Source: Lytechinus pictus
Lineage: Eukaryota
Assembly: GCF_037042905.1 (NCBI RefSeq)
Contig: NC_087250.1
Span: forward strand, 22,942,001-23,006,000
Direction of reading: 5' to 3'
DNA length: 64,000 bases
Shown here: positions 1 through 64,000 of the stretch, one piece after another
Numbering within the stretch: position 1 is the first letter of the stretch
Layout of the letters: the number at the start of each line of letters is the position of its first letter
The notes under the pieces: generated by a model
What the model was told of the DNA's origin: nothing
Databases searched by the model: none
Seen by the model: the letters and a program-made list of their open reading frames with translations, nothing else
Program-made: the position numbers and the translations under genes

Positions 1-1
1 C

Positions 2-1552
2 TGTAAGAAACACGGACTACCCGTATGTGATCGTTGCGCTATCAAAGAACATTGCCAAAAACCATGTGAGCTAGATGATATCGAGGATGTCATCTTTGAG
101 AGGAGAAAAAAACTAGATGAGAAACGGCCAAAAATACAGGAACTTCAGAAACAAATGAAAGCCCTAGATTTGAAAATAAAGACAGCTTTAACTTCTGGCG
201 ATACCAATCTACAGACAGTAAACAACAACATTCAAGCATCGTATCACAACAAGATCAAATCTGTTGAGGAAAAGGAGGACAGAATGATCAGAGTGATTAA
301 CGAGGAGGCAGATGAGGAAATAAAGCGAGTAAATGAAAAGAGAGAAAAACGGATCAAGAATTGCACCACCGAGAGAGAAAAGGAGCAAAATATCATTAAA
401 AACAAAGAAGCAAAACTTCTATCAGATGCAAAGAAAATCACCAAAATCATTTCTAAGAAGATCAAAGATCTAACTATTAAGAGTCAGCATGTCATAAACA
501 CTATCAAGAATATTGAATCCAACATCACACGTATAAACCAACATGATGAAACATTGGTGAATGAAGCTTCTCAAGTACTTGCATCTATTAATGAAAATTT
601 AAGTTTGAATGTTCATCAAGATGTTAGTGACTGCCTTGACCTAATAGAGAGTGAAGTTGAGAGAGTGAAGTTTGTAGAGGGGGAAGTATGTGGAGAATAC
701 TATGGTAAAATTGATGGGTATATCGGTAAATGGGAACTTGCAAAGTCAATCCACATTCCATCGGTCGTTGATGAGCCTTGTGTGTTTGGTTTAGTCAGTG
801 AGGATGAGATATGTGTGCAAGACAGAGATAACAATGACATGTATGTTACAAACATCAGCACTCAACACACAGAGAAAGTCATTGATGGAGGTGTGTTGAT
901 TACATCATGTGCGCCCATAGACAGTAACGTAATAGTATGTGGTAAGATGAGAGGTTATTGCACAGGTGACAGGTTGGAAGGACACATTACTCTCTATGAC
1001 AGACAATGGAAGGTGATTAGAGATATCACCATACCAAGGAATGGAATCAGTATGAGTGTGTATGTTGATGTCGACAGGGATGGGATGATCATCGCTGCTC
1101 AGTGGAATCAGTCTAATATCTACATCATCAATCCTGCTGATGATAAGATAGTAAACACTATTACGATGCAGGGTAAGGTGGTGTGGGGTGAGATACATGC
1201 CTTGTCATCAGGTGATATCGTTGTGAAGACAAGCTATCATAATGAATACACTGTCATCTCACGATCAGGAGAAGAGAAGGCTTTCATACACTGTGATGAG
1301 TGGGACTGGTCAGAGTGTCGCGTTGACAAACTGACAGACACACTCTACATCGTGTACTGGGATGAACCGCGTATGACCTACGCAGTTGATCAGGTGTCAC
1401 GTGATGGTATCATCCAGGCAAGGAGGATCGTGGAATATGTGGAATCAGATCGCACTCGCTTCATTAGCCCTTGTCTTGTTACTCCTTCTGGTAACCTTGT
1501 AGTATGTGATGGAGACAAATTTCTTCTTTACAAGAAGACATTCGTCTTGTAA
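2..1552 (+). CDS. TRIM-like B-box/coiled-coil/NHL beta-propeller protein, copy 1 (5' end cut by window)
   Basis: Frame open from base 2 (CKKHGLPVCDRCAIKEHCQKPC = end of B-box2), in frame with ORF 155..1552; K/E-rich coiled coil, then propeller-like repeats (VYVDVDRDGMII, CLVTPSGNLVVCD); N-terminal half nearly identical to copy 3. Confidence 0.88.
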   Translation, partial: CKKHGLPVCDRCAIKEHCQKPCELDDIEDVIFERRKKLDEKRPKIQELQKQMKALDLKIKTALTSGDTNLQTVNNNIQASYHNKIKSVEEKEDRMIRVINEEADEEIKRVNEKREKRIKNCTTEREKEQNIIKNKEAKLLSDAKKITKIISKKIKDLTIKSQHVINTIKNIESNITRINQHDETLVNEASQVLASINENLSLNVHQDVSDCLDLIESEVERVKFVEGEVCGEYYGKIDGYIGKWELAKSIHIPSVVDEPCVFGLVSEDEICVQDRDNNDMYVTNISTQHTEKVIDGGVLITSCAPIDSNVIVCGKMRGYCTGDRLEGHITLYDRQWKVIRDITIPRNGISMSVYVDVDRDGMIIAAQWNQSNIYIINPADDKIVNTITMQGKVVWGEIHALSSGDIVVKTSYHNEYTVISRSGEEKAFIHCDEWDWSECRVDKLTDTLYIVYWDEPRMTYAVDQVSRDGIIQARRIVEYVESDRTRFISPCLVTPSGNLVVCDGDKFLLYKKTFVL

Positions 1553-1819
1553 ATCATCAAGAATCTCACTCAGCATAGTCTCCAGGGGCAGACCCTGATT
1601 GAACTTTGATTAACAAGTGTGTCTCTACACAAAGACTAGCATATACGAAACTTTGATGGCCTTGAGGTGGCTGCACATTCAGACCATAATCTCGAGTGAA
1701 GGGTTTGCACGGCAGACTAATCTAAATGAGTGATAATGTTTTTTTAAGAACATTTCAGAGCAATGTTTTGCTACATTTCCATTTGTGTTTAACTTCAATC
1801 TGCCACCCCTTATACCCAT

Positions 1820-2303
1820 TGGGGCAGTTTCATAATTTGTTATAGTCACAATCCGTAGTTAAAAGCTACTGAAATAATTCAATTTGATTGGATCATAGTA
1901 ACCTTCGAAACAGAAATTTTTATTATAACAAGTCTTTATGAAACATAACTCGTTATACATGTAGTAACAATCAATAGTTAAAAGCTACTGAAATAATTCA
2001 ATTTGATTGGATCATAGTAACCTTCAGATAGAAATTGTTATTATAACAAGTCTTTATGTAACATAACTCGTTATACATGTAGTAACAATCAATAGTTAAA
2101 AGCTACTGAAATAATTCAATTTGATTGGATCATAGTAACCTTCAGATAGAAATTTTTATTATAACAAGTCTTTATGAAACATAACTCGTTATACATGTAG
2201 TAACAATCAATAGTTAAAAGCTACTGAAATAATTCAATTTGATTGGATCATAGTAACGTTCAGATAGAAATTGTTATTATAACAAGTCTTTATGTAACAG
2301 GAC
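1820..2303. repeat. ~120-bp minisatellite (about 4 copies) derived from a small MITE; 2 copies at 9152-9400, 1 at 21110-21240
   Basis: Unit tagttaaaagctactgaaataattcaatttgattggatcatagtaacc...ttatg(a/t)aac repeats; outer ends ggggcagtttcataa / ttatgtaacaggacc are inverted. Confidence 0.85.
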
Positions 2304-3689
2304 CATGGAGACATTCATGTTTGATACAATGGTCATGCCTATGTGTTATTAAATTCAATGTAATGTATTTGAACTACGATTATTTTTAAGTTAACAATTC
2401 AATGCTTGTGTGTTCATACATGTATTATGCTGGTAAAAGTCTAGACATTCTTTATTCAAGAATGATATCATTGAAATTTGAATCTTCTTTCTTTCAAGTC
2501 CCTTCTCTATGTTTTGACAATAAAATCATTCATATTTTGACCAATTAAACTTTGACAGAATATGATTTTAAAAATCATAAAGAGTTCGAATTTTCATTTT
2601 AACCGAATTTAAATGATATTATCATCCCACATTCCTCCGAAAGTTTACAATGCCCTAACCAAACAGATAACTCATTTCAAGAATGAAAAATTCATACTAT
2701 TAAATTGAAATATATTTAGCTTTGTTTTGTATATAAATCTGTCAGTAGGTTCGTCATTGTATATATATATATCACATTTAAATATTTTTTTTGCACGCAT
2801 ACATGCATATCCTCGTCATTGCTTACCTTAAAATAATGTTTCAATAATTTATCCTGTTTATTTTCCCAAGCTTTTTGTTTGATCATATCTTTCACCTCTG
2901 TATTAAAGAAGCTTTCCAATCTTATCTTTATAAAACCAATTCATATATAGTATATCCAATTTTGTAAAAAGTGCAAATTTCTTTTATTATATAAAGTGCA
3001 GTATACATGTATAATGATATGATATTTAAAGATCATCTATTTGGGTTAATACATGTACGATAAAAGTTTAGTAGAAATTAGAATTTGAGTCTTACAAATG
3101 ATGTTATATTCTTTTGTAACATGTTTTCATTAAATTTAGTCTAGGAATTTTAGACCTTGATGTAAGATAATAAAATGATATGGTTGTATTTGATCTTTAC
3201 ACCTTCAGGAGGATTGACAGAATTGTAACATATGAATCAGAGCAAACATTGTTTAGTGTAAATCAAGAGGAAAGAAATAGATATCTTTATACTGGAATAA
3301 AATGGTGATAGCCAAGAAAGACAAGAAAGATTCAATCATGTATATAAAATATGCGAAAGATTGGTCAATCAACTACCAGTTGTAAACACATTACTGATCT
3401 AAATCTATCAATCATTTTGAATAAATGTTGTAAATGATCAAAATCGTTCATTATGGTTGCATGTGAAATTTGTAGGAATTTCAATCAAAAGATCATTATG
3501 GTGATAGGGAGAGACAGTTTTTAAATTCTCTACAAGGAATATTAATCTGATCTATAATCAAGTAATTTTGTCAGCCTAAGTGCTATTCAAATGAGAAACC
3601 TAAACATATAAAATATATAATTGTTTCATCTGCAGTTCTTTTGTTGACTCTACAATCTATGAAGGGCTGGTTAAAAATGACAGAATGAT

Positions 3690-4260
3690 GCTGAGAGATA
3701 GAAGAGAAGATGAAGAGAGAGGGAGAGAGAAAGAAAGAGGGGAAAAGAGAGAGAAAGAGTTAGTGATAAATGGATAGAGAAAGACAGAAGGAAATAGAGT
3801 GAGAGAATAAGGATGATGAGTGTCTCCGCACAAAGACAAGCACACTTACAAAACTTGCTGTTTCAATTCCTGAGCGAGAGGGCCTTCAGTACACAAGGTA
3901 TGAGAAGGCTGCACACACAAAGAGAGAGAGAGAGAGAGTTTGTGATAAATGGATAGAGAAAGACGGGAGGAAGAAAGAGAGTGGGAGAATAAGGATAATG
4001 TTGAGACAAAAAAAGACAGGATGAAGAGAAAAAGAAAGACAGAGAAAGAGATAGAGAAAGGTAGTGATAAAATGGATGGAGAAAGACAGGAGGAAGAAAG
4101 AGTGGGAGAATAAGGATGATGTTGAGAGAAAAAAAAAATAAGATGAAGAGAGATGGAGAGGGAAAGAGAAAGAGTAAAACTCAAGAAGGGGAATTAAGAC
4201 ATAGAAAAAACATAAAGATAAGGGGATAAAGAAGTTAGAGAAAAAGAAGAGAAGAAATTG
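3690..4260. repeat. GA-rich compound low-complexity tract (paralogs 10790-11370 and 22625-22720)
   Basis: Purine-rich repeats with recurring gtgataaatggatagagaaagacaggaggaag motif and (GA)n. Confidence 0.9.
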
Positions 4261-4861
4261 AACTGATTGTACACTAAAAATTACTATCAACGCCTTATTC
4301 ACTTGACTGAATGTTTGTTTACTTTCAAGCATCACTAAGCCAACATTGATTTTATATGTAGACAAGACATGCCAGTGGACGTTCCTCTTTATTAATATAA
4401 CATAATAATTATTTTTCAAGGCTGTTCATTTTTTTCATATCGGATCATATCAGTTCATGCCATGGTAATTTCATTTACCTGTGACTATTACAACTTTTGA
4501 TCTTTGCTATCTAATATCATAGATAATACAAACATTGTAAAACAGAGATAAGTAATTCAAGAGGGGACCATATATATACATAAGGGTTGGTCATACATTA
4601 TGAAATAGCTATCTTGTTGATTTATTACTATCATATAGTGAATCTAGACCAGGGGCCCAACTAAGACACCTTGATGTGGGGGGGGGGGGGTCAGATCAAT
4701 GACTTAAATCTCACATCACTCTCTACTGAGTGACATAATTAATCTAAGCAAAACATTACTCTTTCTTTACTTAATCTTTATTTCATCATCATAATTCCTC
4801 TTCCTCTTTTCTTTTCCTGAATTTTTCCCTACCTAAAATCACAAGAATATACAGATAGAAG

Positions 4862-5095
4862 TTGGATGAAATTTGCAAAACAAGTCTTAAGAATTCCATC
4901 AGTATATGCTCAATTGAAACAGCAATGACTTGGCAACCAAATGGAAGAAGGAACATTGGCTGTCCCAAGCACACCTGGCGGACTTTCCTGAAAGACTTAG
5001 AGTTGGCCTATAACCTTGATAACAATCTACTTAAATTTAGTGGTTGCAAAACTCAAAAGTGACGACAGCTTCCTGCCTAATGCACTACACAGGAA
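4862..5095 (+). mobile_element. 3' fragment of RTE-type LINE (paralog 12828-13665, split by a MITE)
   Basis: Translation AMTWQPNGRRNIGCPKHTWR matches the W.P.G.R..GRPK.TWR C-terminal motif of RTE ORF2. Confidence 0.6.
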
Positions 5096-6038
5096 GAAGC
5101 CTACCCCGGTCTAAAGTATCACTATTCATAACTGTGGTATAACTCATGTCCTGATATGAATGATATTTCCTCATCAATATTACATCACATATTAATATTG
5201 CTCTGATCAGATAACGACTGCTGTAGATGCTGTTAAAATCTTCAGATACAGCCATATTCTGGTACTGACAAATTGTGCTCTAACTCTGCAGTTTTTCATT
5301 TGAATTCTAGATTGCTTTACAACTCAGATTTCAAATGATTGTGAACAGGTAAATTTAACTTCTATAACTTTAAATAATCGATCTTAAAGAAATAATCTGT
5401 AATTATAAGGGGATGGGGGAAATGATTACGATATGCTGAAACTATGGACCTATGAAGAGATGGACATTCATCGATTATATTATGAATTCACCATTAGGTG
5501 ACTGTTATTATCATCGGAATAACATTCTCTTCATATTAATGTCCTTTGGTTCTATGATCGTCACTATGAGAAGGGCCGGAAGCAATTCGTGATTGGACAT
5601 TTATAGTCAACAGATTGTATGCGCAGTAGATAACAAATCCCTGAAATCATGGAAAATTGATGTGCAGTTCTTGTTTACCTTAATTTGGCAATCTTAGTTC
5701 CATGTGTTTTATGTGGGGAATTGTCTGCATATTTTGATATATTGGCAATTTTGTGATTGTTTAAGACTTTTCCCAAGTTTCTCCACTATAATATTCCAGA
5801 TATACATGTACATGTACGTGGCACATAACTTGTATAGATCTTATATCTCTCAATGTCATTGAGGTCCTTATGTGTATGCGGAAGTGAGCGGATTAAATGA
5901 TATCATATTCTATATCACAGAAATCATCTGCTTCCCAAGTTTGCTGCTCCAAATATGAAGCATGTTGATTAAAAGGCATATGGCGTAACTGGGAATCACC
6001 CAACAAAAATCAAGACCAGGGAAACCGTTCCTTCCTAA

Positions 6039-6433
6039 AGCTAAATGACAATAGTTGCAGTAAAATACTGATTTCGTGAGAAAGTCTGTAAAACCAAGGT
6101 TAAGTATTACTATATCATCGTGGATCTAGATCTGGTATAGTTACACAAACTGAACTTTGTGAAATCATAATATCTAAGCTAAAAAACGATCACACTGAAG
6201 ATCGCCAACACAGATAGGCACACGTGGGACAGTGTATTATTATTGCTGGAATAAAGACCCGACGGAAGTGACAGAATCCGCGCTTATTTTGCTTATTTCT
6301 CAGCAATTACACAATTTCTTCCAGAATCCTTTGGCACATATTTTTTATTCATACAAACATACACTTTAGTGATCATTATATTAAATTCTGTAAAAAGTCA
6401 TTTTGAGATCGTCCCCACAACTGGAATTTACCT
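6039..6433. mobile_element. Kolobok-like MITE (TTAA site), unit-1 specific
   Basis: ctaa|agctaaatgac ... ggaatttacct|ttaa; absent at the homologous site of unit 2. Confidence 0.6.
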
Positions 6434-6437
6434 TTAA

Positions 6438-6842
6438 AGGCGACCGCACACCTTACGATTGGTCTGCGACCCGATTTCAGAATAAATTGTAGTAGAATTT
6501 GATGCTAACATTGAGACTTGGAATATCCTACTGTGTAATGTTCTAAATCATCGTAAGAATACCTATATTACTATACTATCATCCTTCTTAGAATAAAAGC
6601 GAATTTAGTATCTAGTCGTAATGACGTCATAGCAGTCGTACGATTGGCTACGATTTGAAACAAATTTGGCCTTTACTCCGAAATAAAGGCTTACAATATA
6701 TCAAAATGGTTATATTAGCATTCTTTTAATTAACTTAAACATCAAATAAAATGATATGTTCCATTCACATTTTCAGAAAATGAGCAAAATGCGATTTGTT
6801 CCAAAATCGGATCGCGAACAGTCGTAAGGTGTGCGGTAGCCT
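6438..6842. mobile_element. PIF/Harbinger-like MITE, unit-1 specific
   Basis: TIR aggc(g/t)accgcacaccttacga, TAA duplication. Confidence 0.8.
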
Positions 6843-7232
6843 TAAAGTGATCAGAAACGCCTTGATGATTATGTTATTGCTATTGCTACAACACCTGTAT
6901 GTTCTCATTAAGATGCACAAATCCAGGTGACGGTTACTGTCATTGGATCAAAGAAATGCTCGCGTTAATCGTCCATCTCTTAGGTCCATGCATGATGAAA
7001 CCCAATGTACATTTGCTGAAGAAGATTTTTTTTTATTATTGAGTTTAGCTTTTGCATTAATGTTGACGTATATGAGAAGGTCCATGGGTAAGGTCTACAT
7101 AACTTTTTTTCCACCATATAGCTGATTTTAATCCCATTTATTTTTCAAGCTTCTTCCTGCTTCTTATCCATCTCACATTCCTTACAGGTTTCCTCTATCA
7201 TCCAGAGCTTAACAATCTTCAGACATTACATC

Positions 7233-8882
7233 ATGGCGGCAAGATTTCCTAAAGGAAACAAAGTTCAGCTCCGACCTCGAAAAGGTCATGACATGACATG
7301 GTCATGTGATGAGCATGGTGAACCAATCAAATTTTACTGCTTAGAACACGAATTGCCAGTTTGTCATCCATGCGCGACCAAAGATCACCAGAAACCATGC
7401 AAGCTGGAAAACATCCAGGATATCATCTTTCAGAGGAGGGAGAATTTGTACGACAAAAAACCAAAGATAGAAGAAACGAAGAAACAACTGAAAACTCTGG
7501 TCTCTAAAATAGAAACTGTTGCAACGTCTGCAAGTAGGAGCATCGATGCAGTCAAGGACCAAGTGAAGATGACATTCGAAGACAAGTTAAAGAGTGTTAG
7601 GGATAAGAAAGTGAGAAAGCATCGGGTGATTCATGAGTGGGCAGATGAGAGAATTAGAAAGATTTCTGAGGAAATGGACAAAAAGATCAAGGATTGCAAC
7701 ACTGAGATAGAAAAGGAAGAACAAAACATCAAAGACAAAGAAGCTAAATTGTTAAAAGATACAACGACAATCAGTGAGGTAGTTACTAAGAAGACAAACA
7801 ATCTCTCTTGTAAAAATCAGCATGCAATAAATACTTTGATGAACATTGAATCAACCATCAAACGTATAAACCAACATGATGAAACATTGGTGAATGAAGC
7901 TCCTCAAATACTTGCATCTATTGATGAAAATCTAAGTTTGAATGTTCATCAAAATGTGAGCGACTGTCTTGACCGAATAGAGAATGAAGTTGAGAGAGTG
8001 AAGTTTGTAGAGGGGGAAGTAGGTGAAAAATGCTATGGTAGAATTGATGGGTGTTTAGGTAAATGGGAACTTGTCAAGTCAATCCACATTACATCGGTTG
8101 TTCATAAACCGTTGGTGCGTGGTTTGATCAGTGAGGATGAGATCTGTGTGCAAGATGTACCTAACTATAACATGTACCTTACAAACATCAACACTCAACA
8201 CACAGAGAAAGTCATTGATGGAGGTGAGCTGATTACATTATGTGCGCTCATAGACAGTAACGTAATAGTATGTGGTAAGGTGAGACGTGGTTGCACGGGT
8301 TACAGGTTGAATGGATGCATCACTCTCTATGATAGACAATGGAAGGTGATTAGAGACATCAGCATACCAAGGAATGGATACGATAGTCATGTGTATGTTG
8401 ATGTTGACAGGGATGGGATGATCATTGCTGGTCAGTACTATCAGTCTAATATCTACATCATCAATCCTGCTGATGATAAGATAGTAAACACTATTAAGAT
8501 GCAGGTTAAGAAGGTGATGGGTGGGATACAAGCCTTGTCATCGGGTGATATCGTTGTGAGGACAGGTTATCATGAATACACTGTCATCTCACGATCAGGA
8601 GAAGAGAAGGCTGTCATACACTGTGATGAGTGGTGCGAATCACAGTGTCGCGTTGACAAACTGACAGACACACTCTACATCATGTACTGGGATAGAGCGC
8701 GTAATACCTACGCAGTTGATCAGGTGTCACGTGATGGTATCATCCAGGCAAGGAGGATTGTGGAATATGTGGAATCAGATCGCACTCACTTCATCAGCCC
8801 TTGTCTTGTTACTCCTTCTGGCAACCTCGTAGGATGTGATGGAGAGAAACTTCATCTTTACAAGAAGACATTCGTCTTGTAA
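7233..8882 (+). CDS. TRIM-like B-box/coiled-coil/NHL beta-propeller protein, copy 2 (549 aa, single coding exon, no RING)
   Basis: Intact ORF; B-box2 CDEH-x7-CLEH-x4-CHPC-x4-H; coiled coil; propeller; ATG in acatcATGGCG context, 45 nt after acceptor cttacag (7187). Confidence 0.9.
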   Translation: MAARFPKGNKVQLRPRKGHDMTWSCDEHGEPIKFYCLEHELPVCHPCATKDHQKPCKLENIQDIIFQRRENLYDKKPKIEETKKQLKTLVSKIETVATSASRSIDAVKDQVKMTFEDKLKSVRDKKVRKHRVIHEWADERIRKISEEMDKKIKDCNTEIEKEEQNIKDKEAKLLKDTTTISEVVTKKTNNLSCKNQHAINTLMNIESTIKRINQHDETLVNEAPQILASIDENLSLNVHQNVSDCLDRIENEVERVKFVEGEVGEKCYGRIDGCLGKWELVKSIHITSVVHKPLVRGLISEDEICVQDVPNYNMYLTNINTQHTEKVIDGGELITLCALIDSNVIVCGKVRRGCTGYRLNGCITLYDRQWKVIRDISIPRNGYDSHVYVDVDRDGMIIAGQYYQSNIYIINPADDKIVNTIKMQVKKVMGGIQALSSGDIVVRTGYHEYTVISRSGEEKAVIHCDEWCESQCRVDKLTDTLYIMYWDRARNTYAVDQVSRDGIIQARRIVEYVESDRTHFISPCLVTPSGNLVGCDGEKLHLYKKTFVL

Positions 8883-11783
8883 ATCATCAAGAATCTCACT
8901 CAGCATAGTCTCCAGGGGCAGACCCTGATTGAAACTTTGATTAACAAGTGTGTCTCCACACAAAGACTAGCATATACAAAACTTTGATGGCCTTGAGGTG
9001 GCTGCACATTCAGACCATAATCTCGAGTGAAGGGTTTGCACGGCAGACTAATCTAAATGAGTGATAATGTGTTTTTAAAGAGCATTTCAGAGCAATCTTT
9101 AGCTACATTTCCATTTGTATTCAACTTCAATCTGCCACCCCTTATACCCATTGGGGCAGTTTCATAACTTGTTATAGTCACAATCCGTAGTTAAAAGCTA
9201 CTGATATAATTCAATTTGAATGGATCATAGTAACCTTCGGAACAGAAATTTTTTTTATAACAAGTCTTTATGAAACATAACTCGTTATACATGTAGTAAC
9301 AATCAATAGCTACAAAATACTGAAATAATTCAATTTGATTGGATCATAGTAACCTTCAGATAGAAATTGTTATTATAACAAGTCTTTATGTAACAGGACC
9401 ATGGAGACATTCATGTTTGATACAATGGTCATGCCTATGTGTTATTAAATTCAATGTAATGTATTTGAACGACGATTATTTTTAAGTTAACAATTCAATG
9501 CTTGTGTGTTCATACATGTATTATGCTGGTAAAAGTCTAGACATTCTTTATTCAAGAATGATATCATTGAAATTTGAATCTTCTTTCTTTCAAGTCCCTT
9601 CTCTATGTTTTTACAATAAAATCATTCATATTTTGACCAATTAAACTTTGACAGAATATGATTTTAAAAATCATAAAGAGTTCGAATTTTCATTTTAACC
9701 GAATTTAAATGATATTATCATCCCACATTCCTCCGAAAGTTTACAATGCCCTAACCAAACAGATTACTAATTTCAAGAATTAAAAATTCATACTATTAAA
9801 TTGAAATATATTTAGCTTTGTTTTGTATATAAATCTGTCAGTAGGTTTGTCATTGTATATATATATATCACATTTAAATATTTTTTTTGCACGCATACAT
9901 GCATATCCTCGTCATTGCTTACCTTAAAATAATGTTTCAATAATTTATCCTGTTTATTTTCCCAAGCTTTTTGTTTGATCATATCTTTCACCTCTGTATT
10001 AAAGAAGCTTTCCAATCTTATCTTTATTAAACCAATTCATATATAGTATATCCAATTTTTGTAAAAAGTGCAAATTTCTTTTATAATATAAAGTGCAGTA
10101 TACATGTATAATGATATGATATTTAAAGATCATCTATTTGGGTTAATACATGTACGATAAAAGTTTATACTTAGAAAGTAGAATTTGAGTCTTACAAATG
10201 ATGTTATATTCTTTTGTAACATGTTTTCATTAAATTTAGTATGGGAATTGTAGTCCTTGATGTAAGATAGTAAAATGATATGGTTGTATTTGATCTTTAC
10301 ACCTTCAGGAGGATTGACAGAATTATAACATATGAATCAGAGCAAACATTGTTTGGTGTAAATCAAGAGGAAAGAAATAGATATCTTTATGCTGGAATAA
10401 AATGGTGATAGCCAAGAAAGACAAGAAAGATTCAATCATGAATATAAAATATGCGAAAGATTGGTCAATCAACTACCAGTTGTAAACACATTACTGATCT
10501 AAATCTATCAATCATTTTGAATAAATGTTGTAAATGATCAAAATCATTCATTATGGTTGCATGTGAAATTTGTAGGAATTTCAATCAAAAGATCATTATG
10601 GTGATAGGGAGAGACAGTTTTTAAATTCTCTACAAGGAATATTAATCTGATGTATAATCAAGTAATTTTGTCAGCCTAAATGCTATTCAAATGAGAAACC
10701 TAAACATATAAATTATATAATTGTTTCATCTGCAGTTCTTTTGTTGACTCTACAATCTATGAAGGGCTGGTTAAAAATGACAGAATGATGCTGAGAGATA
10801 GAAGAGAAGATGAAGAGAGAGGGAGAGAGAAAAAAAAAGAGGGGAAAAGAGAGAGAAAGAGTTAGTGATAAATGGATAGAGAAAGACAGGAGGAAGAAAG
10901 AGAGCACTTGGGAGAATAAGGATGATGAGTGTCTCCACACAAAGACTAGCACATACAAAACTTGCTGTTTCAATTCCTGAGCGAGAGGGCCTTCAGTACA
11001 CAAGGTATGAGAAGGCTGCATACACAAAGAGAGAGAGAGAGAGAGAGAGAGTTTGTGATAAATGGATAGAGAAAGACAGGAGGAAGAAAGAGAGTGGGAG
11101 AATAAGGATAATGTTGAGACGAAAAAAGACAAGATGAAGAGAAAAAGAAAGACAGAGAAAGAGATAGAGAAAGGTAGTGATAAATGGATAGAGAAAGACA
11201 GGAGGAAGAAAGAGTGGGAGAATAAGGATGATGTTGAGAGACAAAAAAAAATAAGATGAAGAGAGATGGAGAGGGAAAGAGAAAGAGTAAAACACGAGAA
11301 GGGGAATTAAGACATAGAAAAAACACAAAGATAAGGGGATAAAGAAGTTAGAGAAAAAGAAGAGAAGAAATTGAACTGATTGTACACTAAAAATTACTAT
11401 CAACGCCTTATTCACTTGACTGAATGTTTGTTTACTTTCAAGCATCACTAAGCCAACATTGATTCTATATGTAGACAAGACATGCCAGTGGGCGTTCCTC
11501 TTTATTAATATAACATAATAATTATTTTTCAAGGCTGTTCATTTTTTTTCATATCGGATCATATCAGTTCATGCCATGGTAATTTCATTTACCTGTGACT
11601 ATTACAACTTTTGATCTTTCATATCTAATATCATAGATAATACAAACATTGTAAAACAAAGATAAGTAATTCAAGAGGGGACCATATATATATACATAAG
11701 GGTTAGTCATACATTATGAAATAGCTATAATCTTGTTGATTTATTACTATCATATAGTGAATCTAGACCAGGGGCCCAACTAA

Positions 11784-12634
11784 GGCCGTGTTTATGCATC
11801 CACTTTTCAGGCCAGAATCAGCATTTCCAAATGTGGTTAGTCCAAAACACGGTTGCGTCCATGCTTACTTTCATTTAAACGCTGTTTCAAAACGCCGATC
11901 GTAAACTCACAAAAAGGTGCGTTTGTAAACGTCGTTTGACCAGAATCAGGCTTTCTGGGGAAGTATAAACAGAACCACGATCGTAAACGTGTTTAAATAA
12001 CGTCATTTGGTGCATGCTTCCGGTGAGATGAAAATCCGCGGGCAAATACAGTCGCATTGCTCCATGGTCGCATGTTACCTCCACGGAATTGCCTCTCATC
12101 TCCCTTGTTACATTTGCATGTGTGATAATTGATATAAGTACTATCACTAGTATTACTCTTCCAATTTGTCATCACAATGAATGTTGAGGGATTTACAAAA
12201 AAAAAACCTGGAATATGAGTTATAATGAGGAGACATCGCCAGATGCCCATAAACAAATAGATGTTTTATTATTTTATTATGTATACTTTAATTTAATTCT
12301 TTATTTTTTCTCACTATTATCCTCACCATGGTGGAAATTATATGGTTATATCAAGAAGCTCCATGCAATGACTAAAATATCGGAAATTGTTCGATGTTTA
12401 AAAAACAGTCAACGTACCTTCCCCATAACAACTCTTTCGAAAAAGGGCGTGCCCAATTTGACCTCGCTTTCCTGCTCAACGAAAATTACGATGCGAAGCC
12501 AGCTGGAGTTAGTGATTTCGCCTCTGAAAAGTGAAGCATAAACAGCACTCCCAGAACCACGTTTACGATCGGCGTTTTGAATCGACGTTTGAAAACGCTG
12601 ATTCTGTCCTCGCAATGGAAGCATAAACACACCC
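11784..12634. mobile_element. PIF/Harbinger-like MITE, unit-2 specific
   Basis: TIR ggccgtgtttatgcatcca / tggaagcataaacacaccc, TAA TSD; empty site at 4662-4664. Confidence 0.9.
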
Positions 12635-13000
12635 TAAGATACCTTGATGTGGGGGGTGGGGCAGATCAATGACTTAAATCTCACATCACTCTCTACTGAG
12701 TGACATAACCTAAGCAAATCATTACTCTTTCTTTACTTAATCTTTATTTCATCTTCTTAATTCCTCTTCCTCCTTTCTTTTCCTGAAATTTTCCCTACCT
12801 AAAATCACAAGAATATACAGATAGAAGTTGGATGAAATTTGCAAAACATGTCTTAAGAATGCCATCAGTATATGCTCAATTGAAACAGCAATGACTTGGC
12901 AACCAAATGGAAGAAGGAACATTGGCTGTCCCAAGCACACCTGGCGGACTTTCCTGAAATACTTAGAGTTGGCCTATAACCTTGATAACAATCTACTTAA

Positions 13001-13596
13001 AGGGGAATCCAACCCAAATAAAAACTTGCTTTTATAAGAAAAAGAAAAATCAGACAAGTTGATAGGTGAAAGTTTGATCAATATTGGACAAATAACAAAA
13101 AAGTTATGAATTTTTAAAAGTTGTAAATATTGGTAATCACTGTACCCATGGAGACTTCAAATTGGCCGCATATGGGATGTCATAGTGATGTAAGGCAAGG
13201 ACTACTCTTCCATGTACTCCAATACATATTATGGCTAAAATGTCATTTTTCCCAAAAGTTTTAATTTCAAATTATATTTTTCTTTCATGAGGACATAAAA
13301 CAATATACTAGCTGGATTATATTTAGATTACTGCCCCAGGGGAGTGGGTACCTAGGAGAAAACCACAAATCCCTGATAATAAATTACATGGCCTATGGGA
13401 AAGTTGTCCTTGCCCCTTGTCATAATTTACTCACTCAGTTGCCAATTTGAAATCTACATACTATTAGTGATCTCAATTTTAAAGCAGCTAGAACTTTCTT
13501 ATTGCTTGTCCGATTTCTTTCAAACTTTCGCCATTCTATTTAATTTATTTTTCTCCTTCCCAACACAACATTTTATGGCCAAGGCTGGATTCCCCT
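13001..13596. mobile_element. Kolobok-like MITE
   Basis: ttaa|aggggaatcca ... tggattcccct|ttaa; empty TTAA at 5031-5034; second copy at 18176. Confidence 0.88.
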
Positions 13597-13998
13597 TTAA
13601 ATTTAGTGGTTGCAAAACTCAAAAGTGACGACAGCTTCCTGCCTAATGCACTACACAGGAAGAAGCCTACCCCGGTCTAAAGTATCACTATTCATAACAG
13701 TGGTATAACTCATGTCCTGATATGATCGATATTTCCTCATCAATATTACATTACATATTAATATTGATCTGATCAGATAACAACTGCTGTAGATGCTGTT
13801 AAAATCTTCAGATACAGCCATATTCTGGTACTGACAAATTGTGCTCTAACTCTGCAGTTTTTCATTTGAATTCCAGATTGCTTTACAACTCAGATTTCAA
13901 ATGATTGTGAACAGGTAATTTAACTTCTATAACTTTAAATAATTGATCTTAATAGTAATTTGTAATTATAAGGGGATGGGGGAAATTATTAGGATATA

Positions 13999-15097
13999 CA
14001 GTGCAAGCCAAACAGTGCCTTTCAGAAAAAAGGTAATCTAAATCTAGAGGGCTGATATTCCGATCATATTTAATTTTGTGTAATTATCTTCATGGATATA
14101 AATGAGAAACTCATCAGCTTTCCATTGATACCATATTTGTACCATTTATGCCACGGATGACCGAATCAATCGCTGTTGAAGACAACAGGTCCAGAGACCA
14201 CTTTTTCCAAGTTTTGGTAAAGTGGGTAAAATGTGCACTTGATAAAATAACGTTTTCCAAAGTAATTTTTGGAATGAAGTGTTACTTGAGGTATTTTTCT
14301 GAAATGATGAGTGAAAAATTGATGTCTTATCATGGACCTGGTCTGATTGGCCCACACCTTCAATATGTCCTCCTCTCCTTTGAAAACAAAGCCAGAAGCG
14401 TGGAAGAATATCTTGGACAGCTCGTCTCACCAGTGGCAATGCCGGATCATTGTGCAAAACATCCACATCATATCGAATTCGGCCCTGCAAGTCATCAAAA
14501 TCTTGGGGAAGAGTTGCAAAAACCTTATTTTTAATTGTCCCTTAAGGAAATAATCACAGGGCGTGAGGTCAGGCACTTTTGGTGGCCGTTCAATGCCATA
14601 TGGTTGAGGGCAACAACTCAATGTCCAAAGAGTTCTCTGTGTCTATCATAAATGATGCTGGAACAATGGGCAGGAGCGCCGTCCTGAATCCACCAAAGAT
14701 GCCTGTACACTCCTCACAACTGTCTCTCAAAATGTTGGTCCAATTGTGGTACGATCTCCTCTATAATGGTGTGCAAGTACATTCACTTATTAATGCTCCT
14801 TTGGAAGAAAAAGGGTCCAATCAAAAGATTTTTGCCAGCTCAGGCATCAATGAAAGTATTTACATCAGCATCTGCCTTTTCATCAAGTTTTCAAAAACTT
14901 GGAAAAAGTGGTCTCTGCACCTTTTGTCTTCAACCTCAACTAATTTGGTCATGCGTAGCGCAAATGGCACAAATAGGGTATCAATGGAAAGCTGATGAGT
15001 TTCTCTTTCATAATCATGCACAACAATGTCACAAAATTAAATATGCGTTGAATATAAGCCCTTTGGATTTGGATTACCTTTTTTCTGAAACGCACTG
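13999..15097 (-). mobile_element. Degenerate Tc1/mariner element (maT/DD37D-like motifs)
   Basis: TA TSD, TIR cagtgc(c/g)tttcagaaaaaaggtaatc; minus-strand remnants WWIQDGAPAH and PDLTPCDYFL with stops/frameshifts; empty site near 5432. Confidence 0.88.
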
Positions 15098-15953
15098 TAT
15101 ACTGAAACCATAGACCTATGAAGAGATGGACATTCATCGATATTATGAATTCACCAACAAGTGACTGTTATTGTCATCTGAATAACATTCTCTTCATATT
15201 AGTCTACTTTGGTTCTATGATCGTCATCATGAGAAGAACCAGAAGCAATTCATGATTTGACATTTATATTCAACAGATTGTATGTGCAGTAGATAATAAA
15301 TCCCTTAAATCATTGGAAACTGATGTGCAGTTCTTGTTTACCTTTGGTAATCTTTGTTCCATTTGTTTATTTGGGGAAAAGTCAGAATATTTTTATATTG
15401 AGGCAATTTTGTGATTAATTTGTTTACCATTTGAATTTGAAATTCCATTTTCCCAAGTTTCTCCATAACATTCCAGATATATATGGCACAACAAGGCATA
15501 AATTGTGTATCTTTCAAGGTTATTGAGGTCCTTATGTGTAAGCCAAAGTGAGCAGATCGAATGATATCATATATGCAGGGTGCAACATAAGCGCTTGCCC
15601 GATTGCCAGGGGCAAGTAAAAGTTAGAGTCAGGCAAGTGATTTGAAGCAAAGACAAAAACTAATTGCCCGAATCGGGCAAGCAAAATTCTCATATAGAAA
15701 TTATATTTTAGAAAGATTCCCCATATTTCACCATCAGAAATATGGAGAAAAAAAAAAGAGACAAATAAAAGCCATATCATTAATTTCTTCTTTCAAAAAG
15801 TTTATAAGTCATGATTCTAATTGCAAAATTTGTGCCATTTTCTGCAATAAACACACAACTCAGACACGTACACACACACACAGAATCAATGGCAGTCTAG
15901 CATACCTAGCTAGCTAGCGCCTCGTCATGCACGTAGCCCATGCATGTAGTTAA

Positions 15954-16533
15954 AGGGATGGTCCAGGCTGAAAATATTTATATCTTAATACATAGAGTAG
16001 AATTCACTAAGCAAAATGCCGAAAATTTCATCAAAATCGGATAACAAATAATAAAGTTATTGAAGTTTAAAGTTTAGCAATATTTCGTGAAAGCAGTCGT
16101 CATGAATATTCATTATGTGGGTTGATGATGTCACATCTCCACTTTCCGTTTTCTTATGTTATTACATAAAATCCTTATTTTTTCATTATTTCATACTTGT
16201 GTGATAATATGTCTCTCTAATAATGAAATAAGTTGTGGCAATAAATATCTAAAGCACTATTCAGTTGTCAATCCAATTTTTCTAGTTCTTGGAGGAAAAA
16301 ATTTGAATAAATCTAATTTCATATAATAAAATACAAAAGAACAAGTGGAGATGTGACATCATCAGTCCACCTAATGAATATTCATTACGACTGTTTTCAC
16401 AAAATATTGCTAAACTTTGAAATTCAATAACTTTGTTATTTGTTATCCGATTTTGATGAAATTTTCGGCGTTTTGCTCAGTGAATTCTACTCTATTTATT
16501 AAGCAATATATACTTTCAGCCCAGACCATTCCT
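15954..16533. mobile_element. Kolobok-like MITE nested in the previous element
   Basis: ttaa|agggatggtccaggctgaaa ... tttcagcccagaccattcct|ttaa; largely palindromic. Confidence 0.85.
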
Positions 16534-16879
16534 TTAAGTTTCTACGGAGTACGGTGCTGCACGAACAAAGTTTGCTATGGAAGAAATCTCCCAAAGAACT
16601 GTCAAAATTCACATTTCTTGCAGATGAAAACTCTTGTAATGTCTATATTTCCTAAAAATTGGGGTAGCTCTGTCATTTGTAAGCAGTAAAAGGAGAAATT
16701 TTCACTTCTGTTATGCTTCAAAAAGATCAGGTTTTGAATGATCGTCTGTATCACACACACTGAAATAGATTGTTTGACAGTCCCACATTTGTGTTAATGT
16801 TGATAAACGTGGTTTCTTTCGTAACTATTTTTTTGCCAAGGAAATTGATAAATTTTTTTCTTTACTTATGACTGGATAG

Positions 16880-17740
16880 TTTGAGCTTTCTTCCTCTCTG
16901 TTCTCTTTCTTTCTGCCTATCTTTCTTTCTTTTCTTTTCAATCTTTATTTCTTTAAATGTCCTTGCTTCTTTCGTTCGTTTTTTCTGTTACTATAGGCTC
17001 TATACATGTAGCTGTCTTTCTTTTTGTCATTCTATTTTTCTTTCTTCCTTCCATCCATCCATTCTTTACCTTTTCTTCCTTACTTTCTTCATCCCTTTCA
17101 TTCTTTCTTTATTATTTCTTTCCTTCATTCCTTTCTATTTGTCTTTCGTTCTCTTTCTCCTTCCTTTCTTTCCTTCTGATTTTCTTTATTTTTGTCTTTC
17201 GTTCTTTTGATCTTTCTTTTTCTTCCTTATTTTTTCTTTCTGCCTTCCTTCATCTCTTTCCTTCATTTCTTTCTGTCTTTCATTCTAACTTTCTTTTCTT
17301 TCTTTCTTTTTTCCCTTCCTTCCATCTACCCTTTTACCTTTTCTTTCTTCCTTCTTTCCTTTTCTTTCTTTCCCTTTCTCTTCCTTCCATCCATCCTTTT
17401 CTTTTTCTCTTTTCTTTCTTCCTTTTACCTTTTTTTCTTTCTTTTTCTTTCTTTATTCATTCCTTTCTTTCTCTTCCCCTCAGTTTTTTCTCTATTTTTC
17501 TTTCTTTCTTTTTTCTTTCCCTTCTTTCTTCCTTCCTTTCTTTCCATCTTTCTCTTCCCCGCAGCCATTCTCTCTCTCTATCTTTCTTTCTTAATTTCTT
17601 TTTTTTTCTTTCTTCCTTCCTTTATTTCTTCCTCCTTTCTGTCTTTCTTCTTATTTTTTTTCTTTCATTCTGTCCCCTCTCTTAATTTCTTTTTTTTGCA
17701 TCTGGTTATTTTCAGTGATTTCTCCTTTTTTTATTGTGTC
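16880..17740. repeat. CT-rich low-complexity tract
   Basis: ~860 bp of almost pure pyrimidines. Confidence 0.95.
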
Positions 17741-18175
17741 CTAGTCCCCTCCAAAATATATGGAAAATATATGAGATTAGGAAATTAATTAAAGAGCACA
17801 TTGACCATATATTTTGTCATGATGTACAAGATAAAAATCATTTTAAAAAATACAGCTACAAGGTACATCAGTAGTCATGTTGAAAAATATATCAATAAAG
17901 CTGTCAATGGTATGGTATGTAAAACCGTAAGCATATAACTTGTTTTGAAGCAATAAAACTTTGTTTTGAAGGATTTTTTCGGGCAAGTAAAATCTATATT
18001 CGGGCAAGTATTTTCCAACTATTTGAAAATTTACGTGCCCGACTGGGCAAGTGCTTCAAAAAAGTTATGTAGCACCCTGATATATGTATATCAAAAAAAT
18101 CACTGCTCCAGGCATATGGTGAAAATGGGACTCAGCCAACAAAAATCAAGACCAGGGAAACCGTTCCTTCTTTAA

Positions 18176-18770
18176 AGGGGAATCCAACCCAAATAAAAAC
18201 TTGCTTTTATAAGGAAAAGAAAAATCATACAAGTTGATAGGTGAAATTTTGAACAATATTGGACAAACAACAAGAAAGTTATGAATTTTTAAAAGTTGTA
18301 AATATTGGTAATCACTATATCCATGGAGACTTCAACTTGGCCACATATGGGATGTCATAGTGATGTAAGGCAAGGACTACTCTTCCATGTACTCCAATAC
18401 ATATTATGGCTAAAATTTCATTTTTCCCAAAAGTTTTATTTCAAATTATATTTTTCTTTCATGGGGACATAAAACAATGTACTACCTGGGCTATATTTAG
18501 ATTACTGCCACAGGGAAATGGGTACTTAGGAAAAAACCACAAATCCCTGATAATAAAGTACATGGCCTATGGTAAAGTTGTCCTTGCCCCTTGTCATAAT
18601 TTACTTACTCAGTTGCCAATTTGAAATCTACATAATATTAGTCATCTCAATTTTAAAGCAGCTATAACTTTCTTATTGCTTGTCCGATTTATTTCAAATT
18701 TTCACCATCCTGTTTAGTTTATTTTTCTCCTTCCCAAAACAACATTTTATGGCCAAGGCTGGATTCCCCT
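18176..18770. mobile_element. Kolobok-like MITE, same family as 13001-13596
   Basis: ttaa|aggggaatcca ... tggattcccct|ttaa, colinear with the first copy. Confidence 0.88.
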
Positions 18771-19158
18771 TTAAGTGATCAGAAACGCCTTTGTGATTAT
18801 GTTATTGCTATTGTCACAACACCTCATTAAGATGCACATAACCAGGTGACAGTGACTATCATTGGATCAAAGAAATACTCGCATTAATCGTCCATATCTT
18901 AGGTCCATGCATGATGAAACCCAATGTACATTTGCTGAAGAAGATTTTTTTTTTATTATTGAGTTTAGCTTTTGCATTAATGTTGACATATGTGAGAAGG
19001 TCCATGGGTAAGGTCTACATAACTTTTTTTTCACCATATACATGTAGCTGATTTTAATCCCATTTATTTTTCAAGCTTCTTCCTGCTTCTTATCCATCTC
19101 AAATTCCTTACAGGTTTCCTCTATCATCCAGAGCTTAACAATCTTCAGATATCACATT

Positions 19159-20814
19159 ATGGCGGCAAGATTTCCTGAAGGAAACCAAGTTCAGCTCCGA
19201 CCACGAAAAGGTCATGACATGACATGGTCATGTGACAAGCATGGTGAGCCAATCGCATTTTACTGTAAGAAACACGGACTACCCGTATGTGATCGTTGCG
19301 CTATCAAAGAACATTGCCAAAAACCATGTGAGCTAGATGATATCGAGGATGTCATCTTTGAGAGGAGAAAAAAACTAGATGAGAAACGGCCAAAAATACA
19401 GGAACTTCAGAAACAAATGAAAGCCCTAGATTTGAAAATAAAGACAGCTTTAACTTTTGGAGATACTTATCTACAGACCATAAACAACAACATTCAAGCA
19501 TCGTATCACAACAAGATCAAATCTGTTGAGGAAAAGGAGGACAGAATGATTAGGGTGATTAACGAGGAGGCAGATGAGGAAATAAGACTGGTAAATGAGA
19601 AGAGAGAAAAACGGATCAAGGATTGCAACATTGAGAAAGAAAAGGAGCAAAAACTCATCAAAGATAAAGAAACAAAACTTCTATCAGATGCAAAAACAAT
19701 CAGCGAAATTGTTTCTAAGAAGATCAAAGATCTAACTATTAAGAGTCAGCATGTCATAAACACTATTAAGAATATTGAATCCACCATCAAACGTATAAAC
19801 CAACATGATGAAACATTGGTGAATGAAGCTTCTCAAGTACTTGCATCTATTAATGAAAATTTAAGTTTGAATGTTCATCAAGATGTTAGTGACTGCCTTG
19901 ACCTAATAGAGAGTGAAGTTGAGAGAGTGAAGTTTGTAGAGGGGGAAGTATGTGGAGAATACTATGGTAAAATTGATGGGTATATCGGTAAATGGGAACT
20001 TGCAAAGTCAATCCACATTCCATCGGTCGTTGATGAGCCTTGTGTGTTTGGTTTAGTCAGTGAGGATGAGATATGTGTGCAAGACGTAATTAACAATAAC
20101 ATGTATGTTACAAACATCAGCACTCAACACACAGAGAAAGTCATTGATGGTGTGTGGATTACATCATGTGCGCCCATAGACAGTAACAGAATAGTATGTG
20201 GTAAGAGGAGAGTTGATTGGTGGGGTGTCAGGTTGGATGGATTCATCACTCTCTATGACAGACAATGGAAGGTGATTAGAGACATCAGCATACCAAGGAA
20301 TGGAAACGGTATGATTGTGTATGTTGATGTTGACAGGGATGGGATGATCCTCGCTGCTCAGTACTATCAGTCTAATATCTACGTCATCAATCCTGCTGAT
20401 GATAAGATAGTAAACACTATTAAGATGCAGGGTAAGAAGGTGTGGGGTGAGATACAAGCCTTGTCAACAGGTGATATCATTGTGACGACAGGTCGTAATA
20501 AATACACTGTCATCTCACGATCGGGAGAAGAGAAGGCTGTCATACACTGTGGTGAGTGGGACTCACCACAGTGTCGCGTTGACAAACTGACAGACACACT
20601 CTACATCGCGTATTGGGATAGAGATCGTAATACCTACGCAGTTGATCAGGTGTCACGTGATGGTATCATCCAGGCAAGGAGGATCGTGGAATATGTGGAA
20701 TCAGATCGCACTCGCTTCATTAGCCCTTGTCTTGTTACTCCTTCTGGTAACCTTGTACATGTAGTATGTGATGGAGACAAATTTCTTCTTTACAAGAAGA
20801 CAATCCTCTTGTAA
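19159..20814 (+). CDS. TRIM-like B-box/coiled-coil/NHL beta-propeller protein, copy 3 (551 aa)
   Basis: Intact ORF, same architecture; B-box2 CDKH..CKKH..CDRC..H; same upstream acceptor at 19113. Confidence 0.9.
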   Translation: MAARFPEGNQVQLRPRKGHDMTWSCDKHGEPIAFYCKKHGLPVCDRCAIKEHCQKPCELDDIEDVIFERRKKLDEKRPKIQELQKQMKALDLKIKTALTFGDTYLQTINNNIQASYHNKIKSVEEKEDRMIRVINEEADEEIRLVNEKREKRIKDCNIEKEKEQKLIKDKETKLLSDAKTISEIVSKKIKDLTIKSQHVINTIKNIESTIKRINQHDETLVNEASQVLASINENLSLNVHQDVSDCLDLIESEVERVKFVEGEVCGEYYGKIDGYIGKWELAKSIHIPSVVDEPCVFGLVSEDEICVQDVINNNMYVTNISTQHTEKVIDGVWITSCAPIDSNRIVCGKRRVDWWGVRLDGFITLYDRQWKVIRDISIPRNGNGMIVYVDVDRDGMILAAQYYQSNIYVINPADDKIVNTIKMQGKKVWGEIQALSTGDIIVTTGRNKYTVISRSGEEKAVIHCGEWDSPQCRVDKLTDTLYIAYWDRDRNTYAVDQVSRDGIIQARRIVEYVESDRTRFISPCLVTPSGNLVHVVCDGDKFLLYKKTILL

Positions 20815-23767
20815 ATCATCAAGAATCTCAACATAGTCTACAAGCACAGACCCTGAATGAAACTTTGATCAACAAGTTTGTCTCCACACAAAGAATAGCA
20901 CATGTATACAAATCTTGCTGTTTCAATTCCTGAGCGAGAGCGCCTTCAGTACACAAGGTATAACCCTGCACATTCAGACCGTTAACTCGAGTGAAGGGTT
21001 TGCACAGCAATCTAAATGAGTGATAATGTTTTTTTAAGAACATTTAAGAGCAATGTTTTGCTACATTTCCATTTGTGTTTAACTTCAATCTGCCACCCCT
21101 TATACCCATTGGGGCAGTTTCATAACTTGTTATAGTAACAGTCAATAGCTAAAAAATACTGAAATAATTCAATTTGATTGGATCATAGTAACCTTTAGAT
21201 AGAAATTGTTATTTTAACAAGTCTTTATGTAACAGGACCATGGAGACATTCATGTTTGATACAATGGTCATGCCTATGTGTTATTAAATTCAAAGTAATG
21301 TATTTGAACAACGATTATTTTAAAGTTAACAATTCAATGCTTGTGTGTTCATACATGTATTATGCTGGTAAAAGTCTAGACATTCTTTATTCAAGAATGA
21401 TATCATTGAAATTTGAATCTTCTTTCTTTCAAGTCCCTTCTCCATGTTTTGACAATAAAATCATTCATATTTTGACCAATTAAACTTTGACAGAATATGA
21501 TTTTAAAAATCATAAAGAGTTCGAATTTTCATTTTAACCGAATTTAAATGATATTATCATCCCACATTCCTCCGAAAGTTTACAATGCCCTAACCAAACA
21601 GATTACTCATTTCAAGAATTAAAAATTCATACTATTAAATTGAAATATATTTAGCTTTGTTTTGTATATAAATCTGTCAGTAGGTTCGTCATTGTATATA
21701 TATATCACATTTAAATATTTTTTTTGCAAGCATACATGCATATCCTCGTCATTGCTTACCTTAAAATAATGTTTCAATAATTTATCCTGTTTATTTTCCC
21801 AAGCTTTTTGTTTGATCATATCTTTCACCTCTGTATTAAAGAAGATTTCCAATCTTATCTTTATAAAACCAATTCATAATACATAGTATATCCAATTTTT
21901 GTAAAAAGTGCAAATTTCTTTTATAATATAAAGTGCAGTATACATGTATAATGATATGATATTTAAAGATCATCTATTTGGGTTAATACATGTATGATAG
22001 AAGATTAGTAAAAGTAGAATTCAAGTCTTACAAATGATGTTATATTCTTTTGTAACATGTTTTCATTAAATTTAGTATGGGAATTGTAGTCCTTGATGTA
22101 AGATAATAAAATGATATGGTTGTATTTGATCTTTACACCTTCAGGAGGATTGAAAGAATTGTAACATATGAATCAGAGCAAACATTGTTTGGTGTAAATC
22201 AAGAGGAAAGAAATTGATATCTTTATGCTGGAATAAAATGGTGATAGCCAAGAAAGACAAGAAAAATTCAATCATGTATATAAAATATGCGAAAGATTGA
22301 TCAATCAACTACCAGTTGTAAACACATTATTGATCTAAATCTATCAATCATTTTGAATAAATGTTGTAAATGATTGAAATCATTCAATATGGTTGTAGGG
22401 TGAAATTTGTGGGAATTTCAATCAAAAGATCATTATGGTGATAGGGAGAGACAGTTTTTAATTTCTCTACAAGGAATATTAATCTGATGTATAAACAAGT
22501 AATTTTGTCAGCCTAAATGGTAATAAAATGAGAAAATTAAACATATAGATATATATAATTGTTTCATCTGCCGTTCTTCTTTTGGTTCAATCTATGTAGA
22601 GCTGGTTAAAAATGACAGAGTGATGCTAAGAGATAAAAGAGAAGATGAAGAGAGAGGGAGAAAGAAAGAGAGGAAAAGAGAGAGAAAGAAAGAGTTAGTG
22701 ATAAATGGATAGAGAAAGACATAGTTGGGATTGATCAGATCAATCATAACTCTTATCTTTACATGATTATGAACCAGAAAGTCTATTACATTCCCAATTC
22801 TAACCCTAGGCCCTCTGGGATATCAAGAAATGTCGCAAGAGCAAATGTGTCAACTAAAAGTTTACCAACTCAACTCGGCGACTCAAGATAGCCGTCACTC
22901 ATCTCTCCAACTAGTCAAGACTCTCAACTTTTCTGATTTACACAGACCCTGCCAAAAGTGTATTTTTCCCCCAAAAAAAGTATTTCATAATAAAATGCTT
23001 GGCGCACTCGCTCATCGCGGCGTTCAAGCTGCATGCAAGCTATAATGCGCACTGCTCTTGCAGATAAAAAAAACAAAAAAACATTGAAACATGTGTATAT
23101 CTCACCCTGGTTTTAACAAAATGATTGAAAAAAAACAAGTTACCTGAAATTACATTGATCTAATAACCATATTTGTATACGTTTTATGAAATAGAGACAT
23201 ATTGAGATGATTTTTCTCAATAAATTACGATTTTGTATAAAAAAAAAAAACATTTTTTTTAATACAAAAAACACATTTTTAAAGAAAAAACGTACTGCCG
23301 TATTTTGGTTGCAAAAACGTACTAAATACGTCTAAAACGTATTGGTTGGCAGGTCTGTTTACAGTCCTATTGAGGACTACACACTCATTTTAGAAAAAAA
23401 ACAAAGTAACATAGGGATAGGCAGTTTTCAATCTACTGGTAAATAAATATGTAAAATTTGTTTGGTTCTTTTCTTTTAATGACAAAATTTTCCTTCGCAA
23501 AACATAATTCTGTTTTTGCTGTGTATATAGTTCTATGACAAAATGGACTTTCCATTTTAGATCACACTGAAACAGAAAATGAAAAGACAATTTTTTACAC
23601 CGAAAATCAATGAAGACTAATCTTGATGAATGGCCTTCTGCTGGCTCCCCATATTCTTTGCATTGCTTGAATATTTTTCTTTTGCCTCTAACATTTTATG
23701 AGAATTAGAGATACATAAAATCAATCAATGAATTTGTTTGCAAACATGGAAGAAAATATTCACTTAC

Positions 23768-23887
23768 CTGCTCTGGTCTTGAAGGATAGCTGAAAGTCAC
23801 CTTGTCAAATTCTACGTTGGCATAGAGACTGTGGTATGGTATACACTTGCCCCCGGTCAAAGGAATACTGGGTTCCATTTTGATATA
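23768..23887 (-). CDS. ABCB8: ABCB8 exon 10 (linker and start of NBD)
   Basis: ttttcag|YIKMEPSIPLTGGKCIPYHSLYANVEFDKVTFSYPSRPEQ|gtaagt; 120 nt, phase 0/0. Confidence 0.93.
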
Positions 23888-23937
23888 CTGAAAACACAAA
23901 GAGAAAAAAATCAACGGCCGTCCTGAAATACAATTAA

Positions 23938-24479
23938 AGGTAACCAAAACACAAGAAGCAATCTTATTGGAAAGAGTAAAATGAGACGAACAATTTTTTA
24001 AAAAAAATTCATCAAAATCGGTTATGAAATAAGCAAGTTATGGATGTTTGAAAAGTCTGATTGTACTTTCTATGGGGATCCTCAAATCGGCAAACGTGCT
24101 TCAAAATGGCTGATTTTGTGGACAACTCTACATTTGTTTTGTACACAAATTTTCAGATTTTCCTCATTATCTTTCAAATTGCATCTTGCCTCCTTCAGAG
24201 CACAACATATGTCATGGTCAGGAGGAGATAATGTGAAATATGTAAAATAAAGGAGAAAATCTGAAAATGTGTGTACAAAACAAATGGAGAGTTGTCCACA
24301 GAATCAGCAATTTTGAAGCACGTTTGCCAATTTGAGGATCCCCATAGAAAGAACAAGACTTTTTAAACATCCATAACTTGCTTATTTCATAACTGATTTT
24401 GATGACTTAAAAAAAAAATTGTTCCTCTCATTTTACTCTTTCCAATGAGATTGCTTCTCTTCTTGGGTTTTGGTTTCCT
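23938..24479. mobile_element. Palindromic Kolobok-like MITE
   Basis: ttaa|aggtaaccaaaac ... ttttggtttcct|ttaa; arms inverted over most of their length. Confidence 0.85.
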
Positions 24480-24514
24480 TTAACTAAATATTTAATACAA
24501 ATAATTGCCACTGT

Positions 24515-24790
24515 GGGGGCATCATGGTCTAGTGGTTAAGACTCTTGTCTTTCAATCTGAAGGACATGGGTTCGATTCCCAGCCATAGCATGTTTTCCTT
24601 CAGCAATAAATTTACCCACATTGTGCTGCACTCAACCCAGGTGAGGTAAATGGGTACCAGCAGGAAGTAATTCCTCAAAAAGCTGTGTGCACCGGAATCA
24701 GTAGACTAGCTTAGCCAGGGTAATATAGGAGCACCTTGAGCACCTAGCAAGGTGGATACGTGCGCTATACAAATCCTATATTATTTATTC
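24515..24790 (+). mobile_element. tRNA-derived SINE
   Basis: A box tggtctagtgg, B box ggttcgattcc, central cccaggtgaggtaaatgggtacc, AT-rich tail; family recurs in the window. Confidence 0.85.
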
Positions 24791-25513
24791 ACACCAAAGA
24801 TGCCAACATAATTAAAGATGTTTCAGTATTTAAAGGCTGAAAAACAGTATTTTGGTAAGAAAATCAGTATTACAAAGAAGTACCATGGGACAACATATAA
24901 ACTGAAATTTTAGAAACCACCCCATATTCTTTCTCATTTTCTGTAATAATTACTGAAAACCAGTACTGCTAGGCAGCTCTGCTACCCCCACTACGAGTAG
25001 ATGAACTGTTTATGAACCAATTTTTCTTTTAATATGTAGAGTAATAGGAAGATGAATTGGATATTAGAACATCCGGTCATTACATAATAATAATAATATA
25101 TATATATAATAATAGAACAGTTTATGTATAGCGCATTACACCTTACAAAGGTCTTAATGTGCATTAGGAAAACGAAGAAGATGAGGGAAAGCTGCTGGTA
25201 ATGCTTTGATAATATTATTATCAGTCAAATAAATTTGTTTTTGATGCAGATTTAAATTGCCCAATTTTATCAACTTGCCTTAAATTGTTTGGGATACTCA
25301 GGGGTCTTTTTATTTGTGAGAGGTCACAAATAAAAAGATCTGAAAAAAGCTGAAGTGTTGAAAAAGTCTGAAATAGAGAGAGCTCCCATACTTTTTGTAC
25401 AGAGAAAAGCCCCAAATAAGCTGAAATTAAACTGAAAATCAAAACAAAGAAATCTGAAATCAGCTAAAAATCTGAACTCTCACATCCCTGGATACTATTT
25501 GTCTTAAGAACAG

Positions 25514-25685
25514 GTGGGTGTTTCATAAAGCTGTTCGTAAAGTTACGAACAGCTTTACGCACGACTGGAACATGTTCTTAGGTCATAACTCAATTACATA
25601 GGGATATCACATAGCACAAGAAAGGATCACCAGTCGTGCGTAAAGTCATTCGTATCTTACGAACAGCTTTATGAAACGGGCCCCA
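25514..25685. mobile_element. Small Harbinger-like MITE
   Basis: Inverted ends gtttcataaagctgttcgtaa / ttacgaacagctttatgaaac. Confidence 0.7.
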
Positions 25686-26487
25686 TGTACGTTATATAAA
25701 TCCTTATGAAGTGATCTAAGATTTCAAACAGGTTCATATTTTACAAGTAACTCAGACAGATAAGATGGAGCCATTTGTTGAAAACCCATCATTGATTCAT
25801 TCAGATGATGCTCATGGGACGGTGACACGACATATCTGTATGCTCCTGCGACAATTGCTCCAGTCTTAATATCTCAGAGGGCATAGGGTTAGAGTTAGAA
25901 TTGTTAATAGAGTTTGTGGTGTAGAATAATGTGAAGATAAAGTTTAGGGTTTATGTAGTTTTGGAGATTAGATTTTATGTTTGGCTGAACGTGCAGATTT
26001 TCCATCGGAGCAATTGTCGCCGGAGCACATGTCATGGAACCCATGGGACGTGTACTACTGTGTTTAACCATTGAGAAGTTTATGTCTTCCATGTTATGTG
26101 TGCATTGCCACTTAAGCACATTTTTATCCAGTTCCAAATTTCACAATTGATGGTTTACTGAAGAGAACTTTACCACATGTGACAATGAATATTCAATCAA
26201 GACAATGACCACACTGGGCAGAAATTAACCCAATCGCTTCTGGAACCGGGTGATCCCTGCACAAAACCCATAGAAATTACACATTTCAGTAGTCAAGAGG
26301 TTAGCCCATTTCCTACTGGAACCAGGCGATTCCTGTACAATCTCTATGGAATTTACAGAATTAAGTAGTTAACAGATTAACTCATCAAGACGAGAAAACA
26401 AAATATATGTGCCTATGATTTGGTGCGTTATTAAAGTGCTAAAAAAGAATGAAAAATCTTGGAGTGAAAATGAGTTCATTGACCCAC

Positions 26488-26666
26488 CTCCATTACTCGA
26501 CCAGCAGCACTAACCCCCCTGACCGCTTGACCAAAGAGGATAGAAATAGCTGCAAGTGACCGCTGGACATTTTGTGATGCAACAAGGAAAGACATGAGTT
26601 GACCCGCTTGAACCTCATTGGACGACATTAGATAGCCGCCGTAGTAGACCACGCCCAACACGAGAC
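26488..26666 (-). CDS. ABCB8: ABCB8 exon 9
   Basis: ttacag|[60 protein letters not shown]|gtgggt; 179 nt; [13 protein letters not shown] is characteristic of ABCB8. Confidence 0.95.
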
Positions 26667-28516
26667 CTGTAATCCAAAAAAAAGAGGAATTTTAATCTAA
26701 ATTTTTTTTGGACACATTGCTAGGTAAGAGGGTATGGAACAGGGTTTATTTTCAATTGGTCTAATAAATGCCAATTCGTCCAATTACCAACTCATCTACT
26801 ATCATTTGGTCTACCATCAGTTCGTCCTATATCCACAGGGTCTAATTGGCATTTTGTCCACTCACCATTTCTTTTAATAACCAGTAAGTCCAATAGCCAT
26901 TTAGCCCACATACCATTTGGTCTAAGACTATAAAGAGTTAATTGGGCAAAATGAATGAAAAGAAAAGGGGTATAAGACCAACTGGTTATGAGACGAAAAG
27001 GTCACAGACAAACTGGTAATTAGACAAAGTGATTATTGGACCAAATGGTTGTTAGACGAAACGTTGATGGATGGAATGGCATTATACTAAGTGAAGGTAG
27101 ACCATTTGATGAGTGGACAAGTTCGCAATAGACATATTAGTAATTCACCTGGAGCAGGACATCATGGTCAGGGAAAGCACAAGGTCAAAGGCAAAGAGGA
27201 AGACAAAGAAATAAATGGTTGGAAGACGTTACCAACGAAAATACCAAATCGTTGGACACATTGTTTGGTCAAAGAGTATGGACCAAGACATCATGCTCTG
27301 GGAAAGTACAAGGTCACAGGAAAAGAGGAAGAATAAGAAATAGATGGATGGGAGGGGATGACCCTGCCCCCCCCCCAAAAAAAGAAAGACTAATCCTTGA
27401 TCCTTGAGAGATATGTGCTTGATCAAGACCAGGGTCCCGTAACACAAAGGTTAGCGATTGATCGTACGCTTGATTTTCACAATGGATTGTACATTGTAGT
27501 CAATGGAATCAATCGTAGAAAAGTGTTCTACGATCATTGCTAAGGTATGTGTTACGGCCCTAGGGTTCACTTTGACGGTTATATCAGTAGTAACTCTTTT
27601 AGCGACCCCACTGAATGTTCACTTGTGTGACAGTGGAAAGTATTATATACATTTAATCCTGATTAGTTTGAAGCTTTATATACAGTATATTTAATACTCA
27701 TGTGAAAGGTGTTATACATAAAAATACAGGGTTTACTGAATCTTGTATCTATCAACTGGAATAGTAAATAATTCATATTGCTCCTGTCTGAAAGGTGCCA
27801 TTGACAAAGTACAGGGCTCATTTGCCTTGATGAACTAGAATGATAAATAACGCATATCATCCCAGTCTGAAAGATGCCAAAGGCAAAGTACAGGATTCAT
27901 CTGCCTAGTGCCTCAAATGGAATAGAAAATAACTTATATTATACTTGTGAGAAAGTGCCATAGACAATGTGCAGGGTTCATTCGACCTTGTACCTTTCAA
28001 CTAGAATAATCAATAGTTCGTCTAATTCCTGTGTGAAAGATGCCATCGATGATATAACAATTATTTGACCTTGTACTTGTCAACTAGAACAATCAATACA
28101 AACCACCTGGCGCATCAACAATGAGAACACAAACCTGTGACCAAGTTTTCAAAATTTTCAATAACAATTGATGGAATCTTGTCTCGTCCCATCAAATTAC
28201 AGGTTATCAGCAGCTTTCACAGTAACTTATAACAGTAGCTTGTAACCTAGCAAGGCCTTCGTTCAAGACGTCAGGTGGCTGGGACCTGGGATCAGAGAAA
28301 TTTACACTTTTCACGACCTACTGCATAAATCTGCAACATTAAAACTGCAGTGAATTAGGATATTCCAGGGGACTTTTTTTCATTTTCTGGGCGTCTTTCC
28401 ATCATTTTGGGGTAAAAAGTGTTCCCTGAAAATGTTTTTGTAAAGAAATGGTTGTTTGCCTGTCTGGGATAATACTGACGACCATCATCTCTGAATCTCA
28501 ATCAATCAAAATGTGT

Positions 28517-28790
28517 GGGTGCGTCGTGGTCTAGTGGTTATGACTCTCGTCTTTCAAACAGAGGGTCGTGGGTTCAAATCCTAGCCATGGCATGTTTTCC
28601 TTCAGCAAGAAATTTATCCACAATGTGCTGCACTCGACCCAGGTGAGGGAAATGGGTACTGGCAGGGAGTAATTCCTCAAAAAGCTGTGTGCACCAGAAT
28701 CGGTAGACTAGCTTAGCCGGGGTAATATAGGAGCGCCTTGAGCACCTAGCAAGGTGGATACGTGCACTATACAAATTCTACATTATTCTT
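28517..28790 (+). mobile_element. tRNA-derived SINE
   Basis: Colinear with the 24515 copy. Confidence 0.85.
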
Positions 28791-29073
28791 ATATCATCAT
28801 TATTCTCAAAACTTATGTTTTTAACAAATGATGTTGAAATTTCAACTTATAAACTGGGGCAGTAAAAGGAACTTGCAAAATTGTTGTTTGCCTGTCTGGG
28901 ATAATACTGATGAACATCATTTATGAATCTCAACCAATCAGAACTTATATTTTTTTTAAATCATGTTGATATTTTAAATAATGAACTAAGTCAGTAAAAA
29001 GAACTTGCAACCAATTGCAATTGAATTTGGGGTATAAAAGAATAATGCATTAGTGAAGAGTATCATTACTCAC

Positions 29074-29257
29074 CATTAAGAGCTAAATTAGTGAGTCCCT
29101 GGAACAAGCCGATGCCGAAACCAAGTCGAGATTGAAGACCACTTGCCCTTTCCAACTCCTGCCTAAAGAGGGCAGCCTCTTGCTCCTCCATGGCAAAGGC
29201 TCGGACAGTTCTCATGTTTGCCAGAGCTTCGTCCGCCACAGACATGGCCCTTGATGT
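29074..29257 (-). CDS. ABCB8: ABCB8 exon 8
   Basis: acccag|TSRAMSVADEALANMRTVRAFAMEEQE...GIGLFQGLTNLALN-G|gtgagt; 184 nt. Confidence 0.95.
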
Positions 29258-30294
29258 CTGGGTAAGGGGATGACGAAGGGAAAAAATTAAAAGGAAATTC
29301 ATGAATTAGCTAGGTCGTTTCTCGACAGAATATTCTTGCAGGCTTGCCAACATTTGAAAGGCTCGGACAGTTCTCATGTTTGCCAGAGCTTCGTCCGCCA
29401 CAGACATGGCCCTTGATGTCTGGGTAAGGGGATGACGAAGGGAAAAAATTAAAAGGAAATTCATGAATTAGCTAGGTCGTTTCTCGGCAGAATATTCTTA
29501 CAGGCTTGCCAACATTTGAAAATTAAAAAAAAAGGAGTCCTAATCGCACGCCATAAATTTTTCTGCTCGATGTCAGGTGTGTCTCCGTCAAGTTTTTTTT
29601 TAAATAAGACAAATTTACAGCATTCTTCTATTTAAACACTGAAAACTTAGAAGTTTTGAAAAAGTATGTGTATTACTCTTACACACACCCATACCCACCA
29701 CACAAATACAGATATGGGCTGATTTATTTTTTATCTTAAATTCATGGAAAAATAGAGTGCTCCTCTTTTTGATCGATAACAATTTTTAAAAACAGGGTAA
29801 CTCCTGGAAAAAAGGAGTAATTGGCGGGCCTGTTTTTGATGTGGGGTTTCAATTTAAACCGGACATAAATACAGCCAAGTCATTGTTTTATTTTTCTAAA
29901 AAAGTCTAATATTCAAAATTTCTCCACAAAGCATATGATTTATAACCACTAAATGCTTGCTATACAATACATATAGTATTATACATGTATAGAATTCAAC
30001 ATTTTAAATAGAGCTTGGTGTGCCTCTCAAGATAAACAATAAACTATAAACTTATTTTCTTCCATGTTCAAATTGCATTGAAATATCATCTCATGCTGAT
30101 ATTTTAATCTCTTTTAAAATGATGAAAATAACCTTTTACAAATCTAGTTTGAAAATGAATAATATTTAGCATATACAAGATCAAATTTAAGAGAATAATT
30201 TCCAACTAGTATGCCAAATACGAATCCATCCATAATTTATTGTTAGAAATAGACATGAAATGAAATACTGTGAGAATTTGCTTTGCCCAATTGA

Positions 30295-30480
30295 TCATGG
30301 GCCCGGCAGCCGCTGTGCAGCGCCAGATCGACGAGGCTCTATCCCTTTAATCGTTAAACGCCAAACATGGTAGCAACAACTCCCATCTCTTAACGTCTTT
30401 TGGTCTGATGCGGCCAGGGTTTGAACCCCGACCTCCCAGTTGTGAGACAGACGCTCTACCAACTGAGCCAACACACCGGT
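30295..30480 (-). mobile_element. tRNA-derived SINE, second family (Meta-domain-like)
   Basis: Minus strand tggctcagttggtagagcg (A box), ggttcaaaccc (B box), then cagaccaaaagacgttaagagatggg. Confidence 0.7.
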
Positions 30481-30562
30481 CTCATTCAAAGATAACTAAT
30501 AAGGCAGCCGACAGAATTCATTTTGATCACAATTGGCAAATCTAACCAATGAAACACATTTT

Positions 30563-31650
30563 GGCCCGTATTCTGAAGTCGGGTTTAACTTAAACTCAGG
30601 TTTAAAGTTGTGGTTTAAGTATGGATAGCCAATTGTTACATAAATCACTAACAGTAGAGACATCATACCTCAGCTCATTTGGCTCTCAAATCATTCATAA
30701 TTGTCTAGGAAGTATAAATATATTATTGTTTTCACCATCAATGAATCAGGAAAGAGCATCTAGTAAACATAGGAAACATACAACTTAATAGAAATTTTGA
30801 TACTTTTGGCTTCCCATACTTAAAGTACAACTTTAAACCTGAGTTTAAGTTAACCCTATCTTAACTGGGCTATTTTGGACCAGTATATTCTGGGGGTCAA
30901 TTTGACCCCCCCCCCCCTCAGACCTCGGCCGCTGATTGCGCAATCGCTGCGAAAATTAGCAAGTGCGTAGAGCCGGATTTAAACTACAAGAGTGTATAGT
31001 AAAATTTAAAAAATAAAAATTTAAATATTTTTTATTAATTAATTATGCAAATAAGCATATGAAATTTGCCATAAATTTGTTTTTTGTGTATGTATTTGCC
31101 TTTAACTCAATTTATATAGCTAGTAGAATGCTAATTTTTGGTGGGAGTATCAATTATTCCATTTCTAACAAATATCTACAAAAAATAGCAAAATTATAAT
31201 TAATTTCTTGTGTATTTTATTGTTTTTTAAATTCTTATATATTTCTTTGTTTTTTTGTTGTATTTCCAGATGAACTTTTTTAGGACACTTTTGCAATCAT
31301 AAATAGGATAAAATAAATCAATTTAAACCAACATAACTAAAAATAATCATACATTTATGATTTTTGGTTGAAAAACACAATTTGCATTGACTTTTTTACA
31401 CGAAATCACGTTTTTTTAGCAATTTCTGGTCTGACATGCACTTACAAAACGTTGCGTAATTTCGGAACCACGTACCCCGGCGTTGCAAATTTGGTCTCAA
31501 AGGATGCACAAGACTTGAGAGTAAAAAGTCAGTGAGCGGTGCAGTCAAAAATATTTGTGCGACGGCGTAGTGACAAAATTTGTTGAGGGGGGTCAAATTG
31601 ACCCCTCCCCCAGTTTAATAAGGGTTAAACCAGACTTCAGAATACGGGCC
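30563..31650. mobile_element. Harbinger-like MITE containing a nested piggyBac-like MITE (30854-31624)
   Basis: Outer TIR ggcccgtattctgaagtc; inner ttaa|ccctat ... ataggg|ttaa. Confidence 0.8.
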
Positions 31651-31708
31651 TTTGACTTTATATCTTCCACACCATATTCATTTGAGAAAAAGGAAGAAGA
31701 CTGGTTAC

Positions 31709-31849
31709 CTGTTCTTGGGCATCCCTGGATAGGTTTCTCAACACAGTACCTATGGCAGCACCAGCTAGGACTATGACTGGTAAAGTGATAACCAGTACAC
31801 CGGTCAGCTTTGGTGATAGGCTGTACATACAGATCACTGACCCTGCTAT
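31709..31849 (-). CDS. ABCB8: ABCB8 exon 7
   Basis: ttgcag|IAGSVICMYSLSPKLTGVLVITLPVIVLAGAAIGTVLRNLSRDAQEQ|gtaacc; 141 nt. Confidence 0.95.
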
Positions 31850-32021
31850 CTGCAACATAAAAGGATTACAACTTGTAGTGTGTTGTTTCACGAAGCTGTT
31901 TGTGAGTTAGGAACGAATATACAAATGACTTAATGACCGATTACTGAACCCTTCTTGGGACTATGACTGGTAAAGTGATAACCAGTACACCGGTCAGCTT
32001 TGGTGATAAGCTGTACATATA

Positions 32022-32823
32022 GGCTGCGTTTATGCGACCTCAAGCCAGAATCATGATTTGAATCATGATTCAAAACACAAACATGAATCACAATATCACA
32101 GAATCAGCGTTTAGACGACCTTCATTCCAATGCTGTTTCTCCTCAGATTCGGGCCAATCCAGTGCGCATCACTAGTGCGCAGTTTGACAGAGGAAGTTTT
32201 TCGCACGTGTTTCGGCTCTCGAAAATTCTTTTGCTTCCATCAGAATTCAGTCTATACCTCATTTTGTTTACTTCTATCATAAAGGGTCCATATGCTTCTA
32301 TTCATCTTGTTAGTTTATCCAAAATGGTGTTCGGAAGTGAATTTCAGCGTAGATCCAATACTGTATACTCAACAACAACTGAGATCATTGTCTGTCCAGT
32401 TAATTCATTTACTAGAACTTGAAGTTGAAGACATGACCAAAAAATGAAAAGTAGTGGACGATGCGATGACCAACACAGAACTTGAACATGACAAGAAATG
32501 AATTCATAGTACATAGTCATGTACATACAATGAGCATATAGAGCGCCTTGAGCTTGGCAAGAGTCAAACCGAAAGTAGCCCGACACAACAGTGAGGTCAT
32601 ATAATCATGATTGTAATCACGATATCGTTTATTCGAACATTTTCGTACGTGATTCTGCAGAAACGTCTTTCCAAACGCCCCTTTTTTCGTGTTTCATGTT
32701 TGTGATTCTAATCATGATTATATTCAATTTCGACTAAACGCAATCGTGATTCTGCAGAATCATGATTTGAATCATGATTCAAATCATGATTCTAGGGTAA
32801 AAAAGTGGCGGATAAACGCACCC
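32022..32823. mobile_element. Harbinger-like MITE inserted in a duplicated fragment of exon 7
   Basis: TIR gg(c/g)tgcgtttat, ATA TSD, aatcatgatt subterminal palindromes. Confidence 0.85.
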
Positions 32824-33375
32824 ATAGATCGCTGAACCTGCTATCTGCAACATAAAGGATGACCACATCATCGATTTAGGGTGGTGTTTCATGAAAGCTG
32901 GAGAGCGCTTTATAGCAAAGCTGAATGGAGCACTATAACAATAATACAAAGCATGAGACATGCATCGAAACTTTAAACTAAACTCGAAACGAATCAAAAA
33001 GTCCCAGTTGACCCCAGCAACAGGCTGATCCGAATGAATAGAGAAAAGAGAAACATCCATTCTATCCATTCAAATCATCCTGCAGGTGGAGCAGACTTGG
33101 GCTAAAAGAAAAGGAATAAAAATAGGCAAAAAATAAATAAATAAATAAAATAAAATAAAAAATAATAATAATAATAGGCAGTTATATAGCGCCATCTATC
33201 TAGAAATAATCTACTGTACAAGCTGTTATTTTTACGTACAGAATTTTTCGCGAATCGAGGGGGTCCCGTTTGCGGGTTGTTAAATTCGCGATCAGAAGAT
33301 GTTCAAAACACTTCCACAGCATTTCAACAATGCAAAACTAGTGCAAATCATGTGCAAATCTATGCTCCTCAGAGT

Positions 33376-33551
33376 GTGTGTGTGTGTGTATTTGAGTTTT
33401 GTCAGACGTGTATCAATCAGATTTGATTATTTACGTCTGGGACCGACCTTTAACGTCACCATCCGAAAGACGTGACCAGGGCTCGAACCTCTGCATCAAT
33501 TTGTAACTTCCCCGCATAGCTTGGATTACAGGCGCACGCCACAACGCCCAG
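33376..33551 (-). mobile_element. Short SINE with 7SL/Alu-like head, B box, Deu-domain-like segment and (CA)n tail
   Basis: Minus strand CTGGGCGTTGTGGCGTGCGCCTGTAATCCAAGCTATGCGGG...GGTTCGAGCCC...GTCTTTCGGATGGTGACGTTAAAGGTCGGTCCC...(CA)n. Confidence 0.7.
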
Positions 33552-34720
33552 AGTCCCCATGCTGATGTCTATTATACATAAATATGTCCCTGTAAAAACA
33601 GTTACAATATGTGGAAAAAGGGGGCTTAATTTTCACTTTTTTTACCTTTAGATCTGAAAATTCATCATGTCACAGTTTGATCTGTAATCCATAGGGTAAA
33701 GCAATCTTTGGAATTTGTGTTTTGTCAGATTCATTTTTCAAAAAGTTGGTAAAAGTGCAAAAATGTTGAATTTTGTGCAGAATCTTACACCTCGCAACGC
33801 TCTGGTCATGTGACTTATGAATATTAATGAGTATGCAAATAGCTGCCAATACGTGTGTACAAAATCAATCAGATGACAATAAAATCAAATTATTTCATGG
33901 AAAATACATTTTGATATTACAGTGAGTGAAAAAACATTGATAAACTTATGTTAGAAAATAGTTTAGGCTCTAATTTTTTTTGAGAAATAAACTTTTGAAT
34001 TACTAACTGTACTTTCTAAGCCTTATTTTTTGTACATATAGAGGTGCATACTTCAACTTTCTCACTACACAGGAAGTTTCCAATCGCAAATCTTTGCTGT
34101 CGGGGACATTGGCACTGGCTAAGTGACCGTATTTTTATTATTGGTGTTCTCCTTCATTCGCCTGCAGGATCGTGCATCGGAACGGCGGACGATTTTTACC
34201 CGAAGTCCTTGGCAGAGTCGAAAAGTAGGAGCCAAAATCGGCGGAACGGCGTAAAACTAATTATGTCCGCTTTGTTCCGCCGATCTGCTCTGCATGCACT
34301 GCACTGAGCAGATATCAGCGAGAGGCCAGGCCTGCTGCACTAGCGCTGCAGTAGCGATGGATTCGACGCTAGCTAGCTCGTAGTACTGCACTTTTAAATA
34401 TAGCCGCTCCCCAATCCATAGCAATTCCAAGGCGATCACAATCGCTTGGCTCGAATAATGCATGAATTATGTATGTCTTATGTTTTATGAATCCTTAATA
34501 TATACCAATCATAAAGCAATTATAATAAAACTTGCCTACCATTCCCTGACTTTGTTCATAGCTCAGGCCAAGGCAAGATGCAATCGCTCCTCTATCAATT
34601 TCGGACTCGGACTCCACTCTAAATCTGGTTGGAATTTGGCAACCAGTAAAAAAAAACAAAAAAAAACAAAAAAATTGCCACAGATTTGGCGAGCTTTTGG
34701 GGGGGATCTTTCCCTTTATG

Positions 34721-34769
<49 letters not shown>

Positions 34770-35616
34770 AAAAAAGTTTGGAAATCTGAGTTTGACCATT
34801 AATTTCTCCCAACTCAAAATTTTACACAATGCATATTTGATATCATTCAAAAGATCATTTAATTCTCTTTAAAATGATACCATGCTTGTTATGATCATGC
34901 CATCACGAAAAGAGCAGGATTCAAAAATGAGGTCTGAATTGAAAAGCTGCAAAACTACCAGAAATTGTCATGAAGGGTCAATACAGAACATGATTCTTCA
35001 TTTTTTATGTTTTGTTGTGGTTTATGTAGTGATGGTTTGTTTGTTTGTTATGTTTGCTTGTGCAGAGGTGTGTTTCATTCCATGATAATGTTGATGTTAA
35101 GGTGCATGAAAACAATTAAAAGAAACCCCTGAGAAACCCACTCATCACCACGGAAAAAAGGAACAGTGACTTTCAATATTGTGTCATTTTGCAACTTTTG
35201 AATTTTGAAATTGCCCCACATTTCAAGGCACTGCACCTCCATGTGAACCATAATCATATCATGTAGGGTATCATTTTAAAGAAAATTAAATGATCTATTC
35301 ATTAATATTAATAACGCATTGATATTTACTAAAACCGAGGAGGGATTATCGATCAAAGTTAAAAGAAACAGCTGAGAAACTCACTCATCACCACGGAAAA
35401 AAGATCAGTGACTTTCAATATTGTGTCACTATGCAACTTTTGAATGTTGACCTTGCCCCACATTCAAGGCACTGCACTCCATATAATCATATCATTTAGG
35501 GTATCATTTTAAACAAAATTAAATGATCTATTCATTTATATTAATTACACATTGATATTTACTAAAACCAAGGAGGGATTAACGATCAAAGTCAGATTTC
35601 CAAACTTTTTTTGAGG

Positions 35617-35648
<32 letters not shown>

Positions 35649-37829
35649 ACTTTTTTAGACTTGACAATTATGAAAAAATGAAAATATGTTTTTGACTCGC
35701 CGTACGGCCGCCGTAGAGCAACTGTGACGGAGGTATTACCATTCAACTCCATTCTTCGCTGATCCATTTTATTCTTTTTTTTACATGAACTATTAAACTC
35801 TATATTTAATTTGCCATTTCTATTCAAAGTGGTACTACCAAGATGCAAGTTATTTGTATAATGCAGTGTGTTTAGATTTGCATATAGTTCAAAGTTACAT
35901 GGTTTAAAATAGTTATCCGAGAATTCTTAACCACACAATTAATACTCACCTTCGTTATCAGAATCAATTTCTTTACCTTTTCACTTCAAAATATTTATAT
36001 CTCTCTCCACATTTATTGTCTTTTCACTGGTTTCCGCTACAAAAAGATAAATCGGTACATTATCAGCTCTTAAAAAACTATACCAAAGTGAAACTAATCA
36101 TCATCATCATCATCATCAGTGTACGGAAGAAGAAGGCAAGCCTGTCGAGACTTCCGGTCGTTCCTTCTGATAGTACTTGTTCCAACTTGACTATTTTAAA
36201 TGTCTTGTAAATTACATGCATGCATGTTGCGTTTTGTTTTCTTTTTTTCTTATTCTTATTTATCTTTGAATTTTGAATATTACTCTTTTGCTGTCTTCGT
36301 ATCATAATTCCTTTTAATCTAAAACATCTCAGTCCTACTTAATAATAATTTTGATTCTCACGCACCTCTCTCTCGTCTTCCTCCAGACTCGAGTGAATCA
36401 ATTTTACTATACGTCATGTCATCCCTTCTCTTTCCATTATTGCCATATGTTTACAACGCTGTTTCATTACACATATGTTGACAGAAGCTTCAACAAAGTC
36501 AGCAAATCAAAACTAAATCTCAAAACTCTCACTCAACCATTCTGATTCACCTTTTCTTTTCTCATGTCTCACCACATACACTCTCTGCATGTCAATTTGA
36601 TTTATATCATTTTCCATCTTTAAATTTTGCTCAACATCTTTTCCAATTCTCATACATGTACATACTTTACACTGACATAGTCAGACATGTTATACAAGGT
36701 ATGTACTATTATTAAATTTTCATCACACAATACATGAACGAAATAATATATTGACATTGATAGATACATGTAGAACACCAATAACATTATTTCATGTTAA
36801 AACATAGTTATATCATTGCAAAACAACGTTTTGTTGAAAATTATATGTTTAGAAATAAGTAATTATGGTTATGATTAACACAAAGAGTTATACATATTAA
36901 GATATGAACACTATTTAATGAGAAACCATTCTAAATTTGTTTATTTTGACAAGTAGTTCATAACTTTATACTGTTTACAAGTTTTGGTATATAATTATGT
37001 ATAAAAACTGGACAGTGTTTAACTTATCAGAAATTTATGATCAATGATGCAAAATAAAGGGTTGAAACATTTATTTACAAATTATCAGGGTTCCTACTCT
37101 CCACACGGTTTGAATAATCATTCACTCCTTCAAGAACAGGGAATACATTATTTTTCAAAATTCTACTGAACGGTCAAACATTTTTACAGAACAAGTAAAA
37201 TGGAAAATATCTATTTAGACTTGTCATGCTTGTTGTACCTTCATAATTCAGTGAGTATATTACTATCCATCAATTCTCACATAATCATCAAACTGCTCTG
37301 TTGAAATGAGTGAATAGTCAGAAATACAGAAGGCAAAGCACTCTGAAAAGGAAATTAGTGTCAAAGTTATATATACATATATATACATGTATATATACAT
37401 AACATACTTATGATTTCTCATCTGCGTTCTCACTGAGAATTTATATGATTGTATAATCATTGTTGAATTACAGGTTGACATTAATAACAGTTAGGTTTGA
37501 ATATATTTATTTGGAAGCGACAACTAAATATCAATTTGTTTTTTTTTGCTACGTTTGTTTCTGGATAAAGATGAAAATAAATCAAGAATGATAGGTGTAC
37601 TTCTACAAATGCGAAATGTTGCACATTTAATGCATAAAGGTAAGTATATTTTAACACAATGACCAAATTAATGTTTATTTGTGGTCACCAAATAAGTTTG
37701 GGCCAATGTGGAAATTCAATGGGATCGAATAAAATATCCCAGCACTAGTATGTAGTCAACACCCCATCATCTAAAACCTTCCGCTTAGGATAAAAGTTGG
37801 TCAATCCTTCTATTATTTGATTGTATTTG

Positions 37830-38107
37830 CATAATAATAATAATAATATAGGGTATTTATATTGCGCACATATCCACCTCGTTAGGTGCTCAAGGCGCTC
37901 CTATATTACCCGGCTAAGCTAGGCGTTCATAGCGCACACAGCTTTTTAAGGAATTACTTCCTACCGGTACCCATTTACCTCACCTGGGTTGAGTGCAGCA
38001 CACTGTGGATCAGTTTCTTGCTGAAGGAAATTACGCTATGGCTGGGATTCGAACCACGACCCTCTGTTTCAAAGTTCGAAGACTAATCCACTGGGCCACA
38101 ACGCTCC
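37830..38107 (-). mobile_element. tRNA-derived SINE
   Basis: Reverse-complement copy of the 24515 family with (TTA)n tail. Confidence 0.85.
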
Positions 38108-39570
38108 ACAGCATACTGAATTTTTCTTCACAGTGAACTCTGTATTTTTACGTGAAGCGGATTTGCCCAGATTAAGTTACAAGGACTGCTGAAGGGATGA
38201 AAACAGGCTAGTGTGACCTCGACCTTTGACCTCAAAATCAATAGGCGTCATGGGATCCACAGCATCATACAAGTCAAATTATATGAACTGAAGTTATCGC
38301 GTTTACAAGGAAAAGATAACGGATGGACAGACAGACGGACACCGAGCATACCATAATACGTCCAGCCTAGGACGGGCGTATAAAAAAGAGCTTGATCAGT
38401 TCATCATGGACGGACATTTAACAAATTCTGAAAGTTGAAAGACTTGAAAAAATGAAGTATTGAAATTTGTCAATGTGTACTATGGTTCATTGCAAAGAGT
38501 ATCACTGAAATTATTCAATAGAATTTTGTTGGCATGGTTACGTATTAAAGATAGAATCTGAATACGGACGGACAGGATAGAAATGAGTTTCTACACTTGT
38601 CAGTGATCTTTAGTTGTGTCTATCTACATGATCTAAACGAAGAAATAATGCTGACAAATTATTTTCATTGCAGATGTTCATTATCTAATAAGGTGACTTC
38701 CCTGGCATATTATGTATATAAATTTGGATAAATTTGAAGCAACCTTTAACTTTTATTTTAGAATGACAAAATTTTTGTCACGGACGAACATTTTGTGTCA
38801 CAAATGCGCATTATCCAAATTAAAATTGTTATTTCAGCCCATGGCCCAGTACGCCATATCACTAATAAACTTGAAAAAAAAAACAAATAAAAAAGGAGAA
38901 ATTCCCTATGTCCACAGGATAGATATATCCCAGCTATAATGCAGTCAGTAAGTATTGTCTTATTGAGTGTGTGGAAACCATTTTGCATGAGCTGTGACCT
39001 TTGACCTGCAGAGTCCTACTTGAACTTGACTTGTATTGTAGTGTCATCTAACGACATACCATTTATTTTTAATTCTATTAAATATAATATCATGTTATCA
39101 CTAAAAAATCATTTTGCGCATATAATGAACAGTGACCTTTTACCGAAAGCTTGTATTTCAGTGTCATTTACCTACACACCAAAACATTCTTAAATTCTAT
39201 CGAATATTTTTCAACTTTTCAGCCAGAAACCAATCCGCATATATAATAAGCTTTGACTTTTGACCTTGGACTTGAGGACTCCAAATTTGAAAATTACATG
39301 TACTTTATATTATGAGCGACTTATACACCAAAATATTTAAAATCTGTCAAATATTCTGAAAAATATAAAGCCCCCCTCGAGAATACTAGTGTGTTGGGGG
39401 AAGGGTTATCTGGGTTAAATTTATTAATTACAATACCATTTATTAGATTTATGTAATAAAATATATCCCCTACAATTACAAAATAATTGAATAAGAAATC
39501 CCCTACATACCACTGCAAAATAATGCAAATGTCCGTCCGTGACAATATTCCTAATTAACTTTCGCAATGA

Positions 39571-40212
39571 TTAATGATGATGAGTGACAGTGTAATGCGC
39601 TTTTCTGCATTTACCGTTAACAGCATTCCTGAGTTGTTGTTTTTTTTCGTCGCCAGAGAAGTCACCTGGGAATTGCATGTCCGCTTGAGCGGCTATCGCC
39701 CGGATAATATAATCACGCCTAAGGGCTTTCTTGGACCCATCACCATTGAAGCTGTAGGTGGCCAACTCCTCCTTTGTGTAAAACTCCGAGAGGAGTTTGA
39801 CCACCAGCTCTCTCCCATTCTTACACCGCTCAAACACCTGCATATATTTCGCCTTGGTCATGTAAGCATTGGCGTCATGACTGCCTATGCTGATACTGTC
39901 GTCATCCAATTTGCAGTGGTAAACGGGGTCTGGTTTCTGGTTTCTAGGGACGTGAGTGGTAGTACATGTAGTTGCCTTATTTAATTCTTCCAATTTATTG
40001 ATGATTTTTGTTTGATTTGTTAAAATTAACTTGTTCTGTGTGTGAATGCTATCGAGCTTCTGCATGATGACAGATTGGGATTGGGAGGCGGAGAGGGAGC
40101 TAGACTGTGAGTTTACATAATGGGATTCTGAAGCGTCATGTGCTGCGAATGAAGACTCGTCCAGCATGTTTAGCAAAGCATCATAGTCTAATCCTTCGTC
40201 AGTTGCCTTGAG
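39571..40212 (-). CDS. Terminal exon of a coiled-coil + BEN-domain protein
   Basis: ttttacag acceptor, 214 open codons incl. stop; LVVKLLSEFYTKEELATYSFNG...IIRAI...LRNAVNGKCR fits the BEN pattern (LL..FF..EEL...S..G ... N.KC); upstream exons not resolved. Confidence 0.72.
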   Translation of the reverse strand, partial: LKATDEGLDYDALLNMLDESSFAAHDASESHYVNSQSSSLSASQSQSVIMQKLDSIHTQNKLILTNQTKIINKLEELNKATTCTTTHVPRNQKPDPVYHCKLDDDSISIGSHDANAYMTKAKYMQVFERCKNGRELVVKLLSEFYTKEELATYSFNGDGSKKALRRDYIIRAIAAQADMQFPGDFSGDEKKQQLRNAVNGKCRKAHYTVTHHH

Positions 40213-40897
40213 CTGTAAAACAGTAAGATGAATTAATTGAGAAATGTATTACATTTATATCTTCGCTATATGCTATGTATCATTAATTAAGGTCGAAACA
40301 GCCGTTTCATTCATTTTTATTCTAATTTATACGAGTCATATACCTATTATGTAGCTTGTGCAAAATAAGTAAAAACAGCTGTTTTCGACTTGCCCTATAC
40401 TGCCGCCGTTGAGCAAATGTGACCGATGTCTTAAGACTTCAGTAAAACAATATTATTATTTTTATATGTTTTTGAGGGTGTCACGTTTTAGTGGTTACGA
40501 CTCTCGCCGTTCCAGCTATGGCGTGCTTTCTTATGAAAGAAATTTACCCAAATTGTGCTACACTCGACCCAGGTATTAAAGGTGAATGGCTACCTGTCAT
40601 CATGATTACTCTCTTGAATTCGGATACCACCGGGTAATAATTCCGTTTTATAAATTTTTTTTGCCAACTTCTCTTCACTCAAAGTATTTATCTCTATCTT
40701 TTATCTCACTCCTCGGGGGCCACGAAAACGGAGGAGGGGGGGTGGTTGTTAGGGTTTTTCAGCTTTTTCCTAAAACCATGTAAAAAACCATCTTGTGACC
40801 ATCTGATTGTGATTTTATTTTGCATGGCCACCTCCCCCCACCTTCCAAACATTTCCGCGGCCCCTGCTCCTTTTTGGGTTATATATATCTCTCCCAT

Positions 40898-41485
40898 CCG
40901 GGGGAGCAACTTACATTGACGGGTGGATACCATGCGCGACCAAAAAAAAACACGTAAAAAGGATGTCTTCCTCAAGATAGGGCACGTTACGTACGTAACG
41001 TAATAAGGGTGTCAAAAACACTAAAATAATGAAAAAAGGGTATCTATTTCGCTAGGAAAGCTACTTGTTTAGGGTCAGATTTGCGAGGGTATAAAAAATT
41101 AAGACTACTGAAAATATGATGTACTTTTTGCCCCAACAGTCAACACTTTACGTGTTTAGAGTACGATTCGTGCGAGGTGGGGCCATGGAGCTATTAATAG
41201 CTCTATGGTGGGGCCGTACTATTAGTACTACTAAACCCAATGATGTAGGTAAAGTACTAAAACCGACAACCAACGTCCGTGACATAACAATTACTTGTTT
41301 AGGGGTTCAATTCAGGGAATTCTTGCCAAGAGTATCGTCATACTTGTTAAGGGTAAGGTTTCACACGCCAATACTTGTTAAGGGGTGCATTTTCAGAATA
41401 TAGAAAATACGTTTAGGGTTCTTTTCGAGACCCCATGGTCGCGCATGGTATCCACTCGTCAATGGAAGTGGCCCCCTCCCCCGGG
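40898..41485. mobile_element. MITE with CCGGG termini
   Basis: Inverted cattgacg(g/a)gtggataccatgcgcgacc at both ends. Confidence 0.7.
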
Positions 41486-42620
41486 CTCTCCCACTTTCCT
41501 TTTCTCACTTTCTCATCCTCCCTTGCTCATTTCCATCTAATATGCTTTTATTTTTTATTTGTATCCGATTAACTTAAAAAGTAAAAGAATGTTCTTGCGT
41601 GCAATTATCAAATCGGGGGGGGGGGGGGGGATCTTTGAACTCAAAGACAAATTGTTAGCACCATATACAGATTATACAGCGTATGAGTTTGTGAAATGAA
41701 TTCTTAACCAAAATTATCACTTACATAGAAAAGGATGTGTGGGCAGGGCATTATAATTGCTCTTAGAAAATGAAAGACTTATTCTGTGCTTTAATAAGCA
41801 TACTACACACAAAATGTAAAATAAATTCTACATCATGGCCAAGGGAAGTAGGGGGGCTGAGGTGCTCGTGCTGCGTGTATTTAATAGGCAGCACCCATAT
41901 TCGGAAAGATGGGTAAAAATTGGAGAAGATGTAACCAAAATTACCTTCATAATGTTGTTAACCGCCACTTTTTTTTGCTTTTCAAATTTCTCTGGACCAA
42001 AGTGACCACCATTTTGTAGTGATTTTTTTCTTTTCCGCTTTTCAAATTTATATATCAGCATCCCCAGTAAAAAATCTTTCCCAGGACCCTGTTCTATAAT
42101 TATGTACCTGCAGATTGTAGACAGCAAATTGTTTCTACCTAACTAGGATATATGATTTTGCTGCCCTTTATGGAAAAAGCAAAAAATAATTGATGATAAA
42201 AAGTGAAATGACTGGGTGCATGTGGTTGCAAAATTAATGTGACACATACCACCATGCACAAAATGTGTGTTTCCTCATAAACTCATCCTTCTTTATGAGG
42301 AAGTGGTTGGAAGTGTATAAATTATTCAAAATTGTAAAATTAGATTTTTGTAAAATAATTTGAAACTATTACAATATTTTGCCCAATATCAGCATATGAT
42401 AAGGCTGTGAGGTATATTTCGTCATGTGTTTAAGATCCACTTTTGTGTTCAATTAACATTGGGAATATTCGCAATGATAAATTTTCACAGCAAATCACTT
42501 GTCAACTCGCGGCATCAAAAGTCACCAAAGGCTACAGTGCCCCTGTGTATTCTTGTTTAAAAATTCGAAAGGTACATGAAATAATTTGCATTTTCATTTC
42601 GTTTTCACTCCATCCTTTAA

Positions 42621-43205
42621 AGGAGAATGAAACCCTTGAAACCAGCTGAATCCATATCAAAGAGAAAAATCAAAGAAACATATTGTTGAAAGTTTGAGGA
42701 AGATTGAATGAATAATAAGAAAGTTATGAGCATTTGAATATTGAGATCACTAATGCCATGTAGATCCTCCTATTGGCAATGCGACCAAGATCTGTGATGT
42801 CACACACGTACAACTCCCTCATTACTTTAGTACTTATTTCACTTATATTCTCACTTTTATAGAGTCTATCACAATGTGAGGTGTTCTCTTTATGAGAGGA
42901 CAAGTACAGAGGTTTCACAACATTACTATCATTGATGAATCGTTTGTCATATGATTAGAATGAGCAAAAAGCGATGTTTTGGGGTATATTTTCAGTGTCC
43001 AAAAGGGGAGAGTTGTTCATCTGTGATATCATAGATCTTGGTCGCATTGCCAATGGGAGGATCTCCATAGCATTAGTGATCTCGACATTCAAATGCTCAT
43101 AACTCTTCTATTGCTAGTCCTAATTTACTCAAACTTTTGTTGATCTTATTCTTTGATTTTTCTGCTTTCACAAAAGCTAACTTGCTCCAAGAGTTTCATT
43201 CTCCT
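42621..43205. mobile_element. Kolobok-like MITE
   Basis: ttaa|aggagaatgaaac ... gtttcattctcct|ttaa. Confidence 0.85.
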
Positions 43206-45460
43206 TTAATACCTTTATGAGCTAACGGACACAGACATCAAATATCAAATAATGTACTCATTGCGGCAACACGGTTCGAAATCCGACTATTTCATTGGTC
43301 AGTTTTGTGGGCGTTGTCGAGGGCTCGTCTCTGTCCTTCTCGTGTCATTCATCTCTCGTTCTTGTTTGGCACTCCGAGTGCTCGGTACGTACGTGTATTA
43401 GACTCTGGATGGGGTGTAGATCTAGCTTGATTCATTTCTCTTTTAAACAATGTATTTTGGCTGTCTTTATAATCCCCCAACATCTCTGTTCCCTTTTGGA
43501 AATATTGCACGAAATTCTCGCACATTTACATGCATGTTAACAAGACGATACTCTTTCACATGGACAAATCAAAACTTTTCTGCGCTGCCGTACCCCGGTG
43601 CCGTACTCTAATTGCATCGCTTCCACTGAACAGTTAAGAAACAAGAAAATGAAATCCAGAGTTCAATTTTTGTCAAATATTTTACTCGCGTGGTAATAGA
43701 AAAAATATCAAGCTGAAACTTGATTTTCATTTAAATTCACTTCATTATTAAAAGGATATATGACTTTTGGTGTCACTAATTATATATTTCTATCTGAAAA
43801 CTGTATTAAGAGTGGATATTTAATCCAATTTCATTAATGTAAACTATGCACAAGGTCACAATGTTGGGGATTATTTTCGAATCGGCCCTACGGCCCCAAT
43901 AGGAGAAATGTGACTGCAGTCATGTATGTAGAATGTCAAACTCTGCAGTTTTTAATTTTGTGCGAAAAAGGGACTCTACTCTGAACGGTGCCATATCAAC
44001 AGGTTTTCGTAAGACTTTCGGGCGATCAGATCCGAACGCCAGCGAAGCTATCTTCCAAAATGGCTTTCTGAACAAGTTTTGACTGCACCTAGTCTTAGTA
44101 CTGTAATGAGAACGAGGTGCATGTTTACAGAATATGAAATCTAGTATAAACAGGCGCGTATCTTGTACATATGCCCAAGTCTGGCCAAGTAAAATCTTGA
44201 GTTCTCGTCGCGTTTCTCTCTCGATAAGCCGCGTTGCGAAGCGTCGGTGCCAATACTTTTTTCTTGGGTATTTATACCCACAGAGCATGCGTAGCGCGAT
44301 TCCAGGAGGGAGGGAGTGTGAGTTAATGAACTTTTGAGAAAAGAAAGGGGCATTCTTCCAGACAGGTCTATCAAATGCCGATAGCAGGGGCGGATCCAGC
44401 CTTCACCATTTGCATGAATTCGGTCTATGTATAATATGACGTTACCACATTATGAAATGTGACAAAGCTTTTACTGATTAGTCTTCTAATAATTATATTT
44501 GTGATTGAGATTAATATAAATACAAAAAAAATCTAGGAACTGCTTTAATGATATTTATTTGTAATAAATAAATTGACTTATTTTCTTATTTTTACATTCA
44601 GTCGTTCAAGTGGTGCAAAAGTTCCTTGACTTTTCAAAATATTTGCTATTCCATTAGGAGAAAAAATGAAGTGATGATGCCATGACATCATCGATACTGA
44701 GGGAACGAGAAACGTGTTTTTATTTTTATTTTTTTCACTTAGCCCGGGATTTAGCCTAAACTGAATTGAGTGTAGACAAAGTTCATCTCCATGGTAACCC
44801 CATTTACTACATATCAGTGCACACATGTCTCCTAGAATGTTTAATGTTATGCGACTTGATTCAGAGCTAGAGCTAGATAGAGAGACGACAGAGCTTTTCA
44901 TGGTACTAAACTACTAACATGCTGCACATATTTTGTAAAGGGGTCTTTTGAGTACTAGTATTCAACTTTTATAGATCTTGGCCTAATATTACTATTACAA
45001 CACTTCTTCATTTCCACAACCACATACATGGAAGACTTTGATATTAGTTTAAGGATTTTCTTCATTTACGAATTTGACGAACAAAGTGTTTCATGCAGGT
45101 TTTATGCTAGCAACAAGTGATCACATTGTCGGTCTAACGTTAGCTGTAGCTGTTACTGACTTAGTCTAGATCTAAGCCTAGACCACATCTTCCTGAAATA
45201 CTGGGTTTGGGCCTAGGGGTGGGAGTGAGCTAGTCTTGTCTACCATGGCCATGGATTCGTATTGGAGTTCATTGCAGACACTAGACAGTCCGTCACAAAA
45301 TGGAATTTGAAATTGGAAAGAACAGGTAGATTTGGACCTTAGGCTCTCGTACATATGTCTAACATGGCCATGGATTCGTATTGGAGTTCAATGCAGACAC
45401 TAGACAGTCCGTCACAAAATGGAATTTGAAATTGGAAAGAACAGGTAGATTTGGACCTTA

Positions 45461-45924
45461 GAGGCCGTTCTCATTACGCTTTCTAAAACTAGTTTACTGG
45501 AAACCGATTCAGGAAACCACTTTGGAAGATCGCTTTGCTAGCGTTCCCACTTGATCACACGAAAGTGGTTTTCAAAATCACTTCACGTAAAGCGCTCTTG
45601 TTGCTGTGGAAACGCTCTCAGTGGGGTGACACGTTTCGTGCGAAATCCGAAACCGCAGCATAGGCATTCTACACCTGTCGTGTGGAGTGGCGCGCTAAAA
45701 ATGTGCGAAGATCGCTTCCCGAAGAACGGTTGTGTCCTCACTTACGCTAAAACCAGTTTAACGAGGCAAAGCGATCTTGAAAACTACATCGCGAGGTGGT
45801 TTTCCAAACTGGTTTGGAAGATCGCTTCCAAGACCGCTTTGACCGTTCTCACTACGCGTTAAACTAGTTTCCACTAAACTAGTTTCCAGTAAACTAGTTT
45901 TAGGAACATAGTGAGAACAGCCTC
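45461..45924. mobile_element. Harbinger-like MITE in the second copy of a ~119-bp tandem duplication
   Basis: TIR gaggc(c/t)gttctca, TTA/CTA flanks; empty site visible at ~45339. Confidence 0.8.
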
Positions 45925-46101
45925 CTAGGCTCTCGTACATAGATGACAGTTGGACCACCTGTTATCCAATGGAGCGTCATAAATTGGATTAAATACGCCT
46001 ATAGTGGAATAGTGACAAGACCTGGTTGTACCTCGTGGCACGTGTTCCTCTTTTGAACGGTTGTCAGGACTTGGTAAGTTTCTTTGTAGTTTTCCTTTTA
46101 A

Positions 46102-46939
46102 AGGACAAGTCCACCCCAACAAAAAAATATTTCAATAAAAAGAGAAAAATCAAACAAGCATAACACTGAAAATTCTTATTTTACATCCGATTTTGATGAA
46201 ATTTTCAGTGTTTTGCTTCTTGTATTTTTCTCTTTTTATTCAACTTTTGGTTGGACTGGAATTGTCCTTTAGGGTAAGAGGGGGGGGGGGGTAATTCAAG
46301 CTGGATAATTAAGTGATATCAAGTATAGGCTCTCAATCAGTGTTTTGTTAGGTACAGTTATTAAAGGTTAAGTCCATCTCAGAAAAATGTTGATTTAAAT
46401 CAATAGAGAAAAAATCAGAGAAGTATAATGCTGAAAATTTCATCAAATTTGCATGTAAAATAAGAAAATAATGACACTTTAAAATTTTGTTTTTTTACAT
46501 TATGTAGTCACATGCAACTGAGAGAATCAATTATGTCACTTACTATTTCCTTTTTTTTTTTTTTTTTTTTTTTTACAAAATTTCATTTTTTACAGATTTG
46601 ACAATAGGGACCAACTTGCATGACAGAACTATAAAATGTTACACGGTAATTCCACATGTTCAGGTGTTCAGGGAGAAATGAAACTTTGCTTCACAGGAAA
46701 ATTGGGAGAAAATTCGAATATTTCTTATTTCATATTATAAAATACAAAAGAAATAGTGAGTGTGTGATGTCATCAATTCCCTCATTTGCATACCGACCAG
46801 GATGTGCATATAACTGTTTTGTGAAATTAAGTGAAATTTAAAAAATGTCATGACTTTTCAGCATGAAATTTTCAGCATTATACTTGTTGGATTTTTCGCT
46901 TTTTATTAAAATCAACTTGTTGTTGGGTAGACTTGTCCT
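46102..46939. mobile_element. Two related Kolobok-like MITEs (46102-46268 and 46365-46939)
   Basis: ttaa|aggacaagtcca-type termini. Confidence 0.7.
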
Positions 46940-47735
46940 TTAATGAATAGTGTCTCGACTTAATGTTCAATTGCTAATAATTACATATATAAAAAAGGCC
47001 TTAAGGTGTTGTTGAAGTGTGGTTTGAGTCCGTACGACAACAAAAAAAATATACTTGTGTAGAAAATTTCCTCTCATTTTGAAAGTATAACTGGGTCAGG
47101 TAACATTATTAAGACTAGTTTACAAAGTCCAACATTTCTACGACAAATTTACCATCAACATCGGATCGAAGGACTTAAAGGCCAAGTCTGCCCAGAAAAT
47201 GTTGATTTGAATAAAGAGAGATAAATCAAACCAACATATAATGACAATGTCATCAAAATCGGATGTCTAATAAGAAGATTTTGACATTTTAAAGATTTGC
47301 TTAGCTTTCACAAAACTATGCACAACTCAGTGAGATGCAAATGAGACAGTCTATGATGTCCCTTTTTTGTTTTTCTTGTTGCTATTTCAGAATAATTTGC
47401 TCTGACCCATGACATGTACTATTTCACTATACGTTTGATTTCTGTTGAGTATAATCTATTGTTATTCCGTGTAATTACCAGAAGATTCATCATATTTTTT
47501 GGTTTTGCTTTAATTCAATATTATTTACCATTATGTACGTTCTGTTACTTATTCTATATATGATTTGCTTTATTTGTTTTGTTAAGCAACTAAAACTGAA
47601 GAAAGCCAGGGCCGAAAGCTTTACAAAATAGCGTATACATGTTTCATCCTTGATTCTACCCTTCAAATATATTATTATTCTGAACCGTGATCAGAGCGAT
47701 TTGTACAAATATTCACGCCTCTCTCTCTCGTTATA

Positions 47736-48245
47736 CAGTGCGACCCACAAAAAAGGGAATCCCTTTTTCAGATATAGATTTCACAATTATTTGTTTCTAC
47801 TATAAATTTGATACTCATGCGAAGAGTGGAATCTCATCTCTAATTTGAAACCAACAGGTTAGCAAGTCGTTCTAGAATGGCAAATTACAAACAATATAAT
47901 AAGGCATATCAGAAAAGATTTGCGCAGAAACGTATGCGTGAATCTGCATCCTCTCTCATTTCAGGGATCAGTGAGAGAAGCTACAAAAGAAATGCTAATG
48001 AGCCAATCGTCGAATTAGCACGGTATCATAAACACATCTTGTCCAATTTTTCTGCACAACTTGATTTCGACGTTAAAAATTTAAACTCGTCTTGCTCATT
48101 ACTGCGTAAAGTGTTCGTCACATATTAGGCACCAAAATGTAGAGAAATAATTGAATTTTATCATGATGCAAATTAAATATCACTAATTTGCCATTGGAAA
48201 AAAAATATGTGGAAATCCCAGTTTCCTCTTTTCTAGGACGCACTG
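47736..48245. mobile_element. Tc1/mariner-like MITE
   Basis: ta|cagtgcgaccca ... taggacgcactg. Confidence 0.6.
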
Positions 48246-48421
48246 GATATTAACAAAAAATGGACGTTGCCATGTAATATTTAAATCTAATACTATTCGT
48301 ATGTATTTATCAGTTCACTGAATTTGAAATGTGCACAAAAAATGTTACAATTCAAAATAGAATACACACGATACCAACGTTGGAGGGGAAAATATTACTC
48401 TAGGCAGTCGTGATTTATTCA

Positions 48422-48703
48422 GGAGCGTTGTGGCCCAGTGGATAAGTCTCCTGACTTTGAAACAGAGGGTCGTGGGTTCGAATCCCAGCCATAGCGTAAT
48501 TTCCTTCAGCAAGAAATTTATCCACATTGTGCTGCACTTGACCCAGGTGAGGTGAATGGGTACCCGGCAGGATTAATTCCTTGAATGCACGAGCGCTGAA
48601 AGGCAGATCGAGCTAAAGCCGGGGTAATAATAATAACAACGCGCCTCGGAATAGAATATTTCTAGATAGATGGCGCTATATAAATGCCTATTACTATTAT
48701 TAT
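48422..48703 (+). mobile_element. tRNA-derived SINE (intact reference for the split copy)
   Basis: A/B boxes, central aatgggtacc, 3' ggaatagaatatttctagatagatggcgctatataaatgcc(tat)n. Confidence 0.88.
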
Positions 48704-49761
48704 TCACAAAGATGAAGATAATTCCCATCACCATCCATTTGTAATGCATGAAAGATGATTTGTCCACCCCCCCCCCTTCCCAACAACGCACTTTATAAGG
48801 GAGAGAGACAGAAAGGGAGAGGCGTGTTAAATTTACCCTGAGGCTAAAAATTTGGAAATTACGTCAAAAGATGTCTTGGAATGAGAATAACACCAAAAAT
48901 ATTCATTCAATCTCAGGGCTTTTTAGAACGAATTCAGCTAAAAGAGAGGAAGAAAAGAGAACTTAGTAGATGAACCTTTTAGGGGGCTATTATTAAAGAG
49001 ACAGAGCCATAAGAGAGAGGGGGGGGGAAAGAATGTTGGCAACAGCTCCCCCGGCCCTCTCCCTTCTGCAGTTAAGACATACTGCAAACAACCTCTAACC
49101 ATGACGCTCACTCACCGCGAAATGTGAGAGCACATGGTCGTCATCATTTGATCACCCTGTAAGCGTTGTATGGACCTACGACTAGTGCGACTCTGTCAGA
49201 GTAGCAGGTCCATGCTCTATTCGAAATTCGTGGTGTGATGGAGAGTTTTCTTCTCGTATATTTTTTTGGTTATGTTTTATATTTTTTTCATATATATATA
49301 TATTTGCTCTTGCGGCTGAGGGGTGAAAATTCGAGCTGGATAATTAAGTGATAACATGTACAGGAACTCAATCGGCTGACTTTTTTAGTGTTTTCTTAGG
49401 TAGCTGTTAACAGGTAACTGTTTTTAAATACACTGATTAATCAATAAATATAAACGTCTAGAATAATTGTGACGTCTTTCTCTGAATACAGGTTATGGTT
49501 TTGTAGGATGCACTGTATAGAGTACATTATTAAATTACGTTAGGCCTAGATCTTAATATTTGTAGTGAACAATTACACTCTAACGTTACATTGAAGTTGT
49601 AGTGAATAATTACACTCTAACGTTACATTGAAGTTCTCTGTAACGTTACACCCCTCCCCTTTCCTTTCACTTTCCAAGAAGCAAGCCTTTAACGTTAGAA
49701 ATGTCTTGTAGTTCTAAAACAAGATTTGAATCACTACTAAAAATGAATTAAAATCACTTAC

Positions 49762-50041
49762 TGAGGTTTGGATGTTGCTCTTTCAACCCTGGAACAGTAT
49801 CAAGGAGATGACTCCTGATACCCCCCAGGGTTGTCCCACAAGCTATGCCGACCACCGAGTGTCTCCTTCTGCGGGCTTTAAACCCACTTGCCGTGATGAA
49901 ATCGCGGGCAGTGTCGACTGCATTTGGAAAACCATCCTTAACGTATGGTCTTCCACGACGTAGTCTTTTGACTTTTATTTCCTTTTCAACTTTGCACTTC
50001 TTCGGGCTAGGTTGATCTAGCCATGCCAGTAGTGTTGCCAT
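49762..50041 (-). CDS. First exon of a Zator/TP36-related transposase-like gene (later exons not found; probably defective)
   Basis: ATG ~330 nt inside the TIR; GRP...FP..V..ARDFI...GF.A.RRRH...G.TL..IR.HLL..VPGL....P.LS then gtaagt; resembles the N-terminus of Zator-type transposases from memory. Confidence 0.55.
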
Positions 50042-50369
50042 GATGAAGTGTAATCTGGCTGGTCTTGCTGCTGTATCTCCAGGCACTTTTGCATGCGCTG
50101 TGACTTGGTGCTATTCCACTTCGTTCCGCCGATGACAAGCCTATATTCCGCTTCGTTCCACCGATCCTAGCGTTCCGCCGTCAAGTTCATTGCCACGCCC
50201 ACAAATCGTCGGAACCCGTTCTTGATACTGTCCAGTGTTCTCGTGCAAGCGAACGGACCTCAATAATAAAAATACGGTCCCTAAGAAATGTGTCAATATT
50301 TTTGCGGCCGATCAGCAATTCGCAAAATCCGTGAAAATAAAACCCCCACGAAAATAACAGCTTATACAG

Positions 50370-50607
50370 TATTCTGAGCTGCATTGTTTATCATTATTAT
50401 TTCCCTAGCTTTAGCTTGAGCTGCCTCTCAGCGCTCAAAGCATTCAAGGAATTCATCCTGCCGGGTAACCATTCACCTCACCTGGGTCGAGTGCAGCACA
50501 ATGAGAATAAATTTCTTGCTGAAGGAAATTACGCCATGGCAGGGATTCGAACACACGACCCTCTGTTTCAAAGTCAGAAGACTAATCCTCTGGGCCACAA
50601 CGCTCCA
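50370..50607 (-). mobile_element. 5' part of a tRNA-derived SINE whose 3' tail lies at 33163-33213
   Basis: Joined halves (ctagaaataatc-ta-ttctgag) match the reverse complement of 48422-48703 (ctagaaatattc-ta-ttccgag). Confidence 0.88.
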
Positions 50608-51923
50608 AGGAAGGAACGAAAGGAAGAATGGAAGAACAGAGTAGATGCAATGCCCCCAAAAATTAATTTTACATATAACCAATACAACATATTAAAAAAC
50701 CTTTAAAGATACTAAAGACAGAATTGCATCCCTTACTTCTATCATATTTCACTTTAATCGTGTCAATGGGATTGCACTTCGAACAAACCAAGCGCAAGAT
50801 TTTGCATGTGTTAAGTGTATGTGTACATCGTGCACATGAACATGGTGTGCACTTGCACAGTAACAATGTAAGTCTCAATTACCTAGCCAGGAGTACTCCA
50901 TCAAATTCATGACTAACCTGAAATAAGGAGCGCCGACAGGGATAACGGGCATATAAATTGCAACAAATAATAGCTGGAATTTCACATCATACAGTTTTTA
51001 GATAACATTGGCTTGCGTTAATTTCAATTCAATTCGATTTCATTTTATTGTCCACATGGAAATTCATTTTGCTCACATTATAAACATTTGTAATAAAACA
51101 TTACATATATCACATGCATAGATACAATTATACAAGACTACACCAGAAGGCGTCAAATACAAGGAAAATTCTCCAGGATAATCTTAATGTTAATTTTGTG
51201 AAATACCAAATCATATTTCTTGGTAGACCCATAATAGCCTCGTCCAGACTCAGGCAGATATAATTCTCTTGTGGGCAATGTATTTGATATTCCCCTCAAA
51301 GCCAGTCAATATTAAAGCAATATTGACTGGCCTCGGGGCGATACGACTTATATCGCCGAAACTCTATCTATATCGCCCGAGTTGTAGACGAGGGTGATAT
51401 CAATTTAGTGAGGGCAATACATGTCCTTTCGCCCCCAGGCCAGTCAAATTATTAACCAAATCAGACATCTAGAGAAAAATCGTGAAAATTTAGATATTTT
51501 ACAGTTTAAGAATGGGAATCTTTTTTTTATCATGTTTAGCAGACTGGGCCTCTGAACTTCACCAGTTTGAATTGATAACATGACGCGGCCATGGCCTGGG
51601 GACGCAGTAGCCAGCATTGTCTCAACTTGACGTATAGCAATGCGCGCGTAGAATACCAGGAAGTTAGCTCTGCCTTATTGCCCGCTACATTTCCACGCAT
51701 TTTCTCATAGACTTTCCTGAGCGGGCAATAAATTTGTCCATGGTTAAAGGAATGGAAACTTATTGACCGACCACTTGATCCCAGTCTTAAGCAGGCAATA
51801 GTGTATTAAAGTTACCCTGCTCAGATGTCTGATACGGTTAATATTATATAATTATATTCAAGGATAAATGTTATTAGATATTCCCCTCAAAGCCAGTCAA
51901 TATTATATAACTATTAAACTTAC

Positions 51924-51999
51924 TTGTGTTGTTCCTCTTAATCCCTGAGAGACGCATAACTTGAATGAACTCTTGAAATCTTGTACATCAGCTGATAAC
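51924..51999 (-). CDS. ABCB8: ABCB8 exon 6
   Basis: gtttag|R-LSADVQDFKSSFKLCVSQGLRGTTQ|gtaagt; 76 nt; DVQ.FKSSFK..SQGLR is characteristic of ABCB8. Confidence 0.95.
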
Positions 52000-52354
52000 C
52001 TAAACAATACATAATAATAATAAAAATCTGGTTATAATGCGCTAAATAGCATAAACATGATGAATACACACAAAGCCATCACCGTACCTCAATTCAACAA
52101 AGCGAACTCAGTATCGTTTTCTATTCTTTATATTCTAAAGAGCCTTGAGACATAGCTATAATGTGATATGCGCTATATAAAATCTTTATTATTATCACGA
52201 TTAACATTATTATATGTATTAATATCATTATAATTCTACTCAGCATGTTCTCACCACTAATCCCTGATTTCAACATAGACAAGGCAATGCGGCTGTGAGA
52301 ACAGGGTCCTGATGCAGAAAGAGTTGCGCTTAAACACAAGTCAAAATATCGGTT

Positions 52355-52919
52355 ACACTTCGTAATTCCGAAGGTTCTTTATTCCGAAGGTTCGTAATTC
52401 CGAAACACGTAAATTGCCTATACCTCAATGTTCGTTAATACGAAATCGAAAAAGGGTTCGTTAATCCGAACATTTGTGGCGTTATTCCGAAGGTTCGTAA
52501 CTCCGAAGGTTCGATAATCCGAAAACGAAATAAGGTTCGATGTTCCAAAGGTTCGTTAATCCGAAAACAAATAAGGTTCGTTGTTCCGAACGTTCGTTAA
52601 TCCGAAAACAAAATAAGGTTCGTTGTTCTGAAGGTTCGTTAGTCCGAAAACGAAATAAGGTTCGTTAATCATTTCGTTTTCGGACTAACAAACCTTCGGA
52701 ATTACGAACCTCATTTTGTTTTCGGATTAATGAACCTTCGGAATTACGAACCTCATTTCATTTTCGGACTAAAGAACCTTCGGAATTACGAACCTTATTT
52801 CGTTTTCGGATTAACGAACCTCCGGAATTACGAACCTTCGGAATTACGAACCTTCGGAAAAACGAACCTTCGGAATAACCGAACCTTCGGAATAACGAAG
52901 CTTCGGAATTACGAATGTA
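52355..52919. mobile_element. Palindromic MITE built from ~15-bp repeats, nested in another MITE (52303-53031)
   Basis: taattccgaaggttcg arrays invert to cgaaccttcggaatta; outer TIR tgcagaaagagttgcg. Confidence 0.75.
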
Positions 52920-53654
52920 TGCGAAAATATCAAGCGCTAGTCCCGAATACAGGTGCTTCATTGGCTGAAAATCAAGTTGCACAAGATTTGTTTAGTTGCG
53001 TTTGATCGCAACTCTTTCTGCAACGGGCCCCTGCACTGTGAAAGATGCTGAGCACATTTTAGTGGGATTCAAAGGCCCTCTTTTACAGCACCTAAATTTC
53101 TCAGCTTTGATAAAAGATCAGACCTGCCAACCTTCTACAACCAAAATAAGTATTCTTATAAGGAAAAAAAAACAATTTTTTTGACAAAAAAGAGAGTATT
53201 TTTAAAAATTTGTCTCAATGTAACAATCGCCAGCCAGTTTTGGTGAGAACATGTGATAATTCACCCTTTTAAAAATGTGCTTGTAGGCAAGAATTTACTT
53301 GTTCTTTTCATGCAACAAGTTACTGGCCCGACAATGATTTTTACCAGACTGGGACTGTCGGACCGGCGCTAGTGTCACGTGCTGTGTATATTACATACTC
53401 CAAGATCAGATTTTTTTTTTTAAAGTAACAAGTATTGGGGTATTTATAGCAAAAAAGAGGAACAAATACTCTAAAAAGGGGACGGTTGGCATGTGTGAAA
53501 GATGCAGCTCTGACTACAGTGAAGGTGCCACAACAAAGAGTGTCTTTTTGCTTTAATTGCACTCAGCGCGTTTTCTCTGGTTATTCCTCAGTTTCGTTAC
53601 AAGGCACTATGGCTACAGGAACGGTGCTGTGGAAAATGTGCAGCGTCTCTATAC

Positions 53655-53900
53655 GTGTGGTCCGGTGGTTAGAGCATTGGACTCATAATCGCAAGGTTGT
53701 GAGTTCGAATCCCCACTCTGCCATTGTCTCCACTTTAATAAAAGGGCCCGAGAGTAATATCTGTCGTCTAGAAGGTCAGCCACTGTGACTGATTAACCTA
53801 GACGTAAAATATTTCGTAGGTAATTGGTTATATACCAAGTTGGCATTTACCAGCAAAATGCTGTCCTGCCGAGTTCCTACGGGAGTTACCATAAAACAGA
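53655..53900 (+). mobile_element. SINE with tRNA-like head
   Basis: tggtccggtggttagagc, ctcataa loop, gttcgaatccc followed by a non-tRNA body. Confidence 0.55.
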
Positions 53901-54169
53901 AAAACAGATATAGTGTGATTAAAAGAGCTGATTTTTGCAAAGGTGAGTCTAAAAGTGTCAGAGAAAGGTGCTTAGAGGTATTCCTGCTAAAGACACAGAT
54001 CCATCTATTGTAAAAAAGATCTTCAAAAATACGTCTTTTGGCAGGCATTTGTATAATCAAAGTGTTTTAAAAGACCATTTGATGCGGCACCTGTTTTAGT
54101 CAGAGCTGTGCCTTTTAGCACATCCTGCATCCCCTCACTGAAATCTAATTTGGTGCGTGCTACCTTTAC

Positions 54170-54315
54170 CTGTTCACTAATTCACCCGTATGATGTACGT
54201 CGAAGAAGGCTATGTCTTGTTTGAGGAGAGAGCTAAAGAGAGCTGTTCGGAGCCTGGATGCCAACCTTTCTCCGACGGAGGAGAGGATAGCAATGTAACT
54301 ACAGGTACATACTGC
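54170..54315 (-). CDS. ABCB8: ABCB8 exon 5
   Basis: gtgtag|[49 protein letters not shown]|gtaaag; 146 nt. Confidence 0.95.
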
Positions 54316-54647
54316 CTACACAAAATGAAGCAAACCAAAAAGAAAAGGGAGGAAAAGAAGTAAGAAAAGGAGAAAAGGAAGAAAAGTATGAGAAATATAA
54401 GTTCAAGGGATTCGAACACACGACCCTCTGATTTCATGGAGAGAGTAATATAGTGTATACAAGAGGCTTACTATAATCCGGGGGCATATTAGTGTTATCC
54501 TGATTCAAATAGGGTTGGTATAATTCCATTGTTTGTTTGGACATGAATTTTAAATCCATTGTAATGATTAAAAATACTCAATTCCCAAAACACTTTTTTT
54601 AAATTAAAAAAAGCAATTCATGACAACCCGTGAACTCAAATTCAAAC

Positions 54648-54806
54648 CTGGATGCCATAAGCTGACGTAAGACGGAGGGCTGGCCGAGCAACGGCTTCTA
54701 GATAGTTCCCAGCATGCTCTCTGCCAGTGAACTCTGACACCACCTGCACGAGGTCACCAAGAAGCAAGGGAATCTGAACGTTGATGAAGGCAGCTAACAT
54801 AGCGCT
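54648..54806 (-). CDS. ABCB8: ABCB8 exon 4
   Basis: tcacag|SAMLAAFINVQIPLLLGDLVQVVSEFTGREHAGNYLEAVARPALRLTSAYGIQ|gtttga; 159 nt; NVQIPLLLG as in vertebrate ABCB8. Confidence 0.95.
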
Positions 54807-55896
54807 CTGTGATCAGAGGGAATAATGAGAACAGGGATATCCGGATTTAGAAGCAGTACCAATAGTCTCGCTCTGATATGCGAGACAAAAATAATAGATA
54901 ACCTAATTATAGATAAATTTAATCAAAATAACCCAAAGAAGTACTTGCTTGAATGCAGACAAAACTAATTGAGAGCTTCAAAAAAGGGAAAATATCTTTT
55001 GAAGTTTGGGATTCACTCAAACATGACTACGTGGACATGGAGCAGTTTCTGTCAAACTTCAAGACAGTTCCCCAAACCTTGTGTCAAAATTTTTTTTATC
55101 CTGGTTTCTAATTAACATTAAATTTTGACATAAAAATGAAGAGTTAATAAGGGCCACATTTCATAAGGCTTGTTAGAATAACAAATTTTTATAACACTGA
55201 AATCCTTCAATATGATTGGCTGATGGTAAATTTGTTATAGAAATTTTGCTTTTTGTTATTATAACAAGTCTTCATGAAACAGGAAAAAAGTATCTTTTTA
55301 AATTTTTGCTTTATGAAGACCCAAAATTACTAATTTTGGCTATTTACAGAGAGCTTTTCCTGGCGACTTTTTGTTGGTTTTGGGGTGCCTGGTCACATAT
55401 AAACCAAGAGTTTATTTCCAAAAGAACGAAACGATATCAACTTGAAGACAAAAATAATGAAAAGAATAAAACTTTTTGATAAACGGAACATGGTTCAAGG
55501 TTTACACCTCATCATCAGCCTAAAATAAAAAACAGTCATTGGTATTTATACATTTTGGATATCAATGTAATTAGAAGAATGTAAACTTGTAAGTTTACAA
55601 GAATACAATGGTATTCAACCCCACCCCTACTGACCTATCACCCACATAGTTTTACTTTAACTCTTTCTTTTATATTAACCTTGTTCCACATACCTTTGTA
55701 TTCATTTAACTACAATAAGAAAATATTTCCAGATATCCAAAATGTATATATACCAGTGACTCTATTTTTTAATTTTAGGCTGATTATGAAGTGCGAACCT
55801 TGAAACATGTTCCATTTATTAAAATGTTATGTACAGTACTCTTCGTTATTTCTGTCTTCAAACCAAGAGTTCTGGCGCAACCAATCGGACACTTAC

Positions 55897-56126
55897 TGCA
55901 ACAGCTAACAGGAGATACAGGACGTCTTCCCTCAAGAACTTGAGGACCTCCCAGAAGTGCTCCCCGCCGTTGGTCTCCAGGCCGGATCCGTTGGTCTCCT
56001 TCTCCAGGAGCCTTGTGGCTCCAGTTGCTTTAAATGTACATTCTGCCCGATGTATTCTGGAACCGGTATGCAGAGCTACCCCGGCTCCGACCCCGAAGGC
56101 CAGCGTCCGAGAAGGCGTCCATGTCC
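55897..56126 (-). CDS. ABCB8: ABCB8 exon 3
   Basis: gaacag|G-TWTPSRTLAFGVGAG...HFWEVLKFLREDVLYLLLAVA|gtaagt; 230 nt; phase matches exons 2 and 4. Confidence 0.88.
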
Positions 56127-57261
56127 CTGTTCAGATAACAAAATAAATTGAAGAACAGGTTATTTGCTATCAACCAAAGTCAAACAGAATTGCATACTTG
56201 CCAAGCCTGATAACCAAGAACCAGCCAGCATGCAGAGCTACCCCGGCTCTGGCCCTAAATGCTTACGCCCAAGAAGGCGTCCATATCCCTGTACAGATCA
56301 TGAAAACAAATTGAGGAACAAGTGTGCGGGTGAATCAAACCTCCCCCCCTTAACTTTCTGCAAATTTTCCCCAGCGCAAAATTTTTCAACAACGCCGCTC
56401 GCTGACTTTTACTCTCAAGTCCTGCACATCCTTCAAGACCAAATATGCAACACGGGGGGTTCATAGTTATGTAATATTAAGTATAAGTAAGAGCACATTA
56501 GACCCAAAATTGCTCCAAAGCATGATTTCATGAACAAAGTCAATGCAAATTCAATTCTACTCATCTTATTCATAAAGATATGATTATTTCTACTTCCGTC
56601 AGCCAGGTGAAATTAATTAATTTTAGCATGATTGTGCTTAAAAATGGTTCTGCAATAAATCTAGAGAAACAAAGATAAACAATTCATATTAGGAAATCAA
56701 AACTTTTTTTCAAACACAATTTTAAGGAATGCCACAAAGAATAAACATCAAAAAATTATGGAACATTTATTTCGCAAATATGAATTTTTATCCATAATTT
56801 ATCCATAAATTAGTTCAATTCAATTCAGGTTTATTGCAAAAAACAAAAAACATGATTGGCAGTCACAGACTGAATTGTACATGCTTACACAATACCCATA
56901 TGAAAATAATCAAAATTAGTAAGATTAACAATGAATATACATGTGCAGTTAAAAATGGAGTTAAAATGGATAAGTTGAAACAAATCAACAAAAGTCGAGC
57001 AAACAGTTTATCAATATCAGAGCTCATAAAGATAGGTGGTCTGACTGTTAAATATGGCGCCTAGCAGAATGAATGCATATCAATTAATAAAAATCTACTT
57101 CTTTCTAAAAAAATTTCCACACACTACTATTGTGCCCATTTTTGCGGAGCTTGCACAATTGTTAGTTGAGATCCCCCCCCCCCCCCTGGCCAAGAAACAG
57201 TTGAAAAAATGTCCAGCCTGGCTTATAGGGTTAACTCATGTTAACTCATGGTCTTGCTAAC

Positions 57262-57401
57262 CTTTAATTCCTCTCTCGCCCTTCAAGATAGACCCTTGAC
57301 CCTGAATCCTGCGCACGCAATGTCTTAAGAGATGGCGGAAGGAGGGCGGTGTCGATCGAGCAGGCAGCGCCCTGAATTGGTGAAGGAGTGAAAACCTAAG
57401 C
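57262..57401 (-). CDS. ABCB8: ABCB8 exon 2 (mitochondrial presequence-like)
   Basis: Pyrimidine tract + ag|LRFSLLHQFRALPARSTPPSFRHLLRHCVRRIQGQGSILKGERGIK-G|gttagc; Arg-rich and acid-poor; alternative in-frame acceptor 6 nt downstream. Confidence 0.75.
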
Positions 57402-58904
57402 CTTGAGAGAAATCAAAGAGAGAGAATAACAGAATTATCATATGTTAAAGACATTTCAAAATGATACTGCATTGCCATTCTCAAAATCGTTTTACTTTAA
57501 TAATAAAAATATTTTTCAGATAACCCAGCTAGATGAAAGAAATTCCACAAATGCATCTGCCAATAAGCACATTCGTATTCAATTGACCAAGTAACTTTAC
57601 CTTTTGTTACACATATTTAATATTTTAGAGAGAGAACACTGGGGATGAAAATAATAAAATGTGATAACTTTTTTTTTAAGGGGCCCGCAACACAAAGTCT
57701 AGTAATGATTGCAGAACAAAGCACAAATTTGTCCATTGTTCAGTTGGTTTAACCTAACACGGATCAAGGGGGGGCAGAGGGACCCCCCCCCCAAAAAAAA
57801 AGGGAGACAAACACTTCTTTTGAAAAAGAGGAAATAGTGGAAAGAGCAAAAGTAAAGATAGAAACAGATCCATGGGGCTTGAAGGGCATCCCCACCCAAA
57901 GGAGGGGAAGGGAGGGGGAGGAAAAGATGAAAAGGAAAAGAAAGATGGAGAAAAGAAAGAACAGATAGAGAAATGGATCCAGGCAGACCAGAGGGGCCTC
58001 ACCCCCCCCCCTTTCAAAAAGCCAGAAAAGGAGAAAATTAAGAAAATGAGAGGGAAGAAGAAATTAAGGGAAAGGGGAGAGGAAAATAAGAATACTAAAG
58101 GTAGAAAAATGGATCAAGGGGGCCGAAGGGGCTATGCTCCCCCCCCCAAAAAAAAAAAAGAGACATACTGATGGAAAGGGGAACAAAAGGGGGAGAAAGA
58201 GAGAGAATAAGAAACATAAAGGAAAGGGGGAGAGATGAGGAACATCATTAAAGTTAGAGAAACAGATCCAGATGCCGGATGGCTAAAGGACCCCCCCCCC
58301 CCATCTTAAATTCTGTTATTTCTTCTCTCCCCTCTTTTTTTTGGGGGGAGTGGGGACAAGGCCCCACCAGCCTTCTGGATCTGATTTCCATCTTTCATCC
58401 TGTTCCTTCCTCTTCTATCTCCATTTCCTTTATTTATTTTTTACTTTTCTTCTTTTTTCTGTCTTTTCCCCCTTTTTTCTGGGGGGGGGGGCAGCCAGGC
58501 CAAGGCCCCTCTGACCCCTGGATCAATTTCTCTATCTGTTCTTTCTTCCCTCCCATCTTTCTTTTCCTCTTCCCCTTCTTTTCTTGTCATCTGTCTGCCA
58601 TTTTGTTTTCAATATTGACAGGAGAAAGAACGAGACAGAACTTTTCCTTTTTTTGAGGGTCCAGTTTGTGCCTCGATGTCAGGATTCTGTGTCATGATAG
58701 ACCTTTATCCATATAATCGTGGTAAGTGCATAATTTATTTCCCCCCCCTTTTATTTGGAGTGCTATTGCGACCCCATTCTACCCCATTTTGGAGAGTATA
58801 TGTTTGACTAGTATTACACGGATGAGTCCTGGGCTCAGGCACGCAAAGCGGGCCAGAGCTCCCTAGGTTACTTAAACCAGGGCTCGAAATTAGCAGTGGC
58901 CCAG

Positions 58905-60365
58905 GGGGGGTATTCTGAAAAGTCTCATAAGTTTCCTCATAAGTTTCCACTTAAGTATCCTCATAAGTTACCCAATTAATAGAGCGCTAATGTACCTCCA
59001 AATTCGTATTCTGAAAACTCTATTAGCGCTCAATTAACTCCCTTTAGGACACTCCCCTACTGAGCCGAATTAGCCAATCAAATGCGCTCTTACAACATAA
59101 AATTTTCTACTAGCGCGCAGTGTTTCTTCACTTTGCTGGCTTGCAGCGCAGCGCCCAGCTGCTGCAGGTGCACTGCGCCATGATCTTAATACAAAGAATC
59201 TTTGCTAAAAAATAATGCTAAAAGTATTTGCATCGGAGACTAGAGGTTCGTCATGTTGTTGAAGTTTACTCTTGTCTTGTCCCGTTCTCTCTCATTTATT
59301 GTACCTTTGTGCTTTTCTCTTTTTTTTCGAATGCATTCTGATTTGCACATCCAACTATGAATCCATTTGTAGCTTTCTTTGTTTTTTTTTACAATATTTT
59401 ATTTGCCTCTGTCTCGGGCCCTGATGGGGGGACTTCTTTAACTTAATTCCTACTCATTTAAAAAAATAACATACTTTTCATTAATATGAGAAATCTTCTC
59501 CAAAAAAATGCTGATTCGAATAAAAAGATTTTAAAAATCAAACAAGCATAATTAAAAAAAACACGAAATTTTAATAAAATAGGATGTATGTACAAATGTT
59601 ATGACATTTAAAATTTTATAGGTGGGGAAAACGATGGCATCGCCCACTTTTTTTTTTTTTTTTTGTATATTATTCTATGAGAGAATATTAATTTAAATAC
59701 TAAAGGGGTCTATGCTTATTTGTTTTATTGTCGGAAACATGGTTTGATTCACCCCTGAACATTGCTGCACCTACCGTGATTTGGCAATCTCATTATTGTC
59801 AAAATAATGTGCAAAAACAAAACACTTTATGATGTTAATATAGAACAAAATAATAGTCATATTACCCCTATAAGTACACAATTAATTTCTGTTTCCTTTT
59901 TCCCTCTTTTCTAATTTCTTTGTTACCAAAATTAATATAGGCCTATTCCTTACTTTACTTGTTTTTATATACCACCTTCTTTCTCTTTATTCTATTCCCT
60001 TTTTATACATTTCTCTTTTATTCTCTTCCTTCCTCCTAATTTTGGTCGCAGTATTAAACAAATTTGATGATATTTATAGGAAATGAAAGCCACATTTAGC
60101 AAGAGATGATGAGACTTAATGGACCTCTTATCGCTATTATCTTTCCCCACTGGAAAGTCCGCTAATTGAGCGCTATGTCATGAGACTTTTCAGAATACCA
60201 AGTCTTGTAACTACTCAATTTAGTCTTCGCGCGGTCATAATGCGTACTATTGCAGGTGCGTGCAGCGCAACTCAACCCTGCCAAATACGGAAAGGGGCAC
60301 TTAAGTGACTTTTCAGAATACCAAAATGCTAATTGAGTACTAATTTAGCTTTCAGAATACCGCCC
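58905..60365. mobile_element. Harbinger-like non-autonomous element
   Basis: TIR ggg(g/c)ggtattctgaaa, CAG TSD. Confidence 0.8.
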
Positions 60366-60519
60366 CAGGGCAACCAAAAATGAGAGTCGGGCCACCAAAG
60401 ATTTTAATAAATTGTAATGTTTCTATTGTTTTAGGGCCACCAAAAATATGATATTTATGATTTTGGTGGACAGATTGGGCCACCAAGAAAAAGTTAGTGT
60501 GAAGCGATGCTTACAGTTA

Positions 60520-61236
60520 CACGGCCGTTTAATTTTTTCCCACATGGACCCATGCGGCATTACCCATAGATATTTACCAGAAAATTACAGGCCAGGCTTC
60601 TAGCTTACTCAGCCTTTTATTAATCAAGCCTGGCCTTATCGGGAATTAGTCACCTCTCTTCTCGTGTGTGTGCACTCGTTGTGTACAAAGACGTTAATGA
60701 CAATGTTATATCATAACCTAGTACCTACCTCGGGCGAAGTTCGTGCAGGCTCCACTCCACTTCACTACCGCTACACTACGCTCCACCTACCCAAACTTCG
60801 GGACGGTGAACCTATGCGATCCGTCACCAATCAGTCGCATTCGCATGCGTTGTTTTGAAATCGGCTGTGAATAATACGTGTGAGGAAAAGATACTGGCCC
60901 AAAATCACAAATTTTTAGGATAATCGGAGGATGGACACGGAGTGAAATACGGGTGTAGAGTAAGAATAAGATATTAAGTCATTCATCTTTCTCGTTATAT
61001 TTTTTTTCTTTAATTTTTACGATAAACATGATTGCCATCCCACCTTTGTGACTCGGTATATCCGAATTGGTTCACCGTCCCGAAGTTCGGGTAGGTGGAG
61101 CGTAGTGTAGCGGTAGTGAAGTGGAGCCTGCACGATCTTCGCCCGAGGTAATCGATAACCTTGTTCGTTGAATGAGTGAATGTTATAATATGGGAGTGGA
61201 AAGAAGTCACCAGTGCTGCCGAATTAAACGGCAGTG
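60520..61236. mobile_element. CAC-terminated TIR element containing a nested ~85-bp inverted-repeat MITE (60726-61150)
   Basis: Outer cac(g/t)gccgtttaatt; inner tacctcgggcgaag...gggacggtgaacc inverted. Confidence 0.65.
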
Positions 61237-61562
61237 AATGGACTGGTCACTGCCATGGCATGGTGTTGGTGACTTAAGTTAAACCAGGATAATACTGCTA
61301 CATGCCCTTTTTATTTCATACCGAAAGATAAATTAAAAAGGCCGAAAGATAGATTTTAAAAAAGGCCGCCCAGGGACAGGGTAATCAACAACCGTTCACT
61401 ATAGGCTGTACTGGCGTAAATGCACCTCCGCATCGCCCGACGAAACTATGGTCACATCCCGCTCGCCTACCCGGCTGGCGCTGGCGCTGGGCACGTTCAG
61501 CTCTACGTGATCAGACGTGAGGATGCGAAAACGAATGAAGGTTCGTGCAGTGACTGACTTAC

Positions 61563-61738
61563 ATGGTAAAGTTTTTGTTGTTCTGTCCAATATCCAAGCC
61601 ACAGAATTGCCTACTTTTTGGTAAATCTGTCATCCAGTTCCATCCTGCCCTAAATTTTCTCGGTATTACCGATGACGGCTTGAGTTTTCCGGCAAAGTAC
61701 AGCATATTATTCGCTCTAAATGCCGCAGTCGTCGGCAT
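61563..61738 (-). CDS. ABCB8: Candidate ABCB8 exon 1 (coding or mostly 5' UTR)
   Basis: CpG-richer unique region; ends ACC AT|gtaagt, in phase with exon 2; open frame from ATG at 61738. Confidence 0.55.
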
Positions 61739-62349
61739 TAACTCAGATGTATGGAGCGCCAAATTTTACTCGATTAATTATTGATTCAGCTCAGTCTATA
61801 TCTAGTCAAAAACGATATCATCGTGTGAAAAAGGTGATACAAGACTAAATTTTGTTACAAAATACATTTTGTCATTAAAAAATAAATGCATAATTTTCTG
61901 AAAAATCTCCCATATTAGTTATGTAAGAGAATTTTACTGTACGTACAAGATAGATTAAAGAAGGCCTCAATTTAGTCAAACCATGACCTGAACAGAAATA
62001 TTTCATTAAAAATTATTTTACTCATCATTTTATAACAAGAAGCACTCTGTTGAAAAATAATCATAACCAAAAGAATCACATTTTGTAACCATTCTTTTAT
62101 GTAATGACGCCAACAACAAAATTAATATTGTCTCCATTTCTTTTTGTATTTTGCAAGGAATCTTGGATGCTAAATCAGCCCTGATATTTGCAAATTAATA
62201 ATCAAAACTTTCACTTTGCTCATCATTATGTTCTTTGTGAGTAACCCGAGGGTTAGTAAAAAGACATAGTTGGTTTTCTCAGAAGATAATAATGATTTCA
62301 TTGTAGTCCATATATTGGACTTTTATGAAATAACAAGTAAAGGCATTAA

Positions 62350-62541
62350 TAAGTAAGTAGGGCCTAAGTAAGTAAGTAAGTAGGTAAGTAAGAAAATAAG
62401 TAAGTAAGTCAGTAAGTAAGTAATTAGTAAGTAAATAAGTCAGTCAGTAAGTAAAAAAGTAAGTAAGAAAGTTAAGTAAGTAAGAAAGTAAGTATTTCAG
62501 TAAGTAAGTAATTAATTAAGTAAGTAAGTAAGTAAGTAAGT
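62350..62541. repeat. (TAAG)n microsatellite
   Basis: Degenerate taagtaag array. Confidence 0.95.
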
Positions 62542-64000
62542 AATATCGGTCCACATCAAAGAAGCGTTGCATGAAGAATCAAACCGATATTGGTTTATTC
62601 AAGGGTGTTAGACCTCTATGCCAAATTGGTGTTAGCCTAACGCCACACTGTTGTTTTGAACAACAGCTTTCTGGTGTGGACCGGTAAAGATACACCAGGC
62701 TGGTGTTAAGTTATCACCGGCGTTCGAGTATTCCACGCAGTCCTACTTCTGATAGGCATATGGCTAGTCAACAGCTGTCATTAACAGCGCTTCCCATTTG
62801 ATAAATGCTTCATTTATATTATAATAAAGTATCTCGTGCCAAGACTGATTATTTAATCTTTCCAATTCTTTTTTACTGGGGATGCTGATTTGACAAGCAA
62901 AAGATAAAACTAAAAATATTGTCACTACAAAATCAAAGGTCATTTGGTTACATTTCTATATTTGTTTCCACATATTCCAGAATTCCAGGAGGTGTTGCCC
63001 TGCCTTTGCACCCCCGCTCAGGGGCCGCGGAAGCGGGGGGGGGGGGGGGCAGGAGGGCTTTAGCCCCCTCCCCCCACACTTTTTTCCAAAAATGTGTACA
63101 GAAACGTAAAACTGACCATATGATTTTGATTTTTGGCTCAGCCCGGCCCCCCCCCCCACCTGCCACTTTCCAGAGCCATGTACGCTTCCACATCAATACC
63201 AGATAGTTTTCTGTAGTTTATCATTCGAGAAGCTAGCGTCTTTATGTTTGGATTTCCATAACTCATGAGTGGTCACTGATATACCGAATCACAACATATT
63301 TATATTTTAAAGCGAATATAAGTAATGATATGATGTTAAAGTGTCAGGGATGTGACCCTTGTGTAGTCGGAGTTTGTTCTAAAGAGTATAACATATCTCC
63401 ATAGTAAAAATATATATCACAACGTTTACAAACATTGAATGTAAAAATACATTTAATACAATTGCATATTCAAAAGCAATGTATAACCGAGATAAGTATA
63501 TTGTTTTGAAGAAAAAAATTGGTGAATCAATAATAGTAAATATTAAAAAAAATACTATTAATAATAATAATAATAATAATTTTGTATATAATATATATAT
63601 ATATATATACGATGAAATAACGAAGTATGTCCCTGTCACGGAAAGAAAATAATAATTGAGATGCGTTGCTACGCAACGCATCTCATCCGTATACTATATG
63701 ACATGCTTAGTATATGGCGCTAGAGCGCAATTTTTGTATGAATTTGTTGTGAATCAATATTTCACTTTCTGAAGAATTAAAGACGAAACTGGTTAAAGTG
63801 GAATATTTGAGCATTCTTTGACTATTCTTCATTTAGTTTGATTATTATATATATATTTCAATTTCAATTTTTCAATTTCAATTTATTTCATTCATAAAAA
63901 CACATAAATATACATAGTAATAAACAAAATATCAATATAAGAATGTGGAGACAGCTTAGAAGAACCAAGTCTTATACAGTGCTGCCACCAAAATGTAAGC

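What the first reader, a model, noticed from the sequence alone, without database searches (positions are those of the whole stretch)
760..20700. Hypervariable-loop beta-propeller array: candidate diversified innate-immune receptor family
Seen: in the propeller of the three paralogs, near-identical framework alternates with about seven short hypervariable segments: DRDNND/DVPNYN/DVINNN; MRGYCTGDRLEGH/VRRGCTGYRLNGC/RRVDWWGVRLDGF; GISMS/GYDSH/GNGMI; QWN/QYY/QYY; KTSYHNE/RTGYHE/TTGRNK; WDWSE/WCESQ/WDSPQ; DEPRM/DRARN/DRDRN. Variable codons often change at positions 1-2 and keep position 3 (GGT/CGT/GTT, TAT/GGT/GAT, GAC/TAC/GTC, CAC/TGC/TTC, ATC/TAC/AAC, AGT/CAT/ATT). Known: B-box/coiled-coil scaffolds with rapidly evolving C-terminal recognition domains (TRIM5 PRYSPRY, fish finTRIMs) act as restriction factors, and NHL propellers bind ligands on their loop face. 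Inference: a TRIM5-like sensor family that uses an NHL propeller as its variable binding surface.
Basis: partly seen in the sequence, partly recalled or inferred. Interest (0 to 1): 0.82.

Follow-up and report, generated by a model that had tools for sequence, protein, structure and literature searches.

The report
Sea-urchin propellers with hypervariable face
Three tandem sea-urchin genes belong to a large family of TRIM-like proteins whose predicted six-bladed propeller has been driven to differ on one face in every copy examined, which likely makes them an inherited repertoire of intracellular immune sensors, though no ligand is known.

Summary
Confirmed. The window holds three genes with unbroken reading frames for B-box, coiled coil and a 273-residue C-terminal domain; all seven variable segments and the quoted codons are exact. 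The genome gives 126 matches to that domain. It folds as a six-bladed propeller (pLDDT 94) whose six best structural matches are TRIM-NHL domains, but there is no RING and no Pfam NHL hit. In 29 close paralogs, site models show strong positive selection (M8 vs M8a 2dL 596; omega about 4-7). 29 of 33 selected sites lie on the top face, 0 of 96 bottom-face codons; the B-box/coiled coil is purifying (omega 0.39). The signal survives controls for recombination, broken copies, multi-base changes and synonymous-rate variation. It recurs at matching positions in two distant clades and in Strongylocentrotus purpuratus. Some paralogs splice Death and/or TIR exons onto the same cassette. S. purpuratus homologs are transcribed in coelomocytes. 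Best reading: a germline repertoire of cytosolic sensors in an arms race; ligand and function are untested. This scan noted the same family before, at other loci of this genome (e1-7810523, e1-7810522). Ten literature searches found no description.

The parts
2..1552 (+). Gene A coding sequence (5' end lies 104 bases before the window; whole ORF 551 aa): B-box, coiled coil, propeller from about 725
   Evidence: (L002)
7233..8882 (+). Gene B coding sequence, 549 aa; carries a divergent B-box/coiled-coil type (dS 0.66-0.76 to A and C) on a closely related propeller (dS 0.11-0.14)
7165..7188 (+). Pyrimidine tract and AG acceptor 45 bases before the gene B start codon; likely end of a 5' UTR intron (same motif before gene C)
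   Evidence: sequence; one contig of run X17 matches 7184-7309 and runs on unlike beyond it
19159..20814 (+). Gene C coding sequence, 551 aa, used as reference
19225..19317 (+). Gene C B-box type 2 zinc finger (residues 23-53)
   Evidence: Pfam PF00643 E 4.8e-5, 23.9 bits vs cut-off 24.1; gene B 26.1 bits; seven invariant Cys/His (residues 25-52) in 95 homologs
19342..19926 (+). Gene C coiled-coil region (helices 62-256), predicted antiparallel dimer; purifying selection
19987..20811 (+). Gene C six-bladed NHL-like beta-propeller (residues 277-551)
20035..20721 (+). 33 positively selected codons of the family mapped on gene C (residues 293, 295, 297, 310, 311, 333, 350, 352, 354, 362, 383-386, 402, 403, 427, 429, 431, 443, 446, 468-471, 486, 488, 489, 493, 518-521)
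6840..11784 (+). Tandem duplication unit around gene B: about 350 bases upstream of the acceptor, the coding exon and about 2.9 kb of 3' flank, 94.5-96.5% identical to the flanks of A and C

Best explanation
These genes belong to a tandemly expanded sea-urchin family of RING-less B-box/coiled-coil proteins with a predicted NHL-like propeller whose top face is under strong diversifying selection, and they likely act as a germline repertoire of cytosolic sensors for fast-changing pathogen or parasite molecules. Shown: single-exon coding cassette, recent tandem duplication, recombination among copies, selection confined to the propeller top face, purifying selection on the scaffold, independent expansions, and Death/TIR exons joined by canonical splice sites to the same cassette in some paralogs. 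Predicted: six-bladed fold and antiparallel coiled-coil dimer, so each dimer would present two propellers. Inferred: each paralog binds a different foreign ligand, more likely protein or another non-RNA surface since the face is usually acidic and rich in W/Y/F/R; B-boxes would cluster dimers on a repetitive target, as known for TRIM5alpha (recalled). Because there is no RING, output would come from sequestration, from recruited partners, or from Death/TIR-headed paralogs that signal.
For: Clade I propellers (29 sequences, 272 codons): M2a vs M1a 2dL 610, 14.8% of sites at omega 7.0; M8 vs M8a 596. 29 of 33 selected sites among 122 top-face codons, 0 among 96 bottom-face, 4 mid-strand, Fisher p 1.3e-8. 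Top loops defined from structure alone: omega 3.8 with synonymous rate 1.94 vs 1.85 on the bottom face; tree-free dN/dS 2.06 (CI 1.59-2.71) vs 0.55. B-box/coiled coil of 19 copies: omega 0.39, 2dL 0. Clades II (11 sequences) and III (13), about 37% identical to clade I: M8 vs M8a about 241 and 197; 11 of 17 and 11 of 16 alignable selected sites coincide with clade I sites (p 1e-7, 3e-8). 25 of the 33 most variable positions in 22 S. purpuratus proteins are the same sites, although the 53 Lytechinus sequences form their own clade (support 0.97). All 29 selected-site strings differ; 27% identity there vs 83% elsewhere; W 8.3 vs 1.2%, Y 9.3 vs 3.9%, F 3.5 vs 0.6%. Fold: Mei-P26 Z 23.8, Brat 22.9, TRIM2 21.9, NHL-2 21.4, Lin41 21.2, TRIM71 21.0 are ranks 1-6. 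Dimer model: score 0.65, best control 0.00, runs agree in at least 97% of contacts, pLDDT 86; the mark was reached by 17 of 29 eukaryote homodimers and 0 of 30 monomers, and may come from memory of solved TRIM dimers. Death-TIR, TIR and Death heads on the same cassette with phase-1 GT-AG junctions in 3 of 3 models checked; the Death-TIR head resembles MyD88 and an S. purpuratus Death/TIR protein. 10 of 12 S. purpuratus homologs looked up are cluster markers in coelomocyte single-cell data (PMC13043383 supplements).
Against: No ligand, binding, restriction or pathogen-induction data. The coelomocyte study used UVB, has no non-immune tissue for comparison, and most homologs have low counts (8 of 11 mostly under 30 reads). 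Three raw RNA runs (about 8 million records read each) gave next to no reads on gene C, and one of them next to none on gene B. A model with site-wise rate variation and no positive selection (S1) fits better than M8 by 36 units; selection on top of it is still needed (2dL 125, omega 4.2). The synonymous rate at the 33 sites is about 2.4-fold raised, so omega 7 is probably too high. Clade II tested tree-free at clade I sites gives 1.17 (CI 0.70-2.15), not significant. About half of the propeller codons evolve near-neutrally, and 6 of 30 clade I loci are broken. The window's own genes carry no signalling or ligase domain; Death/TIR heads were found only in L. pictus gene models and lack RNA confirmation here. 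Faces were assigned from strand order, not from coordinates or solvent exposure.
Confidence: 0.62

Rival explanations
1. The propellers are sequence-specific RNA readers, as in Brat, Mei-P26 and TRIM71, diversified to track transposon or viral RNAs.
For: The best structural matches are RNA-binding TRIM-NHL domains. The selected face is the one Brat uses for RNA (PMC4015489 passages). TRIM56 binds Zika RNA through an NHL-like domain (PMC13236048 passages). R and aromatic residues are enriched at the selected sites.
Against: Top-face K+R minus D+E is negative in 26 of 29 paralogs (range -18 to +5), whereas RNA-binding TRIM-NHL tops are electropositive. This is a residue count, not an electrostatic calculation. 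33 sites each taking 3-11 different residues is more freedom than a four-letter ligand needs (inference).
Confidence: 0.13
2. The arms race is internal or reproductive: the proteins recognise selfish-element proteins, or act in self/non-self or gamete recognition, not in defence against microbes.
For: The selection pattern does not name the antagonist. Sea-urchin gamete-recognition proteins evolve fast (recalled). Expression in the runs tested is low or absent.
Against: The N-terminus shows no hydrophobic leader (sequence), and B-box proteins are intracellular, so gamete-surface roles are unlikely. Homologs are expressed in coelomocytes. Death and TIR heads point to immune or death signalling. 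Variation is spread over dozens of paralogs rather than alleles of one locus.
Confidence: 0.12
3. They are substrate adaptors that deliver foreign proteins to a RING-bearing TRIM or another ligase for degradation, like expanded F-box families; recognition is immune but the output is proteolysis, not signalling.
For: Conserved dimerising scaffold with a variable substrate end. One distant hit has RING, B-box and a propeller (P0211, E 1.1e-4). S. purpuratus has 140 genes annotated as TRIM (PMC13043383 passage).
Against: No RING in any close homolog: 0 of 3 window proteins and 1 of 56 scanned relatives, the distant P0211. No partner was tested.
Confidence: 0.08
4. The pattern is neutral: relaxed constraint on surface loops plus gene conversion, or a targeted mutator, mimics selection.
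For: Segment trees disagree (Robinson-Foulds 42-48 of 52), so recombination is heavy or the short segments resolve poorly. S1 beats M8. dS is raised at the selected sites. 6 of 30 loci are broken.
Against: Null simulations on four discordant trees give 2dL 2-40 and omega at most 2.6 (3 runs), against 610. Each quarter of the domain on its own tree gives 95-172. 22 intact copies alone give 568; multi-base models give 327-476. Bottom-face loops are also surface loops yet have omega 0.55-0.74. There is no base bias at the selected sites (2.04/2.07/2.19/2.00 variants per A/C/G/T) and only 8 of 206 changes are CpG transitions.
Confidence: 0.05

Closest known systems
TRIM5alpha and fish finTRIM/btr/trim35 multigene families (class IV TRIMs)
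   Same: B-box/coiled-coil scaffold, tandem lineage-specific expansion, recombination, and positive selection on loops of the C-terminal domain (PMC3137616 passages; here).
   Different: Those use a B30.2/PRY-SPRY sandwich and have a RING ligase. Here the variable domain is an NHL-like propeller, there is no RING, and the coding region is one exon.
TRIM-NHL proteins (Brat, Mei-P26, NHL-2, TRIM2/3, TRIM32, TRIM71/Lin41)
   Same: B-box(es), coiled coil and six-bladed propeller; they are the six best structural matches. Brat also lacks part of the RBCC motif (bracketed in PMC3503706 Table 1; that the missing part is the RING is recalled). Clades II and III have two B-box-like motifs by eye.
   Different: These are few, conserved regulators with an electropositive RNA-binding top. 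Here there are dozens of fast-evolving copies, a mostly acidic top, 12-17% identity, no Pfam NHL repeat and no filamin domain in the model.
TRIM56
   Same: Divergent six-bladed NHL-like domain with limited homology to classical NHL repeats; antiviral (PMC13236048 passages).
   Different: Single gene with a RING ligase. No sequence relationship to this family was tested.
NLR- and TLR-type expanded receptor families (variable sensor joined to TIR or Death heads)
   Same: Signalling head, oligomerising middle and positively selected sensor surface; heads exchanged by exon shuffling (the comparison itself is recalled).
   Different: No NACHT/NB-ARC domain or LRR; the middle is a TRIM coiled coil, and most copies carry a B-box, not a signalling head.

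Membership tests
TRIM/RBCC | N-terminal RING finger | tested here: not met
   No RING hit in genes B and C or the in-window part of A. The ORFs begin 22 residues before the B-box; named homolog models are 545-560 aa with B-box only. An upstream RING exon was not excluded by RNA.
TRIM/RBCC | One or two B-boxes | tested here: met
   PF00643 at 26.1 bits (B) and 23.9 bits (C), cut-off 24.1; invariant Cys/His in 95 homologs.
TRIM/RBCC | Coiled coil forming an antiparallel dimer | tested here: met
   Helices 62-256; dimer model 0.65 vs control 0.00 with antiparallel contacts such as 112-175 and 134-153. Prediction only, possibly from memory of solved TRIMs.
TRIM-NHL | Six-bladed NHL-type propeller fold | tested here: met
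   Model pLDDT 94, pTM 0.91; ranks 1-6 of 48,161 chains are TRIM-NHL domains, Z 21-23.8, rmsd 3.1-3.4, 247-258 aligned; unrelated six-bladed propellers follow at Z 20.7 and below.
TRIM-NHL | NHL repeat sequence signature (PF01436) | tested here: not met
   No hit in 3 window proteins at E up to 1 or in 56 relatives at E up to 0.001. The 24 PF01436 matches in the genome lie at other loci. Language-model neighbours are NHL clusters (score 0.93).
TRIM-NHL | Electropositive top face that binds RNA | tested here: inconclusive
   Net residue charge negative in 26 of 29 paralogs; no electrostatic map or binding assay.
Class IV restriction-factor TRIMs (TRIM5, finTRIM) | B30.2/PRY-SPRY domain | tested here: not met
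   No SPRY hit; the domain folds as a propeller.
Class IV restriction-factor TRIMs (TRIM5, finTRIM) | Positive selection concentrated on ligand-binding loops of the C-terminal domain | tested here: met
Class IV restriction-factor TRIMs (TRIM5, finTRIM) | Induction by infection and restriction of a pathogen | not testable with these tools
   Only unchallenged or UVB-treated coelomocyte counts of homologs were seen.

The most novel reading that the evidence does not exclude
Sea urchins carry an undescribed class of germline-encoded intracellular immune receptors built on a propeller paratope. One exon encodes a coiled coil and an NHL-like propeller whose roughly 33 top-face residues vary like antibody CDRs; gene conversion reshuffles it among dozens of copies; and exon shuffling plugs it into B-box, Death, TIR, Death-TIR and ZU5-Death modules, so that B-box sensors pair through the shared coiled coil with signalling paralogs.
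Probability: 0.35. Interest if true: 0.88.

Novelty: new variant of a known kind. Interest (0 to 1): 0.7.

Why it matters
Sea urchins have no adaptive immunity, and their known diversified receptors are TLRs, NLRs, SRCRs and Transformer proteins (recalled). A large family that Pfam sees only as 'B-box, uncharacterized' would add a cytosolic repertoire on a new scaffold and show that the TRIM5 strategy evolved again with a propeller in place of PRY-SPRY. The 33 mapped positions give a direct handle for loop swaps and ligand screens, and may help find which intracellular pathogens press on urchins. Language-model neighbours are large unnamed NHL clusters, several recorded mostly from molluscs, so the same strategy may be widespread in marine invertebrates.

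Tried and rejected
Sequence search of solved structures gave only weak hits (best E 0.71; TRIM5 B-box/coiled coil 0.76; P0090 best E 0.51). Foldseek ranked seven-bladed WD40 proteins first by E-value, but NHL domains had the best TM-scores (0.68-0.70 by query), so I relied on the exhaustive aligner. A DGR-like or deaminase-like mutator was rejected. The look-up of sequencing runs listed no holder on record as RNA. The family tree is the quick one and was used only to define clades. M0 for clades II and III did not move from its start value and is not used; the B-box/coiled-coil test exists for clade I only, because the script stopped before clades II and III. The S2 fit, M8 for clade II and several simulation fits stopped on time, so those likelihoods are lower bounds. 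Rows left out: L027 (frameshift in the propeller) from all codon tests; columns with more than 20% gaps (31 of 303 in clade I); L007, L012, L014, L018, L022, L023 and L029 in the intact-only rerun. Ten literature searches returned no paper on this family. PMC12373286 and PMC2858798 have no NHL or B-box passage; PMC3503706 does not mention sea urchins; PMC8382680 lists one bivalve-expanded B-box orthogroup in a table, with no mention of NHL. The library lacks most subscription papers, and supplements 2 and 6 of PMC13043383 were cut when stored. Look-ups of earlier findings by sequence and by place returned nothing.


Full report
Observation. The window has three long + strand ORFs, at 2-1552, 7233-8882 and 19159-20814. 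Each protein has one B-box, a long helical region and a 273-residue C-terminal domain. The genes are recent tandem copies: their shared non-coding flanks are 94.5-96.5% identical. With the 50 kb upstream, the local array has seven copies, one split by an insertion of about 830 bases. Between A and C, non-synonymous sites in the top loops differ at 17.7% and synonymous sites at 3.4%; bottom face plus mid-strand differ at about 3% for both.

Family. The propeller of gene C finds 126 matches in the genome, fragments included, a lower bound. I held 70 of these loci. A quick tree of 69 separates the window's group (clade I: contig 6 at 22.9 and 27.0-27.95 Mb, contigs 9 and 16) from two other arrays at about 37% identity: clade II (contig 6, 1.2-1.8 Mb) and clade III (contig 13, 6.3-6.7 Mb), both with a second B-box-like motif by eye. 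Named homologs are 'uncharacterized' or 'TRIM5-like/TRIM15-like' proteins of Lytechinus pictus, L. variegatus and Strongylocentrotus purpuratus, and more distantly Diadema. The 53 Lytechinus sequences of clade I type group apart from 22 S. purpuratus ones (support 0.97), so the expansions are largely independent. Six of 30 clade I loci are frameshifted or carry a stop.

Structure. AlphaFold2 gives B-box, helices 62-256 and a six-bladed propeller (domain alone pLDDT 94, pTM 0.91). In an exhaustive comparison with 48,161 chains, ranks 1-6 are all TRIM-NHL domains (Z 21.0-23.8), only slightly above unrelated six-bladed propellers (Z 20.7 and below). Pfam finds no NHL repeat, and the genome's canonical NHL genes lie elsewhere. 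There is no RING. The B-box/coiled-coil part is predicted to form an antiparallel homodimer (0.65 vs best control 0.00), which may reflect memory of solved TRIM dimers.

Selection. I wrote codon site models (F3x4, branch lengths refitted). For 29 clade I propellers, M0 omega is 1.62; M2a beats M1a by 610, M8 beats M7 by 646 and M8a by 596, with 15-16% of sites near omega 7. I assigned faces from strand order, using the Brat convention that b-c and d-a loops form the top (PMC4015489 passages); the first strand of blade 6 was placed by hand. 29 of 33 sites with posterior above 0.95 are on the top face, four mid-strand and none among 96 bottom-face codons (p 1.3e-8). The B-box/coiled coil of 19 copies has omega 0.39 and no selected class.

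Controls. Trees for four quarters of the domain disagree almost completely, so recombination is likely heavy. Yet each quarter on its own tree gives 2dL 95-172, and three null simulations on those discordant trees give only 2-40. Intact copies alone give 568 and share 32 of the 33 sites; allowing multi-base changes gives 327-476. Against the strongest reading: a model with site-wise rate variation and no selection fits better than M8 by 36, though adding selection gains a further 125 with omega 4.2, and the synonymous rate at the 33 sites is about 2.4-fold raised. Omega of 4-5 is the safer figure. Non-circular tests agree: structure-defined top loops have omega 3.8 with a background synonymous rate and tree-free dN/dS 2.06 (CI 1.59-2.71); sites chosen in clades II/III give 2.57 (1.57-4.76) in clade I; sites chosen by S. 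purpuratus entropy give 1.78 (1.18-2.57); clade I sites give 2.22 (1.30-4.14) in clade III but only 1.17 (0.70-2.15) in clade II. Clades II and III show selection on their own, at positions overlapping clade I far beyond chance (11 of 17, 11 of 16). No base-specific mutator signature was found.

Modularity. Scaffolds and propellers are mosaic. Gene B has a divergent coiled coil on a closely related propeller, L021 joins an A/C-type B-box to a B-type coiled coil, and L006 and L013 share a near-identical N-terminus but have different propellers. I tested this on other copies: three database models, Death-TIR (P0090), TIR (P0088) and Death (P0101) headed, map to the genome with open frames and phase-1 GT-AG junctions. 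Their Pfam scores are below cut-off (TIR E 0.005, Death E 0.02), but the Death-TIR head matches MyD88 clusters (0.92) and an S. purpuratus protein with a clear Death domain (49% identity; E 4e-12) that has no propeller. These heads were seen only in L. pictus models, so they look like recent fusions. Two models, one from each Lytechinus species, add a ZU5-containing tail; I did not check its splice sites.

Expression. Contigs of runs X16, X17 and X1 cover the coding exons but mostly not the unique flanks; the sets are 88-121 million letters against an 812 Mb genome, and one contig breaks off at the predicted acceptor. They are probably transcriptomes, but this is not on record, and most contigs come from paralogs. 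Three raw RNA runs show next to no reads on gene C, and the one laid on gene B next to none there; their tissue is not given. In S. purpuratus coelomocytes (PMC13043383; passages and supplement rows), 11 of 12 homologs looked up are in the stored part of the count table. Three reach hundreds of reads and the rest are low; 10 of 12 are markers of single-cell clusters, eight for clusters that are phagocytes by elimination and two for colourless spherule cells. This shows transcription in immune cells, not specificity or induction.

Mechanism. The best-supported reading is a germline repertoire of cytosolic recognition proteins: a conserved dimeric scaffold presents two propellers whose top faces, rich in W, Y, F and R and acidic in 26 of 29 copies, track changing foreign ligands. 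Clustering through B-boxes and output through partners or Death/TIR-headed paralogs are inferences. RNA reading, internal genetic conflict and ligase-adaptor roles remain open; neutrality is nearly excluded.

Comparison and verdict. It evolves like TRIM5alpha and the fish finTRIM families (PMC3137616 passages), but is not a member: no RING, no B30.2. It has the architecture and fold of TRIM-NHL proteins, but lacks their sequence signature and their conservation. Ten searches of the open library found no description; the nearest is a remark that S. purpuratus has 140 annotated TRIM genes. This scan had noted the same family at a locus 4 Mb away (e1-7810523). I rate it a new variant of a known kind, interest 0.7: the evolutionary signal is strong and replicated, and the function is untested.

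Noticed in passing
G000:C6:27203303-27212387 (L077, L076, L019): Three-exon Death-TIR-coiled coil-propeller gene with open frames and phase-1 GT-AG junctions. The TIR has a Glu (in MTIEMA) where NADase TIRs carry their catalytic residue, judged by eye from a recalled pattern.
   Followed up: partly
G000:C6:27143188-27145614 (L082, L024); models P0237 and P0027: A Death-headed copy is modelled with a ZU5-containing tail ending in a Death-like region; an L. variegatus model has the same tail on a B-box-headed copy. Splicing of the tail not checked.
   Followed up: partly
G000:C6:22926335-22928813 (L072): Array copy whose propeller is split by an insertion of about 830 bases.
   Followed up: no
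window 1843-2299, 9163-9395, 21121-21234: A 118-base repeat in the 3' flank is present in 3.9, about 2 and 1 copies behind genes A, B and C; it may promote unequal crossing-over.
   Followed up: no
window 8860-9050 and 20820-21020: Short repeats very abundant in RNA and contig sets sit just behind each stop codon; likely small transposon pieces in the 3' UTR.
   Followed up: no
window 23705-24037, - strand: Frame containing FDKVTFSYPSRPEQV, which looks like an exon of an ABCB-type transporter (recalled motif; no Pfam hit). It bounds the array on the right.
   Followed up: partly
window 39571-40248, - strand: 225-codon open frame with a weak DUF5725 hit (E 0.003, below cut-off); possibly a BEN-like domain of a mobile element (recalled likeness).
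   Followed up: partly
ESM Atlas: The nearest clusters to the propeller are unnamed NHL clusters of 51-592 members, several recorded mostly from molluscs; they may be a parallel expansion worth the same selection test.
   Followed up: no
PMC13043383 supplement 2, LOC115927415 and LOC115927174: Counts of single homologs vary more than tenfold among replicates of one condition (e.g. 22-486), as presence/absence or allele-specific mapping would give.
   Followed up: no

Follow-up and report, generated by a model that had tools for sequence, protein, structure and literature searches.

A sea-urchin SINE with a probable 7SL RNA 5′-domain head on the body and tail of a tRNA-type SINE

A 64-kb stretch of DNA from the sea urchin Lytechinus pictus, which we call the window, contains one copy of a SINE whose head fits 7SL (SRP) RNA. 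The copy lies on the minus strand at 33552-33374 and is about 179 nt long. It is modular: the 7SL-like head stands in front of a body and a tail that also occur under other heads. We consider it likely that this is a sea-urchin SINE in which the 5′ Alu domain of 7SL RNA (about nucleotides 1-46) was set on the 3′ part of an older tRNA-type SINE, and that it works by the mechanism proposed below. An earlier note on this DNA had described a 7SL head, a B box, a Deu-like segment, a (CA)n tail and a short flanking repeat in an invertebrate. All these parts are found where it had placed them, on the minus strand, and the host is indeed an invertebrate (Table 1).

Table 1. Parts of the element and its flanks, in window coordinates
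Feature	Position	Strand	Basis
7SL (SRP RNA) Alu 5′-domain-like head: model positions 1-46, helix 3, UGU turn, helix 4, complementary loops, A-box region	33504..33552	-	RF00017 alignment, fold, layout test
Linker from the SRP-like part to the B box	33490..33505	-	alignment to sibling L003
tRNA-type B box	33479..33489	-	in register with B-box-like motifs of siblings L001-L003
Deu/Nin conserved SINE domain, 5′ start only, about 38 nt	33439..33476	-	by-eye comparison with published consensus sequences
3′ tail hairpin, 13 base pairs, candidate partner-LINE recognition signal	33403..33439	-	fold
A-rich end and (AC)8 microsatellite tail	33374..33402, (AC)8 at 33374-33389	-	
6-nt direct repeat, possible target-site duplication	downstream 33370..33375, upstream 33549-33554	-	
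First TTTT after the head start, candidate Pol III stop for this copy	33334..33337	-	216 nt from head start

The 7SL likeness of the head was proposed in the earlier note, and the Rfam model Metazoa_SRP (RF00017) recovers it for the 5′ domain. In a scan of 2 kb the model aligns to 33552-33495 with 25.1 bits and an E-value of 4.7e-4, the best E-value of the 24 Rfam matches in that scan. When only 33440-33600 (161 nt) is scanned, the E-value is 2e-5, and none of the three matches listed there up to E 10 is a tRNA. Across the whole window the E-value is 0.015, and an unrelated snoRNA model reaches 0.016. At this scale the Rfam hit alone is borderline. It gains weight because it falls exactly at the head position of an independently defined element. 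The score is far below the gathering score of RF00017 (70 bits); with only 47 nt set against a model of 299 positions, no more is to be expected.

In the 2-kb alignment 36 of 46 consensus positions are identical, with three inserted letters, and model positions 16-35 agree with the SRP consensus at 19 of 20 sites (both counted by hand). The SRP-like part comprises the first 47-49 nt of the element, aligned to model positions 1-46. Extending the alignment to model position 111 adds less than 1 bit, and the SRP 3′ segment is absent from it. A 7SL gene or a plain 7SL pseudogene is ruled out, since the match stops near model position 46. Human Alu contamination is ruled out as well: the stretch lies inside sea-urchin DNA, and the body is common to non-human loci.

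A head that fits a tRNA better than 7SL was the outcome that the earlier note had set against its own reading. To compare the two donors we used seven tRNA-SINE heads from the same window as controls, namely five heads of one family, a Meta-type head at 30477 and a head at 53649. The first 15 positions do not separate the two donors: the SRP consensus and three CORE-type tRNA-SINE heads from the window are each matched at 11 of 15. Positions 16-36 match each of the seven local heads at 3-7 of 21 sites. When the 48-nt head is aligned to the seven heads, no alignment beats those of shuffled sequences (p 0.12-0.65). The likeness to tRNA is confined to the B-box region (p 0.002-0.04 against five of the seven heads), and the head cannot be aligned to a tRNA over its length, as a SINE2 head would be. 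ARAGORN finds no tRNA at the head. A covariance model of the seven heads gives 16 matches across the window at E-values of 10 or less and none at the element; the model is weak on distant heads, finding that of one sibling locus (L002, below) and missing those of the other two (L001 and L003). Rfam itself scores two of the seven control heads as tRNA in the whole-window scan. Tested against the Rfam metazoan model, the head has an SRP match and no tRNA match, which supports an origin from the SRP RNA 5′ domain and not from a tRNA.

The controls lie in a window that holds other repeats and genes. The tRNA-headed family is about 270 nt long, with five full heads (24516+, 28518+, 38107-, 48422+ and 50606-), a degraded one (40475+) and two tail types; its central part looks like a CORE domain. 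The Meta-type SINE runs from 30477 to about 30230 on the minus strand, and its head resembles the published head of SINE2-1_SP. The head of another type lies at 53649-53719 on the plus strand, and a partial B-box match at 54479-54399 on the minus strand. Overall the window is AT-rich animal DNA. It contains single-exon B-box (TRIM-like) genes at 7122-8882 and 19048-20814 on the plus strand, with related sequence at 1-1945. They form a tandem duplication with units of about 7-12 kb and belong to a large sea-urchin-specific family: for the B-box protein of 548 residues encoded at 7236-8879 there are 116 relatives, of which those with a name are from sea urchins and the best is 92% identical (Lytechinus pictus). 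A cluster of palindromic repeats with 12-nt units lies at 32600-32800, includes a perfect 38-nt palindrome (32756-32793) and is partly repeated at 32046-32077. Long inverted repeats at 15950-16537, 23934-24483, 52362-52913 and 42617-43209 are probably MITEs or fold-back elements, and they explain why miRNA models reach high scores, though still under threshold, in the whole-window Rfam scan. An open frame at 39571-40248 on the minus strand (225 residues, no Pfam match) is possibly a transposon-borne DNA-binding gene. Looked up by exact sequence, two proteins of the window gave no hit.

The fold of the head agrees with the SRP model. In its minimum-energy fold the 48-nt head forms helix 3 with six pairs and helix 4 with three pairs, as the SRP model does, and both hairpins are kept; the earlier note had described this for the first. 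The folding energy is no better than that of shuffled sequences (z -0.06). The layout was examined with reference-free rules that ask for helix 3, UGU-A, helix 4 and loop-loop complementarity; the loop positions follow the human structure. Helices 3 and 4, the UGU turn and loop-loop pairing are the features described for this domain, and human Alu has three interloop pairs (PMC8137916, PMC4238359). The head has the helices, the UGU turn and two complementary loop positions, and in these respects shows the structure of an Alu 5′ domain. Among 128,000 positions on both strands of the window one site passes the layout test, the head itself, where 0.4 are expected in Markov sequence of equal size. 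When the head region is shuffled, 1 in 20,000 versions passes. We set up the rules with the element already in view, so these figures overstate the rarity somewhat. One chance site also passes in sibling locus L003, outside its SINE.

The body and the tail have a different history from the head. One 21-nt body pattern matched three loci in a metagenome collection, and all three serve here as siblings (L001-L003). Each of them shares body and tail with the element, with 100/111, 83/94 and 77/90 identical bases (86-90% over 90-111 nt). The tail, which lies outside the search pattern, is identical at 35/45, 40/45 and 42/45 positions. Over the stretch that begins with the B box and reaches the Deu start, the siblings match at 11, 13 and 11 of 18 positions without gaps. 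Alignment columns 62-92 are identical in all three siblings (31/31), 21 of these columns being the search pattern. Upstream of the B box the identity to the element drops to about chance. The 7SL-like head is found in none of the three. Rfam gives no SRP or tRNA match in the sibling loci, only four matches at chance level. The head of L002 matches the profile of the local tRNA-SINEs (E 3.9e-5, and 0.019 in a second search), while those of L001 and L003 have A- and B-box-like motifs and are tRNA-like by eye only. In L002 a MITE, presumably Harbinger-like, is inserted in the tRNA-like head of the SINE at about 84-443; its inverted ends are short, and a TTA repeat flanks it at either end.

The siblings also bear on where the head ends. 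The linker matches the head region of L003 at 9 of 10 bases, and 7 of 2000 shuffles do as well; the other two loci show no linker match, which leaves one positive of three. If the match to L003 holds, it would place the junction of head and body at about 33505, where the SRP-like part stops. The B box seems to have been inherited from the tRNA-type parent. Because the siblings share the B-box register, the Deu/Nin start and the tail under heads that are not SRP-like, the comparison supports a chimera of a 7SL 5′ domain and the 3′ part of a tRNA-type SINE. The earlier note had read the element as such a chimera, and the SRP fit of the head and the occurrence of body and tail under other heads both agree with it.

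The Deu-like segment is only part of the domain. To the eye, the motif at 33476-33439 looks like the 5′ beginning of the Deu/Nin domain of BivaMD-SINE1, of hagfish Deu-SINEs and of Lsa_Nin_1 (25/32 for the last, by eye). Only these first 40 or so nucleotides stand; the remainder of the domain is absent or unrecognisable in the element. For comparison, the Deu domain is given as 330 bp and the Nin domain as 70-120 bp (PMC4824008). The fold of the 91-nt body has a z of -1.5. In the tail hairpin 50 of 52 cells are paired across the four sequences and the loop varies; no pair changes on both sides in these four sequences, and the data are compatible with a structure without proving it. At 317-326 of L003 a 9-nt duplication sits in the loop of this hairpin, with both stems intact. 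The (CA)n tail of the earlier note corresponds to the (AC)8 at the end of the element. A CA repeat closes L002 and a CAAC repeat closes L003, and the last 20 or so bases of the element resemble, by eye, the end of BivaMeta-SINE1, a CA repeat. The element itself contains no TTTT. The flanking repeat is present as two 6-nt copies. It is not a proven target-site duplication, because it overlaps both ends of the element (four bases where the SRP alignment starts and the final AC unit) and chance alone would produce about such a 6-mer repeat in the flanks searched.

Neither blastn nor nhmmer finds a further copy of the element in the window, which leaves one copy in 64 kb. Viral contigs (three patterns) and prokaryote genomes (two patterns) gave no match to the element, and such scans say little about an animal element. 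Of the 24 sequencing runs listed for 33000-34000, 20 hold part of this stretch and none holds half of its words; no RNA run containing it is among those listed, and these runs are no evidence on copy number or expression.

How should such an element be classified? SINEBase defines a SINE as short (<1 kb), built of head, body and simple-repeat tail, with at least 100 interspersed copies per genome and at least 60% identity to tRNA, 5S or 7SL RNA over at least 60 nt (PMC3531059). At about 179 nt, with a head, a body and a simple-repeat tail, the element has the length and the build of a SINE. Its identity to 7SL is higher than asked for (78%, 36/46) but extends over 47-49 nt only; head and tRNA-type T arm together exceed 60 nt, but come from two donors. 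A 5′ part from 7SL RNA is what defines SINE1 (PMC7245038), and the element has such a part when judged against the Rfam metazoan model. It lacks the plan of Alu, B1, Urop and Ebu1-1, in which 7SL 5′ and 3′ parts are joined by a central deletion and the B box is that of 7SL. It also lacks the poly(A) tail that goes with L1 mobilisation in Alu, B1 and Urop and has a hairpin and (AC)8 instead. The label "Alu-like" given in the earlier note goes too far: a 7SL 3′ segment, a dimer and poly(A) are all absent. The element is probably a 7SL-derived SINE of a new build and the first in an invertebrate. No 7SL-derived SINE from an echinoderm or any other invertebrate turned up in the literature covered by our search, outside of which lay most subscription papers and Repbase Reports. 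An "Alu" element has reportedly been described in amphioxus.

In published accounts 7SL-derived SINEs occur only among supraprimates, hagfish and shrew moles, and those that they describe all have joined 5′ and 3′ segments of 7SL (PMC7245038, PMC10886601, PMC13023118). The most recent of them, from 2026, calls independent lineages "extremely rare" and finds nearly the same central deletion in all (PMC13023118). Alu, B1 and Tu of Euarchontoglires and Urop of a shrew mole share with our element the 7SL Alu 5′-domain head, including helices 3 and 4 as well as the UGU turn; in them a central deletion of about 183 nt joins the 7SL 5′ and 3′ parts, and they use L1 and poly(A) (PMC13023118). The sea-urchin element, in contrast, is a monomer with (AC)n at its end and lacks a 7SL 3′ part. 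A likeness in construction is found in the hagfish SINE1-1_EBu (Ebu1-1) of Eptatretus burgeri, where a 7SL head also precedes a body and tail taken from an older SINE with a tRNA head, the tail is a microsatellite without poly(A), and the origin is independent of Alu (PMC7245038). SINE1-1_EBu keeps the 5′ 96 nt of 7SL with its own B box as well as the 7SL 3′ end, and its body is derived from RTE (PMC7245038), whereas the sea-urchin element has only about nucleotides 1-46, a tRNA-type B box, a body with a Deu/Nin start and a hairpin tail.

Two further systems resemble the element in single respects. The engineered minimal Alu domain SA46/AY46 has the same 7SL extent, about nucleotides 1-46 (PMC12199147). 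SA46 is a laboratory construct with an outside promoter, whereas the B box of the sea-urchin element would come from its tRNA-type partner. In 5S rRNA/tRNA hybrid Deu-SINEs of the AmnSINE1 type a second Pol III RNA likewise replaced part of a tRNA head (PMC4758252); here the donor is 7SL and not 5S rRNA, and only the first 38 or so nucleotides of Deu/Nin are present. From the same host group Repbase holds SINE2-1_SP to SINE2-8_SP, of which SINE2-3_SP is a Deu-SINE (PMC3747384, PMC4824008, PMC4758252), and the sea-urchin SINE2 families are listed as tRNA-headed (PMC3747384, PMC4824008, PMC4758252, PMC5804259). Comparison of the sequences of SINE2-1_SP and SINE2-2_SP shows plain tRNA heads, unlike that of the element. 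For SINE2-3_SP to SINE2-8_SP the comparison covers the listed head type, and the family of our element may already be deposited in Repbase as tRNA-derived.

From this build we infer how the element would arise, be transcribed, bind SRP9/14, find its partner and be active at present. A template switch or a recombination would have replaced the 5′ half of a tRNA head with 7SL 1-46. A precedent is the replacement by 5S rRNA in some Deu-SINEs (PMC4758252). Pol III would then use a hybrid promoter, in which an A box within the 7SL part (positions 6-15 of human 7SL; PMC7245038) is combined with the B box retained 58 nt downstream. The B box of the tRNA parent would supply what the 46-nt 7SL fragment lacks. 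The 46-nt 5′ domain binds SRP9/14 and is enough for Alu mobility, while according to the same authors the bare piece cannot spread in evolution, having no B box (PMC12199147). We lean slightly towards a role for SRP9/14: bound to the 5′ domain, it would bring the RNA to ribosomes that are producing the LINE reverse transcriptase. The enzyme of the partner LINE would recognise the 3′ hairpin and the CA tail, and insertion would follow by target-primed reverse transcription.

One alternative concerns the role of SRP9/14. The family could be real and of the same origin while its 7SL piece serves only as the A-box half of the promoter, and spread depends on the 3′ hairpin, as in the tRNA-headed relatives. 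The same body and tail do exist without a 7SL head in L001-L003, the 7SL 3′ segment that SRP9 also contacts is missing (PMC4238359), there is no poly(A), and the mobility of the 46-nt domain was seen with L1 in human cells. An A box, however, needs only about positions 6-15 (PMC7245038), whereas the match reaches about 46. It ends where the SRP9/14-binding 5′ domain ends (nucleotides 2-47; PMC4238359), and helices, UGU turn and loop complementarity are all kept. We regard a promoter-only role as unlikely, though it is the likeliest of the alternatives.

A further alternative keeps the donors and drops the family: a single reverse-transcriptase switch from a tRNA-type SINE RNA to 7SL RNA would have left a one-off chimeric retrocopy. 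The single copy in 64 kb, the head missing from all three siblings and, with little weight for an animal element, the empty viral and prokaryote collections would fit such an event. Yet a switch to full 7SL RNA would usually carry the copy past the 5′ domain. Nor is the single copy an argument for a one-off, because a family of one to two thousand copies would place well under one copy in 64 kb of a genome as large as that of a sea urchin. We think a one-off event improbable. Least plausible, with only a slim chance of being right, is a decayed tRNA-derived head whose A-box region came to resemble the start of 7SL by chance or convergence. Positions 1-15 fit local tRNA-SINE heads as well as SRP, a similar start is seen in Lsa_3, a tRNA-SINE head described from a mollusc, the E-value at window scale is modest, and a tRNA-type B box comes after the head. 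But positions 16-35 fit SRP almost perfectly and tRNA heads at chance level, Rfam, ARAGORN and the local model find no tRNA where Rfam does score two other heads of the window, and the Alu-domain layout is all but lost on shuffling.

We return to the chimera of a 7SL 5′ domain and a tRNA-type SINE. The chances seem about even that the copy represents a young, many-copy sea-urchin SINE family, which would take 7SL-derived SINEs beyond the vertebrates for the first time and be their fourth independent origin, with exactly the 46-nt SRP9/14-binding domain and a tRNA B box as the fix for its promoter. As the first case from an invertebrate, such a family would also break the central-deletion rule of construction. 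It would be a natural counterpart to the minimal 46-nt Alu domain of cell assays (PMC12199147). If the reading is true, docking on ribosomes through SRP9/14 helps even a SINE with a sequence-specific partner other than L1 and no poly(A), and 7SL heads shorter than 60 nt may hide, for other invertebrates too, among the "tRNA" SINEs of the repeat libraries. With tRNA-headed relatives that carry the same body and tail, the advantage of an SRP9/14-binding head would be directly addressable in a tractable embryo model.
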